A program made the position numbers and the translations under genes. From NCBI GenBank assembly GCA_943349945.1, contig CALQZS010000002.1, forward strand, positions 51,278 through 115,277: a stretch of 64,000 bases of DNA, in the 5' to 3' direction. This DNA comes from Candidatus Nomurabacteria bacterium (lineage in GTDB: Bacteria; Patescibacteriota; Minisyncoccia; Phycocordibacterales; SBAW01). Below the pieces are notes generated by a model. The model made no database searches and was not told the DNA's origin. It worked only from the letters and a program-made list of their open reading frames with translations. Shown here piece after piece: positions 1 through 64,000 of this stretch (position 1 is its first letter; each line of letters opens with the position of its first letter).

Positions 1-1110
1 CAAGGCGTAGCACACGCAGTACCCGAGGAGCACCTGCCGTGGCTGTTGCCCACAGACGTAGAGTTCCGCCCTACAGGCACTTCGCCACTTGGACAGTCAA
101 AAGAGCTGCTCGAGCGTACCGAGCGTATTTTTGGTAAAGGCTGGCGACCAGAGATAGACACCATGGACACGTTTGTGTGCTCGTCTTGGTATTACTTCCG
201 CTTTGGTGACCCACGCAACACAAAAGAGTTTGCCAGTAAGGAGTCTATTGCAAAGTGGCAGCCGGTAGACTTGTACATGGGCGGTGCCGAGCATACGGTG
301 CTGCACTTGATGTATGCGCGCTTTATCACCAAAGCGCTCGAGCGTCATGGGTATGTACAATTTAGCGAGCCATTTAAAAAACTGCGACACCAGGGCACCA
401 TTTTGGCAGAAGACGGGTCCAAAATGTCCAAGTCAAAAGGTAATGTTATAAACCCCGACGAAGTGGTTGGGATGTTTGGCGCAGACACGCTGCGCTTGTA
501 CGAGATGTTTATGGGTCCTTTGGAGGCCAACAAGCCGTGGAGCACAAACAACATCGTCGGGGTTCGCCGCTTTTTGGAGCGTGTGTGGTTTTTGCATACA
601 AAAGTAGCCGACACTAAGGCGGAGCCCAAGACAGAATCACTGTTACAACAAACCATACAAAAAGTGACCGAGGATTTGGAGACGTTGAAGATGAACACGG
701 CAATATCGGCGCTTATGATTTTATCTAACCACTTGTCCGAATTGGACGTAGTGCCCAAAGCCACTTATGCAACCTTGGTGCAACTGTTGGCGCCGTTGGC
801 GCCGCACATGGCAGAAGAGTTGTGGGAGCAAGTGGGCACCGGAGACTTGCGCGAAGCTTGGCCATTGTTTGATGCAAGCAAAATAGTAGTAGGGGAGGTA
901 AACGTGGCGGTACAGATTAACGGCAAAGTACGCGGTACTGTGGCTTTGGCACCCGACACACCAAAAGATGCGGCGCTTGAAGCAGCGCGTGCGGAGGCAA
1001 GCGTGGCAAAGTGGCTTGGAGCGGGTAGGGAAGTACAGGCGATATACGTCCCAGGCAAGATTATCAACTTTGTAGTACAGGGCACTGAGCCTCAAAATGG
1101 GGGCATTTGA
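1..1110 (+). CDS. leuS: leucyl-tRNA synthetase, C-terminal part (5' end outside window)
   Basis: KMSKS motif (GSKMSKSKGNV) and class I LeuRS anticodon-binding/C-terminal region. The reading frame is open from base 1 and the stop codon is TGA at 1108-1110. Confidence 0.9.
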   Translation, partial: QGVAHAVPEEHLPWLLPTDVEFRPTGTSPLGQSKELLERTERIFGKGWRPEIDTMDTFVCSSWYYFRFGDPRNTKEFASKESIAKWQPVDLYMGGAEHTVLHLMYARFITKALERHGYVQFSEPFKKLRHQGTILAEDGSKMSKSKGNVINPDEVVGMFGADTLRLYEMFMGPLEANKPWSTNNIVGVRRFLERVWFLHTKVADTKAEPKTESLLQQTIQKVTEDLETLKMNTAISALMILSNHLSELDVVPKATYATLVQLLAPLAPHMAEELWEQVGTGDLREAWPLFDASKIVVGEVNVAVQINGKVRGTVALAPDTPKDAALEAARAEASVAKWLGAGREVQAIYVPGKIINFVVQGTEPQNGGI

Positions 1111-1152
1111 CCCCAGCAAAGCAGTGTGATATACTAATAAGACATTAAATAT

Positions 1153-2208
1153 ATGGCCCAAACAATAGAAAAAACAGCCGACAAGACAGGTTTTAAGCCA
1201 AAAGCGATAGTAAAAAAGCTTCTTACCGCACTCCCTGAGCGGTCTCGTATCGTGCTTGAGGCTCGGTTTGGTTTGGGCACTAACCCAGAGCGCGTTACTT
1301 TGGAATCTATCGGCAAACGTTACCAAATTACCCGCGAGCGCGTCCGCCAGATAGAAAACCACGCGCTTGCGAGCATCAAAAAATCTCCAGCATTTAAAGA
1401 GGCTGACGCTGCGTTCCACGAGCTTGAGCGCATTATAGACTCGCTCGGCGGCATTGTATGCGAGGATGACCTGCTTAACTTTGTTACCAAGGACAAGTCG
1501 ATGCAGAACCACATCTACTTCCTGTTGGTGTTGGGTGACCCATTTAAATACCGTAAAGAAGACGACGAACTGGAGCGTTGCTGGTATGTCGACGCTGAAC
1601 TTGCTTCAAAAATAGAGAACGCACTCAAAAACTTGTACAGCGGCATCGCCGACGAAGACCTTATCCCCGAGGGCGAGATGATCGACCGTTTTCTTAAAGA
1701 GCTCCAGGTTATAAACGACAAACACCGCAATAGCGAAGTATTGAAACGCTGGTTGTCTATATCAAAACACATAGGAAAGAACCCCCTAGGCGAGTGGGGT
1801 CACTCGGCGTCACCTAACGTTAAAACCAAAGGCGTGCGCGACTATGCGTACTTGGCGGTCAAAAAGCACGGCAGCCCGTTGCACTTCCGCGAAGTGTCTA
1901 AACTTATTGAGAAGATGTTTAACCGTGCAGCGCACGTAGCAACGACCCACAACGAACTTATCAAAGACGACCGCTTTGTGTTGGTTGGTCGCGGCATGTA
2001 CGCACTTAAAGAGTGGGGGTACACCTCGGGCGTGGTACGTGACGTAGTGCGCGAAGCGCTACGCAAGCACGGCCCTATGACCAAAGAGCAGATCATTGCC
2101 GAGGTGCTTAAAGAGCGCCACGTAAAGCCAGGCACTATTGTGGTCAACCTGCAGAATCAAAAATACTTCAAACGAGCCAAAGACGGCACTTTTGCAGTCG
2201 TTAAATAA
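1153..2208 (+). CDS. sigma-70 region 4 domain fused to a C-terminal HARE-HTH/winged-helix domain (putative transcription factor)
   Basis: The N-terminus (ERSRIVLEARFGLGTNPERVTLESIGKRYQITRERVRQIENHALASIKK) matches sigma-70 region 4. The C-terminus (PLHFREVSKLIEKMF...DDRFVLVGRGMYALKEWGY) matches the HARE-HTH of the RNAP delta subunit (RpoE-like). Confidence 0.75.
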   Translation: MAQTIEKTADKTGFKPKAIVKKLLTALPERSRIVLEARFGLGTNPERVTLESIGKRYQITRERVRQIENHALASIKKSPAFKEADAAFHELERIIDSLGGIVCEDDLLNFVTKDKSMQNHIYFLLVLGDPFKYRKEDDELERCWYVDAELASKIENALKNLYSGIADEDLIPEGEMIDRFLKELQVINDKHRNSEVLKRWLSISKHIGKNPLGEWGHSASPNVKTKGVRDYAYLAVKKHGSPLHFREVSKLIEKMFNRAAHVATTHNELIKDDRFVLVGRGMYALKEWGYTSGVVRDVVREALRKHGPMTKEQIIAEVLKERHVKPGTIVVNLQNQKYFKRAKDGTFAVVK

Positions 2209-2229
2209 TCAAAAAGACTGGTTAGTTAC

Positions 2230-2265
2230 AAAGGGCGGTTGCTAGAAAGTTAGTGACCGCCCTTT
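2230..2265. terminator. hairpin between convergent genes (aaagggcggt...accgcccttt)
   Basis: A 9-10-bp GC-rich inverted repeat with a large loop, overlapping the 3' end of the minus-strand gene. Confidence 0.4.
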
Positions 2266-2600
2266 GTGCTGGTTACGGCAGTGTATACAATCCACAACAC
2301 CAGCAGCGTTACAACGCTAAATCCAAAAATTGGATGCATAGTGGTGTAGCCAAACCAACTTGCCACAAAACGCGCCGACTCCCAGGCCAAAAAAGCTGCC
2401 AAAGCAATACAAAAACCCCAAGTGGCGCGTACCCGAGCCTCTTCTTGGTGTTCGTTGTGGCCGCTATTGGTAACAAGGTGCCCCACGCCGCCAATAAACC
2501 CGCGCAAGAAGGTTAGAAAACCTATAACCGCATACACGCTTAGCGGTATGCCAACATACAGTAGCGGATTTTCGGCTAAGTTATGCAAAAGGGTATCCAT
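2250..2600 (-). CDS. hypothetical membrane protein (3-4 TM helices)
   Basis: A 116-aa ORF with a hydrophobic profile that lies convergent with the upstream gene. Confidence 0.6.
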   Translation of the reverse strand: MDTLLHNLAENPLLYVGIPLSVYAVIGFLTFLRGFIGGVGHLVTNSGHNEHQEEARVRATWGFCIALAAFLAWESARFVASWFGYTTMHPIFGFSVVTLLVLWIVYTAVTSTKGGH

Positions 2601-2636
2601 AGGCTATAGACAAAGTCATTGTATACTATATCACGT

Positions 2637-3998
2637 ATGCCCCTGCATCATACCGCAGAAAAAATCACCCACTGGTTGGACAGCTGGAATGTGGAGTCAA
2701 TTCTCGTCTCAAGTGCAGGTTTTTTAATATTGTTTGTGATGGCCGTACTTCTTGACCCAAGCGGAGTGTGGAATTTTTTTGTTGCACTTATAACCCTTAT
2801 GCCGTTTTGGCTGCCAGTGTTTCTTTCTATTGTGTTTTGGGTTATTTGGATGCACTACATCCGCTATCTGTTTTGGTTTAGCCACAACTATATAGTGCTC
2901 GAGGTGCAGCTGCCCCAAGAGGTAGAAAAGTCGCCCAAGGCGATGGAGACGTTTTTAACCGCGCTTTGGAATGCGGGTGGCGAGACTACCTTCCTTGCCC
3001 GCATATGGAAGGGCTCATACCGTCCCGTGTGGGCGCTTGAGATCGCCAGCAACGAAGGCAAGGTTGGGTTTTATATGCACATGCGCGACAGTTGGCGCAG
3101 TGTGGTGGAGGCGCGTTTGTACGGCTTGTTCCCCGACGCTAAAGTGTCCGAGGTAGAGGACTATGCGTCTAAAATAAAATTCAACCTCGACGAATATGAT
3201 TTGTTTGGCGCTGAGTATCAAAAACCTAGCTCAAACCCACACGCTCTGCCCATTAAAACCTACGTAGACTTTGGAATGGACAAAGATCCTAAAGAAGAGT
3301 TTAAAATCGACCCACTCGCCAACCTTATCGAGCTCTTGGCCCAAGTGGGCAAAGACGAGCATTACTGGTTCCAGATTGTGTTCCGTACCCGCAAAAAAGA
3401 CGAGTGGTACGGTTTTTACTTGCCAGGGGATGCATACAAAGACAAAGGCAAGGCAGAAATCCAAGCTATTATGGCCGGCGCCGCAAAGCGCGCCCAAGAT
3501 GTACTCAAGGCATCTGAAGTGGTAGAAGGGAAGGTGAGTTCGCTTTTGACCGATGGAGAAAAAAGGCGCGTGGACGCAATAGAGCGCAGTATGTCCAAAC
3601 TAGTGTTTGAATGCGGCTTCCGTGTGCTGTATTTAGCAAAAAAAGACCGTTTTAACGGCATCAATATACCCCAGTTGATACAGTTTTTTGCGCCGTTTAA
3701 CGGAGAAGGCTACGAACACAACCGGCTACACGTAACCCGTGGTATGGCCTTTTTTGACTACCCTTGGCAAGACTACAAAGACAGACGTAAACAAAAAATA
3801 AAGGAGCAGATTTTCTTTTTTTACAAACATCGGGCATACTTTTATGTGCCGTACGACCAGGAGCCATCTTTTCTGACTGTCGAAGAATTGGCAACGCTGT
3901 GGCACTTCCCAGGGTCGAGCATCAAAACACCAGGGCTTAACCGTGTGGCTGCACGCCGCGCCGAGGCGCCTCCCAATTTACCAACCTTACCTTCTTGA
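2637..3998 (+). CDS. hypothetical membrane protein (N-terminal TM helices plus a large soluble domain)
   Basis: A 454-aa ORF from ATG 2637 (the ORF track starts at TTG 2619). TATACT lies at 2622-2627, 9 nt before the ATG. No confident family assignment was possible. Confidence 0.65.
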   Translation: MPLHHTAEKITHWLDSWNVESILVSSAGFLILFVMAVLLDPSGVWNFFVALITLMPFWLPVFLSIVFWVIWMHYIRYLFWFSHNYIVLEVQLPQEVEKSPKAMETFLTALWNAGGETTFLARIWKGSYRPVWALEIASNEGKVGFYMHMRDSWRSVVEARLYGLFPDAKVSEVEDYASKIKFNLDEYDLFGAEYQKPSSNPHALPIKTYVDFGMDKDPKEEFKIDPLANLIELLAQVGKDEHYWFQIVFRTRKKDEWYGFYLPGDAYKDKGKAEIQAIMAGAAKRAQDVLKASEVVEGKVSSLLTDGEKRRVDAIERSMSKLVFECGFRVLYLAKKDRFNGINIPQLIQFFAPFNGEGYEHNRLHVTRGMAFFDYPWQDYKDRRKQKIKEQIFFFYKHRAYFYVPYDQEPSFLTVEELATLWHFPGSSIKTPGLNRVAARRAEAPPNLPTLPS

Positions 3999-4011
3999 TG
4001 TCTTTTGTTGT

Positions 4012-5022
4012 ATGAAAAAACAAGTAACGCATATCGGCGAAGTGTGTAATGAGTGGTGCCAAGAGTGGCGCATGTATGACCGCGTACTGCCGCTAGGGCT
4101 TTTGGCGGGGGTGCTACTGTTCCTTTTGTACTTTGTAACCATCTCTGCGCCACTGAACTTTCCTGGAGCCACGTACGTTAAGGTACCCAAAGACCAAAGC
4201 TTTGACGAAATCGCCCAAAACCTAGAGGAGCGCAACATCATCCGCTCGCCGCTGGCATTCCGTCTGTTCGCACGGCTCTATGGCCCACAAACACACCTGA
4301 TGAGCGGAGAGTACTTTTTCTCGGAGCCTATAACTGTAGTGGGTGTGGCGCGGCGACTGATGCGCGGCGATTTTGAATTGCTGCCCATTAAAGTAACCTT
4401 GCCCGAAGGCACCACCGCACAGCAAATGGCCGAGCTGTTGGCCAAAAAGATACCCGATTTTGACCACGAAGAGTTTCTTGAAAAAGCAAAACCAAAAGAA
4501 GGGTACTTGTTCCCCGACACCTACTTCTTTTTGCCCGGAGCCGAGGCAGACGAGGTGCTTGAAGTTTTGGAAGAAAACTTTACTCGCCAAATAAACGACC
4601 CGCGCGTACAAGAGGCGCTTGCAAAGTTCGACAAACCGCTGAGCGACGTTATCATCATGGCGTCCTTGCTGGAAAAAGAGGCAGCAAAAACAAAAGACCG
4701 TCAGATGATAGCGGGCATTTTGTGGAAGCGCATAGACATAAACATGCCGCTGCAAGTTGATGCTGTCTTCCCCTACATTATTGGCAAAAATACATTCAAC
4801 ATAACCAGAGCAGAACTGCGCACCGACTCGCCCTACAACACCTACACCAACAAAGGGCTGCCTATAGGACCCATCGCCAACCCTGGACTCGACTCTATTT
4901 TGGCGGCTATGACACCGGTTAAAACAAATTATCTTTTCTACCTATCCGACTTGAATAGCCAATTCCACTTTAGCCCTACGTACAGCGAACACTTGGCCAA
5001 ACAGCGCAAATACCTACCGTAA
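4012..5022 (+). CDS. mltG: endolytic murein transglycosylase MltG (YceG-like)
   Basis: An N-terminal TM segment and YceG motifs (YLFPDTY, LPIGPIANPG). Start was moved to ATG 4012 to avoid overlap with the upstream gene. Confidence 0.85.
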   Translation: MKKQVTHIGEVCNEWCQEWRMYDRVLPLGLLAGVLLFLLYFVTISAPLNFPGATYVKVPKDQSFDEIAQNLEERNIIRSPLAFRLFARLYGPQTHLMSGEYFFSEPITVVGVARRLMRGDFELLPIKVTLPEGTTAQQMAELLAKKIPDFDHEEFLEKAKPKEGYLFPDTYFFLPGAEADEVLEVLEENFTRQINDPRVQEALAKFDKPLSDVIIMASLLEKEAAKTKDRQMIAGILWKRIDINMPLQVDAVFPYIIGKNTFNITRAELRTDSPYNTYTNKGLPIGPIANPGLDSILAAMTPVKTNYLFYLSDLNSQFHFSPTYSEHLAKQRKYLP

Positions 5023-5025
5023 CTT

Positions 5026-5058
5026 AACTAACCCACAAGTCAGACTTGTGGGTTAGTT
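5026..5058 (+). terminator. rho-independent terminator after mltG
   Basis: A 16-bp inverted repeat (aactaacccacaagtc / gacttgtgggttagtt) followed by a T-rich stretch. Confidence 0.6.
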
Positions 5059-5094
5059 CTGTCGTTTATCACAAAAAAGTGATACGCTCCAAAC

Positions 5095-6162
5095 ATGTTT
5101 TGGCAGAAAAAGAAAAAAGGGACAGTGTTTGTAGGCCTCTCGGGTGGGGTAGACTCCGCCGTGTCTGCAGCACTGCTTCAAGCACAAGGCTACAAGGTGG
5201 TTGGCGTGTTTATCCGCATCAGCTTGCCTGGCTACCCCTGCACAGCCGGGGTCGACAAAATAGACGCCATGCGCGCCGCAGCACATCTAGGGATCCCATT
5301 TTTGGAGGTTGATTTGTCGAAGGAGTACGCCGCACAGGTTTTTGATACTACCCGCACCGAATACGCACACGGCAACACACCAAACCCCGACACGTTGTGT
5401 AATAGAGAGATTAAGTTTGGCGCTTTTTATGACTTTGCTAAAGCGCATGGTGCAGATTTTGTGGCAACAGGACACTACGCACAAACCAAAAACGGCAAGC
5501 TGTATGTAAGCGCTGATGATCAAAAAGACCAGAGTTATTTTTTGTGGATGATACCAGCGCACACTCTGCCGCATGTATTGTTTCCTGTAGGCCATTTGCG
5601 CAAACCTCAAGTGCGCGCTCTTGCAAAAAAATTTACACTCCCCAATGCGTCGCGCAAAGACAGCCAAGGTCTATGCTTTTTGGGTGACATCACCATAGAA
5701 GACATGCTCGCCCGCGAGATACAGCTCGTGCCCGGCCATGTACTCGACGAGCAGGGAGCTGTAGTGGGGCGGCACCAAGGTGTCCAACAATACACGCTGG
5801 GGCAGCGACACGGGTTTGTGTTGCACGCACAAACTCCAGACACCCTCCCGCATTTTGTAGTGAGCAAAGACATGGGCAACAACACACTGACAGTTTCCAC
5901 CAGTCCATATCCAAGTGGTGCGCAAACAACAGAGGTGTTGCTTCGCGAGGTGAATTGGTTAGGCGATGTGACCCCCGGACCATGCGAGGCGCGTTTTCGC
6001 TACCGCCAACCACTTCTTCAGGCAGAGCTTGTAGCAACTGGGCCCGAGGCACGGGTGCGCATACACGCGCCGCGACACATACCCTTGGGGCAATCCTTGG
6101 TGCTCTATAGTGGCGACCGGTGTCTCGGTGGCGGCACCGTTGCACAAACCACACTGCAGTAG
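5095..6162 (+). CDS. mnmA: tRNA-specific 2-thiouridylase MnmA
   Basis: A PP-loop (SGGVDSAV), catalytic Cys residues and full-length similarity to the MnmA/TrmU family. Confidence 0.9.
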   Translation: MFWQKKKKGTVFVGLSGGVDSAVSAALLQAQGYKVVGVFIRISLPGYPCTAGVDKIDAMRAAAHLGIPFLEVDLSKEYAAQVFDTTRTEYAHGNTPNPDTLCNREIKFGAFYDFAKAHGADFVATGHYAQTKNGKLYVSADDQKDQSYFLWMIPAHTLPHVLFPVGHLRKPQVRALAKKFTLPNASRKDSQGLCFLGDITIEDMLAREIQLVPGHVLDEQGAVVGRHQGVQQYTLGQRHGFVLHAQTPDTLPHFVVSKDMGNNTLTVSTSPYPSGAQTTEVLLREVNWLGDVTPGPCEARFRYRQPLLQAELVATGPEARVRIHAPRHIPLGQSLVLYSGDRCLGGGTVAQTTLQ

Positions 6163-6210
6163 TGGATAAGTATCGCGCTTTTGTAACAATAAAAAGCGTA
6201 TACTTTCAGT

Positions 6211-6624
6211 ATGGTAAAGCAGCAGGGAACCGCGATACTTATATTTTTTCTGCTTGCATTATTAGTAGGGTGGTGGAGTTTGCCAGAGGAACACACAAAA
6301 CCATATACTGCCGCACCAACACAGCCCAAAGAGACTCTGCCTATTAAACACACAAGCGCCAGCACGACGCACACCTACAGCGGCGAGCTACCTATGGTGC
6401 GTGACTGTGACTCTTTTTCTACAAAAATAGAGACCGCGCATAAAGAATCTTTGCATGCCACTTTGTCGTTTGTGATTACCACCTCTCACGCCTGCGACAC
6501 CAAAACCGCACCAGCGAGCTTTGCGGTTTCGCTGGCAAGTCAGGGCGCTATACCGCCCACTATTGACCACGTACTCTTAAACGGAAATCCAGTAGCGTTT
6601 CGTATTATAGAAGCGCAGCCATAA
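6211..6624 (+). CDS. hypothetical membrane-anchored or secreted protein
   Basis: A 137-aa ORF with an N-terminal hydrophobic segment. TATACT at 6199-6204 lies 6 nt before the ATG. Confidence 0.55.
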   Translation: MVKQQGTAILIFFLLALLVGWWSLPEEHTKPYTAAPTQPKETLPIKHTSASTTHTYSGELPMVRDCDSFSTKIETAHKESLHATLSFVITTSHACDTKTAPASFAVSLASQGAIPPTIDHVLLNGNPVAFRIIEAQP

Positions 6625-6628
6625 ATCT

Positions 6629-7486
6629 ATGTCTATCTTTGTTGCAAAATCAGATGGCACCACAGAGGCTTTTGACCCTGCTAAGCTGCGTGCGTCGCTT
6701 AAAAGAGCTGGCGCCGTACCGGACGAAATACATAAAGTAGTACAAACCGTAGAGAAAGACCTCTACAGCGGTATCACCACCACCGAAATATACCGCCGCG
6801 CATTCGCCTATTTGCGCGGACACAAACACACCGCCGCCGCACGTTACTCGCTGAAGCGGGCAGTGCTAGACTTTGGACCCTCTGGGTTTCCTTTTGAGGT
6901 ATACATGGCAGAACTTTTTCGCCTAGAAGGGTACAGCGCCTCGGTGGGCCAAATAATCCAAGGCGGATGCGTCGAACACGAAGTAGATGTGGTTTTGTCT
7001 GCAAAAAAATCTACCCCTTTGAGTAAAAAGAAAGATGCCACTAGCACCTACGTCGAGGCCAAATTCCACAACACCCTAGGACTCAAGACCGATCTTAAAA
7101 CAGTGCTGTACGTAAAAGCACGCATAGACGACATTCGTGCTGCAAATCCAGAGAAGCAAATTCGAGGAATGGTCGTAACCAACACCAAGTTTACCGAGCG
7201 GGCAGTCCAGTATGCTTCCTGTGTGGGGCTTGAGCTTTTGGGTTGGGAGTATCCACTTAAGGGCAACTTGCACGACCGCATAGAGGCAGCACAACTGTAC
7301 CCTGTAACCGCACTCACTACTTTGTCTAAAGGAGAAAAAATGGCTTTATTAAACGCCAAAAAAGTGCTTTGTACCGACTTACCCCAAAACACGGACCTTT
7401 TGCAGCAAATAGGCGTACGTGGCAGACGAGTGGACTCAATTTTGGAAGAAGTAGGGACGTTGTGCGTCTCGGGGAAAGAGATATAA
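6629..7486 (+). CDS. ATP-cone domain fused to an Mrr-type (PD-(D/E)XK) restriction endonuclease domain
   Basis: The N-terminus (MSIFVAKSDGTTEAFDPAKLRASLKRAG...) matches the ATP-cone consensus. The central region carries D...EVDVVL...YVEAKF, a PD-(D/E)XK (Mrr_cat-like) motif. Confidence 0.75.
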   Translation: MSIFVAKSDGTTEAFDPAKLRASLKRAGAVPDEIHKVVQTVEKDLYSGITTTEIYRRAFAYLRGHKHTAAARYSLKRAVLDFGPSGFPFEVYMAELFRLEGYSASVGQIIQGGCVEHEVDVVLSAKKSTPLSKKKDATSTYVEAKFHNTLGLKTDLKTVLYVKARIDDIRAANPEKQIRGMVVTNTKFTERAVQYASCVGLELLGWEYPLKGNLHDRIEAAQLYPVTALTTLSKGEKMALLNAKKVLCTDLPQNTDLLQQIGVRGRRVDSILEEVGTLCVSGKEI

Positions 7487-7525
7487 TCGTCGTACGGGCT
7501 CTTATTTACTTTTAACGACGCGCAT

Positions 7526-8155
7526 ATGGATAACAAGAATCAGAATAATCAGAAACCGGGTTTGTCATGGACGCAGCCTGCCTCCGCACCGCAAACAAAA
7601 ATACACGAGCAGCCACAAAAAAATCAAACTGCTCAAACTCCCACTAATGAGTCAAGCAACAGCAAGGTTGTTTGGATCGTCGGCGCCGTGGTGGTTTGTG
7701 TTATAGCAGCGCTTATTTTCATCGGGCAGCGCGACAAGTCTGGCTCCACTGCATCAAATGCCACCACTACTGCTACAAAAACAGAACGTAAAACTGATGC
7801 AACAGAACCTACGACCGTAACCCCCGTCGTTGGCAGCATGGAAGGTTTGACTGTACCGTCTCCTCAAGATGCCGGAATGGAAGTGTTAGTAGAGGTAGAG
7901 TCTGTGCCTGCACCAACTTGGATTGTTGTGTATGAAAACAATAACGGCAAACCAGGCAACGTATTGGGTGCTGCATTCTTTACACAAACGATCAACAGCG
8001 ACTCTGTAAGCTTGCTGCGCGGCACACAACCAGGACGCACTTACTTTGTCGGCAAGACACACGACGACGGCGACCGTAAATATGCACTCGACGTCGACCC
8101 TGTAGTTCGCGACGACGAGGGTAACCCCGTGTTGGTAGAATTTACTACCCGATAA
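7526..8155 (+). CDS. hypothetical membrane-anchored protein (low-complexity N-terminus, single TM)
   Basis: A 209-aa ORF with a Q/T-rich N-terminus followed by a TM helix. Confidence 0.55.
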   Translation: MDNKNQNNQKPGLSWTQPASAPQTKIHEQPQKNQTAQTPTNESSNSKVVWIVGAVVVCVIAALIFIGQRDKSGSTASNATTTATKTERKTDATEPTTVTPVVGSMEGLTVPSPQDAGMEVLVEVESVPAPTWIVVYENNNGKPGNVLGAAFFTQTINSDSVSLLRGTQPGRTYFVGKTHDDGDRKYALDVDPVVRDDEGNPVLVEFTTR

Positions 8156-8158
8156 TAT

Positions 8159-8638
8159 ATGCCTGACTTCACCCAATTCACCTCGTCCTTTGGTTTTGTA
8201 GAAATGACCTTTGCGTGGCGACTTGTGGTTGCTATGGTGCTGGGCGCTTGTTTGGGGCTTGAGCGCTCCTTGGCAGGCAAGCACGCAGGCATGCGCACCT
8301 ATTCACTGGTGTCGCTTGGCTCAGCCACGCTGGTAATTGTAGGGACACTGGCGAGCTATCAGCTGTCTATGTTTTCTGGCGTAAACCCGCTGCAAATTGC
8401 CGGGTCTATAGTCATCGGTATCGGCTTTATCGGCAGTGGCCTAGCAGCATTGCGTGGCGACCATCCCGCAGAGCTCACCACTGCAGCTGGCATTTGGGCA
8501 GTAGCGGCCATAGGCATGGCATGCGGTTTTGGACTCTACATCATCGCTATAACCGCAACAGTACTGAGTATTATCGTGTTTACTTTCTTGTCTAAATTGG
8601 AGTACCGCCTACGTACTCAGTGGGGCAAAGACAATTAA
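8159..8638 (+). CDS. mgtC: MgtC/SapB family membrane protein
   Basis: The N-terminal motif (LVVAMVLGACLGLERSLAGKHAGMRTYSLVSLGSA) is typical of MgtC. Confidence 0.8.
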   Translation: MPDFTQFTSSFGFVEMTFAWRLVVAMVLGACLGLERSLAGKHAGMRTYSLVSLGSATLVIVGTLASYQLSMFSGVNPLQIAGSIVIGIGFIGSGLAALRGDHPAELTTAAGIWAVAAIGMACGFGLYIIAITATVLSIIVFTFLSKLEYRLRTQWGKDN

Positions 8639-8683
8639 CTTCCGCCTACGCGGTTCCTGGCGTACAATAGGTAACACAAACCT

Positions 8684-9520
8684 ATGAGCCAATACTACAA
8701 ACCGCATCGCAAACCAGACTACAACTACGGCGGGCCAAAGTGGACACTGTCGCGCTCGAAGATTGACCTCTTTATGGAGTGCGCCCGCTGTTTTTATATC
8801 GATAACAAGCTGGGCACTGCACGGCCACCAGGGTATCCCTTTAACCTAAACAGCGCCGTTGACGCATTGCTTAAAAAAGAACTCGATACGCACCGCGCAA
8901 ACGGCACACAACACCCGCTGGCAGCAGCTTATGGTCTCGATGCTATACCGCTTGCGCACGCACGGATGGACGAGTGGCGAAATGCGCTGAGCCAAGGCGT
9001 TAAGTGTATCCATAAACCAACCGGCCTCACTGTGCGCGGCGGCGTGGACGATATCTGGATAAACAAAGCGGGCGAGCTTATTGTCATAGACTACAAAGCA
9101 ACTAGTAAGGACGGAAAGATTGAGTCACTGGACGAAGAGTGGCATCGTGGGTACAAACGCCAGCTCGAGATATATCAGTGGCTTTTGCGACAAAACGGTT
9201 TTGCGGTGTCTGATACTGGCTACTGGTTTTATGCAAACGCAACCAAAGACCGCGAAGCGTTTGACGCACGACTCGACTTCGAGCTCACCTTGGTGCCCTA
9301 CACCGGCACCACTGACTGGGTCGACGGAGTGCTTATTGAGCTAAAGAAGTGTCTCGATAGCGACACACTGCCCGATGCGGGCGTTGATTGCGATTATTGT
9401 AAATACCGCAGCGCGGTTGAAACTGTACTTGGCAATAAGCCACAGGCCGCACCAGCGCCTATTCCAGTAGCCGCAAAACAAACCCATGCGACAGAAACCC
9501 CGAACGGACAGCTTTTCTAA
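8684..9520 (+). CDS. PD-(D/E)XK nuclease, Cas4/RecB-like with four Cys (standalone)
   Basis: VIDYK ((D/E)xK) motif, N-terminal CxxC (ECARCFY) and C-terminal CxxC (DCDYCKY). This architecture is like Cas4/AddB-type nucleases. No cas genes lie nearby. Confidence 0.65.
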   Translation: MSQYYKPHRKPDYNYGGPKWTLSRSKIDLFMECARCFYIDNKLGTARPPGYPFNLNSAVDALLKKELDTHRANGTQHPLAAAYGLDAIPLAHARMDEWRNALSQGVKCIHKPTGLTVRGGVDDIWINKAGELIVIDYKATSKDGKIESLDEEWHRGYKRQLEIYQWLLRQNGFAVSDTGYWFYANATKDREAFDARLDFELTLVPYTGTTDWVDGVLIELKKCLDSDTLPDAGVDCDYCKYRSAVETVLGNKPQAAPAPIPVAAKQTHATETPNGQLF

Positions 9521-9803
9521 ACCAGAAAAAGCAGCGAAAGTATTTACCAGCGATTTTGCAAAGCGCGTGTACGCTGTGGTGGCCAAAATCCCCAAAGGCA
9601 AAACCATGACGTACAAGCAAGTCGCCGCCAAAGCAGGGAAGCCAGGTGCCGCGCGGGCAGTGGGTATGTTTATGATGCACAACTACAATCCAAAAATCCC
9701 TTGCCACCGCGTCATACGCTCCGACGGCAAGCCGGCCGGATACAACCGCGGCGGCCCAAGTAGAAAAATAGAAATCTTGCGCGAAGAAGGGTATCAGTTT
9801 TAA
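9486..9803 (+). CDS. ogt: methylated-DNA-protein-cysteine methyltransferase (MGMT/Ogt C-terminal domain only)
   Basis: The active-site motif IPCHRVI is present. The start is uncertain (ATG 9486 overlaps the upstream gene; an alternative GTG lies at 9567). Confidence 0.75.
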   Translation: MRQKPRTDSFSKPEKAAKVFTSDFAKRVYAVVAKIPKGKTMTYKQVAAKAGKPGAARAVGMFMMHNYNPKIPCHRVIRSDGKPAGYNRGGPSRKIEILREEGYQF

Positions 9804-9810
9804 TACACAC

Positions 9811-10482
9811 ATGGACACTATACGCCTTGAAGACTCTTGGAAGAAACATCTGGAGCCTGAGTTTGCGCAATCCTACTTCCAGAAGCTCCGCACCTTTGTG
9901 CACGACGCATACACACAAAGCACCGTATACCCACCGCCCAAAAATCTATTTCGTGCGTTTGACCTATGCCCTTTCGACCAAACAAAGGTGGTGATATTGG
10001 GCCAAGACCCATACCACGGACCAGGGCAAGCAAATGGCCTGTGCTTTGCAGTAGAAGGGGACACGCCGCTGCCGCCGTCGCTGCAAAATATTTTTAAAGA
10101 AATCGAAAAAGAGTACGGCGTGCCTATGCAAAATAAAAACGGCGATCTTTCGCGCTGGGCTGCACAGGGGGTACTGCTTTTAAATGCGACACTCACCGTG
10201 GGGGCACGCTCACCTGGCTCGCACCAGCGCAAAGGCTGGGAAGAGTTTACCGACGCTGCAATACACGCACTATCGAAAGAGCGCGAGGGGTTAGTATTTA
10301 TGTTGTGGGGCAACTATGCAAAAAACAAAGGTGCGCACATTGACCGTAAAAAACATTTGGTGCTTGAGGCGCCACACCCGTCGCCTTTTTCTGCACACAG
10401 CGGATTTTTTGGCTGCGGCCACTTCAAACTCGCGAACGAATATTTAGCCGCGCACGGCAAAAAACCAATTGACTGGCTCTAA
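9811..10482 (+). CDS. ung: uracil-DNA glycosylase (family 1)
   Basis: Motifs GQDPYHGPGQA and HPSPFS. Confidence 0.9.
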   Translation: MDTIRLEDSWKKHLEPEFAQSYFQKLRTFVHDAYTQSTVYPPPKNLFRAFDLCPFDQTKVVILGQDPYHGPGQANGLCFAVEGDTPLPPSLQNIFKEIEKEYGVPMQNKNGDLSRWAAQGVLLLNATLTVGARSPGSHQRKGWEEFTDAAIHALSKEREGLVFMLWGNYAKNKGAHIDRKKHLVLEAPHPSPFSAHSGFFGCGHFKLANEYLAAHGKKPIDWL

Positions 10483-10517
10483 AAAACTAACGTAGTCAGA
10501 CTACGTTAGTTTTTTAC
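10482..10517. terminator. bidirectional rho-independent terminator between ung and pepO
   Basis: A perfect 11-bp inverted repeat (ctaacgtagtc a gactacgttag) flanked by an A-run and a T-run. Confidence 0.75.
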
Positions 10518-10520
10518 TTT

Positions 10521-12473
10521 TTACCAAATATGGGCGCGTTTGGACGGGTCGCGGTAGAGTTTGTCGCCTTTTTTAAGTCCGAAGGTTTTGTAAAATGGCT
10601 CAAAGTTAGCAAGCGGCCCGTTGATACGGAAGGGTGCCACTGCGTGAGGGTCCGTCAGTGCGCGCATTTTGAGCGTTTCTGGCCGCGCAACTTCGCGCTC
10701 CATTTGGGCAAACCCCAAGAAAAACCGCATCTCGGGCGATAGACCGCCGACAATTTTTCGGCCTGCTTTTGCTAAATATTTTTGGTACGCATCATAGGCG
10801 ATAACCAGTCCGCCTAAGTCTGCAATATTTTCCCCCAGTGTAAGTTGACCGTTCAGGTGTATACCCCCCGCCACTTCGTGTGCATTTGCTTGGGCGACCA
10901 CCAGCTTTCCTTTTTTCTCAAACGCTTGTTTGTCTTTTGGAGTCCACCAGTTTTGCATATTGCCCTTTAGGTCAAACTTGGCGCCTTGGTCGTCGAATGC
11001 GTGCGTCATCTCATGGCCAATCACCGAGCCAATGCCCGCGTAGTTCACCGCCATGTCTGCTGTGGGGTCAAAAAACGGCCACTGCAGTATCGCAGCAGGG
11101 AACACAATATCGTTGAGTGTTTGGCTGCAGTACGCATTGACCGTCTGCGGCGACATAAACCATTCGCTGCGGTCGACACCTCGAGCAAGCTTACGCATCA
11201 TTTTTGCATAGTCGTGGGCATGTATGCGCAAACCGTTACCAAAATAGTCGTCTGGAACAATCACCACTCCTTTGTACAAATCCCATTTAGTAGGGTAGCC
11301 AATTTTACGGGTCATGGCGCGCAGCTTGGTGATGGCTTTGCGTTTGGTCGCCACACTCATCCAGTCGAGCTGCTGCATCCGCTCTGCATACACAGAAAAC
11401 AAATCGCTCACCAACTGATCGATTTTGTGCTTCGCTTCTTTGGGGAAGTAACGCTCGACGTACAACTTGCCAAGGGGCTCGCCCAAAGCTGCGTTGGTCG
11501 ACATGAGCGCGCGGCGCCAAAGGGGCTTCATCTTTTTGACCCCATGCAGCACGCCCGAGTAAAAGTTAAACTGCTCGGTCACAAACGCTTGCGACAACCC
11601 GCCACTCATATCGTTGAGCAAGTGCCAAGTCAGGTATACTTTCCAATCCTCCAGCGGGATCTCTTTGAGCATCTTTTGTGCCTCTGCAAAAAACTTTGGC
11701 TGGCCGACAATAACTTTTTTGACCACAGGCGCACCCATAAGTAACAGGTATGACTTCCAAAAAGCACTAGGTGTAACTTTGTGATAGACCTTGTGTGGGT
11801 CGCGCACGTCTTCTTTAGACATAGACGCCTTTGCCAGCGCGGTTTCTATATCCAGCACCACTTTTTGGGCACGTGCAATTTCGGCAGGCTTAAAGCCGGC
11901 GATTTTGAGCAGGTTTGCTATGTAGACTACGTACGCATCACGTACACGCTTCTGTTCGGGCTTGTTTTCTAGATAGTAGTCGCGCTCAGGCAACCCCAAG
12001 CCTCCTTGCCACAAATGCAAGATGTAGGCAGCGCTGTTTTTGGAGTCTTGGTCCACAAAAAAGCTCCACACACCAGAAACGCCGGCCTTGTGCAAAAAGG
12101 CAATAGTTTCTACGAGCTCTTTTTGAGATGAGATGTTTTCTATGCGACGCACAAAATCCCACAGCGGCTTAGTGCCAAGCTTGTTGCGGCGCGGCATATC
12201 AAACGCCGAGCGGTAGTAGTCGGCAATAAGTTGCTCGGGTGTGCCTTTTTTGTGATTTTGTTTGGCCAACAGCTCGTCTACAATTACTTTGAGCTTTTGT
12301 TCTGTCTCGACACGCAAGGTGATAAAGCTACCCCAGCGCGCCTCGTGTGGAGGGATTTTGGTTTTCTTGACCCAGCCGCCGTTGGCGTAGCTATAAAAGT
12401 CATCTTGCGGCCGGACGGCGATGTCTATACCCTTAGCATCAAAACCCCACCAGTTTTTACTCTGTTTTTGCAT
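10521..12473 (-). CDS. pepO: M13 family zinc metalloendopeptidase (PepO/neprilysin-like)
   Basis: Motifs HEMTHAFD (HExxH) and ENIADLGG, with M13 family length and layout. Confidence 0.9.
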   Translation of the reverse strand: MQKQSKNWWGFDAKGIDIAVRPQDDFYSYANGGWVKKTKIPPHEARWGSFITLRVETEQKLKVIVDELLAKQNHKKGTPEQLIADYYRSAFDMPRRNKLGTKPLWDFVRRIENISSQKELVETIAFLHKAGVSGVWSFFVDQDSKNSAAYILHLWQGGLGLPERDYYLENKPEQKRVRDAYVVYIANLLKIAGFKPAEIARAQKVVLDIETALAKASMSKEDVRDPHKVYHKVTPSAFWKSYLLLMGAPVVKKVIVGQPKFFAEAQKMLKEIPLEDWKVYLTWHLLNDMSGGLSQAFVTEQFNFYSGVLHGVKKMKPLWRRALMSTNAALGEPLGKLYVERYFPKEAKHKIDQLVSDLFSVYAERMQQLDWMSVATKRKAITKLRAMTRKIGYPTKWDLYKGVVIVPDDYFGNGLRIHAHDYAKMMRKLARGVDRSEWFMSPQTVNAYCSQTLNDIVFPAAILQWPFFDPTADMAVNYAGIGSVIGHEMTHAFDDQGAKFDLKGNMQNWWTPKDKQAFEKKGKLVVAQANAHEVAGGIHLNGQLTLGENIADLGGLVIAYDAYQKYLAKAGRKIVGGLSPEMRFFLGFAQMEREVARPETLKMRALTDPHAVAPFRINGPLANFEPFYKTFGLKKGDKLYRDPSKRAHIW

Positions 12474-12526
12474 ATATACGGTGGATAATACCCTAAATAC
12501 TCAAATCTTGGTAAGATAGAAACACT

Positions 12527-14437
12527 ATGACATTGGACGAGGTGCGGGCAAAATACTTGGCGTTTTTTAAGGAGCAGGGGCACGCAATTATCCCCAGCTC
12601 TTCTTTGGTGCCACAAAACGACCCGACTACTCTTTTTACCGGCTCGGGGATGCAGCCCCTGGTGCCGTACCTTTTGGGCAAAAACCATCCTGCAGGGTCG
12701 AGGCTCGTGGACTCGCAAAAATGCTTCCGCTCGATGGATATTGAAGAAGTAGGGGACAACCGCCACACTACTTTTTTTGAAATGTTGGGAAACTGGTCGC
12801 TCGGAGATTATTTTAAACAAGAACAGTTGCGTTGGTTTTTTACTTTTTTGACCGACAAAGAAAAAGGGATAGGGCTCGACCCAGCACGCCTGTATGTCAC
12901 CGCATTTATTGGCGATAAAGCAAATAATGTGCCACAAGATACAGAATCTGCAGAGCTATGGCAGAAACTTTTTAGCGAAAAAGGTGTTGAAGCAAACGTG
13001 GTCGAAATAGGCTCAGAAGCAAATGGATACACCGTAGGGATGCAGGGCGGGCGTATTTTCTATTACGATGCAAAGAAGAACTGGTGGTCGCGTGCGGGCG
13101 TGCCCGAAAACATGCCTGCGGGCGAGCCAGGAGGCCCAGACTCGGAAGTATTTTATGAGTTTACCGATATCGAACACGACCCTAAATGGGGCGCACAGTG
13201 CCACCCAAACTGCGATTGCGGCCGCTTCCTCGAAATTGGGAACTCTGTGTTTATGCAGTACATCAAGCAGGAGGACGGCTCTTTTGCGCTGCTTCCTAAA
13301 CAAAACGTCGACTTTGGCGGCGGTTTGGAGCGTATTGTTGCCGCATCAGAAAACTCATCGGATATTTTTAAAACAGGCACACTTCACGTACTTGTAGAAC
13401 ACATACAAAAGAGTGCGGCGGTTGCATATAATTCCAGCAAAGAAGCGACTGCTGCGTATCGTATTATTGCAGACCACGTCCGCGCAGCATCATTTCTTAT
13501 TGCCGACGGCGTGCTGCCATCCAACACTGACCGTGGATACTTTTTACGCAGACTCCTTCGTCGTAGTGTGCGCTATGCAGACAAACTTGGCTTGCCCGCA
13601 GGCTATTTAGCATCGCTGTACGCCACAGTGGGGCAACAGTACGCAAATCATTATCCCGAATTAGAGGAGGATAAGCACGAAATTATTGCAACCGAAGAAG
13701 CCAAGTTTCGAGAGACACTTGCGCGAGGAATGAAAGAACTCGAGCGTTTTGTTGGACAAGGCTCTTTGTCCGCTCAGGATGCATACCAACTTGTAACAAC
13801 CTATGGCTTTCCGCTTGAGTTGGTTATCGAAGAAGCAGGGGAGCGTGGAATCAAACAAATCGATATGGACGGCTTTAAGGAGCTACTCAAACAGCACCAA
13901 GACCTTTCCCGTGCAGGTAGCGAGCAAAAGTTTAAAGGCGGCTTGGCCGACACATCAGAAGCCACCACACGCCTGCACACTGCGCACCACCTGCTTCTTA
14001 AAGCACTTCAAACGGTGCTCGGGCCCCATGTAAAGCAGCGCGGCTCAAACATTACCCAAGAACGTTTGCGCATCGACTTCTCACACGGCGAAAAAATGAC
14101 CGACGAGCAAAAGGCTGAAGTAGAGCGTATCGTCAACGAAAAAATAAAAGAGGATATCCCTATGATCCGCTCCGAGATGGCAAAAGAGGAGGCAGAGAAG
14201 CTGGGTGCCGAGCACGAGTTTGGTGCAAAATACCCAGACCGCGTGTCTGTCTATTCACTCGGGCCAAAAGAAGCTACAGAGGACAACCCTATGCACGAGC
14301 AAGCATTTTCTATCGAGTTTTGTGGCGGCCCGCACGTTGCCCACACAGGCGAGCTGGCGCAGTCTGGTGTCTTTAAAATACAAAAAGAAGAAGCGGTTTC
14401 TGCCGGCGTACGCCGTATCCGCGCAGTGTTGCAATAA
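12527..14437 (+). CDS. alaS: alanyl-tRNA synthetase (catalytic plus editing domains, no C-Ala domain)
   Basis: A class II AlaRS N-terminal core and an editing domain with HxxxH and CGGPHV motifs. Only 636 aa. Confidence 0.9.
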   Translation: MTLDEVRAKYLAFFKEQGHAIIPSSSLVPQNDPTTLFTGSGMQPLVPYLLGKNHPAGSRLVDSQKCFRSMDIEEVGDNRHTTFFEMLGNWSLGDYFKQEQLRWFFTFLTDKEKGIGLDPARLYVTAFIGDKANNVPQDTESAELWQKLFSEKGVEANVVEIGSEANGYTVGMQGGRIFYYDAKKNWWSRAGVPENMPAGEPGGPDSEVFYEFTDIEHDPKWGAQCHPNCDCGRFLEIGNSVFMQYIKQEDGSFALLPKQNVDFGGGLERIVAASENSSDIFKTGTLHVLVEHIQKSAAVAYNSSKEATAAYRIIADHVRAASFLIADGVLPSNTDRGYFLRRLLRRSVRYADKLGLPAGYLASLYATVGQQYANHYPELEEDKHEIIATEEAKFRETLARGMKELERFVGQGSLSAQDAYQLVTTYGFPLELVIEEAGERGIKQIDMDGFKELLKQHQDLSRAGSEQKFKGGLADTSEATTRLHTAHHLLLKALQTVLGPHVKQRGSNITQERLRIDFSHGEKMTDEQKAEVERIVNEKIKEDIPMIRSEMAKEEAEKLGAEHEFGAKYPDRVSVYSLGPKEATEDNPMHEQAFSIEFCGGPHVAHTGELAQSGVFKIQKEEAVSAGVRRIRAVLQ

Positions 14438-14446
14438 TTCCGAGCT

Positions 14447-14495
14447 ACATAGGGCAACCCTATGTATGTGAATTTGTGGCGTTTTTGGTGTTGCA
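14447..14495 (+). terminator. possible terminator after alaS
   Basis: A hairpin (acataggg caa ccctatgt) followed by a T-rich tract. Confidence 0.45.
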
Positions 14496-14517
14496 GTAGT
14501 GGGGTATACTGTGGTGT

Positions 14518-15492
14518 ATGAGTTGGCTCTTTGGGGGTGGCAAAAAAACAAGAGGAGAGACCATCGTAGTGCTTGATGTAGAGAACGGCAGCGTAGGCGC
14601 CGGGCTTGTACGGCTTGTACCAGGCGCCTTGCCAAAACTTTTTGCACAAACCCGTGTCCCTATGCCGTTGGCACGCACTCGCAGTGCCGCAAGTTTGGTG
14701 CGCGCAGCGGAAGTTGCCGCGCTTGAGGCGCTCCAACACACCAGCCTTGTCGCCGCGCGCGTGCGACACAGCAAACTGCACACCTTGGGCGATGTATCGC
14801 GAGCCGTTGTTTTTTTGCATGCGCCGTGGTCGACGCTAGCTTCCACAAAACGCTCGTGGAACCACGAACCAGAAATGGTACACGGCTTGCGCGTAGCGTT
14901 GGCTAGTACGTTTGGAGATATCCCTGCCACTTTTCGTCCTTTTTCTACTGCAGCGCTCCACACTACCAACACGCTTTTTGAACAGCAGGGGAGTTTTTTG
15001 CTTTGCACCATAACCGGCGAGATGGCCGAGCTCTTGCTCGTTAAAGACGGCAACTTAGAAGGGCGTGCAACCATTCCCTTGGGTAGCAATTTAGCGTTGC
15101 GGACACTGCAGAGCCACACCGGTATGAGCCAAGCAGAGGCACGCTCGGCACTTTTGTTGGCTCACGATGCACCAACGCTGTATCCCGAGCCATTGAGCGC
15201 CGCCGCAAACCATTTTTCTGCAGCGTTTAGAGACGCTGCGCGCGAGATACTCGATACACCCGTTACAGGCGTGCTTATTATCGGCACCGAACCAGGCGGT
15301 ACGTGGGCGGCCAAAACACTCTCGGTGGCGTCGCCCCCAAGCACCGTACCCGATCCATTTGCCGAAGACACCGTGGTACGCACACTTAATGCCCGCCATA
15401 TAGCACCCTATATTGCCGCGCACGCACACAGCCCAGACATTGCACTTATGGTTGCCACTGTTTTTGTTGCTAGTAAAATTAATGAGGTATAA
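14518..15492 (+). CDS. hypothetical protein (possible actin-like ATPase fold)
   Basis: A 324-aa ORF. The N-terminus (IVVLDVENGSVGAGLV) resembles the phosphate-1 motif of actin-fold ATPases. TATACT at 14505-14510 lies 7 nt before the ATG. Antisense ORFs overlap it. Confidence 0.5.
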   Translation: MSWLFGGGKKTRGETIVVLDVENGSVGAGLVRLVPGALPKLFAQTRVPMPLARTRSAASLVRAAEVAALEALQHTSLVAARVRHSKLHTLGDVSRAVVFLHAPWSTLASTKRSWNHEPEMVHGLRVALASTFGDIPATFRPFSTAALHTTNTLFEQQGSFLLCTITGEMAELLLVKDGNLEGRATIPLGSNLALRTLQSHTGMSQAEARSALLLAHDAPTLYPEPLSAAANHFSAAFRDAAREILDTPVTGVLIIGTEPGGTWAAKTLSVASPPSTVPDPFAEDTVVRTLNARHIAPYIAAHAHSPDIALMVATVFVASKINEV

Positions 15493-15501
15493 TACACATA
15501 T

Positions 15502-16785
15502 ATGCGAGATATGAACCCAACAAACGATAGGTCAATACGCAACATCCCCGTATCAAGTAACCATCGACGTCCGCCACAACCCATGCATACACCAGAGGAC
15601 ATGATGGATGATATGCCTCCACCACCACGCCAACCAAGACCACGACGCTCTTTTGCGTTTGTGTGGTGGACAGCAGGCACCGTTTTGGTTTGTGCACTCG
15701 CAGGACTTGTAGCATCAACCATATTCCAAGGTGCAACAGTCACGGTGCACCCCAAAACAGAGCCCGTAGTGCTGCCCTCGAGCATCACCGCAGTACCCAA
15801 CGCCCAAGGCGCAGCCCTTGGCTACCAAACCATGTCTGTTACGCAAACAGCATCTACCTCGGCACCTGCAACTGGCTCACAAAAAGTATCCAAACCAGCT
15901 ACAGGGATGATAACGGTATACAACGCATACAATACCGACAAACAACCATTGGTGGCTAACACTCGTTTCGAGGCGCCAGACGGCAAAATATATCGCATCA
16001 AAGAGGCAATAACGGTCCCTGGTGGCACCAAAAAAGCTGATGGTACCATCACACCAGGCACGGTAACCGCAACCGTGTATGCCGACGTTCCTGGCGCCGA
16101 ATATAACCGTGCCGAAAGCACACGCTTTACCGTCCCTGGATTTAAAACCGACCCCCGCTACAGCAAATTTTACGCAGAGTCTCAGGGTCCTATAGGTGGC
16201 GGCTTTGTGGGAGACGAGCCTGCGGTTTCGCAAGACACCATAACTAAAGCCCAGGCAGCGCTTAAACAACAACTCGACGAGGCGCTTCGTGCCGCAACAC
16301 TAAGCAACATTCCTGCCGGTTTTATACCGGTCGAGGGTTCGCTCGCCGTAAACTACACCGCACTTACCCAAGCTGCTGGTCCAAACGGCACCGCAGTGTT
16401 GGGGCAAAGCGCTACCGCGAGCTCGGTCATAGTCCGTGCTTCCGACCTGGCGGCAGAGATAGCAAAGCAGATGGTCCCTATATACAACGGCGAGCCTATC
16501 GCTTTTGAAGACCCAACCCAAGTCCGCATCACCCTGGACCCTGCAAACAAAGAAACTACCGGCCCTTTGAACCTAAACCTAAGCGGCTCTCCAAAGCTGG
16601 TGTGGCAGTTTGACCAAAACGCAGTCAGAGAGGCACTCTTGGGCAAAGACAAAAGCGCTTTCGAAACCATCATCCTAAACACCTTTAAACCCGCAATAGC
16701 GAGCGCTGAAGCCAAAATTCGCCCCTTCTGGAAGGCAACCTTTCCCACCAGCGCCGACCAAATCATCATAAAAGTAGCAAACTAG
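15502..16785 (+). CDS. hypothetical membrane-anchored protein (Pro-rich N-terminus, single TM, large external domain)
   Basis: A 427-aa ORF. TATAAT at 15488-15493 lies 8 nt before the ATG. Confidence 0.6.
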   Translation: MRDMNPTNDRSIRNIPVSSNHRRPPQPMHTPEDMMDDMPPPPRQPRPRRSFAFVWWTAGTVLVCALAGLVASTIFQGATVTVHPKTEPVVLPSSITAVPNAQGAALGYQTMSVTQTASTSAPATGSQKVSKPATGMITVYNAYNTDKQPLVANTRFEAPDGKIYRIKEAITVPGGTKKADGTITPGTVTATVYADVPGAEYNRAESTRFTVPGFKTDPRYSKFYAESQGPIGGGFVGDEPAVSQDTITKAQAALKQQLDEALRAATLSNIPAGFIPVEGSLAVNYTALTQAAGPNGTAVLGQSATASSVIVRASDLAAEIAKQMVPIYNGEPIAFEDPTQVRITLDPANKETTGPLNLNLSGSPKLVWQFDQNAVREALLGKDKSAFETIILNTFKPAIASAEAKIRPFWKATFPTSADQIIIKVAN

Positions 16786-16853
16786 CCAACAGATTCCGGG
16801 GCAGTTTGACGCATAGAAGCGTCTCTGCTATGATGGTTTTTGTCGCTCAACGA

Positions 16854-17063
16854 ATGGAGAATCAAAACGAAGAAGTGCCGGGCGTTGTAGAAGAGGCGCT
16901 GCCCAACACGCTGTTTCGAGTTTCTTTGGGATCAGGGGAGGTGATACTTGCATACCTTGCAGGCAAGATGCGACTTCATCGCATCAAAGTGCTGGTAGGG
17001 GACAAAGTGCTTGTAAAAATCGACCCCTATGGCGGCAAAGGGCGGATCACTCGCAGAATGTAG
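16854..17063 (+). CDS. infA: translation initiation factor IF-1
   Basis: S1-like fold with LPNTLFRV...GKMR and a strong IF-1 match. Start was moved to ATG 16854. Confidence 0.9.
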
Positions 17064-17065
17064 TT

Positions 17066-17179
17066 ATGAAGATAAAAGCCTCAGTAAAAGCTCGCTGTGT
17101 TAGCTGCAAAATGCTCCGCCGGAAAGGGCGGGTGTATGTTATTTGCAGCAATCCTCGCCACAAACAACGCCAAGGATAA
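17066..17179 (+). CDS. rpmJ: ribosomal protein L36
   Basis: A 37-aa ORF ([37 protein letters not shown]) with the zinc ribbon typical of L36. It is not in the ORF track because it is under 60 aa. Confidence 0.85.
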
Positions 17180-17191
17180 TTTCAATACATC

Positions 17192-17569
17192 ATGAGAATC
17201 TCAGGTATCACTATTCCTAATAAACGACTCACCTTTGCGCTTACAGCGCTTTACGGCGTGAGCAATCCTCGCGCACGCTACATCTGCGAGCAGGCAAAAG
17301 TCGATCCTACAAAAAAAGCGGACGATCTGACCGCCGAAGAAGAAAACGAGCTCCGCCGCATCATCGAAGGTTTTAAAATCGAAGGTGACTTGAAGCGCGA
17401 AGTCTCAGGAAACATCAAACGTCTTAAGGACATCGGTGCATACCGAGGCCTCCGCCACGGTAAACGCTTGCCAGTTCGCGGACAGCGCACCAAGACCAAT
17501 TCACGCACTGTCCGAGGCAACGTTCGCAAGACCATGGGCTCTGGTCGCCGCAAGGTTGAAAAGACCTAA
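17192..17569 (+). CDS. rpsM: ribosomal protein S13
   Basis: Full-length S13 similarity (MRISGITIPNKR...). Confidence 0.95.
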   Translation: MRISGITIPNKRLTFALTALYGVSNPRARYICEQAKVDPTKKADDLTAEEENELRRIIEGFKIEGDLKREVSGNIKRLKDIGAYRGLRHGKRLPVRGQRTKTNSRTVRGNVRKTMGSGRRKVEKT

Positions 17570-17598
17570 AATATACTGTATAACTACTGACACAACCT

Positions 17599-18027
17599 AT
17601 GGGTAAGAAACGAATAGTCAAAAAAGGAGGGGATGATAATGCCGGACGTGGTAGCGGCTCTTCTCGTGCCAGCAAGCGCCGGCTCGAGTCGGGACGCCTC
17701 TATGTTGAGGCAACCTACAATAACACCAAGGTGTCGTTGACCGACGAAAAGGGCAACGTGGTTGCTTGGTCATCAAGCGGCAGCCTAGGCTTTGCGGGCG
17801 CAAAAAAGGGGACTCCCTTTGCTGCAGCAAAAGTGGGTGAGCTTTTAGCAGACAAGGCAGGGCAGATGGGGCTTAAGGAAGTGTCGGTGGTTGTGTCGGG
17901 TGTGGGCGCAGGACGCGAGTCTTCTATACGCGCGTTTACCTCAAAAGGTATCCACATCCAAAACATCAAAGACACAACCCCGGTACCACACAACGGACCT
18001 CGCCCACCTAAAGCGCGCCGCGTATAA
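17599..18027 (+). CDS. rpsK: ribosomal protein S11
   Basis: Full-length S11 similarity. Confidence 0.95.
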   Translation: MGKKRIVKKGGDDNAGRGSGSSRASKRRLESGRLYVEATYNNTKVSLTDEKGNVVAWSSSGSLGFAGAKKGTPFAAAKVGELLADKAGQMGLKEVSVVVSGVGAGRESSIRAFTSKGIHIQNIKDTTPVPHNGPRPPKARRV

Positions 18028-18041
18028 ACTGAAAATTTTTT

Positions 18042-18653
18042 ATGTTACTTGGACCAAAATTCAAAATCTGCAAACGCTTGGGCGCATCGGTATTTGAAAA
18101 ATGCCAGACGCAAAAGTTCCAGCTCGCTGAAGCGCGCGCTCCTCGTCGTTCTCGCCCTAAGCGCGGTGGCGGTGGCGACTTTGGTATCCAACTTTTGGAA
18201 AAGCAAAAAGCTCGTTTTACCTACGGACTCTCCGAGAGCCAGTTTTCTCGCTATGTGCACGAAGCCATGGAGAAGCGTGGAGGCAGTAGCTCTGCAGGGT
18301 TGGTCAGCCGCCTTGAGGCACGCCTCGACAACACTGTATACCGCGCTGGCCTGGTCAAAACTCGCCGCGCAGCGCGCCAGTTGGTGAGCCACGGACACAT
18401 CCTGGTCAACGGCCGCCGCATGACTATTCCCTCATACTGCGTGCAAGAGGGCGACACCATTTCTGTACGTCCAGAAAGCCAGAGCAGCGCTCTGTTTGTG
18501 GGCCGCAAAGAGGCAGTAGTAGAGACCAAAAATCCCGCATGGATGCAATTGTCCGAAGACGGCATGTCATACAAAATCACCAGCACACCAAGCATTACCG
18601 AGACGGAGTTGCCCTTCAATGCTGCGGTGATTATCCAATTCTATAGTCGCTAA
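18042..18653 (+). CDS. rpsD: ribosomal protein S4
   Basis: Full-length S4 similarity including the S4 RNA-binding domain. Confidence 0.95.
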   Translation: MLLGPKFKICKRLGASVFEKCQTQKFQLAEARAPRRSRPKRGGGGDFGIQLLEKQKARFTYGLSESQFSRYVHEAMEKRGGSSSAGLVSRLEARLDNTVYRAGLVKTRRAARQLVSHGHILVNGRRMTIPSYCVQEGDTISVRPESQSSALFVGRKEAVVETKNPAWMQLSEDGMSYKITSTPSITETELPFNAAVIIQFYSR

Positions 18654-18676
18654 CTTATAAGTAATTTGTATTGCAT

Positions 18677-19648
18677 ATGATGGAATATTCGATAACACTG
18701 CCGAGCAAGCCACGCATCGTCTCCGAAGAGGAGCATTCTGGCACCTACGAGATAGACGGCCTCTATCCTGGCTATGGCCACACCTTGGGCAACAGTCTGC
18801 GCCGCATTATTTTGTCGTCGCTCCCTGGCGCCGCTATTACGTCGGTCAAGATCGACGGTGTTGAGCACGAATTTTCTACCATGGACGGCGTCCGCGAAGA
18901 CGTGGTCACCATTTTGCTTAACCTCAAAAAACTCCGCTTTGAAGTTTTGACCAACGAGCCACAAACTATTACCCTTTCTGCAAAAGGCCCTAAAAAAGTA
19001 TCCGGCGAAGACTTGACCTTGCCTGGCCAAGTACGCTTGCTTAACCCAAACTCCTACATCTGCGAGTTGACCGACAAGGACGCAAAAATAGAAGCCGAGT
19101 TCCACATCGAGCGAGGACTAGGCTACGTGCCACGCGAAGCGCTTAAAAAAGAGCGCGTTGATATCGGCGAAATTTCTGTAGATGCAATATTTTCTCCTAT
19201 CCGCCGCGTAAACTACGAAGTAGAGAACATGCGCGTTGGCGACCGTACCGACTTTAACCGCCTTCGCCTTACTATCGAAAGCGACGGCACCATAGAGCCA
19301 CGCGCAGCGCTTGAGCAAGCAATAGAGGTTATGATCACCCAGCTTAAAGCCATCGTCGGCTTCCGCGAGGAAGAGTTGCCTTCATCTCCTGCAAACCACG
19401 GCGGCACTTCGTCTATTGATGCAAACCCAACTTCTGCAGAAAACACCGCAGAGGCACTTAAACGCCGCATCGACGACCTCGACCTATCGTCTCGAACAGT
19501 GTCAGCACTCGAGAAGGCAAACATCCGCACCGTCGGCGGCCTTGCTCGCAAAAAAGAGGACGATCTGTTAGAAATTGAAGGTCTGGGGCCAAAAGCGATA
19601 CAAGAGATTAAACGCTCGCTCGCAAACCTCGGCATCATCCTTAAATAA
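18677..19648 (+). CDS. rpoA: DNA-directed RNA polymerase alpha subunit
   Basis: Full-length RpoA N-terminal and C-terminal domain similarity. The start is ATG 18677 or 18680. Confidence 0.95.
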   Translation: MMEYSITLPSKPRIVSEEEHSGTYEIDGLYPGYGHTLGNSLRRIILSSLPGAAITSVKIDGVEHEFSTMDGVREDVVTILLNLKKLRFEVLTNEPQTITLSAKGPKKVSGEDLTLPGQVRLLNPNSYICELTDKDAKIEAEFHIERGLGYVPREALKKERVDIGEISVDAIFSPIRRVNYEVENMRVGDRTDFNRLRLTIESDGTIEPRAALEQAIEVMITQLKAIVGFREEELPSSPANHGGTSSIDANPTSAENTAEALKRRIDDLDLSSRTVSALEKANIRTVGGLARKKEDDLLEIEGLGPKAIQEIKRSLANLGIILK

Positions 19649-19650
19649 AT

Positions 19651-19998
19651 ATGAGACACGGTAACACCAACAGAAAATTCGGTCGAGAGACAAATGCGCG
19701 CGCAGCGCTTTTGAAGTCTCTTGCGCGCTCGTTGGTGTTGCGTGGTCGTATCAAAACCACAGAGGCAAAGGCAAAAGAAATTCGCCCATTGGTAGAGAAG
19801 ATGATTACGCGCGGCAAAAAGGACACTTTGGTGAGCCGCCGTATGCTCATTGCCGCGCTAGGAGACGCTGCAGCAGCGCAAAAAATGATCACCACCGCAC
19901 AGCAGTACCAAGAGCGAGCAGGTGGCTACTTGCGCATTACTAAAATGGGTCCGCGCAAAGGAGACGCAGCACCAATGGCCGTTATTGAGTTTGTATAA
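19651..19998 (+). CDS. rplQ: ribosomal protein L17
   Basis: Full-length L17 similarity. Confidence 0.95.
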   Translation: MRHGNTNRKFGRETNARAALLKSLARSLVLRGRIKTTEAKAKEIRPLVEKMITRGKKDTLVSRRMLIAALGDAAAAQKMITTAQQYQERAGGYLRITKMGPRKGDAAPMAVIEFV

Positions 19999-20002
19999 TT
20001 AT

Positions 20003-20344
20003 ATGATTACCATCGACGCAAAAGACAAGACACTAGGACGACTCGCCAGCGAGGTAGCAAAAGCGCTACTCGCCAAGCATTCGCCATCCTTTGCCAAGAA
20101 CATCGTCTCTGAAGAAGGGGTGACGGTAATTAACGCATCGCGCGTCGCTGTCTCTGGCGCAAAAGAGCGCGACAAAGAGTACGTTCGCTACTCGGGCTAC
20201 CCAGGCGGGCAAAAACTCGAGAGCTATGCTATGCTCGTTGCACGCAAGGGGGAAGAGGAGGCGATTCGTAAAGCAGTGCTTGGCATGCTCCCAAAAAACC
20301 GCTTGCAACAAAAGCGCATCAACCTGCTGACAATCGAGAAATAA
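20003..20344 (+). CDS. rplM: ribosomal protein L13
   Basis: L13 similarity from MITIDAKDKTLGRLAS. The ORF-track start at 19922 overlaps rplQ and was rejected. Confidence 0.9.
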   Translation: MITIDAKDKTLGRLASEVAKALLAKHSPSFAKNIVSEEGVTVINASRVAVSGAKERDKEYVRYSGYPGGQKLESYAMLVARKGEEEAIRKAVLGMLPKNRLQQKRINLLTIEK

Positions 20345-20347
20345 TAT

Positions 20348-20764
20348 ATGGCTACTGCAAAAACAAAAGAAGAGGGTCGCTACATCGAGGCTATTGGCCG
20401 TCGCAAGACTGCTATTGCGCGCGCACGCCTGACCCCGTCTGCTCGCACCTCTGTTTTGATAAACAACCAAGAGTTGGATACCTACTTTGATACCGAAGGT
20501 TTGCGCATTACTGCCTTGGAGCCATTTTTGAAAGTGTCTTTGCCTACACAATTTACCATCACGGTGATGGTGCACGGCGGCGGCATCGCAGGACAAGCAG
20601 TGGCTATGCGCCACGCAATCTCGCGCGCGCTTATCGAGTACGACAAAGAGCTCCGCACAGCTCTTAAGAAAGAAGGATTCCTCAAGCGCGACCCACGAGC
20701 CAAAGAGCGCAAGAAGCCAGGCCTCGTCAAAGCCCGCAAGCGCAAGCAATGGAGTAAGCGTTAA
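20348..20764 (+). CDS. rpsI: ribosomal protein S9
   Basis: Full-length S9 similarity. Confidence 0.95.
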   Translation: MATAKTKEEGRYIEAIGRRKTAIARARLTPSARTSVLINNQELDTYFDTEGLRITALEPFLKVSLPTQFTITVMVHGGGIAGQAVAMRHAISRALIEYDKELRTALKKEGFLKRDPRAKERKKPGLVKARKRKQWSKR

Positions 20765-20768
20765 TCAA

Positions 20769-20805
20769 AAAAACAAGCCCTTATGCGGGGCTTGTTTTTT
20801 TATAA
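20769..20805 (+). terminator. strong rho-independent terminator ending the ribosomal operon
   Basis: aaaaacaagccc / gggcttgttttt stem followed by TTTTTTT. Confidence 0.85.
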
Positions 20806-20849
20806 CAACCGCCGTACTCTACCACCACGCACCATACAAGGAGGGCGCA

Positions 20850-21401
20850 ATGTTCACTATCGCACAAGAAAAGCTGCCTACCGCCCAGTACTTAAAAACC
20901 GAGTTCTTCTTTATTATGAGTAACTACGGTTACTCGTCCCCAACCGCCAAAACCTCCGGCTTGATCGTGGAAGATCCACTTATTCAAGACGGAAAGATTA
21001 TGAAACACCACAAACGGTTCGGGGACTTCCTTCTGGTATTTACTGACCGCTGGTGGAACGGTGGCGGCCAAAGCACATTCCATCTCCAAAACATTGTTGG
21101 ACAACAGATCCTGCTATGGAGTATGACTTACTCAGGCAGCTACAACAAAATCGCCATCCCCACACTAATGGGCGCGTTGCGCACCACATACAATGCGAGA
21201 GAGTTTTGTGGTGGCAGGGGACCAAATATGTACCCATCTGACGACAAAACAATGACCTACTTCAACACCTACGATGGAGATTTCTCGCACTTTTCAGCGA
21301 ACGAGAAAATATTGGGCAAGGTGGGTGAAGAACAACGCTTACTTGGTGGACACTATTGTTGGGGAGGCCTCCATACGCTGACAGTATCACAAAAATATTG
21401 A
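20850..21401 (+). CDS. orphan hypothetical protein in its own transcription unit
   Basis: A 183-aa ORF (alternative start at MSNYGY, 20916) bounded by terminators on both sides. No recognisable family. W/G/Y-rich. Confidence 0.5.
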   Translation: MFTIAQEKLPTAQYLKTEFFFIMSNYGYSSPTAKTSGLIVEDPLIQDGKIMKHHKRFGDFLLVFTDRWWNGGGQSTFHLQNIVGQQILLWSMTYSGSYNKIAIPTLMGALRTTYNAREFCGGRGPNMYPSDDKTMTYFNTYDGDFSHFSANEKILGKVGEEQRLLGGHYCWGGLHTLTVSQKY

Positions 21402-21422
21402 TACACAAATACTGCTCATTCA

Positions 21423-21456
21423 AGCGCCCTGTCATTTGACGAGGCGCTATTTTTTA
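21423..21456 (+). terminator. rho-independent terminator after the orphan gene
   Basis: agcgccctgtca ttt gacgaggcgct hairpin followed by ATTTTTTAT. Confidence 0.7.
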
Positions 21457-21489
21457 TCTATACAGCAATGAAATGAGTCTTATTCATGC

Positions 21490-21507
21490 GGTTTGATATA
21501 TCAAACC
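21490..21507. promoter_or_regulatory. 18-bp perfect palindrome GGTTTGATATATCAAACC (operator-like, copy 1)
   Basis: A perfect inverted repeat whose core is identical to the 28-bp palindrome at 22021-22048. It lies just downstream of the TrpR-like regulator gene. Confidence 0.6.
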
Positions 21508-21582
21508 ATTCCATAGACTGAATAGAAAAATAAAGAGTAATGCAGCAGGAATTACACTGACAACAAGGGCGGCCTTGGTGGT

Positions 21583-22005
21583 TTATTTTTTCTTATTGCG
21601 GGGGAGGGGAAAGAGGAGGAAGTGGGCGGGATATTTTTGTTTAAGTCGAAAGAGGGCAGAGGTGGCGTACTGTTTTTTAAACTCGCGTTTGTCTAGCTCT
21701 TTTTCGAGCTCTGCAACAGCGCTCTCAAACCCAGGGAACTGGTCACATAACCATATCTGAACCCTGCATATCGTATCTCGCCCAACACGCAACTCTTCTT
21801 CTATAGCACGGTACGTGTGGCCTTGGATAAGCATGCGGGCAATAATAATGCGCCGCCCAAGCATCACGCGTTCGCTTTCTGTGAGCAAGTCCCGCAGAAA
21901 CAGCTTCATGGCGTCGCGTCCACGCACAGCACCCGCCGCGGTGTAGAGCATGTCCAACACTTCTATACGCTGTTTGTCGGTGAGGGCTCGCAAACGGACT
22001 TTCAT
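21583..22005 (-). CDS. TrpR/YerC/YecD-like helix-turn-helix regulator
   Basis: Its length (140 aa) and motif (TESERVMLGRRIIIARMLIQGHTYRAIEEELRVGRDTICRV) match the Trp-repressor-like YerC/YecD family. Confidence 0.7.
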   Translation of the reverse strand: MKVRLRALTDKQRIEVLDMLYTAAGAVRGRDAMKLFLRDLLTESERVMLGRRIIIARMLIQGHTYRAIEEELRVGRDTICRVQIWLCDQFPGFESAVAELEKELDKREFKKQYATSALFRLKQKYPAHFLLFPLPRNKKK

Positions 22006-22020
22006 ACCCTCTAGTGTGCC

Positions 22021-22048
22021 ATAGTGGTTTGATATATCAAACCACTAT
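22021..22048. promoter_or_regulatory. 28-bp perfect palindrome ATAGTGGTTTGATATATCAAACCACTAT (operator-like, copy 2) between the regulator gene and grpE
   Basis: A perfect inverted repeat lying 3 bp upstream of a TTGACA (22051-56)-N16-TATACT (22073-78) promoter that faces grpE-dnaK. Confidence 0.65.
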
Positions 22049-22050
22049 TG

Positions 22051-22078
22051 TTGACAGCAACAAAAAATTGTCTATACT
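22051..22078 (+). promoter_or_regulatory. sigma-70-like promoter for grpE-dnaK (TTGACA-N16-TATACT)
   Basis: Consensus -35 and near-consensus -10 elements. The -10 lies 9 nt before the grpE ATG, so the leader is very short or absent. Confidence 0.55.
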
Positions 22079-22087
22079 GTGGTACAT

Positions 22088-22603
22088 ATGGATGGTGCAG
22101 AAGAAGAGGAATTTGTGCCAGAAGACGAAGCAGAAGAGGGTCCAGGGCTTATTAAAAAACTTCGCGAAAAATTAAAGAAGGCCGTCGAAGAAAAGCAGGA
22201 GTACCTGGAAGGATGGCAGCGCTCTCGGGCAGACTTTGCCAACTACAAACGAGAAGAAGTGGGGCTCTACGCCGACCGCGAAGCGCGCATCAAAGCAGAC
22301 TTTGTAGAAGCGCTGTTACCAACACTTGATTCGTTTGAGATGGCTCTACGGCACGCTCCGGACAATGCTGAGTTGGCACTGGTACACAAACAACTTGCCC
22401 AATCTCTGCAGCAAATAGGCGTAACGCAGTTTGGACGCTCAGGAGAACCCTTTAACCCGCACCTCCACGAAGCCCTACAGGAAATACCCATAGGCGATAG
22501 CGCGCAAGACCACACCATTGAAAGCGTACATCGAGCAGGGTACAGTATTGGCGACAAAATTATCCGCCCCGCACAAGTCGCCGTATACACACTTACAAAG
22601 TAA
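22088..22603 (+). CDS. grpE: nucleotide exchange factor GrpE
   Basis: GrpE signature (RSRADFANYKREE...) and a coiled-coil N-terminus. Confidence 0.9.
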   Translation: MDGAEEEEFVPEDEAEEGPGLIKKLREKLKKAVEEKQEYLEGWQRSRADFANYKREEVGLYADREARIKADFVEALLPTLDSFEMALRHAPDNAELALVHKQLAQSLQQIGVTQFGRSGEPFNPHLHEALQEIPIGDSAQDHTIESVHRAGYSIGDKIIRPAQVAVYTLTK

Positions 22604-22626
22604 TTAGCTACTAATAAAAAAATACT

Positions 22627-24528
22627 ATGGGAAAAATTTTAGGCATTGACCTTGGTACTACAAACTCTGCAGTCGCAGTTATGCGCGGCGGCGAGGCACA
22701 GATAATCGAAAACGCAGAAGGTGCACGCACCACACCGTCGATTGTTGCAACCTCCAAAACAGGGGAGCGCTTGGCCGGGCTTATTGCACGCCGCCAAGCC
22801 GTCACTAACCCAAAAAATACCGTATACCAAATCAAGCGTTTTATCGGCCACAACTTTGACGAACCTGCAGTACAAAAAGATAAAGCCGTGCTGCCTTACG
22901 AGATGCGCAAATCAGCAAACGGCGGCATCGAGGTGCAGATGGGGGAGCAGTGGTACCGCCCCGAGGAAATCTCGGCAATGATCTTGCAAAAACTAAAGAC
23001 CGACGCAGAAAAACGCTTGGGAGAGCCTATTACCGAAGCGGTAATAACCGTGCCTGCATACTTTAACGACGCGCAACGCGCGGCTACTCGCGACGCGGGT
23101 AAAATTGCAGGACTCGACGTAAAGCGCATCATCAACGAGCCAACCGCAGCAGCACTTGCCTACGGCTTTAACAAAAAGAAAGACGAAAAGGTAGTGGTCT
23201 TTGACTTCGGCGGCGGCACCTTCGACATCTCCGTACTTGAGGTAACCATGGGCACCGAGGGCGAGGGCTCTATTGAAGTGCGCTCCACAGACGGCGACGC
23301 ACACCTGGGTGGCAAAGACCTCGACCAAAAAATTATCGACTTTTTGGCAACCGAATTTCAAAAAGAAAGCGGTATAGACGTGCGCAACGACCCTCTGGCA
23401 CGTCAGCGTTTGGACGAAGCAGCAGAGAAAGCAAAAATCGAACTCTCGACAGCCGTCGACACCGAGGTAAATATCCCGTTCATCACCTCGGACGCATCAG
23501 GCCCGCGCCACTTGCTTATTAAACTGAGCCGCGCAAAGCTCGAAGAGCTTTCGGCCGAATTTATCCAGCGCGCACTCGACATAACAAAACGTGCCATGGA
23601 AGCGTCGCCCTTTAAAGTAGGGGATATCCACGAAGTCATTTTGGTGGGCGGCCAAACCCGCATGCCCGCAATGCAGGCTGCGGTAGAAAAATACTTTGGC
23701 AAAAAGCCAAACATGTCGGTTAACCCAGACGAAGTAGTGGCCATTGGTGCAGCCATCCAAGGTGGAATCCTCGGCGGCGACGTCAAAGACGTATTGTTGC
23801 TCGACGTTATCCCGCTATCCCTCGGTATCGAGACTATGGGCGGCGTTGCAACCAAACTTATCGAGCGCAACACCACCATCCCCACAAGCCGCTCGCAAGT
23901 ATTCTCCACGGCGGCAGACAATCAAACATCTGTAGAAATTCACATCACCCAAGGCGAGCGCGCCATGGCAGGAGACAACAAGTCGCTGGGCCGCTTTGTA
24001 CTCGACGGCATCCCACCCGCACCACGCGGACTGCCACAAGTAGAGGTAACCTTTGACGTAGACGCGAACGGCATACTCGCGGTGAAAGCAAAAGACAAAG
24101 CAACCAACAAAGAGCAGTCTATACGTATCGAAGCGTCGTCTGGACTCTCGGACGCGGACATTGAAAAGATGCGCAAAGACGCAGAGGCAAACGCCGACAG
24201 CGACAAAGCCAAGGTAGAGCTTGCAAGCGCGCGCAACGAAGCCGAGCAGACTGTGTACGCAGCGCGCAAAGCACTCGCAGACAACAAAGACAAAGTGCCT
24301 GCCGAACTTGAGACTACGATTAACGAAAAAATTGCAGCGGTAGAATCTAAAAAGACTTCCGAGGATGCTGCAGAGATAAAAACCGCGCTGACAGAACTCT
24401 CGAGCGAACTATCTAAGGTGTACGAAGCGGTACAGAAAGCAGGGGGCGAACAAAAAGAGGCCCCGCAGCAAGATACTACGGGGACCAACGAGACCGGTAC
24501 AGAGACTCCACCCGAGGAGCAGAAGTAG
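22627..24528 (+). CDS. dnaK: chaperone DnaK (Hsp70)
   Basis: [12 protein letters not shown] and full-length Hsp70 similarity. Confidence 0.97.
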
Positions 24529-24536
24529 GAGCGAAC

Positions 24537-24656
24537 CTATATCTGATCTTCTTGCATCGTTTCGTCTGAGGCGACGAAGAAAAACCAAACCAGGACTCCC
24601 GCTGGGACTCCGACCAATCCTACAATTGCGAGGGCAACTTGCATGTTCATCTCCAT
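24537..24656 (-). CDS. possible small hydrophobic peptide (35-39 aa)
   Basis: Translates to MEMNMQVALAIVGLVGVPAGVLVWFFFVASDETMQEDQI. A GGAG lies 7 nt before the third ATG. It is not in the ORF track because it is under 60 aa. Confidence 0.3.
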   Translation of the reverse strand: MEMNMQVALAIVGLVGVPAGVLVWFFFVASDETMQEDQI

Positions 24657-24725
24657 TCGATTGACCGCACTGTGCGATTCTGGCAACACAATACCACAAA
24701 ATCATGCGTGATATAGTTACACCTT

Positions 24726-26501
24726 ATGAATAAAACATTTGGCATATGGGTGGTGCTTAAAACCTATTGGCACTACCTTAAACGCTACCCATGGCTTTTG
24801 ACCATCATTTTGGGGAGCAGCTTATTGTTGCAAGTCACCAATCTTGTCGCGCCGCTCTACATGCGCGACCTCTTTAACCTGCTTGCCTCGGGAGACCCGC
24901 ACACCGTCGCCATGGGCACACTGCTGTCTCTGTTGGGCGTACTCTCGACCATATGGATGCTCGACTGGGTCGCAACGCGCGGACAAGGCTTCACCACAGC
25001 ACACATGGAAGCCAAAATAATGACCGAGCTTCAGACAGATGCCTTTCGCTATCTTCTTGGCCACTCGTACAATTTCTTTACTTCCAATTTTGCCGGGTCG
25101 CTTACACACAAAGTAAAGCAATATGCACGGGCGTTCGAAGTGCTGTTTGACGGCATTACCTTTCAATTTTTACCGACACTTTTGTTTGTGGTGGGTGCGG
25201 TAACTATTTTGTTTTTGCGGCACCCAGTACTTGGAGTACTCCTTGGCGTATGGTCGGTGGCATTTATTGCCTTCCAGATATGGATAGCGAAAACGCGACA
25301 ACCTATACGCGTTGAGCGCGCCGAGATGGACACCAAGGTAACGGGTTCACTTGCAGACGCTATTTCCAACCAATCGGCTATTGCGCTATTTGCAGGAAGC
25401 AAGCACGAACTTGGCCTCTTTGGCGAGACTATTGGCCTTTGGCAGCGTGCCACGTCGCGACTATGGAAGATGGAAGACTGGACATGGGCGGGTATTGGAC
25501 TTTTTATGATTATCATACAGGCGGCCTTGTTGTACGCAGCGATGGTGTTTTGGAAGGCAGGGATGCTCACAGTCGGGGACTTTATCCTGATACAAGCGTA
25601 CCTTCTGACAACCTTTAACCGACTCATCGGCGTCAACCGCGACTTGCGTGGATTCTACGGAGCAATAGCCGACGCGAGCGAGACTATCGAGATATTGCGC
25701 ACCCCGCACGAGATTACAGACAAACCAAAAGCAAAAAAACTCGCCGTCACCGTGGGAGAAGTGGCATTTAAAGACGTATCATTTCTCTTCCTCAATAAGC
25801 AGATTTTTAAAGATCTGTCTTTCACTATCTTGGGCGGACAAAAAGTCGCACTGGTGGGGCCGTCGGGCGCAGGCAAGTCCACCATCACTAAACTCCTGCT
25901 GCGCTTGTTTGACGTAAAGAGTGGCACTGTAGAAATTGATGGACAAAACATTGCCAAAGTAACACAAGACAGTTTGCGCGAATCTATTGCGTTTGTGCCG
26001 CAAGAGCCGGTGCTCTTTCATCGCAGCCTGATGGACAACATCCGCTACGGGCGGCGTGACGCCACAGATGAAGAGGTTATTGCGGCGGCTAAAAAAGCAC
26101 ACTGCCACGAATTTATCCAAGGCCTAAGCGAAGGCTACAACACCTTTGTGGGCGAGCGCGGTATCAAACTCTCCGGCGGCGAAAGGCAGCGTGTGGCAAT
26201 TGCCCGCGCCATACTCAAAAACTCACCCATATTGGTGCTCGACGAAGCAACCTCGAGCCTCGACTCGGAGTCTGAGTCGCTTATTCAAGACGCGCTCGAG
26301 ACGCTGATGCAGGGCAAAACCGTTATCGTCATAGCGCACCGCCTCTCGACCATTATGAAGATGGATAGAATTGTGGTGCTCGAAGACGGCAAAATAGTCG
26401 CCGACGGTACACATGACGAATTGCTTAAAGAAGAAGGCTTGTATCACAAACTATGGAGCATCCAAGCAGGCGGTTTCATCATAGACGATGAAAAAGAGTA
26501 G
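24726..26501 (+). CDS. ABC exporter, fused permease/ATPase (MsbA/multidrug-type)
   Basis: A six-TM N-terminal domain, Walker A (GPSGAGKST), ABC signature (LSGGERQRVAIARA) and Walker B (ILVLDEATS). Confidence 0.9.
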   Translation: MNKTFGIWVVLKTYWHYLKRYPWLLTIILGSSLLLQVTNLVAPLYMRDLFNLLASGDPHTVAMGTLLSLLGVLSTIWMLDWVATRGQGFTTAHMEAKIMTELQTDAFRYLLGHSYNFFTSNFAGSLTHKVKQYARAFEVLFDGITFQFLPTLLFVVGAVTILFLRHPVLGVLLGVWSVAFIAFQIWIAKTRQPIRVERAEMDTKVTGSLADAISNQSAIALFAGSKHELGLFGETIGLWQRATSRLWKMEDWTWAGIGLFMIIIQAALLYAAMVFWKAGMLTVGDFILIQAYLLTTFNRLIGVNRDLRGFYGAIADASETIEILRTPHEITDKPKAKKLAVTVGEVAFKDVSFLFLNKQIFKDLSFTILGGQKVALVGPSGAGKSTITKLLLRLFDVKSGTVEIDGQNIAKVTQDSLRESIAFVPQEPVLFHRSLMDNIRYGRRDATDEEVIAAAKKAHCHEFIQGLSEGYNTFVGERGIKLSGGERQRVAIARAILKNSPILVLDEATSSLDSESESLIQDALETLMQGKTVIVIAHRLSTIMKMDRIVVLEDGKIVADGTHDELLKEEGLYHKLWSIQAGGFIIDDEKE

Positions 26502-26541
26502 GTTGCATTAGCGAGTTTTTTTAGTAGAATATGTACATATT

Positions 26542-27612
26542 ATGTCTACTAAACGCGATTACTATGAAGTATTGGGGATACAAAAAAGCGCCTCGAAAGA
26601 GGAGGTAAAGAAAGCGTTCCATAAATTGGCGCACAAATTCCACCCAGACAAAAGCACTGGCGACGCCGACAAATTTAAAGAAGTAAGCGAGGCATATAGC
26701 GTACTGTCCGACGATAAAAAGCGCGCCGAGTACGACTCGTACGGCCGTGTGTTTAGCGACGGAGCGGGTCCAGGAGCAGGCGGCTTTAATGGGGGAGGTT
26801 TTGACTTCTCGCAGTTTCAAGATGCGTTCCAAGGATTTGGATTTGATTTTGGCGACTTCTTTGGCGGCCAAGGCGGAAGCCGAGGTGGACGACGCGGCCG
26901 CGATGTATCTATTGACTTGGAGATCAACTTTAAAGAATCGATATTTGGTACCAAGCGCACCGTGCTGTTGGCAAAAATAGCACAGTGCGAAACATGCCAC
27001 GGCTCGGGCGGCGAGCCCGGGACAGAGATAGAGACCTGTAAACACTGCAACGGCTCGGGTAAAGTGCACGAGACCAGCAACTCGTTTTTTGGCCAAATCA
27101 CCATGCAGAGCCCTTGCCGCCATTGCCACGCTACAGGTAAAGTACCAAAAGAAAAGTGCCACACCTGCCGTGGCGAAGGCGTATACCGCAAACAAGAAGA
27201 AATCGAAATTATCGTACCCGCAGGTATTGAAGGGGGCGAGATGATCCGCCTTACAGGTGCAGGCGAAGCAGTCGCAGGCGGCAGTTCGGGCGACTTGTAC
27301 GTCAAAGTACACGTGCAGCCTGATGCGCGCTTTAAAAAAGACGGTGTCAATTTGGTCACCGACCTTTCGGTCAAACTCTCGGATGCACTCCTCGGCGCAC
27401 CATACCAAGTTACGACACTAGACGGCGAGCAGTCGCTCGACATCCCCATGGGGGTAACCCACGGCGAGATGATCCGCATCCCGGGCAAGGGCGTGCCAAC
27501 CCCGCGCGGCAAACGCGGCGACCTTTTTGTGCGCGTCAAAATAAACCTGCCACAAAAACTCTCGCGTGAGGCGAAGAAGCTTATAGAGAAACTTAAAGAA
27601 GAGGGGATATAA
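26542..27612 (+). CDS. dnaJ: chaperone DnaJ
   Basis: A J-domain with HPD, a G/F-rich region and four CxxCxGxG zinc-finger repeats. Confidence 0.95.
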
Positions 27613-27613
27613 G

Positions 27614-27642
27614 ACGAAAAAAGCAAATTGATTTGCTTTTTG
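27614..27642 (+). terminator. terminator after dnaJ
   Basis: aagcaaat tg atttgctt hairpin flanked by A and T runs. The stem is AT-rich. Confidence 0.55.
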
Positions 27643-27751
27643 ACATACCTATATCGGCCGGAGACATGTTTTACCAAAAGGCAAAACAGTCGAGGCGGGG
27701 TCGCGGAAATTCCGAAGCGACGGCAAGGAATTATCTGTGACTATAAGGATT

Positions 27752-27787
27752 ATAAAAAATAACCGCTCCCCTGAGAATGGGAGCGGT
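27752..27787 (-). terminator. rho-independent terminator for a minus-strand transcript
   Basis: accgctccc ctgagaat gggagcggt hairpin. On the minus strand it is followed by TATTTTTTAT. Confidence 0.65.
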
Positions 27788-27806
27788 GCATATTAAAGAG
27801 TCGGAC

Positions 27807-27899
27807 TTATTTGAAGGCCAACCCGAGAGCAACACCCCCTAGAGCCAAGAAGCCCAAGATGGCGCAGTAGAGAAAGGTAGGGACGATTTTCCAAAACAT
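27807..27899 (-). CDS. possible small membrane peptide (30 aa)
   Basis: Translates to MFWKIVPTFLYCAILGFLALGGVALGLAFK. GGAGG lies 7 nt before the ATG and the minus-strand terminator lies downstream. Confidence 0.35.
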   Translation of the reverse strand: MFWKIVPTFLYCAILGFLALGGVALGLAFK

Positions 27900-28006
27900 C
27901 GTAGAGCCTCCATACACCTAACTTAATTGTATCACAAAACACTGGGTAAGTCAAATGTGTCTATGGGTAAAGCGGCTGGAGGATTTATCTGCTATATTGA
28001 GCGAAT

Positions 28007-28960
28007 ATGGCAGAGGCACAAAAACGTATTTTTACAGGGCTCCAACCCAGCGGGCAGATGCACCTGGGCAACTACTTTGGCGCTATTAAGCCAAACGTAG
28101 ATTTGTTTGCCGAAAGCAAAGGCCTTTTTATGGTAGCCGACTATCACGCACTCACCAGCCTTAAAGACCCTGCAGCCATCCGCACAAACATTATTGAAAA
28201 TGTTAAGGACTACATGGCAGCAGGGCTCAACACCGACAACGCGATACTCTTTAAACAATCTGACGTATCCGAGCATACCGAGCTGGCGTGGATATTTGAC
28301 TGCCTCGTAACCGTGCCGTTTTTGATGCAGGGCCATGCCTACAAAGACAAAGTGGCCAAAGGACTCGAACCAAACGCCGGACTCTTTACCTACCCGATGC
28401 TTATGGCGGCAGACATTTTGCTGTACGACACCGACATAGTGCCCGTGGGCGAAGACCAGCGCCAGCATGTGGAATATGCACGCGAAGCAGCGGCCAAATT
28501 TAACACAGCCTTTGGCCAGACGTTTAAAGAGCCTACAGAGGTCATTAGCAAAGCGGTGGGCGTGGTGCCTGGCACTGACGGCAAGAAGATGAGCAAGAGC
28601 TACGGCAACACCATCCCACTCTTTGGCAGCAAAGACGAAATTACAAAAGCAGTGATGAGCATTGTTACAGACTCCAGCGGCGAGCGGCCAGAAAATGTGT
28701 ACGCAATACACAAACTATTGCTCGACCAAAGCGGATTGGACAAGGTATATAGCAACCCTGCAATTAAAGGTAAGTACAAACTTATTAAAGAAGCTTTGAT
28801 AGAAGACTTGGAGGCGTTTATTGCCCCAATGCGCGACAGACGCGCAAACATTAGCGACGATGATGTTAAAAAGGTTTTGAAAGACGGGGGAGAAAAAGCA
28901 AAAGAAATAGCAGCAGCAAAGATGGCAGAGGTACGACAGAAAGTAGGAGTAACACTATAA
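28007..28960 (+). CDS. trpS: tryptophanyl-tRNA synthetase
   Basis: Class I HIGH-like region (GLQPSGQMHLGNY) and KMSKS. Confidence 0.92.
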   Translation: MAEAQKRIFTGLQPSGQMHLGNYFGAIKPNVDLFAESKGLFMVADYHALTSLKDPAAIRTNIIENVKDYMAAGLNTDNAILFKQSDVSEHTELAWIFDCLVTVPFLMQGHAYKDKVAKGLEPNAGLFTYPMLMAADILLYDTDIVPVGEDQRQHVEYAREAAAKFNTAFGQTFKEPTEVISKAVGVVPGTDGKKMSKSYGNTIPLFGSKDEITKAVMSIVTDSSGERPENVYAIHKLLLDQSGLDKVYSNPAIKGKYKLIKEALIEDLEAFIAPMRDRRANISDDDVKKVLKDGGEKAKEIAAAKMAEVRQKVGVTL

Positions 28961-28965
28961 AATTT

Positions 28966-30294
28966 ATGGAAAGAACACTCATAAGCGAGTTGGGGCAAAA
29001 GGTAGGGGAAGTAGCACTCATTAAGGGCTGGGTCAGTGTGCGCCGCGACCAAGGCAAGATGGTGTTTTTTGACTTCCGCGACCGTTCAAGCTCGGTACAA
29101 GGAGTTGTGTTACCAAACTCAGCTGCAATAGAGATCGCAAAAGAGATCCGCCAAGAATATGTCGTTAGCGTTGAGGGCAAAGTGAATCAGCGTCCCGAAA
29201 AGAATCGTAACGATAAAGTACAGAACGGAGATATTGAACTTGAGGTGTTGCAAATAACCGTACTTGCAAAAGCCGAGCCATTACCGTTTGACATGTCGCT
29301 TGAGGGGTACAACCTCGAACTTACCGCTGAACTAGATCATCGCGCACTCACCCTGCGTCACCCACGACTGCAAGCAATATTTAAAATCCAGGCAACCATC
29401 ATCGACAGCTTCCGTGAGTATATGAAATCGCAAGATTTCTTTGAGTTTCAGGCGCCGTCTATTGTACCCGCAGTAGCCGAAGGAGGAGCAGAGGTTTTCC
29501 AGGTAGACTACTTTGATAAAAAAGCGTACTTAAGTCAGTCACCGCAATTATATAAACAAATAGTGATGACAGCCTTCGAGCGTGTTTTTTCAGTCAACAA
29601 AATATTCCGTGCCGAACCTAGCGCCACCACACGCCACCTTACTGAGGTGGTCTCGCTAGATGCCGAGATGGGCTTTATTGACTCATGGCATGACGTACGC
29701 GACATGTCCGAAGCCACAGTACGACACATCCTAAACGAGCTAGGCAAGAAATGCGCTAAAGAGCTGGAACTTATGGGTGCGACCTTGCCTCAAATGATAG
29801 AGAACACCCCCACGCTTTCGTTGACCGAAGCGTTTGCTAAGTTACAAATTCCAGCAGACAAAGATCTTAACCCAGAACAAGAGAGGAAGTTGTGTGAAGT
29901 TATTAAAGAAGAGACCGGCTCAGATTTTGTATACATATACGGCTACCCAACACGCCAGAAACCATTCTATGTATACCCAAACCCGGAAGAACCAGAATTT
30001 AACGAAGGAATGGACTTGTTGTGTCGCGGCGTAGAATGGCTATCGGGTGGTCGCCGCATCAATGATTACGCGCAACTTATGGAGCATGTACAAAAATGGG
30101 AGATGGACCCTCAAAAAATAGAGATGTTCTTGGAAGCGTTCCGTTATGGAGCTCCACCTGAAGGTGGGTTTGCTTTTGGCTCCGAGCGCATGACCATGCA
30201 AATCTTGGGTCTCAAAAACATCCGTGAAGCCACCATGTTCCCCCGAGACATGAACAGAATCGACGGGTTGTTGAGTCAAGATACTGATGAGTAA
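28966..30294 (+). CDS. aspS: aspartyl-tRNA synthetase, archaeal/eukaryal-type class IIb (AsnRS not excluded)
   Basis: About 440 aa with an OB-fold N-terminus, class II motifs 1-3 (FRAE..., GSER) and no bacterial insertion domain. Confidence 0.85.
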   Translation: MERTLISELGQKVGEVALIKGWVSVRRDQGKMVFFDFRDRSSSVQGVVLPNSAAIEIAKEIRQEYVVSVEGKVNQRPEKNRNDKVQNGDIELEVLQITVLAKAEPLPFDMSLEGYNLELTAELDHRALTLRHPRLQAIFKIQATIIDSFREYMKSQDFFEFQAPSIVPAVAEGGAEVFQVDYFDKKAYLSQSPQLYKQIVMTAFERVFSVNKIFRAEPSATTRHLTEVVSLDAEMGFIDSWHDVRDMSEATVRHILNELGKKCAKELELMGATLPQMIENTPTLSLTEAFAKLQIPADKDLNPEQERKLCEVIKEETGSDFVYIYGYPTRQKPFYVYPNPEEPEFNEGMDLLCRGVEWLSGGRRINDYAQLMEHVQKWEMDPQKIEMFLEAFRYGAPPEGGFAFGSERMTMQILGLKNIREATMFPRDMNRIDGLLSQDTDE

Positions 30295-30643
30295 CTCAAT
30301 CTCTCTCACCCTCGCACGACCGTTTTTGGGAAAGATGGTTGAAGTTACGTTTGATCGACCACTAGGGAGTAAACACCCCAAGTGGGACATGGTGTACGAA
30401 GTTAATTACGGCTACATTGCAGGAGTCAAAGCGCCCGACGGGGAAGATTTAGACGCCTACTACTTGGGAGTGTCCGAGCCGCTGCAAAAGGCGACAGGCA
30501 GATGTATTGCAATTGTGCACCGCGAGGATGACGACGACGATAAACTTATTGTTGTACCCGACGGAGTGTCCATGACCGACGAAGAAATTTCTGCTGCAAT
30601 CAACTTCCAAGAAAAATGGTACAAAAGCAACATTGTTCGCTAA
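30287..30643 (+). CDS. truncated family I inorganic pyrophosphatase homolog (118 aa)
   Basis: NYGYI, DGEDLDAYYL and DDDDDKLIVVP segments align with the PPase core (NYGYI, DGDPVDVLV, EAGEDAKLVAVP). About 35 N-terminal residues and the C-terminus are missing. Confidence 0.55.
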   Translation: MSNSISLTLARPFLGKMVEVTFDRPLGSKHPKWDMVYEVNYGYIAGVKAPDGEDLDAYYLGVSEPLQKATGRCIAIVHREDDDDDKLIVVPDGVSMTDEEISAAINFQEKWYKSNIVR

Positions 30644-30686
30644 AGCCACTATTCTTACTGAACAAACCTAGATATACTAAACATAT

Positions 30687-31049
30687 ATGCAACGCTGGAT
30701 GGAACGGTTAGAAATTTTTGCGGACTTGGTTATTTTTATTCATATTATAGCTGTGATAATGCTTACCGGACTTGAAAGTTCTGGTATATGCAAAACCGAT
30801 ACGCTCCTCTTTATCTGTCCATTTGGAAATGCTATAAATATTCCAGTACAAATTTTATATAGCGTTGTACTAGTATTTTTCTTTGGCGGTTTTCTTGTAT
30901 TTCTTCCGTTGCTTATTTTCTCTATCATCCAAAAAATTCGACGACTTATAACAACTCGCTCATTTTGGATGAGTGACCTATGGCAGAAAAGCCAGTGGGT
31001 ACTCGTTGCACTTATTCTTGGAGGTGCTCTTTTGTGGATTGTTGCCTAA
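30687..31049 (+). CDS. hypothetical membrane protein (low-GC island)
   Basis: A 120-aa ORF with 3-4 TM helices in an AT-rich context. Confidence 0.55.
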   Translation: MQRWMERLEIFADLVIFIHIIAVIMLTGLESSGICKTDTLLFICPFGNAINIPVQILYSVVLVFFFGGFLVFLPLLIFSIIQKIRRLITTRSFWMSDLWQKSQWVLVALILGGALLWIVA

Positions 31050-31066
31050 TGGCAACCCATGTACAC

Positions 31067-31102
31067 AAAAAAACAATCCCAAAAAAATGGGATTGTTTTT
31101 TT
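31067..31102. terminator. bidirectional rho-independent terminator
   Basis: aacaatccca aaaaaa tgggattgtt hairpin flanked by A-runs and T-runs. Confidence 0.75.
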
Positions 31103-31139
31103 GAATCTATTTGGTACGGAACGCTACGCAACTTACTGT

Positions 31140-31370
31140 CTAGTCGGCGTATTGCGGATAAGCTCTTTTACATTCACCAAGAGTGTTGTACTCCATGCAA
31201 TCTTCTAAAACTTCTGTCGCCAAGTCCCAGCCGAGCGCTTTTTCTTCATACGTTGCTAATATACTTTCTGCATGACTAACTTTCTTTTGTAACTCAAGTT
31301 GAGTCATAAAAAAATAGCCATTGATACTAATTAGGAAAACTATGAGAAACCATTGCAAACCCTCTTTCAT
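31140..31370 (-). CDS. hypothetical small membrane protein
   Basis: A 76-aa ORF with an N-terminal TM helix in an AT-rich island. Confidence 0.5.
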   Translation of the reverse strand: MKEGLQWFLIVFLISINGYFFMTQLELQKKVSHAESILATYEEKALGWDLATEVLEDCMEYNTLGECKRAYPQYAD

Positions 31371-31474
31371 AAAGATTCAAAGCTATATGTTAATAGTGCT
31401 CAGTATACTACAACGTACACAAAAAATATCGAGTGTTTTTTGGTGATATGGTATAAAGGTAGCATACTGAGATC

Positions 31475-31636
31475 ATGAAAATACTTGCGTACATACTGCT
31501 CTTTGTAGTTTTTGTTTATCTCGCTATTGGACTCTGGTCTGCAATCCAATGGTCACGGGCCTATGATGCCGAGCGCACTTCTGCCCCAAACAATGCGGTC
31601 TCGTTTTTTATAAACGCACTCACTTGGCCTTGGTAG
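31475..31636 (+). CDS. possible small membrane protein (53 aa)
   Basis: Translates to MKILAYILLFVVFVYLAIGLWSAIQWSRAYDAERTSAPNNAVSFFINALTWPW. CATACT lies 6 nt before the ATG. It is not in the ORF track. Confidence 0.4.
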   Translation: MKILAYILLFVVFVYLAIGLWSAIQWSRAYDAERTSAPNNAVSFFINALTWPW

Positions 31637-31641
31637 AGAAA

Positions 31642-31671
31642 TAAAAAAACCGCCGAGGAGTACTCGGCGGT
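31642..31671 (-). terminator. rho-independent terminator oriented for a minus-strand transcript
   Basis: accgccgag gagta ctcggcggt hairpin. On the minus strand it is followed by TTTTTTTAT. Confidence 0.65.
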
Positions 31672-32350
31672 TAGGGGTGGCGAGGGTAGTAGGATTTCCA
31701 CCTACAACTCCGGGTCCCGAACCTGGCGTTTTGTTTTAAACTACACCCCCAAAAGAAGCTTGCTTTACCTGAAGATCGCTTCGATCATGGTTTGGAGTTT
31801 TTCGGCTAGACTCTTAAGTTTTCTTTTTAAACTTACGGGGACTACCCGCATCACCGAGTGGCTGGATACAGTCGCTGAAGCATCGTTCGCAAAGACGCTG
31901 TGCGTCTGTTTTATGATATATTCTCGTGATAAACGGGTTACTACCCCCAGAGAACAACCCATTGATGGTGTTCAGATCGGTCAGTGCTGCAATAGCTGCA
32001 GATGCCGAACGGTACAGGGATGGTGTTTTCGCAGTACTTCTCGACACCTGCAAAGGCAGTGGATTCGGTACCCCAAAGACATGCGCGAGCGGAGTCGGCT
32101 CACCTTTGGTGCAAAATCCGTCGAGACACAGAATGATCCTGCCGGATTCATCCCTCACACACAGCCGCAATCCTCTAGACTCAGTCCCGCGTGGTTCTGT
32201 CCAACAGGGCAGTATCTGCAACACCCATCGCTTTACCGTAGACCCCGCAGCAACGTGGAAATGGGTGGTTACTCCTTCACGAGGAGAGACGCGCGGCATG
32301 TTCATAACGAACCCCTTTCTTGTTCAACTAAAATCACAATACATACTAAA
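31672..32350 (-). other. GC-rich apparently non-coding island, candidate structured RNA of about 0.7 kb (identity unresolved)
   Basis: Long ORFs appear in five of six frames but with non-protein-like composition. GC3 is not elevated and rare codons are present. A minus-strand promoter-like TTGACT...TATGTA lies near 32350-32380 and a minus-strand terminator at 31642-31671. Confidence 0.4.
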
Positions 32351-32402
32351 TATATTTTAGTCAACTCTAAAAACTTGAGCTGAATAAAGCTATACTGCGC
32401 AC

Positions 32403-33827
32403 ATGAAACTAAATTTTTCCTACAAACAGCTAGAAGATGTGCCCAAGGGCTACACCCACATTACCCTCACAGAAGATCCTATTGGCACAAAAAAGTGCAT
32501 CAAAAATGGCTCGGAGACTATGCTCGAGGTAGGGGCGGGGAAGGCGGGCGAGATGACACATCGCAAGTTTGTTTTGCTATGCCGCAGCATTGTCCGCACA
32601 GCACGGGACAGTAAGGCCAAAAAAATTGCAGTGCAGTTTGACCGCACGCCCGAGCTTTTTACAAAACTACAAGACCGCACTCCTGAAGAAATTTCCTCTA
32701 CTGCTGCACAAAGCTTCGAGATGGCAAACTATGAATTTGTTACCTTCAAAACCAAACCAAAAGACGGCTGGCCCGATATAGAGGAAGTGGCACTGTGTGG
32801 CAAAAGCAGCGCCACTATTGAAGCAGCTGCAAAACGTGGCCAAATAATAGGCCAGAACATAAACACCTGCCGCGAACTGTGCAACACACCAGGGGGTGAT
32901 ATGACCCCAAAAACCCTCGCTCAGGCCGCTAAAAAGGCCATTTTGGGCACTACAGCGACGGTTAAGGTGCTGGGCGAGAAGGAGATGAAGAAGCTCGGCA
33001 TGGGGGCTATTTTGGGCATGGCACGCGGCTCGGCCGAGGAGTCGCAGTTTATTATTATGGAATACAAGGGCGGTCCGACCTCTCAAAAACCACTCGTACT
33101 GATTGGGAAGGGGGTGACCTTTGACACTGGCGGGCTCAACATCAAACCCGGCGACCACATGTACGAGATGCACATGGACATGTCTGGCGGTGCCGCGGTG
33201 ATACATGCCGTTGCCTTGGCGGCAAAACTCAAAATCAAAGCAAACGTTGTAGCATTGATACCTGCAATAGAGAATGCTCCTGCAAGCGGGGCAGTACGGC
33301 CAGGCGACATTTTAAAATCACTCTCGGGCAAAACTATAGAGGTCGTAAACACCGACGCCGAAGGCCGCGTTATTTTGGCCGACGCCATTACGTACGCAAA
33401 GCGGTACAACCCTAGTGCTGTAGTAGACGTGGCCACGCTCACAGGCGCATCGCTCGTTGCCTTGGGCACGCATGCAAGCGGGTTTATGACCAACGAGCAA
33501 AAATTGACCATCGACGACCACATGCGCTTGGCCGAAGAAAGCGGGGACTATATGTGGCCTCTGCCTATGTGGGACGAATACGAAGAGATGGTAAAAGGCG
33601 GGTTTGGCGACATCCCCAACATCCCTACAACAGGTAACTCGCGCTATGGCGGGGTTATAGCGGGCGGGATGTTTTTGTGGCAATTTGCCAAAGAGCTTGG
33701 GTGCCACTTTACCCACATAGACATGGCGCCACGTATGACCTCGACCCCGGGCGAGCACTTGGCAAAAGGTGCTGCTGGGGCACCGGTGCGTTTTCTTCTG
33801 AAATTAATAGAAAAGGGGGTAAAATAG
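32403..33827 (+). CDS. pepA: leucyl aminopeptidase (M17 family)
   Basis: NTDAEGRV and GKGVTFDTGG motifs. TATACT at 32391-32396 lies 6 nt before the ATG. Confidence 0.92.
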   Translation: MKLNFSYKQLEDVPKGYTHITLTEDPIGTKKCIKNGSETMLEVGAGKAGEMTHRKFVLLCRSIVRTARDSKAKKIAVQFDRTPELFTKLQDRTPEEISSTAAQSFEMANYEFVTFKTKPKDGWPDIEEVALCGKSSATIEAAAKRGQIIGQNINTCRELCNTPGGDMTPKTLAQAAKKAILGTTATVKVLGEKEMKKLGMGAILGMARGSAEESQFIIMEYKGGPTSQKPLVLIGKGVTFDTGGLNIKPGDHMYEMHMDMSGGAAVIHAVALAAKLKIKANVVALIPAIENAPASGAVRPGDILKSLSGKTIEVVNTDAEGRVILADAITYAKRYNPSAVVDVATLTGASLVALGTHASGFMTNEQKLTIDDHMRLAEESGDYMWPLPMWDEYEEMVKGGFGDIPNIPTTGNSRYGGVIAGGMFLWQFAKELGCHFTHIDMAPRMTSTPGEHLAKGAAGAPVRFLLKLIEKGVK

Positions 33828-33862
33828 AAGAGAGCTAGCGTGCAATCAAGCCTTCAGGAGAC

Positions 33863-33890
33863 GAAAATTTCCTGGCTGGAAATTTTCTCT
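33863..33890 (+). terminator. hairpin after pepA
   Basis: gaaaatttcc tggct ggaaattttc perfect inverted repeat with an AT-rich stem. Confidence 0.45.
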
Positions 33891-33952
33891 GTCCTCGCGC
33901 CGTCGCGCTGTGGATGCTCCTGAAGACTTATTGCACTGTCGCTCTAACCCTT

Positions 33953-34684
33953 ATGCCCCTTACTGTAAAAACATCTGTATACGAAGGTCCGCTGGACCTT
34001 TTGCTCGATTTGATAGAAAAGCGCAAGCTTTTGATAAACGACATTTCGCTTGCCCAAGTCACCGACGAGTATATTGCCCGCATCAACGCGATGCACGAGA
34101 TGCCGGTCGAGGAGACTGCCGAGTTTATCTCACTTGCAGCGACGCTGTTGCTCATAAAGTCGCGTTCGCTGCTGCCCACACTCGACTTGTCGCCCGAAGA
34201 ATCTCGCGATATCAAAGAGCTCGAGTACCGCTTGGCGGTGTATCAACTCATCAAAGACACCGCGCGCACTTTGGGTGCCACCCCAGCGCCCATGTTGCTC
34301 GAGGGGAGCGCCCCCGACCCAGAACCTCTTTTTATATTCGACCCTAGCATTACCTTTGACTCGCTGCGCGCCGCGGCGCAAACGTTAATTGACGGATTCC
34401 CCAAATCGCTCGCCCTGCCCAAGGTCGAGGTCAAAAAAATAGTCTCCATAGAAGAAATGGTCGAAAAGCTGTCCACGCGCATCTCGTCGGCCTTTCGTCT
34501 TTCGTTTAAAGAGTTTAGCGGCTTGGGACAAAAAGCCGACGCACAAGCACGTTACGACATTATTGTGAGTTTTCTAGCCCTGCTGGAGTTGGTGAAGCAG
34601 GGTATAATACGAGCAAACCAGGGAGAGCATTTCAGCGACATCATGCTGGAGTCTGACTCTGTGTCCACACCTACCTATGAATGA
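33953..34684 (+). CDS. scpA: segregation and condensation protein A
   Basis: N-terminal motif YEGPLDLLLDLIEKRKL. Start was moved to ATG 33953. Confidence 0.85.
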   Translation: MPLTVKTSVYEGPLDLLLDLIEKRKLLINDISLAQVTDEYIARINAMHEMPVEETAEFISLAATLLLIKSRSLLPTLDLSPEESRDIKELEYRLAVYQLIKDTARTLGATPAPMLLEGSAPDPEPLFIFDPSITFDSLRAAAQTLIDGFPKSLALPKVEVKKIVSIEEMVEKLSTRISSAFRLSFKEFSGLGQKADAQARYDIIVSFLALLELVKQGIIRANQGEHFSDIMLESDSVSTPTYE

Positions 34685-35234
34685 ACGCGCCACACAAATA
34701 GAAGCTTTGCTGTTTGCACTGGGCAAGCCGCTTAGCCGTAGCGACCTGGCAGAGATGCTTGCCTGTAGCGCAGGAGAAGTTGAAGAGGCACTAGAGACAC
34801 TGCGACAGGGTAGCCGCGGCGTGGTACTTGTCGACGACGGCACTGTGCTCGAGCTACGCGTAGCACCCAGCGTCACCGAAGTGGTCGAGCAGGTGCGCAA
34901 ACAAGACTACTCGCAAGACATAGGGCGTGCAGGGCTCGAAGTATTGGCCGCAGTACTATACCGCGGCCCCTTAAGCCGCAGCGAGATAGACTTTATCCGC
35001 GGGGTCAATTCGTCGCAGACGGTGCGCACGCTCTTGATGCGCGGCTTGATCCAAAAAACTGCCAATCCAAAAAGCACTGGCCGTGGCGGCTTTGTATACG
35101 AGCCCACCACCGAGGCCCTGGCAACCTTGGGAGTTACACACTTAAGCGACCTGCCCGACTACCAGGGAGTACAAAATAAACTCAAAGAGCTGGAAGCCGC
35201 GTATCACAACACCGCACCCGAACAAATTTCATGA
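34677..35234 (+). CDS. scpB: segregation and condensation protein B
   Basis: ScpB winged-helix repeats (IEALLFALGKPLSRSDL...). Overlaps scpA by 8 nt. Confidence 0.85.
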   Translation: MNERATQIEALLFALGKPLSRSDLAEMLACSAGEVEEALETLRQGSRGVVLVDDGTVLELRVAPSVTEVVEQVRKQDYSQDIGRAGLEVLAAVLYRGPLSRSEIDFIRGVNSSQTVRTLLMRGLIQKTANPKSTGRGGFVYEPTTEALATLGVTHLSDLPDYQGVQNKLKELEAAYHNTAPEQIS

Positions 35235-36130
35235 CTCTACACCGCGCACTACAATCTGCATCCGCATTAATACTTGCCATATTGCTTGTGGTGCTTGCCT
35301 TTGGTAGCGGCGTTCTCGCGGTATCTTTTTTGCATGCGCGCGCCACACAAACACAACTAGCAGTCGTGTTTCCTCGGCCCATAACCCTGCCAGACAGCGC
35401 GCTTATTGCCAAAGCAGCAATACTCTATGACCCTACGGACGGTCGTATTTTGTATGCCAAGAACGCACAAGTGCCTTTGCCGCTTGCATCGTTGACGAAG
35501 CTTATGACCGCAGAAGTTGCGCTCAATCATTTGTCCCCAGACACTCCAGTGCGCATCACCCCAGCAGACCTAGAGCCAAGCGGGGACTGGGGGCTGCGCC
35601 CGGGTGATGTGCTGCCCTTGTCCGACCTGCTGCGCATGGGGCTTATAGCGTCGTCCAACGATGCTATGGCCGCTGCAGCAGCGCAGCTGGGGAGCCACTA
35701 CCTCGACACTATGAACAAAACTGCTGCCGACATGGGACTCACCAAAACGTATTTCCTGAACCCAACAGGACTCGACATTAACAGCAGCGCCGCTGGTGCA
35801 TACGGGTCGGCATACGACATTGCGCGTTTGGCTTCTGTATTTTTTAAACAGTATCCGCAATACCTTAGCATCACCACCAACCAGGAAGTATCTGTGGTGA
35901 GCGGCGGCCGCACGCTTTCTGCAGCTGCCACCGCAGCACCTCTGCGCAGCTTGCCTGGGTTTATCGGTGCCAAAACCGGCTATACTGACCTAGCGGGCGG
36001 CAACCTGGTTGTTTTGTTCGACATAGAGATAGGCCACCCGCTGGTCGCAGTAGTCTTGGGCTCTACAGAACAAGAGCGGTTTGCTGATATCCGCACCTTG
36101 GTGCACGCTATTCGTACTAATCAAAACTAA
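35231..36130 (+). CDS. dacA: D-alanyl-D-alanine carboxypeptidase (serine-type PBP, DacA-like)
   Basis: SLTK (SxxK), SSN (SxN) and KTGYT (KTG) motifs, plus an N-terminal signal/TM segment. Confidence 0.85.
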   Translation: MTLHRALQSASALILAILLVVLAFGSGVLAVSFLHARATQTQLAVVFPRPITLPDSALIAKAAILYDPTDGRILYAKNAQVPLPLASLTKLMTAEVALNHLSPDTPVRITPADLEPSGDWGLRPGDVLPLSDLLRMGLIASSNDAMAAAAAQLGSHYLDTMNKTAADMGLTKTYFLNPTGLDINSSAAGAYGSAYDIARLASVFFKQYPQYLSITTNQEVSVVSGGRTLSAAATAAPLRSLPGFIGAKTGYTDLAGGNLVVLFDIEIGHPLVAVVLGSTEQERFADIRTLVHAIRTNQN

Positions 36131-36135
36131 CTTAC

Positions 36136-37191
36136 ATGAACACGCTTGACGCTATGCTTTTGTTTATCCCTGCAACAGCCGCATTTCTTATCGGCATAGC
36201 GGTTACGCCGTTTTTGAATCACTTTTTATACAAATATCGGATGTGGAAGCCCAAAGCCGGCAAGGTTGCACTCGACGGTACACCAGCCGAAACATTTAAC
36301 CGCCTGCACGAAACGCGCGACATCGGCACCCCACGGTTGGGCGGCATTGTGGTGTGGGGGAGTGTGCTTTTGACCGCAGGGCTTTTGTCGGCGTTGTCGG
36401 CATTGTTCCCCGACGCCATGAGCAACGTTGCGTTTATCAGCCGTAACCAAACCTGGGTGCCACTGGCAGCGTTGGTGCTTGGTGCTTTGGTTGGTTTGGT
36501 GGACGACTTGCTCGAGGTGCAAGGTAAAGCAGGATTGTCGCTCAAAATACGCCTAGCTATTGTCGGCGCAATAGCCTTTCTTTCTGCAAGCTGGTTTTAC
36601 TACAAGCTGGACGTGTCTTCTGTGTCCTTCCCATTTATGGCGACGCCTATTGAGTTGGGGCTTGTGTTTATTCCATTCTTTATGTTAGTAGCGCTGTTTG
36701 TATATGCAGGTGGAGTTATCGACGGCATAGATGGTTTAGCTGGGGGTATTTTTTCTACTATTTTTGCCGCATACGCAGGGATAGCCTTCTTTCAAAACCA
36801 AATGGATATAGCCGCACTTGCGGCTGCCATATCGGGCGGTCTGCTCGCGTTTTTGTGGTTTAACATTCCGCCTGCGCGGTTTTATCTCTCCGAAACGGGC
36901 ACCATGGGTCTTACCTTGGCGTTGGTGGTTATTGCATTTTTGACCGACACCTTAGGCGACGGTAAGGGAGTTGCGGTGTTGCCGGTGATAGCGCTTCTGC
37001 TAGTAGCTACAGTCACCTCAAACGTTATACAAATTTTTGGTAAAAAAATATTTGGCAAGAAAGTCTTCCGCATCGCACCACTACACCACCACTTCGAGGC
37101 ACTCGGCTGGCCTCCATACAAAGTTACGATGCGCTACTGGATAGTGGGCGTCCTTGCAGCAATTATCGGCATGACACTAGCACTGTTGTGA
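36136..37191 (+). CDS. mraY: phospho-N-acetylmuramoyl-pentapeptide transferase
   Basis: Ten-TM profile with VDGIDGLAGG and PLHHHFE motifs. Confidence 0.92.
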   Translation: MNTLDAMLLFIPATAAFLIGIAVTPFLNHFLYKYRMWKPKAGKVALDGTPAETFNRLHETRDIGTPRLGGIVVWGSVLLTAGLLSALSALFPDAMSNVAFISRNQTWVPLAALVLGALVGLVDDLLEVQGKAGLSLKIRLAIVGAIAFLSASWFYYKLDVSSVSFPFMATPIELGLVFIPFFMLVALFVYAGGVIDGIDGLAGGIFSTIFAAYAGIAFFQNQMDIAALAAAISGGLLAFLWFNIPPARFYLSETGTMGLTLALVVIAFLTDTLGDGKGVAVLPVIALLLVATVTSNVIQIFGKKIFGKKVFRIAPLHHHFEALGWPPYKVTMRYWIVGVLAAIIGMTLALL

Positions 37192-38294
37192 AAAAAAGCA
37201 TCGACACGCCATTTTTGCTTGTCGTATGCGCCATAGTGGTGTTTGGGTTGCTTATATTTACCTCTGCGGCGCTGGGGCTCCTTGCGCGCGGCACTGGCGC
37301 CACGTTTACCTCGGTGGCGGTAAGTCAGCTGCTTTTGGGGTTGGTATGCGGCGGGATAGGGCTGGTGTTTTTTTCTCGCATAGACTACCGCATACTCAAA
37401 ATCTATACGCCATACTTTTTTGCTTTCGCTATTTTTTTAACCTTGCTTACCTTCGTGCCGCACGTGGGACTCTCCTTTAAGGGCGCGTCGAGGTGGGTGG
37501 CGATAGGCGGATTTACCTTCCAACCAGAAGAAATACTCAAGTTTGCAACCGTGCTCTTTTTGGCCGCAGTGTATGCAGCAAAAGGTAAAAAAGTGTCGAC
37601 CCTAAAAGGAGGTATCGTGCCACTTGGGGCAATAGTGGGTAGCGTTGCGGTTATTTTGCTGCTGCAGCCAAACACCGACGGCGTCGTGGTTATCGGCTTG
37701 GCAACTATTGCTATGCTCTTTGCGGCAGGAGGACGATTCATGCACATTGCGCTCTTGGGGTTGGTTGGTGTGGTGGCCATAGCAGGCGCCGCGCTTTATT
37801 ACCCGCACGTCGCACAACGCATCGCCACCTTTGCAAACCAAGCGGAAGACCCGCAAGGCGCTGGGTACCAGATACAGCAAGCGTTGATCGCCGTTGGCTC
37901 GGGGCAGGCAACAGGCAAAGGCTTTGGCCAGAGCATACAAAAATTCTCCTACCTACCCGAACCTATAGGCGACTCCATATTCGCAGTAGCAGGCGAGGAA
38001 TTTGGGTTTGTAGGTAGCACATTACTCGTGGTGCTCTTTGGTATGTTTGCAGTGCTTGGATTCCGCATCGCAGCACGCGCGCCGGACATGTTTGGCGCAC
38101 TACTTGTGGTTGGGTTGGTGGTGCTTATTGTAGGGCAGTCATTTATTAACATCGCCTCCACTATTGGGTTGGTGCCGCTTGCCGGCATGCCGCTTATTTT
38201 TGTATCCCACGGCGGCACCGCACTTGCCCTAGCCTTAGCAGAAGTGGGGATAATTTTGAGCGTGTCGCGGTACGCCAAAAGCAAAGCAGCGTAG
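37188..38294 (+). CDS. ftsW: SEDS family cell division/elongation protein FtsW/RodA
   Basis: Polytopic membrane protein with SEDS motifs (GGFTFQPEE, SHGGTALAL). Confidence 0.88.
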   Translation: MKKSIDTPFLLVVCAIVVFGLLIFTSAALGLLARGTGATFTSVAVSQLLLGLVCGGIGLVFFSRIDYRILKIYTPYFFAFAIFLTLLTFVPHVGLSFKGASRWVAIGGFTFQPEEILKFATVLFLAAVYAAKGKKVSTLKGGIVPLGAIVGSVAVILLLQPNTDGVVVIGLATIAMLFAAGGRFMHIALLGLVGVVAIAGAALYYPHVAQRIATFANQAEDPQGAGYQIQQALIAVGSGQATGKGFGQSIQKFSYLPEPIGDSIFAVAGEEFGFVGSTLLVVLFGMFAVLGFRIAARAPDMFGALLVVGLVVLIVGQSFINIASTIGLVPLAGMPLIFVSHGGTALALALAEVGIILSVSRYAKSKAA

Positions 38295-38327
38295 CAGCAA
38301 GGGCGCTTTTTTGATACAGTACAGCAT

Positions 38328-39458
38328 ATGAAGATTTTATTTACAGGGTGGGGGAGCGGAGGACATTTTTACCCCATCATCGCTGTTGCCGAGGCAATGC
38401 AAGACGTGGTGCGCGAACGCAAGCTGCTTGAGCCAAACCTCTATTACGCCGCACCAGACCCATACAACCGCGAGATGTTACTTGCACACAACATCACCTT
38501 TTTACCTAGTGCTGCGGGCAAGATACGCAACTACTTTTCTATTCGGAACTTTTTTGATCTTTTTAAAACTGCGTGGGGGGTCGCGCGCTCTACCGTGCGT
38601 ATATTTTTTCTCTATCCGGACGTAGTGTTTGCCACGGGCGGGTACGGCAGCTTCCCAACTTTGCTTGCGGCGCGTTTTTTCCGCATCCCGGTGGTTATTT
38701 ATGCAACCGACGCAGAACCAAGCCGGGTCAACCGCTGGGCCGGCAAGTTTGCGGTCAAGGTTGCGGTCTCGTTTAAAGAAGCGGCGGAATATTTTCCTGC
38801 CGATAAAGTTGCCTACACTGGCAACCCGCTGCGCAAGTCTGTGTTGTTGCCCGCGCGCGAAGGCGCACACGCGTTTTTAAAACTCAACCCCGAGCTCCCG
38901 GTCATACTGGTGTGGGGCGGGTCACAAGGGGCGCAAGCGCTAAACGAAGTAGTGCTTAACGCATTACCCGAGCTGCTTCAAAAATATCAAATCATCCACC
39001 AAACTGGTGACGCCAACATCGACGACATGACCTCGCGAGTTAAAGTGGTAGTAACCGACCCCGCACTACGCGAGCGATACAAGCCGTATGGCTATTTAAA
39101 TGACTTGGCCGTGCGCATGTCGGCCGGCGTTGCCGCGCTGGTCATATCGCGCGCAGGGGCGGGGAGTATTTTTGAGATGGCAGCATGGGGTCTACCATCC
39201 ATCTTGGTGCCAATACCCGAGCCAATATCGCACGATCAAACAAAAAACGCCTTTTCGTACGCGCGCGGTGGGGCTGCGGTGGTGATACAACAAAACAACC
39301 TCACGCCAAAACTACTTGCGTCAGAAGTGAATCGTATCTTTGATAACAAAGACATCAGCCGCACCATGAGCGCTGCTGCACGCGAGTTTGGCCGCCCCGA
39401 CGCAGCACACACTATAGCCACCGCACTACTCGACATCGCACTCTCTCATGAACTCTAA
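38328..39458 (+). CDS. murG: UDP-GlcNAc:MurNAc-(pentapeptide)-PP-undecaprenol GlcNAc transferase
   Basis: N-terminal GGHFYPIIAVAEA and a GT28 C-terminal domain. Extended -10 TGaTACAGT at 38312-38320 lies 7 nt before the ATG. Confidence 0.9.
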   Translation: MKILFTGWGSGGHFYPIIAVAEAMQDVVRERKLLEPNLYYAAPDPYNREMLLAHNITFLPSAAGKIRNYFSIRNFFDLFKTAWGVARSTVRIFFLYPDVVFATGGYGSFPTLLAARFFRIPVVIYATDAEPSRVNRWAGKFAVKVAVSFKEAAEYFPADKVAYTGNPLRKSVLLPAREGAHAFLKLNPELPVILVWGGSQGAQALNEVVLNALPELLQKYQIIHQTGDANIDDMTSRVKVVVTDPALRERYKPYGYLNDLAVRMSAGVAALVISRAGAGSIFEMAAWGLPSILVPIPEPISHDQTKNAFSYARGGAAVVIQQNNLTPKLLASEVNRIFDNKDISRTMSAAAREFGRPDAAHTIATALLDIALSHEL

Positions 39459-40776
39459 AAAAGTGATTACTCGGATAGCGCCGTCCCCGACGGGGCAGAT
39501 GCATATAGGCACGGTCCGCACCGCGCTGTTTAATTATATTTTTGCCAAACAGCACGGAGGTACATATTTTGTCCGCATCGAAGACACCGACCGCGAGCGC
39601 AACAAAGAAGAATGGGTGGATGCTATTTGGCGCGACTTTGAGTGGTGCGGGATACTCCCAGACAAAAAATATCGCCAGTCAGAACACATAGAGCGCCACA
39701 AAGAGCTGCTTGCATCTTTGGTTGCTTCGGGCAAAGCATACCTATCCAAAGAGCCAAAAAAAGATGATCCGTCGCAGACAGTAGAAGTGGTGCGCCTTAA
39801 AAACCCAGGAGGCGTGGTTACCTTTAGCGACTTGGTGCGTGGCGACATTAGCGTCGACACCACAGACTTGGGTGACTTTGTTATCGCACGCTCTATCGAC
39901 GACCCTCTGTACCACTTTGCAGTAGTGGTGGACGACGGGGACGCAGGGGTGACCCACGTGCTGCGCGCAGAGGAGCACATATCCAACACGCCGCGGCAAA
40001 TACTCATACTCGAGGCGCTTGGTTTTGAACGTCCTGTATACGGACACTTTCCACTTATCTTGGCACCCGACCGCTCCAAACTATCAAAGCGCAAACACGG
40101 CGCGTCGATAGAAAACTATCGTGCCCAAGGCTTTATCCCCGAAGCGCTTATCAACTACTTGGCGTTCTTGGGATGGAACCCGGGCACAGAAGAAGAGCTG
40201 TTTACCCTAGACGAGCTTATCGAGCGATTTTCTATAGACAAGTTACAGAAAGCGGGCGCCATATTTGATGAAGTAAAGATGCGCTGGTTTAACCACGAGC
40301 ATCTCAAAAAACTCTCGGACCAGGAGTTTACCGAGCGTCTTGTTACTTTTGCAGGGGAGACGCCGCTGCCGCCATATTTGGGGCACATACTCTCGCTATT
40401 GCGCGAACGCTCACAAACTTTGGGCGAAGCCCTGCAAGCTCTGGCAGATGGGGAGTTTGCGTTTATGGAAGACAACATCACCTACGAGCCCGCACTGTTG
40501 CTTAAAGGCGCAAAAGTAGATGCAGCAGCCGCAAAAGCACACCTACAAAAAGTAACTGAGATGTTGGAGAGTATAGAATCTACAAACTTTACCGCAGAAG
40601 GGACGAAAGAAGTTATATTTCCTTACGCAACAGAGCAGGGCAGAAGCGGTGTGTTGTGGCCTATGCGCGTAGCGCTGTCGGGAAAGGAGAAGTCGCCTGA
40701 CCCCTTCACACTATGCGCCTTGCTTGGCAAAGAAAAAACACTCGAGCGCATTGCACAAGCATCCCGCGTGCTTTAA
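39448..40776 (+). CDS. gltX: glutamyl-tRNA synthetase (class I GlxRS)
   Basis: HIGH-like (PSPTGQMHIGTVRTALFNY) and KLSKR (KMSKS) motifs. Confidence 0.9.
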   Translation: MNSKKVITRIAPSPTGQMHIGTVRTALFNYIFAKQHGGTYFVRIEDTDRERNKEEWVDAIWRDFEWCGILPDKKYRQSEHIERHKELLASLVASGKAYLSKEPKKDDPSQTVEVVRLKNPGGVVTFSDLVRGDISVDTTDLGDFVIARSIDDPLYHFAVVVDDGDAGVTHVLRAEEHISNTPRQILILEALGFERPVYGHFPLILAPDRSKLSKRKHGASIENYRAQGFIPEALINYLAFLGWNPGTEEELFTLDELIERFSIDKLQKAGAIFDEVKMRWFNHEHLKKLSDQEFTERLVTFAGETPLPPYLGHILSLLRERSQTLGEALQALADGEFAFMEDNITYEPALLLKGAKVDAAAAKAHLQKVTEMLESIESTNFTAEGTKEVIFPYATEQGRSGVLWPMRVALSGKEKSPDPFTLCALLGKEKTLERIAQASRVL

Positions 40777-40785
40777 AGTAGAGGA

Positions 40786-42033
40786 ATGCGAACCCTCTGT
40801 GCTGCATTGCTTGTTTTTGTATTACTGCTCGTGCCTGTATACAGCGAGGCCAACGACGCCATACAAGAGCAGATAAATAAAAACAGTGCACAAATTGCCG
40901 AGCTACAAAAAGAAATAGCGAAACTCCAAACCGAACTCAACGCAACCAGCCAACAAAAACAAACACTCCAAAGCACCGTCGCCAGCTACAATCTCAACAT
41001 TCAAAAAACCACCAAGAGTATCTCCCTTACCAACACGCAAATTTCACAAAAAGACACCGAAATAGGGAGACTCTCGGGCAGTATCTCTACCACCGCAAAC
41101 AATATCGACGGGGTGAAGGGGCAGATAGCAAACTCACTGCGACAGCTCGACATGTTAGAGCAAGAGCCTATGGCAGTGATGCTTTTAGGCGGGGGTACAT
41201 TGTCGTCTTTTTTTGACGAAGCAACAGCGCTAGCGGCACTTCGGCTAGGGCTGCAGGACCGTGTGGTCGCATTGTCTGATTTAAAAACAGACCTGACCGT
41301 CAGCAAAGACGTTGCAGAAGACAAGCGCGACGAACTGGCAAGGCTGCAGCAAAAACTCGCACAAGAAAAACAGAGCTTGGCTGTGGCGCGCGACGAACAA
41401 AATAAACTACTGCAGCAGACCAAAAACAAAGAATCCAACTATCAGGCACTTATTGCGCAAAAACAGGCCGAGCAAGCGGCCTTTGAACGCGTACTCTTTG
41501 AGCTGGCATCACAACTTAAATCTGCTGACGCAACCAACATCCCCCAGGCGGGGAGCGGGGTGCTACGTTGGCCGCTGGATGCGCCGTTTATCACACAGCA
41601 ATTTGGCAAAACCATAGACGCGGGGCGTTTGTACACCTCGGGCACACACGACGGTATAGACATGCGTGCGAGCGTGGGCACGCCGGTGCGCGCAGCGCTT
41701 TCGGGCACGGTGTTTGAAGTAAACCAAGGAGCCGTAGCTGCCTGCCAGTATGGCAAATGGGTTATTGTAAAGCACGCCAACGGCCTAGCCACACTGTATG
41801 CCCACCTCTCGACCATTAACGTACAGAAGGGCCAGACAGTCACAACAGGCCAGGTAGTGGGGCTTGCAGGCAACACCGGCTATGCAACCGGGCCGCACCT
41901 GCACTTTACGGTGTACTTAGCAGAAGCGCTGTCTCTAAAGCAATACACATGCAAAAGCGGGTACACCGTTACTGTACCCATTGCGCCACTTAACGCATAC
42001 CTAAACCCCGTGTCGTACTTGACTCGTTTGTAA
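40786..42033 (+). CDS. M23 peptidase with N-terminal coiled coil (EnvC/NlpD-like murein hydrolase or activator)
   Basis: Signal peptide, a long Q/L-rich coiled coil and a LytM domain (HDGIDM...GPHLHF) with an HxH motif. Confidence 0.85.
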   Translation: MRTLCAALLVFVLLLVPVYSEANDAIQEQINKNSAQIAELQKEIAKLQTELNATSQQKQTLQSTVASYNLNIQKTTKSISLTNTQISQKDTEIGRLSGSISTTANNIDGVKGQIANSLRQLDMLEQEPMAVMLLGGGTLSSFFDEATALAALRLGLQDRVVALSDLKTDLTVSKDVAEDKRDELARLQQKLAQEKQSLAVARDEQNKLLQQTKNKESNYQALIAQKQAEQAAFERVLFELASQLKSADATNIPQAGSGVLRWPLDAPFITQQFGKTIDAGRLYTSGTHDGIDMRASVGTPVRAALSGTVFEVNQGAVAACQYGKWVIVKHANGLATLYAHLSTINVQKGQTVTTGQVVGLAGNTGYATGPHLHFTVYLAEALSLKQYTCKSGYTVTVPIAPLNAYLNPVSYLTRL

Positions 42034-42139
42034 AAAATTATCCCCACCGCACTGCTATGGTATTTGTGTAAAAAGCCCCATACTAGAAGGGCGGAAGCGG
42101 TCGAGCCGCACACCTATTTTCTTTCAAATCAAAAAGCGT

Positions 42140-42364
42140 ATGAAATTAGTTCACTTCGTAACGTTCGTACTTACTGTGGTCGGTGCCCTCAACTGGGGAC
42201 TTGTTGGGTTGGGCTGGCTCGTAGGCAATGGCGCAGACTGGAACCTCGTACACATGCTCTTGGGCTCAAATATGCAGCTCGAGGGAATTGTCTATGTCTT
42301 GGTTGGTCTCTCTGCAGCGTGGCTCGTCGTAGGACACAAAAAAGACTGCAAAGTCTGCATGTAA
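42140..42364 (+). CDS. DUF378 family small membrane protein
   Basis: ALNWGLVGLGWL motif and a two-TM 74-aa protein. Confidence 0.7.
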   Translation: MKLVHFVTFVLTVVGALNWGLVGLGWLVGNGADWNLVHMLLGSNMQLEGIVYVLVGLSAAWLVVGHKKDCKVCM

Positions 42365-42420
42365 CAAAGGGTTTTCTACTAAAAGAGAATTTTCTTTTGG
42401 TGTGGTATACTGCCGGAGTA

Positions 42421-43152
42421 ATGACTCCGGCAGTTTCCATTTCAGGCCTCAAAAAAACCTACGACACCGGTACCGAGGCGCTTAAAGGGGTCGACCTAGC
42501 GATAGAGCAGGGCGACTTTTTTGCGCTTTTGGGGCCAAACGGGGCAGGGAAGACCACCCTTATAGGTATTTTGTCTGGCTTAGTCACCAAAACCGGCGGC
42601 AGCGTAGAAGTATTTGGTACCTCAATTGACGCCGACGCACCCAAAGCCAAAACCCATATTGGGTTGGTGCCACAGGAGTTTAATTTTAATATTTTTGCCA
42701 AAGTAATCGACATAGTAGTTACCCAAGCAGGGTACTATGGGATGCCGCGCACCGAAGCTATTGCCCGCGCAGAAGAGCTTTTAAAAGAACTGGGGCTTTG
42801 GGACAAGCGCAACGAGCCTTCGCAAAAACTCTCGGGAGGTATGAAGCGCCGTTTGATGATTGCGCGTGGGTTGGTGCACGCACCCAAGCTCCTTATACTC
42901 GACGAGCCGACGGCAGGCGTGGATGTTGAGATGCGCCTGGGCATGTGGGAGTTTTTGCGCAAATTAAACGCGAGCGGCACGACCATTATTTTGACCACAC
43001 ACTACCTCGAAGAAGCCGAAGACCTGTGCCGCAACGTAGCGGTCATAAACCACGGGAAAATATTGGTGCACGAGTCTATGCAAGGCTTGCTCGAGCGCCA
43101 CGGCAAAGACAAGCTCGAAAACGTATACCTCGAACTCATTCGCCAAAAATAA
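42421..43152 (+). CDS. ABC transporter ATP-binding protein (ABC-2 type)
   Basis: Walker A (GPNGAGKTT), signature (LSGGMKRR) and Walker B (LLILDEPT). Start is at MTPAVSISGL. The longer ORF-track N-terminus was rejected. Confidence 0.9.
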   Translation: MTPAVSISGLKKTYDTGTEALKGVDLAIEQGDFFALLGPNGAGKTTLIGILSGLVTKTGGSVEVFGTSIDADAPKAKTHIGLVPQEFNFNIFAKVIDIVVTQAGYYGMPRTEAIARAEELLKELGLWDKRNEPSQKLSGGMKRRLMIARGLVHAPKLLILDEPTAGVDVEMRLGMWEFLRKLNASGTTIILTTHYLEEAEDLCRNVAVINHGKILVHESMQGLLERHGKDKLENVYLELIRQK

Positions 43153-43153
43153 T

Positions 43154-43927
43154 ATGACTCCACAAAAAATAGCCATAGCCTACTACACCATGTTGCGCGC
43201 CGAGTTTGTGCGCATCATACGCATTTGGTCGCAGACGCTGCTGCCACCCATTGTTACCACCACACTGTACTTTGTGGTGTTTGGTAAATTCATCGGATCA
43301 CAGCTAGCACCCATAGACGGCTTCGAGTATATACAGTTTATCGTTCCGGGCCTCATCATGATGGCGATCATAACCAGCTCGTACATGAACACCGTCTCGA
43401 CATTTTATTTTGCAAAATGGACACGCACCTTAGACGAAATTTTGGTGTCGCCGATGCCCAACTGGACTGTGGTGGTAGGGTTTGTCAGTGGGGGAGTTTT
43501 GCGCGGCTTGTTGGTGGGCATACTGGTGCTTATTGTGTCTCTCTTCTTTACCCACCTAGCAGTGTTTAATGTTGTGGTGCTGATACTCGCAGCCGTGCTT
43601 ACCTCGGTGCTCTTTTCGCTTGGCGGGCTTATAAACGGCGTCTTTGCCAAGGGGTTTGACGGCATCTCCATAGTCCCCACGTTCGTCCTAACCCCACTGA
43701 CCTACCTAGGCGGCATCTTTTATTCTATAGACCAATTCTCGCCATTTTGGCAGCAGGTGTCGATGTTTAACCCAATACTCTACATGATCAATGCCTTCCG
43801 TTATGGGTTCCTTGGTATAAGCGACATCAATATCTGGGTCTGTTTTGGTGTGTTGCTTGGCATGCTCGCACTATTTGTCGGTATTATTCTCTACCTCTTT
43901 AGACAGGGGATAGGGGTCAAAAACTAA
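43154..43927 (+). CDS. ABC-2 type transporter permease
   Basis: Six-TM profile, immediately downstream of the ATPase. Confidence 0.85.
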   Translation: MTPQKIAIAYYTMLRAEFVRIIRIWSQTLLPPIVTTTLYFVVFGKFIGSQLAPIDGFEYIQFIVPGLIMMAIITSSYMNTVSTFYFAKWTRTLDEILVSPMPNWTVVVGFVSGGVLRGLLVGILVLIVSLFFTHLAVFNVVVLILAAVLTSVLFSLGGLINGVFAKGFDGISIVPTFVLTPLTYLGGIFYSIDQFSPFWQQVSMFNPILYMINAFRYGFLGISDINIWVCFGVLLGMLALFVGIILYLFRQGIGVKN

Positions 43928-43930
43928 TCT

Positions 43931-44593
43931 CTATTCTTTTTTTCTTGGGTCTTTTTGTTCTACCAAAAGTAGAATCTTTCTCTCAATTGGGGCAGTTGGG
44001 CGGAGTGTGCGCAGTATATTTTTTGGCGCTGCAGGGGAGTGTGGCGCCTCGTCTATATCGTCGGCGAACCACTCCATATTTTCTTCCACGGTGAGCCACT
44101 GCTCCAGTTTGTATTGGCGCATATTAAAAGGCTCCGAGTATGCCAACATGGTCTTGCGACCGTCGCTCATAGTGTATTCGTGGAAGTATGACATCGCTAG
44201 CTCGCGTGGGCTTGCGTATACGCCGTCGCGCCAGCGCAGCATGGCGTGGTTGGTTTTGCTTATAGCGCCCCACAAACCATTATCCTCGAATATTGCAACC
44301 ACATGGTCCTCGTCGTACTCGCGGGTTTGAAAGTCCATAAGGTATGGCGGGCGACCGTGGTACGCCAAGGCAGCCGCAGCCAACAGCGCCGCCTCTATGC
44401 AGTGTGCCCGGCCCGTGCGCATAACCCTGCGCGGCGACATCAGCGTCTCGCCATCTACTTCAAAATTTACTTTGAGCGTATCTAGATAGTCTTGAATCTT
44501 TTTTGGGGTAGAGAGTTTTTGTAATATTTTTTTCTCGGCGGGGGACAGGAGGGCCTGCATCTGTGCCCGGTATTTCTTTGGGTCCATGGACAC
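43931..44593 (-). CDS. hypothetical protein, possible transglutaminase-like/papain-fold domain
   Basis: GRAHCIEAALLAAAALAYHG (Cys at a helix N-terminus) and HVVAIFEDNGLWGAI (His...GW) resemble the transglutaminase-like core. The assignment is weak. Confidence 0.55.
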   Translation of the reverse strand: MSMDPKKYRAQMQALLSPAEKKILQKLSTPKKIQDYLDTLKVNFEVDGETLMSPRRVMRTGRAHCIEAALLAAAALAYHGRPPYLMDFQTREYDEDHVVAIFEDNGLWGAISKTNHAMLRWRDGVYASPRELAMSYFHEYTMSDGRKTMLAYSEPFNMRQYKLEQWLTVEENMEWFADDIDEAPHSPAAPKNILRTLRPTAPIERKILLLVEQKDPRKKE

Positions 44594-45019
44594 ATCTTAT
44601 CATTTTTACTGAACAGACTCCCCTGCCAAAATCCAAAAAAACCGGGGGAGGGGTTTGAGGGAATGAGTTTGATACAAAAGTACACAAACAATTTACTAGA
44701 TTTTTATTTTAAAAAGTTGCGGGCGAGTAGAGGGGAGGGGAAGTTAAAAAATTTAATTACTAATCTAGAGCTAGGGTATAGGCCACGCTTTGAATGTATA
44801 TACGTCGCACAATATACCTTTTGCGACGTATTCCAGGCACAAAAGGCTTCTTCCTATAAAGCCTCTGGCTCGCGCATACATACGCCCCGACCTTTCCCTC
44901 GTCCTAGATCTTTCCAAACACTCCTGGGGCATTCTAGGGGCATACTTTCCTACACCAACTGCCAACCTTTCTCTAAATCACCCCTCTTCCCCAAGGGTCA
45001 AAATTTTCGCTTTTAAGCA

Positions 45020-45044
45020 GGGGAGTCGCTCCCCCATTTTTATA
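45020..45044 (+). terminator. rho-independent terminator inside a long intergenic region
   Basis: ggggag tcg ctcccc hairpin followed by CATTTTTATAT. Confidence 0.65.
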
Positions 45045-45119
45045 TAAAAAGAACCGATTGATATTAGATCAGTCGATGTCTACATCTAGCGTCGAACGTA
45101 GCACAGGAGCAGCTAAAAG

Positions 45120-45524
45120 ATGCGCTACAATGGGAAGCATATGAATCGATTGATAAAAAACTACGCACCACTATTTGGCAGGATATTACTAGGCGGGTTC
45201 TTTTTGTGGAATGGGGTACAAACCCTGCTCCACCTCCCCGCCACCGCCGAGATGCTTACCACGGCAGGGCTGCCTAGCTCGGTCTTTTTGGCAACGCTCG
45301 TTGGCGCCATAGAAGTACTCGGTGGCATTGGGCTGGTAGTGGGCTTCCACACGCGCCTGTGCGCCGCAGTGCTGGCATTCTACATTGCACTGGTAGCTGG
45401 GTTTTTGTTTAACGCAAACGATGCCGCCGGCACGCACTTGTTTTTGCAGCGGATGGCTATTGTGGGCGGTTTATTGTACGTGGTGGCGTACGGCTCGGGC
45501 AGATGGAGCACCGACCACACCTAA
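45120..45524 (+). CDS. DoxX family membrane protein
   Basis: DoxX motif (FGRILLGGFFLWNGVQTL...) with four TM helices. Confidence 0.75.
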   Translation: MRYNGKHMNRLIKNYAPLFGRILLGGFFLWNGVQTLLHLPATAEMLTTAGLPSSVFLATLVGAIEVLGGIGLVVGFHTRLCAAVLAFYIALVAGFLFNANDAAGTHLFLQRMAIVGGLLYVVAYGSGRWSTDHT

Positions 45525-45526
45525 TA

Positions 45527-45568
45527 TAAAAAACAACACCCGGGGAATTCCCCGGGTGTTGTTTTTTG
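45527..45568. terminator. strong bidirectional rho-independent terminator
   Basis: aacaacacccgggg aatt ccccgggtgttgtt perfect 14-bp stem flanked by an A-run and a T-run. Confidence 0.9.
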
Positions 45569-45578
45569 TGTAAGCTCT

Positions 45579-45995
45579 TTATTTGGCCAGCGCCATGTGT
45601 TTGCTGTTGCCCCAACAAGGAGACGACGACATCCACGGTGTTACACCTTCTCGCTCATACAGGTAGCGCGCGTATGCGGCGTTGCCCTGCATGGTGTGTA
45701 TATCTAGCCCAAGCTCTTTCGAGCGTTTAAGGTGGTAATACTCGTTTATCTGCATTACCCCGACGTCTTTATTATTTACTTTGCCGCGATAGACAGACCC
45801 ACTGAGGTCATACTGGCGAAAGTGCGACTCGCACTTGGCCACATCAACCATGATAGGTACGTCGGCAAAATACTCTGCAATATACTCATGCACTGTCTGT
45901 GCCTGCGGTGCAGTAACAAACGCAGGCTCCGCAGCTGGCGCACTGGGCGCAAAAGCGACCGAGAGAGCCAACGCAAGTGAAGCGGTAAGAGGCAT
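45579..45995 (-). CDS. secreted lysozyme-like/lytic transglycosylase (SLT-like) domain protein
   Basis: Signal peptide and a CESHFRQYD...GVMQIN motif resembling the SLT catalytic E-S...GLMQI region. Confidence 0.65.
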   Translation of the reverse strand: MPLTASLALALSVAFAPSAPAAEPAFVTAPQAQTVHEYIAEYFADVPIMVDVAKCESHFRQYDLSGSVYRGKVNNKDVGVMQINEYYHLKRSKELGLDIHTMQGNAAYARYLYEREGVTPWMSSSPCWGNSKHMALAK

Positions 45996-46235
45996 AGGTC
46001 AGTTGTAAATGTTTTAGTAAGCGTATTTAGCAGTGCCGGGCTAGTGCCACAAGGGCATACCCAGGCAAAGAAAAAGCCCTGGCTCGACACCAGGGATACA
46101 GAAAGGGTACCAGGTTTTAAGGAGGGGGGTCAAGAACAGCCCTTGACAAGAAAAATGCCTACCCCATCCCCCACTGTGGATATCGGCTTGACGAGAAAAT
46201 ACGTTGTGTTTAAAGGGTTTTTTGACCTTGCAAAT

Positions 46236-46829
46236 TTACCAAGGTAGGGCGTAATTCTCGAATTCTGGCAGGAGTTTTTTGCCATATAGCAGACGCGAAA
46301 TAACCTCCGCATGGGACTTTGCCCCGGTAAGCGCATTGTGCGGATCGGGCTCATCTGGGATACCGCAGTAGTTAAGCACCGCGTCCAAGTTAAGCGCGGA
46401 GTGTTTTTTTACCGGGTCGGTTGGTGGCACTACTCCCCGCTTGACCATGTGCATATAGCACAGCGTATGCGTGTCGAGTGTGCGGTGTGCAAAGGGCCAG
46501 TTGGTGTGCCCAGCGCGCACAGCAGCCGCGCGCAAAAAGTCTCTGTCAAAAGACACGTTCTGTCCGGCAAGTGTCTGCTCATCTGCCCCCTCTGCAAACG
46601 CTATAAACGCACGCACCAAATCGGCCTCGGACTGCTTGCTTGGGTCGGTTATCTGCTCGCGTGTAAAGCCGTTTACCTCAAGCGCCCCGTCTTCTATATG
46701 CGCACCATCCCAAATGCGGCACTCTGCATACATCTGGCGGGATGGATTGGCCAAGTCGAGAGCCCCCACGCTCACTATGGAGCATTTTTCATAACTGACA
46801 CCGCTGGCTTCTACATCTACAATAATCAT
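46236..46829 (-). CDS. DEDDh 3'-5' exonuclease (DnaQ/RNase T-like)
   Basis: Exo I motif (IIVDVEASG), plus Exo II and Exo III (H...D) residues. Confidence 0.8.
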   Translation of the reverse strand: MIIVDVEASGVSYEKCSIVSVGALDLANPSRQMYAECRIWDGAHIEDGALEVNGFTREQITDPSKQSEADLVRAFIAFAEGADEQTLAGQNVSFDRDFLRAAAVRAGHTNWPFAHRTLDTHTLCYMHMVKRGVVPPTDPVKKHSALNLDAVLNYCGIPDEPDPHNALTGAKSHAEVISRLLYGKKLLPEFENYALPW

Positions 46830-46858
46830 AAGAGAATTTTAATTATTAGTGGCGAGTG

Positions 46859-47251
46859 TTATGGCAGGATGCAGTTTGCTGCTAGTGTATACCCAGCAGC
46901 CTCTGCATCTTCAATACTACCAAACCAAACCTGGTTTTCTGGCTTGATGCGCCCAGCCCCCGAACACCCCGCAGCATAGTATTTGGTGCCGTTTTTAGAG
47001 GCGACAAAGTTCTTGGGTTGGTTGGGCAGGGGCACGGGCCGCTTTGGAGCCTCTGCCGTAGGCACTGCCAACACCCGTGCCTCCCCCACTGCTGCAGGCT
47101 GCGGGGCGTATATGCGCATCCCACCTTTTTGCTCGTGCAGTACCGACAAACGGCCCAAACCAAAGGCCGCCACCCCCACCAGCACCACTGCCAAAGCCGC
47201 GCCCCAGGGGCTTGCCGCGACCTTGCTAAAATTGAGGCTTTTTGGTAGCAT
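46859..47251 (-). CDS. membrane-anchored protein with a C-terminal Ada-type metal-binding-like domain
   Basis: KYYAAGCSGAGRIKPENQVWFGSIEDAEAAGYTLAANC resembles the Ada N-terminal Zn-binding domain. An N-terminal TM anchor is present. Confidence 0.6.
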   Translation of the reverse strand: MLPKSLNFSKVAASPWGAALAVVLVGVAAFGLGRLSVLHEQKGGMRIYAPQPAAVGEARVLAVPTAEAPKRPVPLPNQPKNFVASKNGTKYYAAGCSGAGRIKPENQVWFGSIEDAEAAGYTLAANCILP

Positions 47252-47275
47252 GCTCAGTACAGATAAGTATAGTAT

Positions 47276-47554
47276 ATGGCATCAAAAAAGGCGGGCGGCA
47301 CAGCTAAAAACCTAAACGACTCAAAACCAAAATACTTGGGGGTTAAGCTCTATGCCGGCCAAAAGGCGCACATAGGCGACATCATCGTGCGTCAACGCGG
47401 CACCAAGATGGTCCCTGGTCGCAACGTAGGTCTTGGTAAAGACCACACTATTTTCGCACTCACCGAAGGCGTTGTTGCCTTCCGCAATGTCCGCAAAGTG
47501 GGCTTTGACGGACACACCACCAAGCGCTCTGCGGTGGACGTAGTTACTCAATAA
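47276..47554 (+). CDS. rpmA: ribosomal protein L27
   Basis: Full-length L27 similarity (MASKKAGG...). Confidence 0.95.
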
Positions 47555-47566
47555 ACTAGCGATTTT

Positions 47567-48016
47567 TTATATAGCGGATGCGGTAATAACCACAGTTATT
47601 GCCGCCTTTTTATTTTTGGAAACTACCTGCACCGTATGTTCGCCCACCGTCTTCATATGTTCAGGCAAGGCCAAGCATGCTTCGGGTATCTGCAGCGCAT
47701 GTTCTCCTAAAATAGCTTTGGCAATATCTTTTGCGGTTACTGTTTTAAATAAGCCACCCTTGGGGGTTGCGCGTACCGCAATAGTTACTTTTTTACCATT
47801 AAGCGAGGCGACTTTGGTATCCAACACTTCGTCCTCTTTACGCGCCGCCTCTGCTGCCGCCTGTTTTTGTTTTTCTATCTGGGCCACCTTTTCGGGCGTT
47901 GCTGGCTCGGCAGATTTGCTAGGGAAAAGGAAGTTAGCCGCATAGCCGTCGGCCACGTCTTTTATCTCCCCTGCCCGCCCAACCCTGCGCACATCCTTTA
48001 CAAAGATTACTTTCAT
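47567..48016 (-). CDS. rplI: ribosomal protein L9
   Basis: MKVIFVKDVRRVGRAGEIKDVADGYAANFLFP matches the L9 N-domain. Confidence 0.9.
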   Translation of the reverse strand: MKVIFVKDVRRVGRAGEIKDVADGYAANFLFPSKSAEPATPEKVAQIEKQKQAAAEAARKEDEVLDTKVASLNGKKVTIAVRATPKGGLFKTVTAKDIAKAILGEHALQIPEACLALPEHMKTVGEHTVQVVSKNKKAAITVVITASAI

Positions 48017-48121
48017 ACCAGAAGTGTACTCAAAATACTGTATTTAATCTATTTGACAGAAATTTTAAAAAATGATGAAATAGAGCGCAGTTGCATCTTG
48101 TGGATCGGGAGGAACAAACAA

Positions 48122-48475
48122 ATGCTGAACGCACACTCTCTCGCCGCACAACTCGAAGCGGCATACCAGCAGCACAACCAGACAATCCGCACAGACACTC
48201 TGACATTATCAGAAGGCACGCGCAAAGCACTTTTCCGAAACATTGCTGAAAAGATGGAAGGGGTAGAAACCTGGAATGCGGCACAAATTGCGGTCTTAGT
48301 GCACAACATCATGCACTACCCGGACATACGCACCACCGCAAGTTCGGGCGAGTATGCCGCGTTTATTGCCTGGATGAAACCCTTCTTGGAAGTTTTGTGC
48401 GGCGACACCGCACTCGCCGCGTCTACCTTGGCGCAATTTAACCGACTACAGGGCGAAGACACACGCCATCTGTAG
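48122..48475 (+). CDS. hypothetical protein (117 aa)
   Basis: ORF from ATG 48122 with GGGAGG 8 nt upstream. The ORF-track N-terminal extension overlaps rplI and was rejected. Confidence 0.5.
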   Translation: MLNAHSLAAQLEAAYQQHNQTIRTDTLTLSEGTRKALFRNIAEKMEGVETWNAAQIAVLVHNIMHYPDIRTTASSGEYAAFIAWMKPFLEVLCGDTALAASTLAQFNRLQGEDTRHL

Positions 48476-48486
48476 AGCGAGTCAAC

Positions 48487-48520
48487 AAACGTCGACCTTT
48501 TGGTCGACGTTTACTTTTTA
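48487..48520. terminator. bidirectional terminator between convergent genes
   Basis: aaacgtcgacc tttt ggtcgacgttt hairpin flanked by A and T runs. Confidence 0.8.
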
Positions 48521-48523
48521 TGT

Positions 48524-49741
48524 TTATCGTCCCAGCAAGTACTTCACCGCTGCATCAGTTTGCGGGTCTTTGCCTGCCTCCACATCTTTTGCTGTGCGTT
48601 CTACTTGGATATCTGCAACGAGTCCGCCATCAGATATAGACATGCCGTTTGGGGTTAGCCAGCGCGCGATGGTGATTTTAAGCTCGGCACCACCACCCAA
48701 CTCTACCAGCTGCTGTACAGAGCCTTTGCCGAAGGTGCGGGTACCCACGGTCTTAGCTACACCATGTTGTGCCAAAGCACCTGCCAAAATCTCTGATGCC
48801 GAAGCGGAGCCTTGGTTAATAAGTACTGCCATTTTGAAGCCTTTTTTATTTGCAAACACGTTATAGCCCAAACTGCGGTGTATAGTATTTTGTTGTTTAC
48901 CTTTAAAGTCTTCGGTCACCACAATATCCCCCACCGGCAGGAAGTAGCTGGCCATAGACACCGAAGCCTCTAGGTAGCCACCTGGATTACCACGCAAATC
49001 AAGTAAGAGTTTACTGCTCCCCGAAAGCACAAACTCGCGCAATGCATTGCGGAAGAGGTTGCTTGAGTTTTGAGAGAAGCTGTACAATTCGATAACGAAG
49101 ATACCGTCGTCGCGCTTGTACGACTTGAGCACCGGGATGCTAATTGTGTCGCGCACCACCGACACCACCCGAGGCTCTGATTCGCCCGGGCGCAAAAAGG
49201 TTAGTTCAATGGGCGTGCCCTTGGGTCCACGAATTAGCTTAATTGCCTCGTTGCTGTCTATAGATATAGCGCTCGTAGTACCTATGCGCGCAATAATGTC
49301 GCCGCTGCGGATACCTGCGCGCTCTGCCGGAGAGTCTTTGAGTGGTGCCACGACCACCAAGTCACCGTCGGCGTTGTTGTCTATCTCCATACCAACGCCC
49401 CCAAACGAGCCGCTTATGTCTTCTTGGAAAACTTGTGCATCCGAGGGCGGCAAAAAGACCGTGTACGGGTCACCAAAACTTCGCGCAAGGCCGGAGATGG
49501 CGCCGTATATCTGCTCTTGGGTCGTAGGGAGCGTACTGGACGAGTTGGACATCACAAATTTGGTGTTGAGCACTTGGTACGCCTCCCAAAACTGTTGCAT
49601 GTCTATGTCGGCAGGGTTTGCAAAAGAGGTGCTTGTTGCTGCAAAACTTTGTCGCTCCGAGACACCGGCGTATACACCGCCGCCAAAGGCTATGAGCAAA
49701 CTAAGCACCACCGCAACAGCACTACCCTGTGTTTTAGTCAT
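48524..49741 (-). CDS. ctpA: carboxyl-terminal processing protease (S41, CtpA/Prc-like) with PDZ domain
   Basis: S41 catalytic Ser/Lys region and PDZ domain. Start is placed at MTKTQGSAVAVVL (ATG 49741; alternative 49750). The upstream ORF-track extension was rejected. Confidence 0.88.
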   Translation of the reverse strand: MTKTQGSAVAVVLSLLIAFGGGVYAGVSERQSFAATSTSFANPADIDMQQFWEAYQVLNTKFVMSNSSSTLPTTQEQIYGAISGLARSFGDPYTVFLPPSDAQVFQEDISGSFGGVGMEIDNNADGDLVVVAPLKDSPAERAGIRSGDIIARIGTTSAISIDSNEAIKLIRGPKGTPIELTFLRPGESEPRVVSVVRDTISIPVLKSYKRDDGIFVIELYSFSQNSSNLFRNALREFVLSGSSKLLLDLRGNPGGYLEASVSMASYFLPVGDIVVTEDFKGKQQNTIHRSLGYNVFANKKGFKMAVLINQGSASASEILAGALAQHGVAKTVGTRTFGKGSVQQLVELGGGAELKITIARWLTPNGMSISDGGLVADIQVERTAKDVEAGKDPQTDAAVKYLLGR

Positions 49742-49748
49742 ACCGACC

Positions 49749-49768
49749 ATTATACCACATGGTATACT
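49749..49768. promoter_or_regulatory. back-to-back divergent extended -10 promoters (minus TGgTATAAT for ctpA; plus TGgTATACT for corA)
   Basis: Each -10 hexamer lies exactly 7 nt before the ATG of its gene (49741 on the minus strand, 49776 on the plus strand), implying leaderless mRNAs. Confidence 0.55.
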
Positions 49769-49775
49769 CGAGAGT

Positions 49776-50687
49776 ATGTTGACACGGTATGCGCGCAAAG
49801 ACGTAACCTGGGTAGACTGTGTCTCCCCTTCCTCCGCAGAAGTACGCTCGCTCATACAGGAGTTTGGTATCGACCCTCTCATTGCCGAAGAACTACTGCT
49901 ACCCTCCTATAAGTCCAAGGTCGAACAGCGCAGCGACCACCTCTATGTCATACTCCACTTCCCTGTGTTGCATGGCGCACACCGCCACCCCGAACAAGAA
50001 ATAGACTTTCTTATCGGCAAAAATTTTTTGATCACCACCCGGTACGAAAACGTGGACCCGCTACACTCGTTTGCAAAAGCGTTCGAGGTTGAAGAAGTGC
50101 TTGGCCGCGACAGCACCACAACCCACGGCGGACACTTGTTTGTGTCGATGACACAAAATCTCTACCAAGCACTGCTCAACGAGTGCGACACACTGCGCAA
50201 GCGGCTATGGAATATCGAAGAGCATATTTTCCGCGGCGATGAACGCCGCATGGTTGCCCAACTTTCCCAAGTAGGGCGCAACATACATGACTTCCGTCAG
50301 TCGCTTGCACCGCACAATGAAATGCTGCTGTCTTTTGACCCTGCCGGCACACGCATGTTTGGTCCAGAGTTTTCCTACCATGTGCGTAGCTTGACCAACG
50401 CCTATAACCGGGTCGAGCGGGTGCTCACTGGCCTACACGACTCGTTGGGTGAGCTACGCGAGACCAACAACTCACTCCTCTCGACCAAGCAAAATGAAAT
50501 AATGAAAACGCTTACTATTATGGCGTTTGTCACCTTCCCACTTACCCTTATCTCGAGTGTATTTGGTATGAACACCTCCTACCTTCCTATCGTAGGACTG
50601 TCGGGTGACTTTTGGATGGTGATTGGTATGATGATGGTACTTGCCGCAAGCTTTTTTGTATATTTTAGACACAAAGGCTGGCTATAA
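49776..50687 (+). CDS. corA: magnesium/cobalt transporter CorA
   Basis: C-terminal two-TM region with a GMN motif (FGMNTSYLP). The N-terminal 220 aa of the ORF-track entry are antisense to ctpA and were rejected. Confidence 0.85.
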   Translation: MLTRYARKDVTWVDCVSPSSAEVRSLIQEFGIDPLIAEELLLPSYKSKVEQRSDHLYVILHFPVLHGAHRHPEQEIDFLIGKNFLITTRYENVDPLHSFAKAFEVEEVLGRDSTTTHGGHLFVSMTQNLYQALLNECDTLRKRLWNIEEHIFRGDERRMVAQLSQVGRNIHDFRQSLAPHNEMLLSFDPAGTRMFGPEFSYHVRSLTNAYNRVERVLTGLHDSLGELRETNNSLLSTKQNEIMKTLTIMAFVTFPLTLISSVFGMNTSYLPIVGLSGDFWMVIGMMMVLAASFFVYFRHKGWL

Positions 50688-50725
50688 ACCCCATGTTTTC
50701 ATTTTTGCGACGACCAAAACCGGCC

Positions 50726-52153
50726 ATGAGCACGCTCCCGCCGCTTAGACTCCACAACACTCTCTCGGGCACTGCCGAGGTATTTGTGCCGCTCTCTAAA
50801 TATGAGGTCAAGATGTACAACTGCGGCCCCACCGTATATGGCACGCAACACATAGGCAACATGCGCGCCGCAGTGTTTGCCGACACATTGCGCCGCGTCT
50901 TGTTGGCCTGGGGATACAACGTTAAGCAAGCAATAAACATCACCGACTTTGGGCACCTCGCTTCCGATGCAGACGAGGGTGAAGACAAAATGACCACAGG
51001 GCTCAAGCGCGAAGGTATGGAGCTGACGCTCGAAAACATGCGCACCTTGGCGACAAAATATATGGAAGAGTATTTTGTGGATATAGAAACCCTTGGCGTC
51101 GACCGTACTAAAATTACCTTCCCCCGCGCAAGCGACTACATACAAGAGCAAGTAGCCCTCATACAAACGCTCGAGCAAAAAGGCTACGCATACCAAACAA
51201 AAAACGGCGTATATTTTGATACGGCAAAATTTACCCAATACGGCAAGCTTGGTGGCATCAACTTGGCTGGGCAGCAAGAAGGCACACGCATCGAACAAAA
51301 TAAAGAAAAACGCAACCCTATAGACTTTGTGTTGTGGAAGTCAGACGGCACGCTTGGTTGGGAGTCGCCTTGGGGGCTTGGCTTCCCCGGCTGGCACATC
51401 GAGTGCACCGCTATGATTTTTACTCTGTTGGGTAAACAGATAGACATCCACACCGGCGGCATCGAACACATCCCTGTACACCACAACAACGAGCTAGCAC
51501 AGGCCGAGGCCGCCAGCGGCAAACGGTTTGTGCAACATTGGCTCCACAACGATCACATCACCATAGAAGGCAAGAAAATTTCCAAATCACTCGGCAACAC
51601 GGTCTACCTACACAACATACTCGACAAGGGTTTTTCTGCGCGAGCGCTGCGTTATTGGTTTTTGACCGCACACTACCGCTCTACGGCAAACTTTACCTGG
51701 GATGCGCTAGACGGCGCCAACACCGCGCTTGCCCGGCTTAAGCGCGCGTACATCGAACTCCCCCAAGGCGGCAACCCAGACGAACAATACCTACAAGATT
51801 TTTATACTGCACTTGCCGACGACCTCGACACCCCCAAAGCGCTCGCGCTTGTGTGGACACTCCTTAAAGACAAAGCAGTTGAACCCCAAACTAAACGTGC
51901 GACTATTCTAGCGATGGACCGAGTACTTTGTTTGGGACTTGTCGATACTAAACCTCCGCACAAGCTCACGATCACCCAAGGCGACCTCCCCTCCCAAGTA
52001 CAGACACTACTCGCCCAGCGCGAAGAAGCGCGTGCGCAAAAAGACTTTACCCAGGCAGATGCACTGCGTGCACAATTACACGAGTTGGGCTACGAGGTAG
52101 TCGACACACCAGAAGGCCAAACCGTGGCTAAAATAGCACAGCCAGAGGCATAG
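50726..52153 (+). CDS. cysS: cysteinyl-tRNA synthetase
   Basis: HIGH region (CGPTVYGTQHIGNMR) and KMSKS (KISKSLGN). Start is at MSTLPPLRLHNTL (alternative ATG 50693). Confidence 0.92.
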   Translation: MSTLPPLRLHNTLSGTAEVFVPLSKYEVKMYNCGPTVYGTQHIGNMRAAVFADTLRRVLLAWGYNVKQAINITDFGHLASDADEGEDKMTTGLKREGMELTLENMRTLATKYMEEYFVDIETLGVDRTKITFPRASDYIQEQVALIQTLEQKGYAYQTKNGVYFDTAKFTQYGKLGGINLAGQQEGTRIEQNKEKRNPIDFVLWKSDGTLGWESPWGLGFPGWHIECTAMIFTLLGKQIDIHTGGIEHIPVHHNNELAQAEAASGKRFVQHWLHNDHITIEGKKISKSLGNTVYLHNILDKGFSARALRYWFLTAHYRSTANFTWDALDGANTALARLKRAYIELPQGGNPDEQYLQDFYTALADDLDTPKALALVWTLLKDKAVEPQTKRATILAMDRVLCLGLVDTKPPHKLTITQGDLPSQVQTLLAQREEARAQKDFTQADALRAQLHELGYEVVDTPEGQTVAKIAQPEA

Positions 52154-52226
52154 TTTTTGTCCACCAGTTGTTCGACCAGTTGTCCATATTTCCCCACTGG
52201 CTAAATAGAGGTACTCTTGAGAGACA

Positions 52227-53606
52227 ATGGCTAAAGGAGAACACAAAGGGTTGCGTATGCCACCCCAAACACTCGAGTCTGAAAAGGCGTTGCTTGGCGC
52301 TTTGCTCATACGCCCCGAGGGTATGCTTGAGGCAACTGATGTTATTTCCCCTGATGCGTTTTATAGCGAGAAGCATCGCATCCTTTACCGCGCAATGCTT
52401 GCGTTGTTTGGCAAAAACGAACCCATCGACATTGAAAGTGTGCGTGCCAAATTAGCCGACCAAGGAGCGCTGGAAAGTATTGGCGGCGTTGCGTACTTAG
52501 CAGACTTAGCGAGCGAAGTGCCGGCCGCAAGTAACGCGCGACATTACGCTGGGCAAGTGCAAAAAAAATACATGCTCCGCAACTTGATAGACGCCGGAGA
52601 GTTTGTTGCAGAACTTGGCTACGACGAGGGCAGCGAGATAGACGAGACGCTCGACAAAGCAGAGAAGCGCGTCTACGAGGTAACCTCCTCCCCTACTCTG
52701 TCTAAATTTACATCGCTACGCGAGACGCTGACCGACGCGTGGGCACGGCTGGAACACCTGCAAGAACACAAGGACGAGTTGCGCGGCGTGCGGACCGGCT
52801 TTCGCGACCTCGACAACCTGCTGGCAGGCCTTCAAAAGTCAGACTTGATTATTTTGGCCGCCCGGCCTTCTATGGGTAAGACTGCCTTTGCGCTAGACAT
52901 CGCCCGCCAAGCAGCGGTGCAACACAATACCACTGTGGGCGTCTTTTCGCTCGAGATGAGCGCACAACAGCTAGTTGACCGTATGGTTGCAGCCGAAGCA
53001 CGTGTTAATGCATGGAACCTCCGCACAGGCCGCATCAGCGACCCGGAAGATTTTTCTCGCATCCGCGACGCATACGACCGTCTCTCGCAAGCGCCTATTT
53101 TTATAGATGACCAACCAGGCACCAATATTTTAAAAATGCGCTCTGTCGCAAGACGCCTTAAACGCGAGCAAGGCTTGGGGCTGCTTATTGTCGACTACTT
53201 GCAGCTCATGGTGCCCACCGGCGCCAAAGCCTCCGACTCTATGGTGCAACAAGTCACCGAGATCTCTCGTTCGCTCAAAAACTTGGCGCGCGAGCTAGAC
53301 GTACCAGTGCTTGCACTCTCGCAGCTCTCGCGTGCGGTGGAGCAGCGCGGTGGCAAACCACGCCTCTCCGACCTGCGCGACTCTGGCTCCATCGAACAAG
53401 ATGCCGACGTGGTTATGTTTATCCATCGTGAAGACAAAACAAACAAAGAAAGTGAGCGTCCAAATATTGCCGAAATTATGATAGAAAAACACCGCAACGG
53501 CCCTGTGGGCATGGTCGAATTGTACTTCGACGACAAGCGCACCACCTTTGTTACGCTCGAAAAGAGCGAGTTCGGCTCCTTTGATACAGCAAACAAAGAT
53601 TTTTAA
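52227..53606 (+). CDS. dnaB: replicative DNA helicase DnaB
   Basis: N-terminal domain (LESEKALLGALL), Walker A (GKTAFAL) and RecA-like fold motifs. Confidence 0.93.
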   Translation: MAKGEHKGLRMPPQTLESEKALLGALLIRPEGMLEATDVISPDAFYSEKHRILYRAMLALFGKNEPIDIESVRAKLADQGALESIGGVAYLADLASEVPAASNARHYAGQVQKKYMLRNLIDAGEFVAELGYDEGSEIDETLDKAEKRVYEVTSSPTLSKFTSLRETLTDAWARLEHLQEHKDELRGVRTGFRDLDNLLAGLQKSDLIILAARPSMGKTAFALDIARQAAVQHNTTVGVFSLEMSAQQLVDRMVAAEARVNAWNLRTGRISDPEDFSRIRDAYDRLSQAPIFIDDQPGTNILKMRSVARRLKREQGLGLLIVDYLQLMVPTGAKASDSMVQQVTEISRSLKNLARELDVPVLALSQLSRAVEQRGGKPRLSDLRDSGSIEQDADVVMFIHREDKTNKESERPNIAEIMIEKHRNGPVGMVELYFDDKRTTFVTLEKSEFGSFDTANKDF

Positions 53607-53622
53607 TACGCATATCTAGATC

Positions 53623-54240
53623 ATGAATCCGATAGAGACCCTCACTTCCCTCTTTGAGCGCTTCCCCGGTATTGGCCCCCGGCAAGCGCGACGGTTTGTG
53701 CAACACCTGCTTGCCGAGCAGCCATCACTTCGCCTACAACTCGCAGACGCGATACGCTATCTTGGCGCCCAGACCAGCCAGTGCAAAAAATGCTTCCGAT
53801 GGTTTGCGACCAACCCCGAAACTGCGGTCCATTTGTGCAACATATGCCGCGACCCCGCGCGCGGGCACATACTTTTTGTGGTGGAAAAGGATGCTGATAT
53901 AGAAAACGTCGAGCGTAGCGGCTTCCGTGGCCTCTACTTTGTACTGGGCGGCACTATCCCACTTGCCAGCGAAGAATCGCACAAACACATACGCTTGCGT
54001 GAGTTGCTTGTGCGAGTCGAGACAGACGCCGCCGAGTCCAAACTTACAGAGGTAATCTTAGGCCTCTCTGCCACCACTGAGGGCGACCACACCCGGCTTA
54101 TTTTGCAAGAAAAACTGCTCCCTATTGCTGAGGGTCTGTCCTTTAAAATCTCTTCGCTCGGCCGCGGACTCTCCACCGGCTCGGAGCTGGAATATGCCGA
54201 CCCAGACACCATCCAAAACGCCCTCAACTCCCGCAACTAG
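53623..54240 (+). CDS. recR: recombination protein RecR
   Basis: HhH motif, C4 zinc finger (CKKC...CNIC) and Toprim domain. Confidence 0.92.
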   Translation: MNPIETLTSLFERFPGIGPRQARRFVQHLLAEQPSLRLQLADAIRYLGAQTSQCKKCFRWFATNPETAVHLCNICRDPARGHILFVVEKDADIENVERSGFRGLYFVLGGTIPLASEESHKHIRLRELLVRVETDAAESKLTEVILGLSATTEGDHTRLILQEKLLPIAEGLSFKISSLGRGLSTGSELEYADPDTIQNALNSRN

Positions 54241-54278
54241 AAACCAGGCCCTTTCTATCCCCATCTGTACCGCCAAAG

Positions 54279-54350
54279 TTATCCCCACCTGAGCTCCCGA
54301 AGGTCAGTCCTTCGCGAAGGACTGACCTTCGTAAGGAAAACTGTGGATAA
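54279..54350. repeat. 72-bp palindromic module, copy 1: TTATCCCCA - N10 - 34-bp perfect palindrome - N10 - TGTGGATAA
   Basis: DnaA-box-like 9-mers in inverted orientation (the second is a perfect DnaA box complement) flank the palindrome cgaaggtcagtccttcg/cgaaggactgaccttcg at 54298-54331. Confidence 0.7.
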
Positions 54351-54427
54351 GTCTTGCTGGTTTTGGCGCTATTTGCTACCCTAGCAAAAGTGACCAATTG
54401 TGGTCGATACAAAACAGGAGGGGGACA

Positions 54428-54730
54428 ATGTCCAAACCAATACAGTTCATTACAGTCAAACAACAAAGAACGATAGATTCTGACGCGCTTGCGCAGATTG
54501 TCGCAGACGCACGAAAACAAGACGCAAGCCTGTGCATCGCCGCCGCAGAATTACAGCGGAGGTACATGGCAGGTAAGGCCCTGCTTGGCCTAAGTCAAGA
54601 TCAGCAGATTGTCTTTTTTGGTTGCATCCATGAGGTTGGTAAGAAACCAACACTCACCACAACCTGGACTGCGCAAGATTTCATGGGACAGACTGTCCTG
54701 CAACAAGCAAACCTTTGGCTCCAAAGCTAG
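54428..54730 (+). CDS. hypothetical protein (100 aa)
   Basis: ORF from ATG 54428 with AGGAGGGGG immediately upstream. One of the few clear Shine-Dalgarno-like sites in the window. Confidence 0.5.
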   Translation: MSKPIQFITVKQQRTIDSDALAQIVADARKQDASLCIAAAELQRRYMAGKALLGLSQDQQIVFFGCIHEVGKKPTLTTTWTAQDFMGQTVLQQANLWLQS

Positions 54731-54742
54731 GGGCCGCCATAT

Positions 54743-54777
54743 AAAAAACCATCCGTACGGATGGTTTTCTTTTTTCT
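54743..54777. terminator. strong bidirectional rho-independent terminator
   Basis: aaaaccatccg tac cggatggtttt hairpin followed by CTTTTTTC. Confidence 0.9.
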
Positions 54778-54801
54778 TATCTAAACCCCTCGGGTTGTAG
54801 A

Positions 54802-55149
54802 TTAGGAGAGTTTAGTTATCTTAACCTCAAAGTAAGGTTGGCGATGTCCGCGCTTTTTAAAGTAGTTGCTCTTTGCTTTGTATTTGATAACCACCACCTT
54901 TTTGGCTTTGGCGATTTTTTGGATTTCTGCCGAGACTTTTGCCCCAGGGATAGTTGGTGTGCCGATGGTGGTGTTAGAACCATCGTCTACCAAAAGCACA
55001 TCAGTAAACACAAAAGAGTCGCCCACCTGGTGGTCGCCAGGCATCTTCTCGATTTTGAGTGTATCCCCTTCCGAGACAATATATTGCTTGCCGCCGGTCT
55101 GGATTACCGCAAACTCCTTTATTTCTGCTGTTTTTTCTGCTGTGGCCAT
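54802..55149 (-). CDS. rplU: ribosomal protein L21
   Basis: FAVIQTGGKQYIVSEGDTLKIEKM matches the L21 N-terminus. Confidence 0.9.
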   Translation of the reverse strand: MATAEKTAEIKEFAVIQTGGKQYIVSEGDTLKIEKMPGDHQVGDSFVFTDVLLVDDGSNTTIGTPTIPGAKVSAEIQKIAKAKKVVVIKYKAKSNYFKKRGHRQPYFEVKITKLS

Positions 55150-55212
55150 GCCAGAGTAATATACCTTACCCCAGAGCGGGGCGCAAGAGCCTTTGGTAGT
55201 CTGCTAAAACCC

Positions 55213-56313
55213 CTATTCCTTACCCTCTAAAATAGGCTTATCTAGCAGCCCTATGTCTATATTTATGTCTGTTGAGGCGTCTATTTTGAGCACGTCCTTT
55301 TCTATCTTGCCCAGCTCCTTGGTGCCCGCGTTATAGTGGTTAACCGTGGTCGAAAGCGATGCTCCGAGCTTTTTGTAATAGTCTTGGTAGGCGTTTATAT
55401 GCCGCCCTAGCGCCTCGACATTCTTAGCAATATCTTTTGCCTGCTCTTCTATCTTAAATGCTTTAAATCCATACAGCACCGACTGCAGGTAGGCAGCAAA
55501 GGTTGTGGGCGACACAATAATAACCTTGCGGTCGTTTTGCGCATAGTCCAGCAAGCTGCGCGTGTTGACCGCCCCCACCCCGTCGTTAAGCAGGTCGTAG
55601 TAAATACTCTCGGCAGGTATGTACATAAACGCAAAAGAAAGCGTGCCATCCTTGGGCCGCACATATTTACTGGTCTCGTCGATGCGCTTTTTGAGGTCGC
55701 GCTTGAATGCTTCTTCAAACTCTACCCGGCGAATGTCGTCTTTTTCGTCATGCAGACGGGTGTAGTTTTCTAGTGGAAATTTTGCGTCCACAGGGATAAT
55801 CCCCTCTTTGGTGCGAATTATTGCGTCCACCGTTTCGCCGCCAGGAAACTCGTACTGCATAGCGTAGGCGCCAGGCGGCAGGATGTTGCTCATCACCAGC
55901 TCTAGCGATGCCTCGCCCAAGTTACCGCGCTGCTTTTGGTTTTTGAGCACCTTTTCCAAATTCGATAACTGTTCGGCAATCACAAACACCTGCTTGGTAG
56001 ACTCCTGAGTTTGGGTCACCCCCTTAACCACCTCGATAAGCTGCTCGCTCACCTGTTTGGTAATAGTGGCCATCAGCGCGCGCGCTTGGTCGGACTGCTG
56101 GCTGATTTGGTTTGACTGCGACGACATAAACTCAGACATGTTCTTTGTCCCTTCTCCCAGTTTTGTATCCATGGCACGAGTGAGCTCGGCAAGTTGGTTT
56201 TGTAGCAACATCAACCCCTGCGTGTCCGCAGGCGCATCTGTTTTTGGACGCAGAAAAAAGTACGCAACCAGCCCCAAGTTAGCAACCAAAAGCACCACGA
56301 TAAGCCATTCCAT
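55213..56313 (-). CDS. rmuC: DNA recombination protein RmuC
   Basis: N-terminal TM, coiled coil and a RmuC nuclease-like C-terminal domain (VDAKFPLENY...). Confidence 0.8.
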   Translation of the reverse strand: MEWLIVVLLVANLGLVAYFFLRPKTDAPADTQGLMLLQNQLAELTRAMDTKLGEGTKNMSEFMSSQSNQISQQSDQARALMATITKQVSEQLIEVVKGVTQTQESTKQVFVIAEQLSNLEKVLKNQKQRGNLGEASLELVMSNILPPGAYAMQYEFPGGETVDAIIRTKEGIIPVDAKFPLENYTRLHDEKDDIRRVEFEEAFKRDLKKRIDETSKYVRPKDGTLSFAFMYIPAESIYYDLLNDGVGAVNTRSLLDYAQNDRKVIIVSPTTFAAYLQSVLYGFKAFKIEEQAKDIAKNVEALGRHINAYQDYYKKLGASLSTTVNHYNAGTKELGKIEKDVLKIDASTDINIDIGLLDKPILEGKE

Positions 56314-56342
56314 ACCCCTATTCTACATGATAGAATGCCAGA

Positions 56343-56795
56343 ATGACACAAAATGACCTGCGAGAATCGATGAAGGACGCTATGCGTGCCAAAGATACAG
56401 TGCGCTTGTCTGTTATACGCGGCATTTTAACCATGGTCACCAACGACCTCGTAGCTAAAGGCAATAAACCGACCGACACACTACCCGAAGACGACATCAT
56501 GGCGCTCGTGCGCCGCGCCGCAAAACAGCGCAAAGACTCTATAGAGCAGTTCGAAAAAGGTGGCCGCGCTGACTTGGCCGAAACAGAAAAAGCCGAACTT
56601 GTGATACTTGAGAGCATGCTCCCCGCGCAGATGCCTGAGGACGCGGTGCGCGCAGCGGCAGTGGCCAAAGCAGCAGAGCTGGGTATCACCGACAAAACAA
56701 AAGCAAATCAACTCATGGGCGCCTTGATGAAAGACCTTAAAGGCAAAGCGGATGGCTCGGTAGTAAAAGCCGTGGTAGAGAGTTTGTTTGCGTAG
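56343..56795 (+). CDS. yqeY: GatB/YqeY domain protein
   Basis: YqeY-like motif (LRESMKDAMRAKDTVRLSVIRGI...). Confidence 0.8.
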   Translation: MTQNDLRESMKDAMRAKDTVRLSVIRGILTMVTNDLVAKGNKPTDTLPEDDIMALVRRAAKQRKDSIEQFEKGGRADLAETEKAELVILESMLPAQMPEDAVRAAAVAKAAELGITDKTKANQLMGALMKDLKGKADGSVVKAVVESLFA

Positions 56796-56799
56796 TGTC

Positions 56800-58080
56800 C
56801 TACTCCAACCTGTTTGAAACCTCTAAGTGAGATTCTTTTTTGGGGAACATCTCCCTCCAGATTTGTTTAAATTTATCTAGACGCGTGGGCATTGGCGCCG
56901 CCAGCGGGTGCGGGTCGAGGTTGGGCATCACCTCCATTTGCGGTGGCGCCTCTTGGTAGTCCCACAGCGCTTGCAGTGCCGCAACCACCTCTTGCGGACT
57001 TGCCATGACCATTTGGGTCATATACAAGCTCGAGTTAACCCGGAATATCTCGCGTTGCGAACTTTCGTTGGTGCGCATAATAGCTGCAGACAAGGTGGCA
57101 GGCGACGCGTCGGGCACCACAAGACCATTGACCCCGTCTTTAATAAGCGCGTGCGTTATCTTGGTATCCACCGCGATAATGGGTGTGTGTGCCGCCGCAG
57201 CGCGGATAAAAGCATCTTCGTTTTCTTCGCCGCCAGAAAGATATAAAAAGATGTTGGCGGTTTTAAGACACGACACCAACGCCTGCGCATCTTCAAAATG
57301 TACCCACGAGCGGAGTCCACGGATCCACGCACGCAGACGCCACCACCATTTACTCCCACCCAACGCGACCACAATCAGCCCAGCTTTTTGATAGGACGGA
57401 TTTGCCCGCAGCAGCGCCAACGTACCCAAAGCGGCAGAGAGCTTTTTTTTGCTCCCCAATGTCGTAGCAACTAATAATGAAAAATTTATCTCTGGGTATT
57501 TTTGTTTAACATCAAATAGTAGTGGTTCTTTGTCTGCACTTTCAGTATCGTATAAACGCGGGAATACAATTATTTTATCTTCATGATGTGCCGCGGTTAC
57601 AGACAAGTACAGTCGGGTTATATCCGAAAAAATACAGATACGGTGTGCAAGCGGCAACACCAGGGACAGTGGCATGGCCCCAAAAAAACTCAGTGGTTGG
57701 CGAAATGCGCGGGCACCCCACTCGTAGGTGCGGATGTTAACCACCCACACCTTGTCGTACCAAAACGCGAGCCACGCCCCTGCCCACCCGCTGGCACGCA
57801 CATCGTCGGAGTACACCACGTGCGCGCGGAACTCCTTTTGCCACGACACCTGAAAGCGCGCCGTGCGCATCATGGACAGTGCTTTAAATCCGAAAAATGA
57901 ATTGGTGGGATATATCCATGCGTGGTCGTTGAGCTTTTTTGTTTGGAAGCCGCTTCCGCGCCTAGTCCACACCACCACATGCAGCACATCTGCGGCACTA
58001 ACCAAGCCGTCGAGAAATTTCTGCTCTTTGCCGCCTTCTTTTAAAAACTCGGTGTTGGTGGTCAAAAACAACACGTGCAT
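56800..58080 (-). CDS. glycosyltransferase family 1 (GT4-like)
   Basis: C-terminal GT1 motif (PIIAVDTKITHALIKDGVNGLVVP). Start is at MHVLFLTTN (ATG 58080), with TATACT 6 nt upstream on the minus strand (58087-58092). The R/K-rich ORF-track extension was rejected. Confidence 0.8.
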   Translation of the reverse strand: MHVLFLTTNTEFLKEGGKEQKFLDGLVSAADVLHVVVWTRRGSGFQTKKLNDHAWIYPTNSFFGFKALSMMRTARFQVSWQKEFRAHVVYSDDVRASGWAGAWLAFWYDKVWVVNIRTYEWGARAFRQPLSFFGAMPLSLVLPLAHRICIFSDITRLYLSVTAAHHEDKIIVFPRLYDTESADKEPLLFDVKQKYPEINFSLLVATTLGSKKKLSAALGTLALLRANPSYQKAGLIVVALGGSKWWWRLRAWIRGLRSWVHFEDAQALVSCLKTANIFLYLSGGEENEDAFIRAAAAHTPIIAVDTKITHALIKDGVNGLVVPDASPATLSAAIMRTNESSQREIFRVNSSLYMTQMVMASPQEVVAALQALWDYQEAPPQMEVMPNLDPHPLAAPMPTRLDKFKQIWREMFPKKESHLEVSNRLE

Positions 58081-58234
58081 AGCTGTAGTATACCCCCAAA
58101 ACTGGCGGCGGGTCTTTTGCCCTCTCTTCCCTTTTCTGCTATGCTGTGTTCGTGCTGGTTTTGGCCCTAGGCGCTTCGCGCGTAGGACCTCGCTCGCTCG
58201 CATAAGAGAACAAGCTCTCTTTGCTCACTCGCTC

Positions 58235-58306
58235 GGCCCTATCGTCTAACGGTTAGGACAGCGCCCTCTCACGGCGTAAATTGGGGTTCGATTCCCCATA
58301 GGGTCA
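58235..58306 (+). tRNA. tRNA-Glu (anticodon CUC)
   Basis: Cloverleaf: acceptor GGCCCTA/TAGGGTC, D-arm GTCT-AACGGTTA-GGAC, anticodon stem GCGCC/GGCGT with loop CTCTCAC, T-arm TGGGG-TTCGATT-CCCCA, discriminator A. CCA is not encoded. Confidence 0.8.
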
Positions 58307-58318
58307 TGGATAAAAGAA

Positions 58319-58347
58319 AATACCGCCATAGTGCGGTATTTTCTTTT
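58319..58347 (+). terminator. rho-independent terminator after tRNA-Glu
   Basis: aataccgc catagt gcggtatt hairpin followed by TTCTTTTGG. Confidence 0.7.
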
Positions 58348-58444
58348 GGCCAATATGATCGCCCTAAGGCGAGAATCGAAAAGCGCAGGCGTGACGACGC
58401 CGAGCCGGGGTCGCGAGATTTTCCAGCAGGAAAATACTTGTGAC

Positions 58445-58461
58445 CGATTCCCCATAGGGTC
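58445..58461 (+). repeat. 17-bp direct repeat of the tRNA-Glu 3' end (CGATTCCCCATAGGGTC)
   Basis: Identical to 58289-58305 (T-loop through the acceptor 3' strand). This looks like an att-site-type scar. Confidence 0.6.
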
Positions 58462-58512
58462 GCAAGCGAGTTTGCTGACGAGCAAATTCGACTTGTGACC
58501 ACAAACAAAAAG

Positions 58513-58585
58513 TTATCCCCAGTTTTCCTTACGAAGGTCAGTCCTTCGACGAAGGACTGACCTTCGTAGAGGGAGTTGTGGATAA
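58513..58585. repeat. 73-bp palindromic module, copy 2: TTATCCCCA - N10 - 35-bp palindrome - N10 - TGTGGATAA
   Basis: Same architecture and spacing as copy 1. The palindrome cgaaggtcagtccttcg a cgaaggactgaccttcg lies at 58532-58566. Confidence 0.7.
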
Positions 58586-58621
58586 GTCGAAAAAGGCACA
58601 AAGGTAGGAAGAGCAGGAAAA

Positions 58622-58846
58622 TTGGTATACTGGCGGTATATGGATCACAAAAGACTCTACAAAAGCGACACGAACAAAGTATTTGCCGGAATTTGCGGTG
58701 GGTTTGGGGAGTATCTAAACATCGACCCAGTACTCTTGCGTGTGGTGTGGCTGTTGGTGGTTATCTTTACTGGCGTAGTCCCTGGAGTATTGGCCTACAT
58801 TATTGCCGCATTTATAATCCCCAACCACACCCACCACACCAACTAG
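58622..58846 (+). CDS. PspC domain membrane protein
   Basis: KRLYKSDTNKVFAGICGGFGEYLNIDPVLLRVVW matches the PspC domain. Confidence 0.75.
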   Translation: MVYWRYMDHKRLYKSDTNKVFAGICGGFGEYLNIDPVLLRVVWLLVVIFTGVVPGVLAYIIAAFIIPNHTHHTN

Positions 58847-58872
58847 TTCCGCATAATGCTACACTTAGCAAA

Positions 58873-59205
58873 ATGAACGACCTGCACCATTTGCACGTGC
58901 GCAAACGCATCTACAAAAATTTAGAAAAATATCCAAACAAAAACTGGTTTAAGCGAGTGCTCGACTATGTGATGTACGGCGTCGCTATTGCCACACCCAT
59001 AGCCCTTTTCCCACAAGTATTTAGACTGTTTACCTACCAAGACGCCGCAGGGCTCTCAATCATCACCTGGTCGATGCTTGGATGCATAAACATACTTTGG
59101 ATTGTGTATGGTGTCGTACACAAAGAATATCCGATACTGCTGGCAAATCTTTTGGTAGGAATTTTAAACTGGGCGCTTATATACGGCATAGTACTATACC
59201 GCTAA
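58873..59205 (+). CDS. SemiSWEET/PQ-loop-like small transporter (110 aa, 3 TM)
   Basis: Three TM helices with a PQ motif in TM1 (ATPIALFPQVFRLF). Start is ATG 58873 within the ORF-track entry 58576..59205. Confidence 0.6.
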   Translation: MNDLHHLHVRKRIYKNLEKYPNKNWFKRVLDYVMYGVAIATPIALFPQVFRLFTYQDAAGLSIITWSMLGCINILWIVYGVVHKEYPILLANLLVGILNWALIYGIVLYR

Positions 59206-59226
59206 CGCCCTGCAAAAAAACAAAAA

Positions 59227-60546
59227 CTACCTCTTTTTCCAGTCTACATCTTGCCGCACCAACAACTCCCCCGCTCGCTCGGGCTCCTTCATGCAGTGTT
59301 CTGCCACACGTTCCATACGCATACTCTGTGAGCCCTTTACCAACACCACATCGCCTGGGTGGAGCATAGCTGCAAGTTCCTCGCCGGCCTTTTCTGCATC
59401 TTCGTATTGAAAAATCGCATGGTCGGGCAAGCCACGGTCGAGCGCCGCCTCGGCTATGTCGCGTGCCCGAAAGCCCACCGTTACCAACACGTCGGCAGCA
59501 GCAGCCACCTGCACCCCCACCCTGCGGTGTTCGTCGACACTGTGGCGACCAAGCTCGAGCATATCTCCCAGCGCCACCACATGCCGGCCGGATGGGAAGT
59601 GTGTTTTTAGTTCGCGCAGTGTCTCCAAAGCTGCCGACACAGCCGCAGGTGAAGAGTTGTATGAGTCATCAATTAACGTTGTGTCCTTAATGCCCGGCAG
59701 CACGCGCATGCGCCCTGGCGGTGGGTCATAGTGCCCAAGCGCCGCTACTATATCTTGCATATTGTTACCAAGTACTCGACCCACAGCGGCTGCCGCCAAC
59801 AATGGCAGCAGCGCATGCGCACCCAACACCCCCACAACCGACAATGGCGCAAATCCGCCGTCCACCTCGACTTGCATCCGCATACCAATAGGCCGGGCAC
59901 CTGCTGCACCTTCTTCTTGTATAAACTCGACATCAACCCCACGCACGCCTGAGCCAGGGGTCAGTCCGAACGTCTGTACAGCAAGAGAGCGTGCTGCAGC
60001 GCGCTCGCGCAACAAGTCTATACGCCTATCGTCGCCATAGAGCACCACTGTGCCCGTTGGTTTGACTGCATTAATTAACGACGCCTTTTCTTCTACTACA
60101 GCCTCGGGCGAGTCAAAAAACTCTACGTGCACCGGTACTTCAGGCAAACGGGTAATAACCGCCACATCCACCGGCAGCCACTTGGCCATGCCGCGAATGT
60201 CACCCGGCCTATCCGCCCCCACCTCGAGCACCAGCCACTCTGGGTATCGAGCAGGCAACACCAGCAACAGCAACCCATCAAAAATATTTTGTAACCAGCG
60301 CAGCGGATTATTCCATGCATTAGGACACCCCAAAATCGTAAGCGGCAGGCCTATTTCGCTATTAAAGCTTTTGTTGCTTTTGCGCACATGATGACTCTCT
60401 GCCAGCACAGCAAAAATTGCATCCTTGGTGGATGTTTTGCCCACACTACCGGTTACTGCCACAATGTGCGGTTTATATTTGCGCACCACGAGGCGCGCCT
60501 CCCACAACAAAATAGCGACAACGGTTTTTCTAAAAAATGCTCTCAT
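59227..60546 (-). CDS. murF: UDP-N-acetylmuramoyl-tripeptide--D-alanyl-D-alanine ligase
   Basis: Mur ligase Walker-like VTGSVGKTSTK and DDSYNSSP motifs. Confidence 0.9.
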   Translation of the reverse strand: MRAFFRKTVVAILLWEARLVVRKYKPHIVAVTGSVGKTSTKDAIFAVLAESHHVRKSNKSFNSEIGLPLTILGCPNAWNNPLRWLQNIFDGLLLLVLPARYPEWLVLEVGADRPGDIRGMAKWLPVDVAVITRLPEVPVHVEFFDSPEAVVEEKASLINAVKPTGTVVLYGDDRRIDLLRERAAARSLAVQTFGLTPGSGVRGVDVEFIQEEGAAGARPIGMRMQVEVDGGFAPLSVVGVLGAHALLPLLAAAAVGRVLGNNMQDIVAALGHYDPPPGRMRVLPGIKDTTLIDDSYNSSPAAVSAALETLRELKTHFPSGRHVVALGDMLELGRHSVDEHRRVGVQVAAAADVLVTVGFRARDIAEAALDRGLPDHAIFQYEDAEKAGEELAAMLHPGDVVLVKGSQSMRMERVAEHCMKEPERAGELLVRQDVDWKKR

Positions 60547-60548
60547 GG

Positions 60549-62255
60549 TTAGCGGTCAGGCGGTACATTATAGTAATTGATAAGAAACTGCGTAAGCGCA
60601 TGCCATGGTGGCGCGAGCGTAGTCGACGCATACGGGGCACCCACCGGCTCCACGGCAAACAAAAAGACGATAAACTTTGCGTTGTAAGACGGGAAGTACC
60701 CAAAGAAACTGTGTAGGAACCTGTCACTATAGTACCCGCCGCCGCCAGGGTTCGCAATCTGAGCCGTCCCTGTCTTGGCCGCAACACTATAATTGTCTAT
60801 TTTATACGCACCCTGTGTAAGCGCCTCGTCCACCACCTTTGTAAGCATACGACTCACCACCGTCGCCGACTGAGGCTGCAACACCTGCACCCCTTCTTTG
60901 GTTTTAGTATCTTTATCGCCGTTCGTACGCCGCACCTCGCGCACCACATGTGGGGTGACCAAAAACCCTCCGTTAGCTACAACCGCAAGTGCGCGGGCAG
61001 TAGCGATGGGGGTCATAGCTATCCCCTGCCCAAACGAGGCGGTGTTGTATTCGACCTGGCGCGGGCTTTGTAAGTTGCTCACCATGCCGCCCACCTCGCC
61101 AGGCAAGTCTATACCCGTGGTGCTCCCCATCTGGAAACGATTAAGAAAATATTCTCGCATGGTGGCCGAGCCCATGCGGGTCGCCACAAACGAAACCCCA
61201 AGGTTGAGCGACTGACTAAGTACCTCTTGCATAGGCACCACGCCGCGCGCCTTGAGGTCAAAGTTGCAGATTTTTTTAGTATCAACGGTGATGCACCCTG
61301 TGTCGTTGTAGGTGGTTGCCTCCGTTACTGCGCCCGCGTCCACACCAGCCGCCATGGTTAGTGGCTTAATAATCGACCCCATCTCGTACACGTTTTGCAC
61401 CAGCGGGTTTGCATAAATAAGCGGATTCGTTTCTTCATTAAATGCGTTGAGATCAAACGTAGGAGACACCGCCATAGCGTAGATCTCGCCGTTTTGCGGG
61501 TTCATGATGATACCGCCCGAGAGTTTGGGGTGCCACGCAGTATCGTATGCTGCTAGTTGGCGCTCCAATTCTGCCTGGACCGCAGGCTCAATGGTGGTTA
61601 CCAGGTCGCCCTGCTCTTTTGAACCAGCAAGAGACTGCACGCTACCAAACAGCTCGACAAAAAAGTTTTTGTACAGGTCGCCACTATTTCGCTCGAGCGT
61701 ACTATTGTAAAAACGCTCCAGCCCATACCTCCCTTCTTGTTTGTTGTCGGCATTGTATGCAACAAACCCCAGCGTCTGCGCCGCGAGCGAGCCACCCGGG
61801 TAGAGTCGCCAATGGTCTTGTTGGAGTATGAGCCCCGGCAGTTGCTTTGCTTGTAGGTCGGCGCCTAGGCTTGGGTCTAGGTGTTGTGCCACCACCTGGT
61901 ACTTACTGTCTGCTTTTGTGGCCTTGGCGATAAACTCTTCGTGCGATAAATCGGTAATATCTTTAAGCTCTTGGTACAGCGCTTCTGCGTCCACCACCTT
62001 TGTGGGGTTAAGCGCAATAGCATAGCCCGTTTTGAGCGCGGCGGCGGTTATTTGTGTGCCGTTTTTGTCGGTAAAGTATATGGTGCCGCGGTCTAGCAGC
62101 GGGCTCGTTTGGGGCAAAAACTGCGCATTAGCACGCACCGCATAACTGTGCCCCCGCACAATCTGCAACACATACAGCCGCCCCACAATCACGAGCACTG
62201 CCAAAATGACGAAGAGCGCAATGACTCGTATGCGGACAACAAAGCGCGCGTGCAT
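60549..62255 (-). CDS. ftsI: penicillin-binding protein 2/FtsI-type transpeptidase
   Basis: N-terminal TM and dimerisation domain, SIIK (SxxK), SQS (SxN) and KTGTA (KTG) motifs. Confidence 0.9.
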   Translation of the reverse strand: MHARFVVRIRVIALFVILAVLVIVGRLYVLQIVRGHSYAVRANAQFLPQTSPLLDRGTIYFTDKNGTQITAAALKTGYAIALNPTKVVDAEALYQELKDITDLSHEEFIAKATKADSKYQVVAQHLDPSLGADLQAKQLPGLILQQDHWRLYPGGSLAAQTLGFVAYNADNKQEGRYGLERFYNSTLERNSGDLYKNFFVELFGSVQSLAGSKEQGDLVTTIEPAVQAELERQLAAYDTAWHPKLSGGIIMNPQNGEIYAMAVSPTFDLNAFNEETNPLIYANPLVQNVYEMGSIIKPLTMAAGVDAGAVTEATTYNDTGCITVDTKKICNFDLKARGVVPMQEVLSQSLNLGVSFVATRMGSATMREYFLNRFQMGSTTGIDLPGEVGGMVSNLQSPRQVEYNTASFGQGIAMTPIATARALAVVANGGFLVTPHVVREVRRTNGDKDTKTKEGVQVLQPQSATVVSRMLTKVVDEALTQGAYKIDNYSVAAKTGTAQIANPGGGGYYSDRFLHSFFGYFPSYNAKFIVFLFAVEPVGAPYASTTLAPPWHALTQFLINYYNVPPDR

Positions 62256-62257
62256 AG

Positions 62258-62602
62258 CTAGCGCGTGTTGAGCGACAGCGCGCCAGCCTCGCTACGACCC
62301 AGCGTGTGCGCCGCAGTAAACACCACAGACACTGCGCTCGGTGCAGTAAAGCCAAGAGCCGCTGCATACTCGGGAGTTAGGCTTTTGGTTTGAGCCAGGT
62401 AGGTTGCTTCCAAGTCGCCCAGCGCCGCAACTGTGGTGCCTATTTGTTTTTCTACACTGGTGCGCGCCGCTGTGTGCATCACCGCCAACAATAAAAAGAC
62501 GCCGTATAAAAATATCGCCAAGGCGCACAGCCCCGCCAACCCTGCAGCGATGCGCGGCAAGTACGGTTGGAATGAAAGCGTGTTGGTTATTATTCGTTGC
62601 AT
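62258..62602 (-). CDS. ftsL: FtsL-like small membrane protein (dcw cluster position)
   Basis: A 114-aa single-TM protein immediately upstream of ftsI. Confidence 0.55.
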   Translation of the reverse strand: MQRIITNTLSFQPYLPRIAAGLAGLCALAIFLYGVFLLLAVMHTAARTSVEKQIGTTVAALGDLEATYLAQTKSLTPEYAAALGFTAPSAVSVVFTAAHTLGRSEAGALSLNTR

Positions 62603-63594
62603 ATTTTTTCAATCACACGTAGTTTGGCGCTGCGTGCACGAGGGTTAGTAGTAATTTCTGCGCGGGTGGGCACCAGTGGCTTCTTCGTGACCAAACGTCC
62701 AGCCTTTGCTTTGACATACCCGGCAAAGAGTCGTTTGACCGCACGGTCTTCTATGCTGTGGAAGGTAATAACCGCAACTCTCCCCCCGCACGAAAGGTGT
62801 TCGAACGCAGCCCCTACCCCGCGTTCTATGACCCCCAACTCGTCGTTGACCGCCATACGTAGCGCCTGGAACGAGCGGGTGGCAAAATGCAGCCGACCGT
62901 GGCGGTATGCGGCCGGTACCGCGTCTTTGATTATCTCGACAAGTTCGATAGTGGTTTGGATAGGCTCTATATCGCGGCGCGCCACGATAGCCTTTGCGAT
63001 GCGGCGCGAGTAGCGCTCTTCCCCATAGCCGTACAGGACATTCGCCAGAGTCTCTTCATCCCACGTATTTAAAATCTCACTCGCTACAAAACCTGACGCT
63101 GGCTTTTTGCCATAGCTCATGTTGAGCGGCTCATCATGCAAAAAAGAAAAGCCGCGGCCCGACAAAAGCTGCCCCGAGTTCCACCCCAGGTCAAAAAGTG
63201 CCTTGTCTATCGTTTCTAATTTATTTTTTTTGAGGACTTTTGCGACGGCGTCAAAGTTTGACTCCACCACCGAAGCCTTACTGCCAAACTTGTGCAGCCG
63301 CTCGCTTGCCAGCGCAACGGCGGCAGGGTCTGCATCAAGTGCCCACAATGTTATGTGTGGCTCTGCCGAGAGTATCGCGAAACTGTGCCCGCCTTGGCCT
63401 GCAGTAGCGTCCACCACCACCTCGCCTTTGTGCACATCCAAAGTGCGGAGCACTTCGTCTACCATCACACTTGTGTGCGCCACCTGCCCTAACTTCTGCC
63501 CGCCCCGACCAATACGGGACTCATGCGCCTTACCACCCTCCTCTCGACTGGAGCGATGTGGTGCACGAGCAGAAGTTAAAGCAGCTGTAGTCAT
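62590..63594 (-). CDS. rsmH: 16S rRNA (cytosine1402-N4)-methyltransferase RsmH (MraW)
   Basis: HTSVMVDEVL...VVDATAGQGGHS matches the RsmH N-terminus and SAM-binding motif. The true start is probably near 63465-63483, because the ORF-track N-terminal 40 aa are R-rich and atypical. Confidence 0.85.
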   Translation of the reverse strand: MTTAALTSARAPHRSSREEGGKAHESRIGRGGQKLGQVAHTSVMVDEVLRTLDVHKGEVVVDATAGQGGHSFAILSAEPHITLWALDADPAAVALASERLHKFGSKASVVESNFDAVAKVLKKNKLETIDKALFDLGWNSGQLLSGRGFSFLHDEPLNMSYGKKPASGFVASEILNTWDEETLANVLYGYGEERYSRRIAKAIVARRDIEPIQTTIELVEIIKDAVPAAYRHGRLHFATRSFQALRMAVNDELGVIERGVGAAFEHLSCGGRVAVITFHSIEDRAVKRLFAGYVKAKAGRLVTKKPLVPTRAEITTNPRARSAKLRVIEKICNE

Positions 63595-63596
63595 AA

Positions 63597-64000
63597 TTAC
63601 AAAATTCCTAAGTCACCCATTTTTTCGGCCATCTGGTCGGCGCCTTTTTCGATACGGCGCTTATACTCCTCCCAGGTTTTTTCGTTCCAGATTTCGATAC
63701 GGTCAGAGACTCCAGCCAACACTACACGGGAGCGCAAGTCGGCAAAATCTTTAAGGAAATCTGGCACGAGGATGCGTCCAGCTCCGTCTACCTCCGTCTC
63801 GACCGCACCTGCCAACAGAAAGCGGCTTATACCGCGAGTATCTGCTTGGCCAAACGGCAAAGAGCTCAGCTTTTGTGCAATGTTATTCCACGCCTTTTCA
63901 GGGAACATAAACAAACACGCATCAAGACCACGCGTAATAACCACCTTCCTGCCCACCTCCTTGCGGAACTTGGCAGGCAACGAGAGACGCTTTTTACTGT
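63597..64000 (-). CDS. mraZ: transcriptional regulator MraZ (5' end outside window)
   Basis: Duplicated MraZ half-domains (LPAKFRKEVG..., ILVPDFLKDFA...). The frame is open to the window edge. Confidence 0.85.
   Translation of the reverse strand, partial: SKKRLSLPAKFRKEVGRKVVITRGLDACLFMFPEKAWNNIAQKLSSLPFGQADTRGISRFLLAGAVETEVDGAGRILVPDFLKDFADLRSRVVLAGVSDRIEIWNEKTWEEYKRRIEKGADQMAEKMGDLGIL

Follow-up and report, generated by a model that had tools for sequence, protein, structure and literature searches.

The window analysed here, a stretch of 64,000 nt, comes from a genome bin which is a member of the Parcubacteria/Paceibacteria (Patescibacteria, CPR). The nearest DnaB loci are those of Ca. 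Paceibacterota (83%) and Ca. Adlerbacteria (81%). There are 72 called genes; among 50 same-strand gene pairs, 20 are spaced by 10 nt or less and 8 overlap. Many starts are preceded by a TANNNT box, as shown in Table 1, together with the few starts which present a Shine-Dalgarno (SD) sequence. We define the spacer as the number of nt between the 3' end of the hexamer and the start codon.

Table 1. Boxes found before start codons in the window, and SD exceptions (spacers in nt).
Feature	Positions	Strand	Spacer	Start	Gene or product	Remarks
TGaTATACT	1127..1135	+	17	ATG 1153		leadered exception; leader of about 11 nt, without SD
TATACT	2622..2627	+	9	ATG 2637	DUF8128 protein	divergent gene
TGaTACGCT, extended -10	5080..5088	+	6	ATG 5095	mnmA
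TATACT	6199..6204	+	6	ATG 6211
TGgTAAGAT, extended -10	12509..12517	+	9	ATG 12527	alaS
TATACT	14505..14510	+	7	ATG 14518		pipeline start GTG 14569, behind SD-like AGGAG
TATAAT	15488..15493	+	8	ATG 15502		pipeline start ATG 15604
TATACT	22073..22078	+	9	ATG 22088	grpE	TTGACA 16 bp upstream, the only good -35 of the window
TGaTATAGT, extended -10	24709..24717	+	8	ATG 24726	ABC transporter
TGcTATATT, extended -10	27990..27998	+	8	ATG 28007	trpS
TATACT	30673..30678	+	8	ATG 30687
CATACT, non-canonical	31463..31468	+	6	ATG 31475	uncalled 53-aa ORF	hydrophobic N-terminus
TATACT	32391..32396	+	6	ATG 32403	pepA
TGaTACAGT, extended -10	38312..38320	+	7	ATG 38328	murG	hexamer from 38315
TGgTATACT, extended -10	42403..42411	+	9	ATG 42421	ABC ATPase	start 42400 or 42421 in two pipeline runs
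TGaTAAGAT, extended -10	44594..44602	-	6	ATG 44587
TACACT	48023..48028	-	6	ATG 48016	rplI (ribosomal protein L9)
TGgTATAAT, extended -10	49749..49757	-	7	ATG 49741	ctpA	back-to-back with the corA box within a 34-bp intergenic region
TGgTATACT, extended -10	49760..49768	+	7	ATG 49776	corA
TACTCT	52212..52217	+	9	ATG 52227	dnaB
TATATT	55158..55163	-	8	ATG 55149	rplU (ribosomal protein L21)
TAGAAT	56320..56325	-	6	ATG 56313	rmuC
TATACT	58087..58092	-	6	ATG 58080	glycosyltransferase	a different pipeline run for this genome gives ATG 58203 (467 vs 426 aa)
TGgTATACT, extended -10	58623..58631	+	8	ATG 58640	PspC-domain protein	hexamer from 58626
TGcTACACT, extended -10	58857..58865	+	7	ATG 58873
AGGAGG, SD exception	20836..20841	+	5 (from GGAGG)	ATG 20850	183-aa protein
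GGGAGGAA, SD exception	48105..48112	+		ATG 48122	117-aa protein
AGGAGGGGG, SD exception	54413..54421	+		ATG 54428	100-aa protein

A TANNNT box with a 6–9 nt spacer is found at 28 of the 72 starts, which were called independently by the annotation pipeline; about 3 would be expected from the rate at the 1635 other ATGs of the window. The limits are sharp: no called start has the box at a spacer of 5 or 10 nt. In eight of the 28 cases the spacer is 9 nt, and some of these weak boxes (for example TAATTT at 17177 and 18662) may be due to chance. A few weak matches, TAATTT and TAAAGT, probably are.

The window contains 30 copies of TATACT, counting both strands, close to the 31 or so expected, so there is no overall excess. 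Nevertheless, nine of them have a called start 6–9 nt on their 3' side, where 0.07 would be expected (Poisson P = 7.5e-17). When all hexamers in positions -20 to -1 of the starts are ranked, with no motif assumed beforehand, TATACT is the most enriched (10 vs 0.25 expected, P = 2e-13). The enrichment of TATACT before starts proposed in the original prediction is thus confirmed, and every TATACT or variant box which it listed is present, eight TATACT sites having spacers of 6–9 nt. Its list was incomplete, as it missed the boxes at 30673 (ATG 30687) and 58626 (ATG 58640) and about ten other TANNNT boxes. It also described the recurrence of TATACT as striking, which is an overstatement: TATACT is the form of the ordinary -10 hexamer favoured by this genome, and in related genomes it is the third commonest box, after TATAAT and TAAAAT.

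A pipeline may learn an upstream motif and choose its starts accordingly. This possible bias was controlled with our own ORF sets and with control spacers, and an identical spacing peak is obtained with a separate set of ORFs, free of any pipeline choice of start. The same search in E. coli finds the box at 6–9 nt in just 2 of 70 genes. That the boxes arise by chance, or as a by-product of A+T-rich intergenic DNA beside start codons, can be dismissed: TANNNT is indeed more frequent in intergenic DNA, which is more A+T-rich than coding DNA, and a few weak matches are probably fortuitous, but the positional statistics of TATACT already refute this explanation, no box has a spacer of 5 or 10 nt and counts beyond are at background, control spacers in related genomes give about 20% vs 46–61%, and E. 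coli shows no peak.

These related genomes are represented by 80 loci with 1288 ORFs, whose DnaB identity is 61–83% and whose GC content is 28–59%. The extended box TGnTANNNT is found there 140, 61, 31 and 39 times with spacers of 6, 7, 8 and 9 nt, and about 10 times at each of the other spacers; the mode for the clade is 6 nt. The control value of about 20% corresponds to spacers of 16–19 and 22–25 nt in the same intergenic regions. For divergent genes, the box is found in 61% of cases vs about 22% at control spacers.

The distribution of boxes among genes is not uniform. In the window, they are found at 24 of 46 first-in-operon genes, but only at 2 of 24 internal genes (Fisher P = 2.5e-4). 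The search patterns chosen for finding related loci included the first eight residues of DnaB (MAKGEHKG). In dnaB, a box 6–9 nt before the N-terminal ATG is kept in 76 of 79 orthologues, 60 of these with TGn. It is also kept in 23 of 25 rmuC, 43 of 57 rplU and 26 of 36 corA orthologues. The operon-internal gene recR has it in merely 20 of 77.

The anatomy of the box is promoter-like. Positions T1, A2 and T6 of the hexamer are fixed and the middle ones are free, and 11 of 26 sites in the window carry the TGn extension (binomial P = 6e-7). When 614 sites from the relatives are aligned by their hexamers, T(-5), T(-3) and G(-2) reach frequencies of 0.54, 0.57 and 0.53, and TTG appears at -23 to -21 (0.49, 0.49, 0.28), a weak -35 element with a 17-bp spacer. 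Neither the TRTGn-type signal nor TTG is found in 231 control sites with spacers of 16–19 nt. In operon position, sequence and conservation, it has the properties of a sigma-70 extended -10 promoter rather than those of a ribosome-binding site. A few starts have the same box 17–33 nt upstream, and one of these then has a proper AGGAGG. The case of ATG 1153 shows that the motif is free of any fixed ribosome-binding distance.

Use of the SD sequence is at background level. A core of at least 4 nt is found in 8 of the 72 genes of the window, compared with 6.4% of background ATGs, and pairing with the anti-SD has a mean duplex energy of -2.4 kcal/mol vs -2.6 for the background. By the same measures, E. 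coli gives 49 of 70 genes (70%) and -6.3 kcal/mol. The near-absence of SD sequences was therefore correctly noticed. SD is likewise absent within operons of the relatives: among 229 coupled internal starts, 14 have an SD core vs 13 in a control window. Two of the few exceptions proposed, 54428 and 48122, are real; a perfect one, at 20850, was missed. The apparent SD before GTG 60489, located inside a longer ORF, is probably not one. The proteins starting at 48122 and 54428 have no homologue among the 80 related loci, and the sole Pfam match of the protein starting at 20850 is DUF5680, below threshold.

We consider it very probable that leaderless mRNAs, or mRNAs with a leader of 1–3 nt, are pervasive in this organism, with promoters abutting the start codon at about half of the transcription units. 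This was the reading of the original prediction, and operon position, the TGn extension, spacing, orthologue conservation and SD absence all support it. In this organism and in the whole clade, about half of the units would be transcribed from a housekeeping sigma-70-type extended -10 promoter, (TR)TGnTAnnnT, whose -35 is weak or missing and whose hexamer ends 6–9 nt before the ATG. RNA polymerase usually starts 7 (6–9) nt past the -10 hexamer. If these rules, established in other bacteria, apply here, the clade mode of 6 nt would place the usual transcription start at the A of the ATG itself, and spacers of 8–9 nt would place it 1–3 nt before. For the latter spacers, such a short leader is as likely as none; at the 9-nt sites it is more likely than a start exactly on the A, unless some of the weak boxes are due to chance. 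The 5'-terminal AUG would be recognized directly by the ribosome, without SD pairing. Downstream cistrons also lack SD. Their starts overlap the stop codon of the gene before or follow it by no more than about 10 nt, and the sequence around them is A/T-rich; the region from -15 to -1 of internal genes has 66% A+T vs 49% for the window. Their translation is most likely coupled to termination of the preceding gene, by reinitiation. On the other hand, about 45% of first-in-unit genes have neither box nor SD, so a second initiation route must exist.

It is improbable that the boxes are real promoters whose adjacent ATGs are false, with true starts further downstream, so that the mRNAs have leaders and the pattern is an annotation artefact. 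In two genes the pipeline did prefer a start further downstream (14569 and 15604), preceded by an SD-like sequence, and start calls vary between near-identical strains. GTG 14569 is probably a mis-call. However, an irrelevant ATG would leave the spacing unconstrained, contrary to the sharp 6–9 nt limit. In dnaB, the in-frame N-terminal ATG follows the box in nearly all orthologues, and MAKGEHKG, chosen as a search pattern, is its N-terminal sequence. Moreover, at about half of the sites in the window, the ORF has no start codon earlier than the ATG next to the box.

Even less probable is a TAnnnT element acting as a non-SD ribosome-binding site or translation enhancer in leadered mRNAs, of the GeneMarkS-2 group B type known in Bacteroidetes. 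A spacing of 6–9 nt is also canonical for ribosome binding, and in genes without SD another signal might be expected. Upstream sequence rich in A+T is also known to enhance translation. But the published criterion for group B is a motif found before first and internal genes alike (PMC6028130), and here it is scarce before internal genes, in the window and in the relatives (about 25% vs 10% in the control). The fixed hexamer positions, the TG and the TTG 17 bp upstream are a sigma-70 signature, with no footprint of base-pairing, and the same box is also found 17–33 nt upstream of some starts.

Leaderless initiation itself is well known; what is new, within the literature searched, is its probable occurrence in this CPR lineage, as we have found no paper linking the two. 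Bacterial leaderless transcription is recognized by a Pribnow box 6–8 nt from gene starts (PMC6028130). Group C of GeneMarkS-2 comprises Actinobacteria (Mycobacterium tuberculosis, Streptomyces) and Deinococcus-Thermus (Deinococcus deserti), where 25–60% of transcripts are leaderless. In D. deserti, 167 of 262 mapped genes are leaderless, and in M. tuberculosis a predicted 40% or so of operons (PMC6028130). As in our case, these genomes have TANNNT 6–8 nt before the start codon of operon-first genes. The remaining and internal genes of group C have SD-type sites, whereas here SD stays at background even at internal starts. Group C genomes with code 11 are almost all high-GC (10.1101/2022.07.25.500264), unlike the clade studied here, with its wide GC range. 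The extended -10 (TRTGn) type of promoter is a further difference from group C.

Haloarchaea (Haloferax volcanii, Halobacterium salinarum; group D) share first cistrons which are for the most part leaderless, and tight or overlapping gene pairs in operons. SD also plays little role at their distal cistrons. Their TATA box, however, lies about 26 nt upstream and serves an archaeal initiation machinery, while here a bacterial -10 box lies about 10 nt upstream. The non-SD genomes of Bacteroidetes/FCB (group B) resemble ours in that SD is essentially unused and the sequence before starts is A/T-rich; they have the motif before first and internal genes and leadered mRNAs, while here it is limited to the first genes of operons and is built like a promoter.

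Within the same lineage, a subgroup of Parcubacteria is reported to have lost the anti-SD motif and bS21: only 48% of the Parcubacteria 16S genes had a detected CCTCCT, and bS21 was frequently missing (Tsurumaki et al. 2022, RNA 28:1041; PMC9297842). This observation on the ribosome side matches the absence of SD on the mRNA side described here; that study covers the ribosome, without mRNA 5' regions or leaderless transcription. Finally, the boxes are like other extended -10 promoters of sigma-70/sigmaA, with TG one base 5' of the hexamer, T two bases further and a weak -35. The TRTG motif, the '-16 region' of Gram-positive bacteria, is typical of Bacillus-type promoters. The promoter itself is ordinary: just its placement relative to the start codon is distinctive.

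The gene set used here consists of 72 genes, the collection's own calls from three overlapping loci mapped onto the window. A TANNNT hexamer is found 6–9 nt before the start codon in 28 of them, versus about 3 expected from the 1635 other ATGs in the window; spacers of 5 and 10 nt give no match at all among the 72 starts. The peak is independent of the start choices of the pipeline, it is also reproduced with our own ORF set. With the identical script, a box at 6–9 nt appears in only 2 of 70 annotated genes of Escherichia coli. The original prediction had placed −10 boxes at this distance before many ATGs: All its coordinates are correct on re-checking, and the boxes are confirmed. The enrichment of TATACT before starts, on which it depended, is present at the scale of the window, with nine copies at a spacer of 6–9 nt from a called start (0.07 expected, P = 7.5e-17). 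A tenth copy precedes the ATG at 14518, a start passed over by the pipeline. TATACT is not over-represented in the window as a whole (30 copies on both strands), and it ranks first in a motif-free k-mer enrichment of the −20 to −1 regions (10 versus 0.25, P = 2e-13), where no Shine-Dalgarno (SD)-like words are found among the top k-mers. Group C, one of the GeneMarkS-2 genome classes, also has a TANNNT at the first genes of operons, 6–8 (up to about 10) nt before the start.

Exact protein matches assign the window to contig CALRHU010000001.1 (219,816 bp) of the bin GCA_943359535.1. Related loci were found by scanning one genome per species with the DnaB of the window. All 80 come from Patescibacteria/CPR bins. 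The closest DnaB loci are one of Ca. Paceibacterota, with 83% identity, and one of Ca. Adlerbacteria, with 81%; the remaining ones are labelled Nomura-, Taylor-, Zambryskibacteria, Parcubacteria and similar. The G+C content is about 0.51 in the window and 0.28–0.59 in the related loci (1.3 Mb). Among their 1288 ORFs, TGnTANNNT is concentrated at spacers of 6 (140 cases), 7 (61), 8 (31), and 9 (39), with about 10 at other spacers; plain TANNNT peaks likewise. A box at 6–9 nt is present in 61% of divergent genes; for same-strand genes whose neighbour is more than 15 nt away the value is 46%, versus about 20% at control spacers. At dnaB, 76 of 79 loci keep the arrangement and 60 of these also have TGn; the dnaB spacers are 6 (41), 7 (20), 8 (6), and 9 (11), with only 2–3 cases for each other spacer. 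Other orthologues also keep it, despite the divergence of the surrounding DNA: rmuC (23/25), rplU (43/57), and corA (26/36). The operon-internal recR, which follows dnaB, has a box in only 20 of 77 cases. The seventh base past the −10 hexamer is the commonest start position of bacterial RNA polymerase; since the most frequent spacer is 6, this base is the A of the ATG.

A distance of 6–9 nt is also usual for a ribosome-binding site, so we have tested explicitly which of the two the motif represents. Genes were considered as heads of transcription units if they were divergent or separated by more than 25 nt from the gene upstream. In the window, 24 of 46 unit-heading genes have a box; among the 24 operon-internal genes only 2 have one (Fisher P = 2.5e-4). 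In the relatives, it precedes 25% of internal genes versus 46–61% of non-internal ones, with a control level of 10–20%. Group C is defined by a motif which does not precede operon-internal genes, and these counts agree with it.

The anatomy of the sites points in the same direction. TG lies one base upstream of the hexamer in 11 of the 26 window sites (about 1.6 expected, P = 6e-7). Hexamer-aligned sites from the relatives (n = 614, 80 loci) have the form of a TRTGn extended −10, with frequencies of 0.54 for T(−5), 0.57 for T(−3), and 0.53 for G(−2); in 231 control TANNNT sites located 16–19 nt from the ATG the last two values are 0.36 and 0.18. Further upstream, T, T, and G at −23 to −21 (0.49, 0.49, 0.28) in the same 614 sites would correspond to a −35 TTG, with a spacer of the canonical 17 bp. 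Neither the TRTGn nor the TTG signal is found in the control sites. For this promoter class a −35 TTGACA is expected 17 ± 1 bp upstream, and a weak version is tolerated; grpE is the single gene of the window with a good one. The hexamer is invariant at T1, A2, and T6, while its middle positions are free; these are the positions read by sigma-70 region 2, and a base-pairing site would be expected to show contiguous complementarity instead. Conserved T(−12), A(−11), and T(−7) together with TG at −15/−14, as in extended −10 promoters, are all present. Finally, the distance is variable: TGnTATACT/TATAAT boxes are also found 17–33 nt upstream of a few starts, and in the contig flank one of these more distant boxes is followed by a proper AGGAGG. 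Operon-head restriction, TGn anatomy, conservation pattern, and variable distance all argue against a ribosome-binding site. Because of them we conclude that the motif, judged by its sequence, is a sigma-70-type extended −10 promoter.

An extended −10 promoter would be recognised by a housekeeping sigma having regions 2.4 and 3.0; no complete sigma gene is present within the window. An ORF coding for a 351-aa protein has an N-terminal sigma-70 region 4 (Pfam Sigma70_r4, residues 24–77, E = 3e-13) and a weak match to HARE-HTH/RNA-polymerase-delta-like domains (residues 232–288); no PDB relative was found at E ≤ 1e-20. Its own promoter, TGaTATACT, lies 17 nt upstream of its ATG. With region 4 only and a weak HARE-HTH match, it was rejected as a housekeeping sigma. 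About 5 kb to the left of the window, the contig flank L087 contains a gene for a YchF-type GTPase, whose ATG is preceded by a separate TGcTATAGT box at a spacer of 9 nt. YchF has been reported to modulate the translation of leaderless mRNAs in E. coli and to be retained in CPR (PMC12641178).

The only RNA genes found in the window are two tRNAs, and there is no clear box just upstream of either of them. The tRNAs of the relatives were located as an independent promoter set, they are too few. One of the window tRNAs has an unusual D-arm region (GTAGTTTAAAACAAAAC), with 47 bits in Rfam, and was missed by ARAGORN. Downstream of the other, tRNA-Glu, there are two tandem long hairpins. Both have the outer stem GGGTCGCGAG ... 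ACTTGTGACC, and their inner stems are different and mutually compensating: ATTTTCC/GGAAAAT in one case, GAGTTTGCT/AGCAAATTC in the other. The element, also located near tRNA-Glu in the related locus L013 and present in L012 as well, has no Rfam match; it would be a structured repeat or small RNA. A short hairpin, TACGTCGCA-N13-TGCGACGTA, with a perfect 9-bp stem, is found inside a 532-bp gene-free gap. It is 94–97% identical over 29–36 nt in two relatives, for a protein identity of only about 80%. Outside this hairpin, the gap shows neither conservation nor an Rfam hit.

The near-absence of SD motifs, the other part of the original prediction, holds as well. A core of at least 4 nt at a sensible distance is found in 8 of 72 genes, versus 6.4% of background ATGs, and duplexes with ACCUCCUUU have a mean energy of −2.4 kcal/mol, versus −2.6 for the background. 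In the E. coli control, 49 of 70 genes have such a core, and the mean energy is −6.3 kcal/mol. In the relatives, 229 tightly coupled internal starts have 14 SD cores, versus 13 in a control window 30 nt further upstream. The values for the window and its relatives are at background level, so SD sequences are essentially unused.

An enrichment of GGAGG might be taken as proof of a working anti-SD. Four copies are found near called starts in the window (0.3 expected), and an unbiased count in the relatives gives a tiny peak at spacer 5 (21 versus about 5–11). We have rejected this proof, because one case, the apparent SD before the GTG at 60489, sits within a longer coupled ORF, whose ATG is 2 nt past the upstream stop, while the others are small ORFs without homologues in the relatives, and the calls come from a gene finder which favours SD. 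The GGAGG-led small genes number three, or four if 45120 is counted, and all lack an above-threshold Pfam match; a search of the 80 related loci for those at 48122, 54428, and 45120 gave no homologue. These genes may have been acquired recently, together with an SD of their own. The anti-SD itself belongs to the 16S rRNA: Rfam finds no rRNA in the window with either gathering or E-value thresholds, there is no 16S in the window, its two 10-kb contig flanks, or the 90 fetched loci, and a fuzzy search of 86 loci gives no conserved 16S/23S motifs. Among the 16S genes of Parcubacteria, Tsurumaki et al. detected CCTCCT in only 48%, and they found bS21 to be frequently absent (PMC9297842), which fits our SD results.

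Start calls on the same or nearly identical DNA differ by 5–41 codons. Automatic callers tend towards internal GTG or ATG codons behind chance SD-like strings, over an ATG which is adjacent to a box or coupled to a stop. Gene finders which favour SD misplace starts in these bins, or place them inconsistently, and a box-N6–9-ATG rule offers a simple correction of N-termini for an uncultured clade of very large size.

Coordinates of the features discussed in the text (window positions, unless another locus is named)
Feature	Position	Strand	Remarks
Sigma-like ORF	1153–2208	+	
YchF-type GTPase	L087 4655–5770		
tRNA	31681–31750	−	
tRNA-Glu	58235–58306		
Tandem long hairpins	58386–58500	+	58381–58520 (140 nt folded): MFE −63 kcal/mol
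Tandem hairpins, related locus L013	20648–20754	−	
Tandem hairpins, related locus L012	~15047–15087	−	
Short hairpin	44796–44831		
Short hairpin, related locus L009	706–741		
Short hairpin, related locus L008	2915–2943		
Gene-free gap	44588–45119		
GGAGG-led small gene	20850–21401		canonical SD
GGAGG-led small gene	48122–48475		canonical SD
GGAGG-led small gene	54428–54730		canonical SD
GGAGG-led small gene	45120–45524		perhaps; with the other three, the only canonical SD of the window
Disagreeing starts	14518/14569		
Disagreeing starts	15502/15604		
Disagreeing starts	42400/42421		
Disagreeing starts	58080/58203		
Disagreeing starts	60489/60546		
Disagreeing starts, other loci	L087/L088, L089/L090		
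Glycosyltransferase			467 vs 426 aa, alternative start calls
CysS			455 vs 486 aa, alternative start calls
YceG			359 vs 336 aa, alternative start calls
ABC ATPase			250 vs 243 aa, alternative start calls
ctpA/corA	49741/49776	−/+	34 bp between genes
Similar tight arrangement	2600/2637		36 bp
Similar tight arrangement	47251/47276		24 bp

The divergent genes ctpA and corA have extended −10 boxes back-to-back, 8 bp apart. The −35 region of each promoter overlaps the start codon of the other gene, so two polymerases probably cannot bind at the same time. This is an example of genome compaction: Divergent genes can share only 34–36 bp, and the upstream half of a promoter, as at ctpA/corA, lies inside the coding sequence of its neighbour.

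Taken together, the data suggest the following mechanism. RNA polymerase with the housekeeping sigma would bind TGnTAnnnT and start on the A of the ATG, or 1–3 nt before it, and the 5'-terminal AUG would be decoded without SD pairing; for spacers of 8–9 nt, a very short leader and the lack of any leader are equally likely. Elsewhere in bacteria, leaderless initiation at a 5' AUG takes place by 70S or IF2-dependent binding. Among same-strand gene pairs in the window, 20 of 50 are separated by 10 nt or less, and 8 overlap; the 15 nt before internal starts contain 66% A+T and 38% A, versus 49% and 26% in the window. These internal cistrons would be explained most economically by termination-reinitiation coupling. 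Both box and SD are missing at about 45% of operon heads, so an additional initiation route must exist. The original reading of leaderless or near-leaderless mRNAs is supported by every available sequence test.

We would give even odds to a broader proposal: The whole Paceibacteria/Parcubacteria clade would be essentially free of SD, with at least half of its operons leaderless from extended −10 promoters abutting the ATG and its internal cistrons translated by termination-reinitiation only. Such a regime would be the counterpart, on the mRNA side, of the reported loss of anti-SD and bS21, and probably the condition which made this loss possible. The leaderless arrangement would explain, from the side of the mRNA, how the reduced Parcubacteria ribosomes, often reported to lack both, initiate translation. 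In practice, expression constructs for Patescibacteria should have the ATG 6–7 nt after a TGnTATAAT/TATACT box, with no added ribosome-binding site.

Full-text searches of one literature library found no paper linking leaderless mRNAs to CPR, Patescibacteria, Parcubacteria or Saccharibacteria, and such a link may have been published elsewhere; no report of transcription start sites for Parcubacteria was found in the literature searched, and a preprint on the TM7x transcriptome has no start-site or UTR analysis. In other bacteria, leaderless transcription has a published signature, group C: a Pribnow box 6–8 nt before the first start of an operon, reported for most genomes of Actinobacteria (90%) and Deinococcus-Thermus (97%) (PMC6028130). 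About 40% of the operons of M. tuberculosis are predicted to be leaderless, and 167 of 262 mapped genes of D. deserti are leaderless (PMC6028130). Code-11 genomes of group C are almost all high-GC (10.1101/2022.07.25.500264), unlike the window and its relatives. Group B has a shared short-distance motif before first and internal genes; such a pattern is not found here, where the box is located mainly at operon heads. The likeness to group C lies in this placement, and the window departs from it in a single feature: In group C the remaining genes use SD, and Actinobacteria and Deinococcus keep it for leadered genes, while here SD-type sites at leadered and internal genes are at background level. 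The leaderless architecture is already known in bacteria, the notable deviation is the absence of SD throughout. The functional combination is closer to that of haloarchaea than to that of Actinobacteria, but with a bacterial promoter. If the broader proposal is true, the initiation logic of this bacterial lineage would be haloarchaeon-like and would set it apart from Actinobacteria and Deinococcus.

What the first reader, a model, noticed from the sequence alone, without database searches (positions are those of the whole stretch)
6211..10482. Compact DNA-damage/defence neighbourhood: ATP-cone-REase, MgtC, Cas4-like PD-(D/E)XK nuclease, MGMT domain, UDG
Five consecutive same-strand genes include three DNA-acting enzymes (a 4-Cys Cas4/RecB-like nuclease, an Ogt C-domain-only alkyltransferase with an intact PCHRV motif, and a family-1 UDG) plus the ATP-cone nuclease. 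The Cas4-like protein is standalone with no cas1, cas2 or CRISPR in the window. Such orphan Cas4-family nucleases have been co-opted in other contexts, including phage, anti-defence and repair functions.
Basis: partly seen in the sequence, partly recalled or inferred. Interest (0 to 1): 0.5.

Follow-up and report, generated by a model that had tools for sequence, protein, structure and literature searches.

The report
Conserved DNA-repair gene string, orphan Cas4-like nuclease
This is an ordinary-looking, vertically inherited gene string in a tiny-genome (Patescibacteria) bacterium; its last three genes are DNA-repair enzymes, and one is an uncharacterised, unusually well conserved Cas4-like nuclease that in other members of the phylum sits directly behind anti-phage defence genes.

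Summary
The genes are real and the domain calls hold, with three corrections.

- The interval holds seven ORFs, not five. Two membrane-anchored ORFs were missed.
- The four conserved cysteines are arranged 2+2 (CxxC…CxxC), not in Cas4's 1+3 pattern.
- The protein is a pfam12705 "Cas4-like" nuclease. It falls below the Cas4 model cut-off.

The window has no CRISPR array and no cas genes. The host is an Adlerbacteria-like Paceibacterium.

Gene order is strongly conserved across 80 species-level loci. The deep core is DUF8128-mltG-mnmA-[ATP-cone/AF1548-type nuclease]-[Cas4-like]-(MGMT)-alaS. MgtC, the DUF7282-like gene, ung and the M13 peptidase are later insertions.

The nuclease is the most conserved protein of the block, ahead of AlaRS and MnmA. 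It usually overlaps the MGMT start, and MGMT is also adjacent in other clades in the reverse order.

The repair reading is therefore supported, and the defence reading is not supported for this locus. However, orthologues elsewhere lie directly downstream of Gabija, CBASS, restriction-modification, GmrSD, HerA and Ppl systems, so an accessory role in defence is not excluded.

Orphan Cas4 homologues in candidate-phyla bacteria are already in the literature with function unknown. Interest is modest.

The parts
5026..5058 (+). Perfect 16+16 nt palindromic hairpin after mltG; likely terminator marking the upstream edge of the unit
   Evidence: It shares AACTAAC…GTCAGAC…GTTAGTT with the hairpin at 10480-10516. 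The pattern gives 2 matches against 0 expected by chance.
5095..6162 (+). mnmA (tRNA 2-thiouridylase), first gene of the co-directional string
   Evidence: Pfam tRNA_Me_trans, 216.7 bits. It lies upstream of the nuclease in 48 of 62 loci with room.
6211..6624 (+). 137-aa ORF with an N-terminal hydrophobic anchor and no family hit; poorly conserved
   Evidence: Median normalised score across syntenic loci is 0.14.
6629..7486 (+). ATP-cone plus PD-(D/E)XK (Mrr_cat/AF1548-type) nuclease plus AF1548-like C-terminal domain
   Evidence: Pfam. Profile match to PDB 1Y88 (AF1548) at E = 6.4e-47. Invariant residues are K7, G10, E13 in the ATP-cone and H117, E118, D120, E143, K145 in the nuclease. It lies upstream of the Cas4-like gene in 51 of 67 loci.
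7526..8155 (+).
   Evidence: Weak PF23951 hit, 18.2 bits against a cut-off of 27. Orthologues hit DUF7282 in L003 and L005. Present in 36 of 73 loci.
8159..8638 (+). MgtC/SapB-family membrane protein, membrane domain only
   Evidence: PF02308, 102.8 bits. Below the NCBIfam equivalog cut-offs. Present in 41 of 75 loci.
8684..9520 (+). Orphan Cas4-like RecB-family nuclease (pfam12705) with 2+2 cysteines; residues 250-278 form a disordered tail
9486..9803 (+). Minimal O6-alkylguanine-DNA alkyltransferase (C-terminal domain only); its start overlaps the nuclease gene by 35 nt
   Evidence: PF01035, 100.3 bits; TIGR00589, 74.6 bits. PCHRV and the other active-site residues are visible in the sequence. 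The overlap is shown. It lies directly downstream of the nuclease in 50 of 78 loci.
9811..10482 (+). Family-1 uracil-DNA glycosylase (Ung)
   Evidence: NF003589, 316.7 bits against a cut-off of 223. GQDPYH and HPSPFS motifs are in the sequence. Present in 40 of 70 loci.
10480..10516 (.). Perfect 18+18 nt palindromic hairpin flanked by A and T runs; a bidirectional terminator between ung and the convergent M13 peptidase gene

Best explanation
**What it is.** An eight-gene, co-directional string running from mnmA to ung, bracketed by hairpins. The host is an Adlerbacteria-like Patescibacterium, and the arrangement was inherited vertically. It is not a mobile or defence island.

**The three downstream genes act on damaged DNA.**
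- The 278-aa protein is a stand-alone RecB/Cas4-type nuclease. A four-cysteine metal site ties its N-terminal and C-terminal helices together, and its catalytic residues (D122/D123, D136-Y-K138, Q160…Y164) are intact.
- It most likely threads a DNA end and degrades it. That would supply, without a helicase, the end- or flap-processing step that RecBCD, AddAB or RecJ supply elsewhere.
- Its gene overlaps the start of a minimal suicide alkyltransferase, which removes O6-alkyl groups from guanine. Ung, which excises uracil, follows.
- The three products are therefore probably made together.

**The upstream gene.** The ATP-cone/AF1548-type nuclease is its oldest neighbour and probably works on DNA under nucleotide control.

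**Shown versus inferred.** Shown: the domains, invariant residues, fold class, synteny, gene overlap and degree of conservation. Inferred: nuclease polarity and substrate, the nature of the metal site, co-transcription, and any physical or functional coupling to MGMT.
For: **Family and fold**
- PDDEXK_1 scores above its cut-off.
- The invariant residues are C33, C36, C236, C239, D122, D123, D136, K138, Q160 and Y164.

**Housekeeping character**
- The family is very large. The exhaustive search found 1779 clusters at 50% identity with E<=1e-3. Source names are Patescibacteria lineages.
- Median normalised bit score across 52 syntenic species is 0.74. This is the highest in the block; AlaRS scores 0.65, Ung 0.63 and MnmA 0.53.
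- Composition is uniform.
- The order DUF8128-mltG-mnmA-ATPcone/Mrr-PDDEXK-(MGMT)-alaS persists down to about 55% identity.

**Repair link**
- MGMT lies directly downstream in 50 of 78 loci, mostly overlapping.
- MGMT lies directly upstream in L109 and L160 and is nearby in L057 and L142. These loci share no other synteny with the window.
- A Nudix gene is inserted between MGMT and Ung in L003, L005 and L014. One representative is a PDDEXK-Nudix fusion.
- Where synteny is broken, neighbours include RmuC (L057, L060), DinB (L025) and PolA (L078).

**Transcription unit**
- Intergenic gaps run from -35 to 48 nt.
- The only two strong hairpins sit at the two edges.
Against: - No biochemical data exist for any member of this family.
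- Much of the conserved order could be inherited synteny without shared function. Three interleaved genes encode membrane proteins, and mnmA is unrelated to repair.
- In an unbiased metagenome sample of a sister clade, contexts are scrambled. Most upstream neighbours are unrelated housekeeping genes such as cyclophilin, AhpC and short-chain dehydrogenases.
- There, repair-type neighbours occur in only 4 of 80 loci, against 9 of 80 with defence-type neighbours.
- The cysteine pattern differs from every characterised Cas4, AddB or Dna2 nuclease, so the metal could be zinc rather than iron-sulfur.
- The promoter scan found no more sites than chance, so co-transcription is unproven.
Confidence: 0.55

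Rival explanations
1. Synteny only. The genes are neighbours purely by descent in a small, slowly rearranging genome. The nuclease is a general housekeeping DNA enzyme with no specific tie to MGMT, Ung or the ATP-cone nuclease.
For: - The block sits inside an older housekeeping order (mltG, mnmA, alaS) that is conserved as a whole.
- Unrelated membrane genes are interleaved.
- Ung, MgtC, the DUF7282-like gene and the M13 peptidase come and go.
- Contexts are scrambled in the sister clade.
Against: - MGMT adjacency recurs in the opposite order and in loci that share nothing else with the window (L109, L160, L058). Roughly 0.1 such cases would be expected by chance among 64 loci; this is my own estimate, not a tool result.
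- The nuclease stop and MGMT start overlap in most species.
- Nudix insertions and a Nudix fusion point the same way.
Confidence: 0.22
2. Defence module. The ATP-cone/Mrr-type nuclease and the Cas4-like nuclease form, or assist, an innate anti-phage system. The first cuts foreign or modified DNA under nucleotide control, and the second degrades the fragments, as RecBCD does after restriction in E. coli.
For: - The upstream gene has a Mrr_cat catalytic domain and is adjacent in 51 of 67 loci.
- In IMG/VR-flagged contigs, orthologues at 48-59% identity lie directly downstream of a different defence system each time, on the same strand with gaps of 0-15 nt. These are Gabija GajA/GajB, a CBASS cyclase with SLATT effector, HsdR, a type III-like restriction-modification pair, EcoRI methylase with GmrSD, HerA, Ppl and PDC-S19.
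- In an unbiased metagenome sample, 9 of 80 loci carry such genes. They are directly upstream in L114, L122 and L129. ResIII, RhuM, AAA_21 and Fic are among the commonest upstream families.
- PMC5704561 reports solo-Cas4 next to restriction-modification genes in DPANN archaea.
Against: - The window's proteins hit no PADLOC system apart from weak Cas4 similarity.
- The nuclease evolves more slowly than AlaRS and is vertically inherited. The ATP-cone nuclease is likewise a stable syntenic gene.
- Only 1 of 80 species-level loci has a defence-type neighbour.
- The viral-contig sample is biased toward mobile or defence content.
- Different systems sitting in one slot fits an insertion hotspot beside a core gene as well as it fits partnership.
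Confidence: 0.13
3. Nucleotide salvage. The two nucleases break down imported DNA to feed nucleotides to a cell that cannot make them. The ATP-cone would switch the first nuclease according to (d)ATP level.
For: - The ATP-cone has an intact, invariant nucleotide-binding signature fused to an intact nuclease.
- Two nucleases are deeply linked.
- Patescibacteria are widely reported to lack de novo nucleotide synthesis; this is my own knowledge and was not checked here.
Against: - No salvage enzymes (kinases, phosphorylases) or DNA-uptake genes lie in the block.
- The neighbours point to repair rather than catabolism.
- No direct evidence supports this reading.
Confidence: 0.05

Closest known systems
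Cas4 (CRISPR adaptation nuclease; SSO0001 PDB 4IC1, Cas4-Cas1 PDB 7MI4)
   Same: - Best PDB profile hit.
- RecB-type catalytic motifs are present.
- Four conserved cysteines join the N- and C-terminal helices.
   Different: - Only 15-16% identity.
- Below the TIGR00372 cut-off.
- Cysteines are 2+2 (CxxC…CxxC) rather than 1+3. The third C-terminal cysteine is absent and an extra N-terminal one is present.
- No cas1, cas2 or CRISPR nearby.
Solo-Cas4 and pfam12705 'Cas4-like' proteins of small-genome bacteria and archaea (Hudaiberdiev et al. 2017, PMC5704561; M. mazei Solo-Cas4, PMC12501428)
   Same: - An orphan Cas4-family nuclease that is vertically inherited and under purifying selection.
- Over-represented in candidate-phyla bacteria, with function proposed as 'defence or repair'.
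- JGI labels several members as COG1468 Cas4.
   Different: - Whether the CPR proteins in that study are this exact family was not checked.
- The 2+2 cysteine pattern, the overlap with MGMT and the deep link to an ATP-cone nuclease are not mentioned in the passages read.
- The M. mazei enzyme is a large oligomer with a [4Fe-4S] cluster; nothing is known here.
Nuclease domains of AddB, RecB, AdnAB, Dna2, Exo5 and MGME1
   Different: No fused or adjacent helicase in the window. The protein is much smaller and has a different cysteine arrangement.
ACE1, the Argonaute-associated Cas4-family enzyme (PDB 9IAB; PMC12094033)
   Same: A Cas4-family nuclease encoded next to, and cooperating with, a defence protein. 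This is a precedent for the accessory reading suggested.
AF1548 (PDB 1Y88), a structural-genomics PD-(D/E)XK protein from Archaeoglobus
   Same: Residues of about 93-274 of the 6629-7486 protein align at E = 6.4e-47, covering the nuclease core and the C-terminal helical domain.
   Different: The crystallised AF1548 chain starts after the region that is an ATP-cone here. Neither protein has a known function.
Ogt/MGMT and alkyltransferase-like (ATL) proteins
   Same: The C-terminal alkyltransferase domain carries PCHRV, the Asn hinge, the Arg finger and the Tyr residues.
   Different: It lacks the N-terminal domain of Ogt. Unlike ATL proteins it keeps the acceptor cysteine, so it should transfer alkyl groups rather than only flag lesions.

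Membership tests
Cas4 proper (COG1468 / PF01930 / TIGR00372) | Scores above the curated family cut-off | tested here: not met
   TIGR00372 scores 30.4 bits against a cut-off of 65. Pfam reports PDDEXK_1 only. Some relatives at about 55% identity carry precomputed PF01930 hits.
Cas4 proper (COG1468 / PF01930 / TIGR00372) | RecB-type catalytic motifs (Asp, (D/E)xK, QxxxY) | tested here: met
   D122/D123, D136-Y-K138 and Y164 are invariant; Q160 is invariant or nearly so.
Cas4 proper (COG1468 / PF01930 / TIGR00372) | Four cluster cysteines arranged as one N-terminal plus CxxCx5C C-terminal | tested here: not met
   Conserved cysteines are C33xxC36 and C236xxC239, with none at +6 after C239. The alignment to SSO0001 places C236/C239 on its CxxC. 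The canonical pattern is quoted from my own knowledge of Lemak et al. 2013.
Cas4 proper (COG1468 / PF01930 / TIGR00372) | Encoded with cas1/cas2 next to a CRISPR array | tested here: not met
   No repeats and no Cas hits in the other 63 ORFs. None was seen in the related loci whose neighbours were annotated.
Cas4 proper (COG1468 / PF01930 / TIGR00372) | Binds an iron-sulfur cluster | not testable with these tools
The segments holding the cysteines have pLDDT of 92-95.
pfam12705 PDDEXK_1 (Cas4-like / AddB-like nucleases) | Scores above the Pfam gathering threshold over the whole domain | tested here: met
   51.4 bits against a cut-off of 22, covering residues 23-243 and profile positions 3-244 of 247.
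pfam12705 PDDEXK_1 (Cas4-like / AddB-like nucleases) | Cas4/RecB/lambda-exonuclease type fold | tested here: met
   [not shown]
O6-alkylguanine-DNA alkyltransferase (Ogt/MGMT) | Active-site PCHRV cysteine and a score above the family cut-off | tested here: met
   IPCHRVI is in the sequence. PF01035 scores 100.3 against 27; TIGR00589 scores 74.6 against 46.4.
O6-alkylguanine-DNA alkyltransferase (Ogt/MGMT) | N-terminal Ogt/Ada domain | tested here: not met
   The protein is 105 aa and the domain starts at residue 23. Full-length equivalog models fall below their cut-offs.
Family-1 uracil-DNA glycosylase (Ung) | Equivalog score plus the GQDPYH and HPSPxS motifs | tested here: met
   NF003589 scores 316.7 against 223; TIGR00628 scores 280.8 against 185.75. 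GQDPYH and HPSPFS are present; Phe stands where I recall E. coli and human Ung have Leu (recollection not checked).
ATP-cone / AF1548-type PD-(D/E)XK nuclease | ATP-cone signature, D…ExK catalytic core and AF1548 C-terminal domain | tested here: met
   PF03477 scores 43.5 against 25.8; PF04471 scores 30.4 against 21. PDB 1Y88 matches at E = 6.4e-47. Invariant residues are K7, G10, E13, H117, E118, D120, E143 and K145. Nucleotide binding and cleavage were not tested.
Known anti-phage defence system (PADLOC catalogue) | Component proteins match a catalogued system | tested here: not met
   Only weak Cas4 hits for the nuclease and weak low-complexity PD-T4-6 hits for the 209-aa ORF. Nothing for the ATP-cone nuclease, MgtC, MGMT or Ung.

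The most novel reading that the evidence does not exclude
The 2+2-cysteine Cas4-like nuclease is the general linear-DNA-degrading enzyme of Patescibacteria, a helicase-free functional stand-in for RecBCD. It would serve both repair, coupled to MGMT, and immunity. In immunity it would finish off DNA first cut by whichever defence system is encoded directly upstream. In this lineage that upstream slot is filled by a nucleotide-gated ATP-cone/AF1548 nuclease.
Probability: 0.12. Interest if true: 0.7.

Novelty: new variant of a known kind. Interest (0 to 1): 0.35.

Why it matters
Patescibacteria make up a large share of bacterial diversity, yet their DNA-repair and immunity toolkits are minimal and largely untested. 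This nuclease is one of their most conserved proteins of unknown function. In this block it is better conserved than a tRNA synthetase.

Two things follow if its role is worked out:
- Its role, and the meaning of its coupling to a minimal alkyltransferase, would fill a gap in how ultra-small cells maintain their genomes.
- Its recurrent position behind varied defence systems offers a testable link between repair and immunity.

The locus itself is not exotic. The value lies in the family, not in this window.

Tried and rejected
- **PDB sequence search with the single protein:** no meaningful hit.
- **tblastn against 50,697 phage records:** no match.
- **Foldseek against viral models:** only remote PD-(D/E)XK hits, with query-normalised TM-score <=0.54. 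A phage origin is rejected.
- **AFDB50 fold library:** unavailable.
- **Alignment A2:** too diverse for the locus scan, so A3 and A6 were used instead.
- **Literature search for 'Cas4-like' plus 'Patescibacteria':** no papers. The ATP-cone/AF1548 search gave nothing functional.
- **MGMT-nuclease fusion proteins:** none among the 510 collected proteins.
- **Shared hairpin motif:** absent from the 85 related loci then held, so it is species-specific and not a conserved site.
- **dnaA, Nudix or paralogues of the block genes elsewhere in the window:** none found.
- **Profile search with the ATP-cone nuclease:** returned only close relatives. Whether its link to the Cas4-like gene extends beyond this lineage could not be tested.
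- **PADLOC count on upstream neighbours:** uninformative because redundant models filled the list.
- **CRISPR-associated Cas4:** rejected on score, cysteine pattern and context.
- **ATL protein:** rejected because the acceptor cysteine is kept.

Full report
**1. What is in the sequence**

Between 6211 and 10482 there are seven + strand ORFs, not five.

| Coordinates | Length | Identity | Evidence |
|---|---|---|---|
| 6211-6624 | 137 aa | Hydrophobic N-terminal anchor, no family | |
| 6629-7486 | 285 aa | ATP-cone + Mrr_cat + weak AF1548-like_C | |
| 7526-8155 | 209 aa | Membrane anchor, weak DUF7282 | |
| 8159-8638 | 159 aa | MgtC | |
| 8684-9520 | 278 aa | PDDEXK_1 | |
| 9486-9803 | 105 aa | MGMT C-terminal domain with IPCHRVI | |
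| 9811-10482 | 223 aa | Family-1 Ung, equivalog score 316.7 against 223 | |

- Gaps between genes run from -35 to 48 nt.
- Upstream lie a DUF8128 protein, mltG and mnmA. Downstream lie a convergent M13 peptidase gene and then alaS.
- Two perfect palindromic hairpins stand out in the region. One lies at 5026-5058, after mltG. The other lies at 10480-10516, after ung, and is flanked by A and T runs.
- The hairpins share the pattern AACTAAC…GTCAGAC…GTTAGTT, which gives two matches against zero expected. They bracket an eight-gene unit from mnmA to ung.
- The window has no CRISPR-like repeats and no Cas hits in its other 63 ORFs.
- GC content is flat, at 0.49-0.52.

**2. Whose genome**

Close homologues of the nuclease carry names such as Patescibacteria group, Candidatus Paceibacterota, Parcubacteria and Adlerbacteria. 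The window is an Adlerbacteria-like Paceibacterium.

**3. The Cas4-like protein**

*Size of the family*
The single-protein search gave 7999 hits at E<=1e-3, and the profile search gave 8000 at E<=1e-10.
- The exhaustive search found 1779 clusters at 50% identity with E<=1e-3, and 254 with E<=1e-30.

*Conserved residues*
- Alignments of diverse members give these invariant residues: C33, C36, K64, R71, G119, D122, D123, K138, Y164, P230 and C236.
- S23, R24, D136, Q160 and C239 are nearly invariant. The picture is the same in A3 and A6.
- These are the RecB-family motifs (Asp, DxK, QxxxY) plus four cysteines.
- The cysteines are arranged CxxC…CxxC. The HMM alignment to Cas4 SSO0001 puts C236/C239 on that protein's C-terminal CxxC.
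- Cas4's third C-terminal cysteine has no counterpart here, and a second N-terminal cysteine appears instead. The canonical 1+3 pattern is quoted from my knowledge of the Cas4 and AddB literature.

*Similarity to known structures*
- Similarity to Cas4 proper is weak: TIGR00372 scores 30.4 against 65, and PADLOC Cas4 models give E of about 1e-8.
- No solved structure is a close relative by sequence. The best profile hit is SSO0001 at E = 1.2e-3.
- The AlphaFold model built from 74 sequences is confident, with pLDDT 87 and pTM 0.84. Only the C-terminal 30 residues are disordered.
  - Cas4-Cas1 12.5
  - RecE 11.4
  - Dna2 11.3
  - MGME1 10.9
  - type I-C Cas4 10.8
  - SSO0001 10.7
  - AdnAB 10.3
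  - Exo5 10.2
  - lambda exonuclease 9.9

The protein is therefore a separate branch of the end-threading exonuclease clade, and not any characterised enzyme.

**4. Conservation of gene order**

*Close relatives.* Three relatives at 75-92% identity on contigs of 315-547 kb show the same block. L003 and L005 carry a Nudix gene between MGMT and Ung. L003 also carries dnaA between the peptidase gene and alaS.

*Species-level sample.* A scan of one genome per species returned 80 loci at 51-92% identity. Block genes were located by phmmer. Counts are for loci with room on the relevant side.

| Neighbour | Position relative to the nuclease | Loci |
|---|---|---|
| MGMT | within 400 nt downstream, usually overlapping by 4-113 nt of longest ORF | 50 of 78 |
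| ATP-cone nuclease | upstream | 51 of 67 |
| mnmA | upstream | 48 of 62 |
| alaS | downstream | 33 of 52 |
| Ung | downstream | 40 of 70 |
| MgtC | upstream | 41 of 75 |
| DUF7282-like | upstream | 36 of 73 |

- At 55-60% identity the order is simply DUF8128-mltG-mnmA-ATPcone/Mrr-PDDEXK-(MGMT)-alaS. The two nuclease genes there are separated by about 1-17 nt or overlap slightly.
- MgtC, the DUF7282-like gene, ung and the peptidase gene are therefore later insertions into an older housekeeping order.

*Rate of evolution.* Across 52 syntenic species, the median score normalised to self-score is as follows.

| Protein | Median normalised score |
|---|---|
| Cas4-like nuclease | 0.74 |
| AlaRS | 0.65 |
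| Ung | 0.63 |
| MgtC | 0.55 |
| MnmA | 0.53 |
| MGMT | 0.52 |
| ATP-cone nuclease | 0.49 |
| MltG | 0.39 |
| 137-aa ORF | 0.14 |

A gene that evolves more slowly than a tRNA synthetase is not behaving like an arms-race gene.

**5. Is there a functional link, or only inherited order?**

*Loci where synteny has broken.* In 16 species-level loci without the block, neighbours within two genes include the following:
- RmuC directly downstream, on the same strand (L057, L060).
- DinB two genes upstream (L025).
- PolA two genes upstream (L078).
- MGMT overlapping downstream (L058) or 1.3 kb away (L057).
- A protein with a MutH domain matched in two stretches (L063).

The remaining neighbours are unrelated.

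*Sister-clade sample.* A separate, unbiased metagenome sample gave 80 loci in which contexts are otherwise scrambled.
- MGMT lies directly upstream of the nuclease in L109 (gap 78 nt) and L160 (gap 18 nt).
- MGMT lies 3.4 kb upstream in L142.
- For a single-copy gene in a genome of about 1000 genes, I would expect roughly 0.1 chance adjacencies among 64 loci. This is my estimate, not a tool result.

*Other hints.* Among representative sequences there are fusions of the nuclease to Nudix, to an HD domain, to TIR plus GYF, and to DUF2779, plus one tandem duplication. There is no MGMT fusion.

I conclude that the tie to MGMT is probably functional. The tie to Ung is weaker because Ung is lineage-specific.

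**6. An unexpected defence connection elsewhere**

*Viral-flagged contigs.* Fourteen IMG/VR contigs carry orthologues at 34-59% identity. None has the housekeeping block. In at least nine distinct loci the genes directly upstream form a defence system, on the same strand with a gap of 0-15 nt or an overlap. The system is different each time.

| Locus | Upstream genes |
|---|---|
| L086 | N6/N4 methylase plus a ResIII / type III restriction-like enzyme; a PIF1 helicase lies downstream |
| L087 | GajA (E = 8e-63) plus GajB (E = 3e-50), i.e. Gabija |
| L088, L089 | Eco57I-type methylase plus a Ppl-like ATPase |
| L090 | PDC-S36-like plus PDC-S19 (E = 5e-125) |
| L091 | Ppl-like ATPase |
| L092 | HsdR, then a CBASS cyclase (E = 2e-104) plus a SLATT effector |
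| L093 | HerA (E = 5e-147) |
| L094 | SNF2 helicase plus an unknown protein |
| L095 | EcoRI methylase plus GmrSD/HNH |

This sample is biased, because the contigs were flagged as viral.

*Unbiased samples.*
- In the metagenome sample, 9 of 80 loci hold homologues of these defence genes. They are directly upstream in L114, L122 and L129.
- ResIII (5), RhuM (3), AAA_21 (3), Fic (3), RE_endonuc (2) and type I HsdR C-terminal domains (2) are among the commonest families in the two upstream positions. Cyclophilin (5), AhpC (3) and short-chain dehydrogenases (3) are equally common.
- In the species-level sample only 1 of 80 loci has such a neighbour.

*Two readings fit.*
- The conserved nuclease gene borders a slot where defence islands tend to insert.
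- The nuclease is a shared accessory that degrades DNA already cut by the upstream system.

The data cannot separate these. In the window, that upstream slot holds the ATP-cone nuclease, the DUF7282-like gene and MgtC.

**7. The ATP-cone nuclease**

- Its residues of about 93-274 match the structural-genomics protein AF1548 (PDB 1Y88) at E = 6.4e-47.
- The ATP-cone residues (K7, G10, E13, and nearly invariant F15, K19, L20) and the nuclease residues (H117, E118, D120, E143, K145) are conserved across 36 orthologues.
- The protein is therefore probably an active, nucleotide-sensing nuclease.
- Sources name it only 'ATP cone domain-containing protein'. It has no PADLOC hit, and I found no functional literature.

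**8. Comparison with what is known**

- Hudaiberdiev et al. [quoted passage not shown] They found them vertically inherited and under ordinary purifying selection, and possibly acting in 'uncharacterized defense or repair functions'.
- The same paper noted restriction-modification neighbours in some DPANN genomes and treated pfam12705 'Cas4-like' proteins separately.
- A solo-Cas4 from Methanosarcina mazei has been characterised. It is a [4Fe-4S]-binding, oligomeric, metal-dependent DNase that keeps its activity without the cluster (PMC12501428).
- A different Cas4-like family, DUF2779, is quasi-essential in the minimal cell JCVI-syn3.0 (PMC13621843).
- The existence of such orphans is therefore known. 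I did not find the following in the passages read:
  - the 2+2 cysteine arrangement;
  - the gene overlap with a minimal MGMT;
  - the deep adjacency to an ATP-cone/AF1548 nuclease;
  - the placement at the end of varied defence operons.

**9. Verdict**

- **Observation:** real, with corrections.
- **Interpretation:** half right. This is a conserved repair-flavoured tail of a housekeeping gene string, not a defence island.
- **The nuclease:** a new variant of the Cas4/RecB-type kind, and a member of a large catalogued but unstudied family.
- **Most likely role (confidence about 0.55):** a core, helicase-independent DNA-end or intermediate-processing exonuclease made together with an alkyltransferase.
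- **Rivals:**
  - pure synteny, about 0.22;
  - defence partnership, about 0.13;
  - nucleotide salvage, about 0.05.
- **Interest:** modest, 0.35. The family deserves biochemical work, but this particular locus is typical of its lineage.

Noticed in passing
window 54272-54357 and 58513-58585: Two copies of an imperfect palindromic element of about 75-85 nt. Both share the core CGAAGGTCAGTCCTTCG/CGAAGGACTGACCTTCG, and their outer ends read TTATCCCCA … TGTGGATAA, which resembles DnaA boxes. The second copy lies next to tRNA-Glu (58235-58306) and overlaps the only tandem-repeat call.
   Followed up: no
window 5026-5058 and 10480-10516: The two hairpins bracketing the mnmA-ung unit share their stem base (AACTAAC/GTTAGTT) and loop (GTCAGAC) but differ, with compensation, in the middle of the stem. 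The motif occurs nowhere else in the window and in none of the 85 related loci then held. This may be a species-specific terminator family or a protein-binding site.
   Followed up: partly
window, ORFs outside 6211-10482 (not located individually): A PADLOC scan of the other 63 ORFs gave hits to mad8 (3 ORFs), mad3 (2 ORFs, best E = 2.7e-33), mad2, AriA, MzaA, PglW and a CorA-like model. These may be generic ATPases or methylases, or a real methylation-associated defence system elsewhere in the window.
   Followed up: no
window 55213-56313 (-): An RmuC-family recombination gene; phmmer gives 384 bits against the RmuC of L057. In L057 and L060 RmuC lies directly downstream of the Cas4-like gene, whereas here it is 46 kb away.
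   Followed up: no
window 9811-10482: Ung has HPSPFS where, from memory (not checked here), E. coli and human Ung have HPSPLS. That position is the DNA-intercalating leucine, so here it would be phenylalanine (read from the sequence).
   Followed up: no
L003 10337-11776 and L004 7496-8935: In one relative (75% identical nuclease), dnaA lies between the M13 peptidase gene and alaS. There the block sits beside the replication initiator gene. The window has no dnaA.
   Followed up: partly
window 12527-14437: AlaRS is only 636 aa; the orthologues in L003, L005 and L001 are 603, 621 and 662 aa. From memory, typical bacterial AlaRS is about 870 aa, which would imply a missing C-terminal region.
   Followed up: no
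proteins P0121, P0123, P0144, P0163, P0170: Family members with unusual architectures: a tandem duplication of the nuclease (749 aa), and fusions to Nudix, to an HD_4 domain, to GYF plus TIR, and to DUF2779. Some may be gene-calling read-through.
   Followed up: partly
window 2619-3998 and 3943-5022: The DUF8128-like ORF and the longest mltG ORF overlap by 56 nt. In L001, L003 and L005 mltG is called shorter, at 334-337 aa, so the GTG start at 3943 is probably too far upstream.
   Followed up: no

What the first reader, a model, noticed from the sequence alone, without database searches (positions are those of the whole stretch)
6629..7486. ATP-cone domain fused to an Mrr-type PD-(D/E)XK restriction endonuclease domain
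Residues 1-90 match the ATP-cone, the allosteric nucleotide-sensing module of ribonucleotide reductases and NrdR. The remainder carries an Mrr_cat-like nuclease core (D-x(n)-E-x-K with VDVVL and YVEAKF). Fusion of a (d)ATP sensor to a DNase suggests a nuclease gated by nucleotide pools. This is a plausible anti-phage or conflict effector that responds to dNTP perturbation during infection. It is followed within 3 kb by a Cas4-like nuclease, an MGMT and a UDG.
Basis: partly seen in the sequence, partly recalled or inferred. Interest (0 to 1): 0.7.

Follow-up and report, generated by a model that had tools for sequence, protein, structure and literature searches.

The report
ATP-cone-fused nuclease, not a defence gene
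This gene encodes a DNA/RNA-cutting enzyme fused to an ATP/dATP-sensing module; it belongs to a very large, uncharacterised family found in archaea and several bacterial phyla, and it sits among housekeeping, stress and nucleotide-recycling genes rather than anti-phage genes.

Summary
ORF 6629-7486 (+, 285 aa) carries an ATP-cone (Pfam E=4.8e-11) and an Mrr_cat PD-(D/E)XK nuclease (E=4.6e-7), both above Pfam's curated cut-offs. The catalytic residues E90/D120/E143/K145 are invariant in 267 relatives. The ATP-cone residues that contact nucleotides in NrdR are kept with identical spacing.

The defence reading is not supported. The target has no PADLOC hit. There are no relatives in 50,697 phage records or 2.9 million viral contigs, and only 2 in 72,556 plasmids. 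In Patescibacteria the gene sits in a fixed housekeeping block, with mnmA upstream in 53/60 loci. In Bacteroidota, Chlamydiota and archaea its recurrent neighbours are a β-CASP RNase, an AMP-phosphorylase-like enzyme, PRPP synthetase, dCTP deaminase, universal stress proteins and P-type ATPases.

The most likely function is an adenine-nucleotide-gated endonuclease acting on the cell's own nucleic acids, for turnover and nucleotide-pool homeostasis; a repair role is the main rival.

The only solved structure of the family (AF1548, PDB 1Y88) is an N-terminally truncated construct. It lacks the ATP-cone and the first catalytic Glu. No paper on this fusion was found in the held library.

The parts
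6629..7486 (+). Complete ORF (285 aa plus stop) with three domains: ATP-cone, PD-(D/E)XK nuclease, (HhH)2
6629..6868 (+). ATP-cone domain, residues 1-80 (Pfam match 4-75). Putative nucleotide contacts are V5, K7 (6647-6649), E13, F15 and K19 (6683-6685).
6875..6898 (+). Junction motif G83-P-S-G86-F-P-F89-E90, the most conserved stretch of the family. It joins the last ATP-cone helix to the first catalytic helix; E90 is at 6896-6898.
   Evidence: G83, G86, F89 and E90 are invariant in 147/147 representatives and 120/120 close relatives. This motif was the peptide pattern usable for the genome scan.
6884..7243 (+). PD-(D/E)XK (Mrr_cat / AF1548-type) nuclease core, residues ~86-205. Catalytic residues are D120 (6986-6988), E143 (7055-7057) and K145 (7061-7063). 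C114, H117, E118, R165, D168, T184, N185 and C198 are also conserved.
7262..7483 (+). C-terminal (HhH)2-type domain (AF1548-like_C), residues ~212-285
5095..10482 (+). Context: putative co-directional transcription unit. It runs mnmA (5095-6162), orf137 (6211-6624), target, membrane protein orf209 (7526-8155), mgtC (8159-8638), PDDEXK_1/Cas4-like nuclease (8684-9520), MGMT-family (9486-9803), ung (9811-10482).
   Evidence: Gene calls and Pfam. Short or overlapping intergenic gaps. Synteny is conserved across Patescibacteria. The unit itself is inferred, not shown.
5026..5058 (+). Context: strong hairpin (15-bp stem) upstream of mnmA, sharing AACTAAC...GTTAGTT arms with the hairpin after ung
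   Evidence: 2 matches, 0 expected by chance
10480..10516 (+). Context: strong hairpin (17-bp stem) between ung and the convergent M13 peptidase gene; likely end of the unit

Best explanation
The gene encodes a three-domain enzyme. An N-terminal ATP-cone binds adenine nucleotides (ATP, dATP, possibly ADP). It is rigidly joined through an invariant GPxGFPFE junction to an active PD-(D/E)XK endonuclease. A C-terminal (HhH)2 module holds the nucleic-acid backbone without sequence specificity.

By analogy with RNR and NrdR, nucleotide binding to the cone is proposed to change the oligomeric state or the position of the first catalytic helix, which carries E90. That would switch cleavage on or off according to the cell's adenylate or dATP status.

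The enzyme is proposed to act on the cell's own nucleic acids as a chromosomal housekeeping or stress function. It would open up RNA or DNA for a partner 5'-3' exonuclease: a TTHA0252-type beta-CASP RNase in Bacteroidota and Chlamydiota, or a Cas4-like PDDEXK_1 nuclease in Patescibacteria. The released nucleotides could then be recycled through an AMP-phosphorylase-like enzyme and PRPP synthetase.

Shown here: the domains, the intact catalytic and ligand-contact residues, the family's breadth, and the non-defence contexts. Inferred: ligand identity, direction of regulation, substrate (DNA or RNA) and physiological role.
For: - Domains and fold.
- Catalytic tetrad E90/D120/E143/K145 invariant in 147/147 representatives and 120/120 close relatives.
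- ATP-cone positions equivalent to NrdR V48/K50/E56/F58/K62 are kept with identical spacing: K7 145/147, F/Y15 145/147, K19 140/147, E13 102/147.
- The junction motif is the family's most conserved stretch. The model's pTM of 0.89 implies fixed packing between domains.
- The architecture is constant in 391 clusters at 50% identity and across Archaea, Patescibacteria, Bacteroidota and Chlamydiota.
- Contexts: Patescibacteria show fixed housekeeping synteny. Elsewhere a beta-CASP gene lies directly downstream, often overlapping, in 12/26 loci. The full cassette with an AMP-phosphorylase-like gene and PRPP synthetase is in 5/26, including Pontibacter and Criblamydia plasmids from different phyla.
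- Cassette partners identified as a TTHA0252-like RNase (E=3e-79), an AMP-phosphorylase-like enzyme (4GA5 E=1e-104; TIGR03327 506 bits) and a PRK07199 PRPP synthetase.
- Archaeal-type loci add AMPpase-like genes (6 loci) and a dCTP-deaminase-like gene directly upstream in L115, L117 and L118.
- Many CPR lineages lack nucleotide biosynthesis and use an AMP-phosphorylase nucleoside pathway (PMC5113843).
- In NrdR, exchange of ATP, dATP or ADP on the cone drives large oligomeric rearrangements (PMC9110341).
Against: - No biochemical data exist for any family member, and no literature was found.
- The Arg that follows the cone's Lys in RNR and NrdR (R51) is not conserved in bacterial members, where it is A or S. 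Ligand preference may therefore differ.
- The beta-CASP and AMPpase links are absent from all 65 Patescibacteria loci and cover only a minority of the other loci (beta-CASP 14/68, AMPpase-like 11/68). The salvage role may hold for only part of the family.
- Patescibacteria synteny spans many unrelated housekeeping genes, so adjacency there says little about function.
- HhH domains usually bind dsDNA, whereas the tightest partner outside Patescibacteria is an RNase-type enzyme. The substrate is unresolved.
- Loci were sampled from best-80 lists, and neighbours were partly called with a crude ORF finder.
Confidence: 0.5

Rival explanations
1. DNA-repair or recombination endonuclease. On this reading the protein is a structure-specific or damage-associated DNA nuclease. 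Its nuclease-plus-(HhH)2 layout parallels XPF/Mus81/Hef, and its core resembles NucS/EndoMS. Its activity would be licensed by dATP/ATP status so that cutting is coordinated with the availability of dNTPs for repair synthesis.
For: - The C-terminal (HhH)2 resembles the Rad51 N-domain and Pol X.
- In Patescibacteria, a Cas4-like nuclease (37/60), MGMT (29/60) and UNG (11/60) follow downstream on the same strand.
- An ATP-dependent DNA ligase lies in the same gene block in 4 archaeal-type loci, and a dCTP deaminase lies directly upstream in 3.
Against: - Outside Patescibacteria the tightest partner is an RNase-type beta-CASP enzyme with nucleotide-catabolic genes, plus Usp, glycolysis and ATPase genes, not repair genes.
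- No clamp-binding motif or NucS N-terminal domain is present.
- The ERCC4 signature of XPF/Mus81 is absent, and the Pfam match is to Mrr_cat.
- The repair neighbours in Patescibacteria belong to a long syntenic block of unrelated genes.
Confidence: 0.25
2. Anti-phage or conflict effector. On this reading it is an Mrr-like or abortive-infection nuclease, switched on when phage infection perturbs dNTP/ATP pools.
For: - The Mrr_cat domain is typical of type IV restriction enzymes.
- The core fold resembles those of MspJI, AspBHI and FokI, and of the ligand-gated defence nucleases Card1, Can2, Cdn1, NucC and Cap4.
- A sensor domain fused to a nuclease is a common design in defence systems (established knowledge).
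Against: - No PADLOC model matches the protein.
- No defence family recurs among 116 neighbours in 20 Bacteroidota loci.
- The whole 64-kb window is housekeeping.
- The gene has a fixed syntenic position across relatives at about 37-100% identity in Patescibacteria, unlike the patchy, mobile distribution of defence genes.
- It is absent from phage genomes and viral contigs and present on only 2 of 72,556 plasmids. Both copies lie in a metabolic cassette.
- There is no modified-DNA reader domain and no partner methyltransferase.
Confidence: 0.1
3. Non-catalytic, NrdR-like nucleotide-responsive DNA-binding regulator. On this reading the nuclease fold and the HhH domain serve only to bind DNA.
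For: - The ATP-cone is closest to those of NrdR.
- One source names a relative 'transcriptional regulator NrdR family protein'.
- PD-(D/E)XK folds have been recruited as DNA-binding modules in other proteins (established knowledge).
Against: - All four catalytic residues are invariant in 267 sequences spanning 36-100% identity. That is not expected for a domain that has lost catalysis.
- There is no Zn-ribbon.
- No RNR genes were seen next to the gene in any sampled locus.
Confidence: 0.05

Closest known systems
AF1548 of Archaeoglobus fulgidus (PDB 1Y88; Pfam AF1548-like_C PF22357)
   Different: The deposited structure covers only residues 92-265 behind a tag. It therefore lacks the ATP-cone and the first catalytic Glu. 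It is annotated as a protein of unknown function and no activity is known. Archaeal members keep the canonical KRDG cone motif, whereas the window protein has KSDG.
ATP-cone of NrdR and of ribonucleotide reductases (PF03477)
   Same: Same fold: 1.6-1.9 A over ~82 residues to E. coli NrdR. The inner- and outer-site contact residues are kept with identical spacing: V5/K7/E13/F15/K19 correspond to NrdR V48/K50/E56/F58/K62. Allosteric control through nucleotide-dependent oligomerisation is the expected mode of action.
   Different: The output domain is a nuclease, not a Zn-ribbon DNA binder or an RNR catalytic subunit. The R51 equivalent is not conserved in bacterial members. The gene is not linked to RNR genes in any sampled locus.
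Mrr (type IV modification-dependent restriction endonuclease; Mrr_cat PF04471)
   Same: The catalytic domain matches the Mrr_cat profile above its cut-off, and the D...ExK core is present.
   Different: It has no N-terminal winged-helix reader of modified DNA, no defence-island context, and no PADLOC match. It has extra ATP-cone and (HhH)2 domains.
Ligand-gated PD-(D/E)XK nucleases of CRISPR type III and CBASS (Card1, Can2, Cdn1, NucC, Cap4)
   Different: The sensor here is an ATP-cone, not a CARF or SAVED domain or a cA3 pocket. The presumed ligands are housekeeping adenine nucleotides, not cyclic oligoadenylates. No CRISPR or CBASS genes are nearby.
NucS/EndoMS and XPF/Mus81/Hef structure-specific repair nucleases
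   Different: It has no NucS N-terminal domain or clamp-binding motif. It has no ERCC4 signature, and the Pfam match is to Mrr_cat. It carries an ATP-cone, which none of these have.

Membership tests
ATP-cone / AF1548-type nuclease / (HhH)2 family (uncharacterised; annotated 'ATP cone domain-containing protein' or 'restriction endonuclease') | Full-length three-domain architecture of about 260-290 aa | tested here: met
   The window protein aligns end to end with hundreds of members.
ATP-cone / AF1548-type nuclease / (HhH)2 family (uncharacterised; annotated 'ATP cone domain-containing protein' or 'restriction endonuclease') | Invariant GPxGFxFE junction and catalytic residues E...D...ExK | tested here: met
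   G83, G86, F89, E90, D120, E143 and K145 are all present, and invariant family-wide.
ATP-cone domain (PF03477) | Profile match above the curated cut-off, and the beta-hairpin plus four-helix fold | tested here: met
   43.5 bits against a cut-off of 25.8. Superposes on NrdR cones at 1.6-1.9 A.
ATP-cone domain (PF03477) | Binds ATP/dATP | not testable with these tools
   Only residue conservation at the NrdR contact positions could be checked. K7, E13, F15 and K19 are kept; the R51 equivalent is lost.
Mrr-type (type IV) restriction endonuclease | Mrr_cat catalytic domain | tested here: met
   30.4 bits against a cut-off of 21.
Mrr-type (type IV) restriction endonuclease | N-terminal reader domain for modified DNA (winged helix or SRA-like) | tested here: not met
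   The N-terminus is an ATP-cone, and no other domain is present.
Mrr-type (type IV) restriction endonuclease | Defence role or defence-island context | tested here: not met
   PADLOC has no hit for the protein and only singleton hits among neighbours. Contexts are housekeeping or metabolic. There are no phage or viral copies.
NrdR transcriptional repressor | N-terminal Zn-ribbon followed by an ATP-cone, with linkage to RNR operons | tested here: not met
   There is no Zn-ribbon; the cone is N-terminal and is followed by a nuclease. No RNR genes were seen in the sampled loci.
CARF/SAVED-nuclease effectors (Card1, Can2, Cap4) | CARF or SAVED sensor domain, with CRISPR type III or CBASS association | tested here: not met
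   Only the nuclease cores match. No PADLOC hit.
NucS/EndoMS | N-terminal dimerisation/DNA-binding domain and C-terminal clamp-binding motif | tested here: not met
   The match covers only the ~110-122-residue catalytic core.
Cas4 (for the neighbour at 8684-9520) | Score at equivalog level and CRISPR-cas context | tested here: not met
   TIGR00372 scores 30.4 bits against a cut-off of 65. No cas genes are in the window. It is best described as a PDDEXK_1 family nuclease.

The most novel reading that the evidence does not exclude
This family may be the first enzymatic output of the ATP-cone outside ribonucleotide reduction. It would be an ancient endonuclease, shared by archaea and bacteria, that reads the adenylate/dATP state and licenses breakdown of the cell's own RNA or DNA. 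The breakdown products would feed a salvage route: beta-CASP exonuclease, then NMP (AMP-type) phosphorylase, then PRPP synthetase. In nucleotide-auxotrophic Patescibacteria the gene would be a fixed core gene controlling nucleotide supply. In Bacteroidota and Chlamydiota it would belong to energy-stress or dormancy islands.
Probability: 0.3. Interest if true: 0.75.

Novelty: new variant of a known kind. Interest (0 to 1): 0.5.

Why it matters
ATP-cones have been studied experimentally only as regulators of ribonucleotide reductase, either of the enzyme itself or of its repressor NrdR. This family is very large: at least 6551 clusters at 90% identity in one branch alone and at least 597 species genomes, across Archaea, Patescibacteria, Bacteroidota and Chlamydiota. 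In it the same sensor is hard-wired to an intact nuclease.

If the cone gates cleavage, this would be a new way of coupling nucleic-acid degradation to energy or dNTP status. That is relevant to how ultra-small, nucleotide-auxotrophic CPR bacteria manage their nucleotide supply, and to stress or dormancy physiology in other phyla.

The work also corrects the record on PDB 1Y88. The family's only solved structure is a truncated product of a mis-started gene model, which probably explains why the family has stayed 'function unknown'. Cultured hosts exist (Pontibacter roseus DSM 17521, P. ramchanderi LP43, P. actiniarum DSM 19842, Chitinophaga eiseniae, Psychroserpens ponticola), so the question can be tested directly.

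Tried and rejected
- A single-sequence PDB search with the ATP-cone segment returned only designed helical-repeat proteins, a low-complexity helix artefact. A family profile was needed to reach NrdR and RNR.
- NCBIfam and PADLOC have no model for the protein.
- The 41-sequence alignment was too divergent for the genome scan. A 9-sequence alignment worked.
- Five literature searches (ATP-cone or 'ATP cone' with restriction endonuclease, nuclease, defence or endonuclease; AF1548; AMP phosphorylase, beta-CASP and TTHA0252) found no paper on this fusion or on the cassette.
- The sigma-70 promoter scan found 8 sites against 8.1 in shuffles, so it is uninformative.
- I first treated AF1548 as an ATP-cone-less archaeal relative and the cone as a bacterial add-on. 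Searches showed that the native archaeal proteins carry the cone and that the crystal construct is truncated, so I rejected this.
- I considered that the neighbouring Cas4-like, MGMT and UNG genes mark a defence or conflict island. I rejected this because they are part of a long, conserved housekeeping syntenic block without cas genes.
- I looked for RNR or NrdR genes in the window as a functional link and found none.

Full report
**1. Observation**

Pfam gives an ATP-cone at residues 4-75 (E=4.8e-11; 43.5 bits, cut-off 25.8) and Mrr_cat at residues 86-198 (E=4.6e-7; 30.4 bits, cut-off 21). It also gives a sub-threshold AF1548-like_C match at residues 224-275 (19.6 bits, cut-off 23.9). The quoted motifs exist: HEVDVVL at 117-123 and YVEAKF at 141-146. 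The PD-(D/E)XK set is E90, D120 and E143-x-K145.

- a PDDEXK_1/Cas4-like nuclease at 8684-9520, far below the Cas4 equivalog cut-off and with no cas genes nearby;
- an MGMT-family protein at 9486-9803;
- a family-1 uracil-DNA glycosylase at 9811-10482.

NCBIfam and PADLOC have no model that matches the target.

**2. Structure**

The protein is therefore ATP-cone plus PD-(D/E)XK nuclease plus (HhH)2.

**3. Conservation**

The exhaustive search of 1.84 billion representatives found 1147 hits (E<=1e-3). Of these, 391 have E<=1e-30, and almost all of the best 150 are full-length at 270-290 aa.

Over 267 aligned relatives at 36-100% identity, E90, D120, E143 and K145 are invariant: 147/147 representatives and 120/120 close relatives. 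G83, G86, F89, G112, R165, D168 and P225 are also invariant.

In S. coelicolor NrdR the cone contacts nucleotides through V48, K50, R51, E56 and F58 (inner site) and K62 (outer site) (PMC9110341). With identical spacing the window protein has V5, K7, S8, E13, F15 and K19. Across the family:

| Position | Conservation (of 147 representatives) |
|---|---|
| K7 | 145 |
| F/Y15 | 145 |
| K19 | 140 (plus 4 R) |
| E13 | 102 |
| R51 equivalent (position 8) | replaced by A or S in bacteria |

The archaeal members examined (P0391, P0407, P0410 and alignment A5) keep the KRDG-type motif.

The most conserved stretch of the whole family is the junction GPxGFPFE. It runs straight from the last cone helix into the catalytic helix that carries E90. 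The last cone helices move by up to 6 A when ATP and dATP exchange in NrdR. This is therefore a plausible direct allosteric path, but it is an inference.

**4. The solved structure is truncated**

A search with the AF1548 core returned archaeal relatives from Archaeoglobus, Geoglobus, Ferroglobus, Korarchaeota, Bathyarchaeia, Aenigmarchaeota and Nanoarchaeota. Nearly all are 260-280 aa and carry an ATP-cone.

P0391 is 265 aa. It begins MLRVRKRDGRLEEF... and contains GPSGFGFE89. Its residues 92-265 match residues 24-197 of the 1Y88 chain with a single substitution, and the start of that chain is a tag remnant (...FQGHM). The crystallised 'AF1548' is therefore a product of a mis-started gene model, and it lacks both the ATP-cone and the first catalytic Glu. 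The three-domain architecture is thus universal in the family, not a bacterial elaboration.

**5. Distribution**

The best 80 loci are 60 Patescibacteria and 20 Bacteroidota. They include the cultured Pontibacter roseus DSM 17521 and P. ramchanderi LP43.

A search seeded from the Criblamydia protein gave at least 6551 clusters at 90% identity. They include Chlamydiia, Chitinophaga eiseniae and Psychroserpens ponticola.

No relative exists in 50,697 phage records or 2.9 million IMG/VR contigs. Only 2 of 72,556 plasmids carry one.

**6. Context in Patescibacteria**

The window comes from MAG GCA_943359535.1. Relatives at 57-66% identity share the same gene order: LeuRS, sigma70, a small gene on the opposite strand, DUF8128, YceG, (a small gene), MnmA, target, a membrane protein, MgtC, PDDEXK_1, MGMT, UDG, an M13 peptidase, AlaRS.

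Counts across 60 Patescibacteria loci (41-64% identity):

| Neighbour | Loci with it (of 60) |
|---|---|
| mnmA (directly upstream) | 53 |
| YceG | 45 |
| DUF8128 | 43 |
| sigma70 | 41 |
| PDDEXK_1 | 37 |
| AlaRS | 33 |
| MGMT | 29 |
| MgtC | 25 |

Eleven more metagenome loci show the same block.

The rest of the window is core machinery: ribosomal proteins, rpoA, dnaK/dnaJ/grpE, aminoacyl-tRNA synthetases, scpAB, dnaB, recR and rmuC. It contains no RNR, no NrdR and no defence genes.

Two strong hairpins with shared arms (AACTAAC...GTTAGTT; 2 matches, 0 expected) bracket mnmA..ung. They suggest one transcription unit, which is an inference.

This is the signature of a vertically inherited core gene, not of a defence island.

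**7. Context elsewhere**

None of the Patescibacteria neighbours occur in the 20 Bacteroidota loci. Among 116 flanking proteins there, the recurrent Pfam families are as follows:

| Family | Proteins (of 116) |
|---|---|
| Usp | 9 |
| MBL / beta-CASP / RMMBL | 7-8 |
| P-type ATPase | 4 |
| CBS | 3 |
| HlyD | 3 |
| PEP synthase / PPDK | 2 |
| PRPP synthetase | 2 |
| Thymidine-phosphorylase family | 2 |

PADLOC gave only singleton matches among these neighbours.

The two plasmid copies are Pontibacter actiniarum (Bacteroidota) and Criblamydia sequanensis (Chlamydiota). Both carry the same tightly packed cassette: target, then MBL-fold hydrolase, then thymidine-phosphorylase-family protein, then ribose-phosphate pyrophosphokinase. 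In Criblamydia the genes overlap, and the cassette is flanked by a P-type ATPase, phosphoketolase, glycogen phosphorylase and acetate kinase.

The cassette partners were identified as follows:
- a TTHA0252-type beta-CASP ribonuclease (E=3e-79);
- an archaeal-type AMP-phosphorylase-like enzyme. Its best PDB hits are 4GA5/4GA6 at E=1e-104, which from my own knowledge are T. kodakarensis AMP phosphorylase. It scores 506 bits on TIGR03327, just below the 535 cut-off, and passes NF003338 and TIGR02645;
- a PRK07199-subfamily PRPP synthetase.

Counts over 26 non-Patescibacteria loci, with none of the three cassette partners in any of 65 Patescibacteria loci:

| Neighbour | Loci (of 26) |
|---|---|
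| beta-CASP, downstream on the same strand | 12 |
| P-type ATPase | 9 |
| Usp | 7 |
| AMPpase-like plus PRPP synthetase | 5 |

Further long contigs add PFK, GAPDH, 2-hydroxyacid dehydrogenase, a DeoC-family aldolase, MgtC and CstA. In Pontibacter roseus the gene lies next to a CBS-pair protein and nuoA/nuoB.

In 42 archaeal-type and other metagenome loci of at least 5 kb:
- AMPpase-like genes occur in 6 loci, adjacent to the target in L120, L134 and L136;
- a dCTP-deaminase-like gene lies directly upstream in L115, L117 and L118;
- an ATP-dependent DNA ligase is in the same block in 4 loci.

No defence genes were evident in these loci.

**8. Interpretation**

The evidence supports an active, adenine-nucleotide-sensing nuclease.

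The recurring theme outside Patescibacteria is nucleic-acid and nucleotide catabolism or salvage, and energy stress. Many CPR lineages lack nucleotide biosynthesis, and some use an AMP-phosphorylase nucleoside pathway (PMC5113843).

I therefore favour a nuclease gated by ATP, dATP or ADP that opens endogenous RNA or DNA for a partner 5'-3' exonuclease. The partner would be beta-CASP in some lineages and the Cas4-like PDDEXK_1 nuclease in Patescibacteria. The role would be nucleotide-pool homeostasis (confidence 0.5).

The main rival is a repair or recombination nuclease coordinated with dNTP supply (0.25). It is supported by the NucS-like core, the (HhH)2 domain, and the neighbouring MGMT, UNG, ligase and dCTP-deaminase genes. 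The defence reading (0.1) and a non-catalytic regulator (0.05) are unlikely. About 0.1 is left for functions not considered here.

Ligand identity, the direction of regulation, and the substrate (DNA or RNA) are all untested.

**9. Novelty**

Databases already annotate the architecture, as 'ATP cone domain-containing protein' or 'restriction endonuclease/ATP cone/AF1548-like'. No paper in the held library treats it. The ATP-cone literature that was read describes the cone only as a regulator of RNR and NrdR. I rate it a new variant of a known kind: a sensor-gated PD-(D/E)XK nuclease with an unprecedented sensor and a non-defence role.

**Caveats**
- Loci come from best-80 lists, so they are biased towards close relatives.
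- Lineage labels rest on the deposited record titles.
- Neighbour ORFs were called with a simple longest-ORF routine.
- Model coordinates could not be inspected for inter-residue distances.

Noticed in passing
PDB 1Y88 against P0391 (archaeal homologue); corresponds to window residues ~92-285: The only solved structure of the family (AF1548) is an N-terminally truncated construct: native residues 92-265 behind a tag. It lacks the ATP-cone and the first catalytic Glu. The original gene model appears to have been started at an internal codon.
   Followed up: yes
window 5026-5058 and 10485-10511 (+): Two strong hairpins share the outer arms AACTAAC...GTTAGTT and a CAGA loop region (2 matches, 0 expected by chance). 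They bracket the mnmA-to-ung gene run. They may be a repeated terminator or REP-like element of this genome.
   Followed up: partly
window 31681-31750 (-): Rfam calls a tRNA here (47.1 bits) that ARAGORN does not report. The D-arm and T-loop look atypical, and the anticodon loop reads as CGG (Pro) by eye. It lies in the only GC dip of the window (30-32 kb, GC 0.43), next to ~1 kb with no convincing ORF.
   Followed up: partly
L007 1-1321; L008 1-1621; L009 1-2069 (LeuRS genes of related Patescibacteria): The leucyl-tRNA synthetase upstream in the syntenic block carries an extra hydrolase domain in some relatives: HAD in L007 (1014 aa) and NUDIX in L008 and L009 (959 and 938 aa). The LeuRS of the window's own genome (802 aa in L001) shows no such domain.
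   Followed up: no
window 9486-9520: The PDDEXK_1/Cas4-like ORF and the MGMT-family ORF overlap by 35 nt. The overlap is conserved in relatives (L001, L004, L006-L009), which suggests translational coupling of a nuclease with an alkyltransferase. The MGMT is a short (105 aa) C-terminal-domain-only form that keeps the PCHRV active site.
   Followed up: partly
window residues C114 (6968-6970) and C198 (7220-7222), with H117 and H147: A Cys pair is conserved in 140/147 representatives each, and is also present in AF1548. H117 and H147 are conserved nearby. This may be a disulfide, redox or metal site in the nuclease domain. Distances could not be measured.
   Followed up: no
L090 1972-6597; L091 6995-11602; L032, L071, L079, L172: A conserved four-gene cassette occurs in Bacteroidota, Chlamydiota and an unassigned seawater contig: ATP-cone nuclease, TTHA0252-like beta-CASP RNase, AMP-phosphorylase-like enzyme, PRK07199-type PRPP synthetase. 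No description of it was found in the literature searched.
   Followed up: yes
L095 7883-9600 (Psychroserpens ponticola): tblastn finds beta-CASP similarity starting 333 nt downstream of the target, but only an 84-aa gene is called there, followed by a ~1.5-kb stretch with no gene. This is probably a decayed beta-CASP partner gene.
   Followed up: no
window 8159-8638 (mgtC); L095 3304-4572: MgtC-family genes lie near the target in Patescibacteria (25/60 loci) and again in Psychroserpens (MgtC fused to DUF4010). P-type ATPases recur in 9/26 non-Patescibacteria loci. This may indicate a link to Mg2+/ATP homeostasis.
   Followed up: no
window 2619-3998 and 3943-5022: The DUF8128 ORF and the longest YceG/MltG ORF overlap by 56 nt in the window. 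In some relatives the two are called as separate genes (for example L003 and L005). The YceG start codon in the window is therefore probably further downstream.
   Followed up: no
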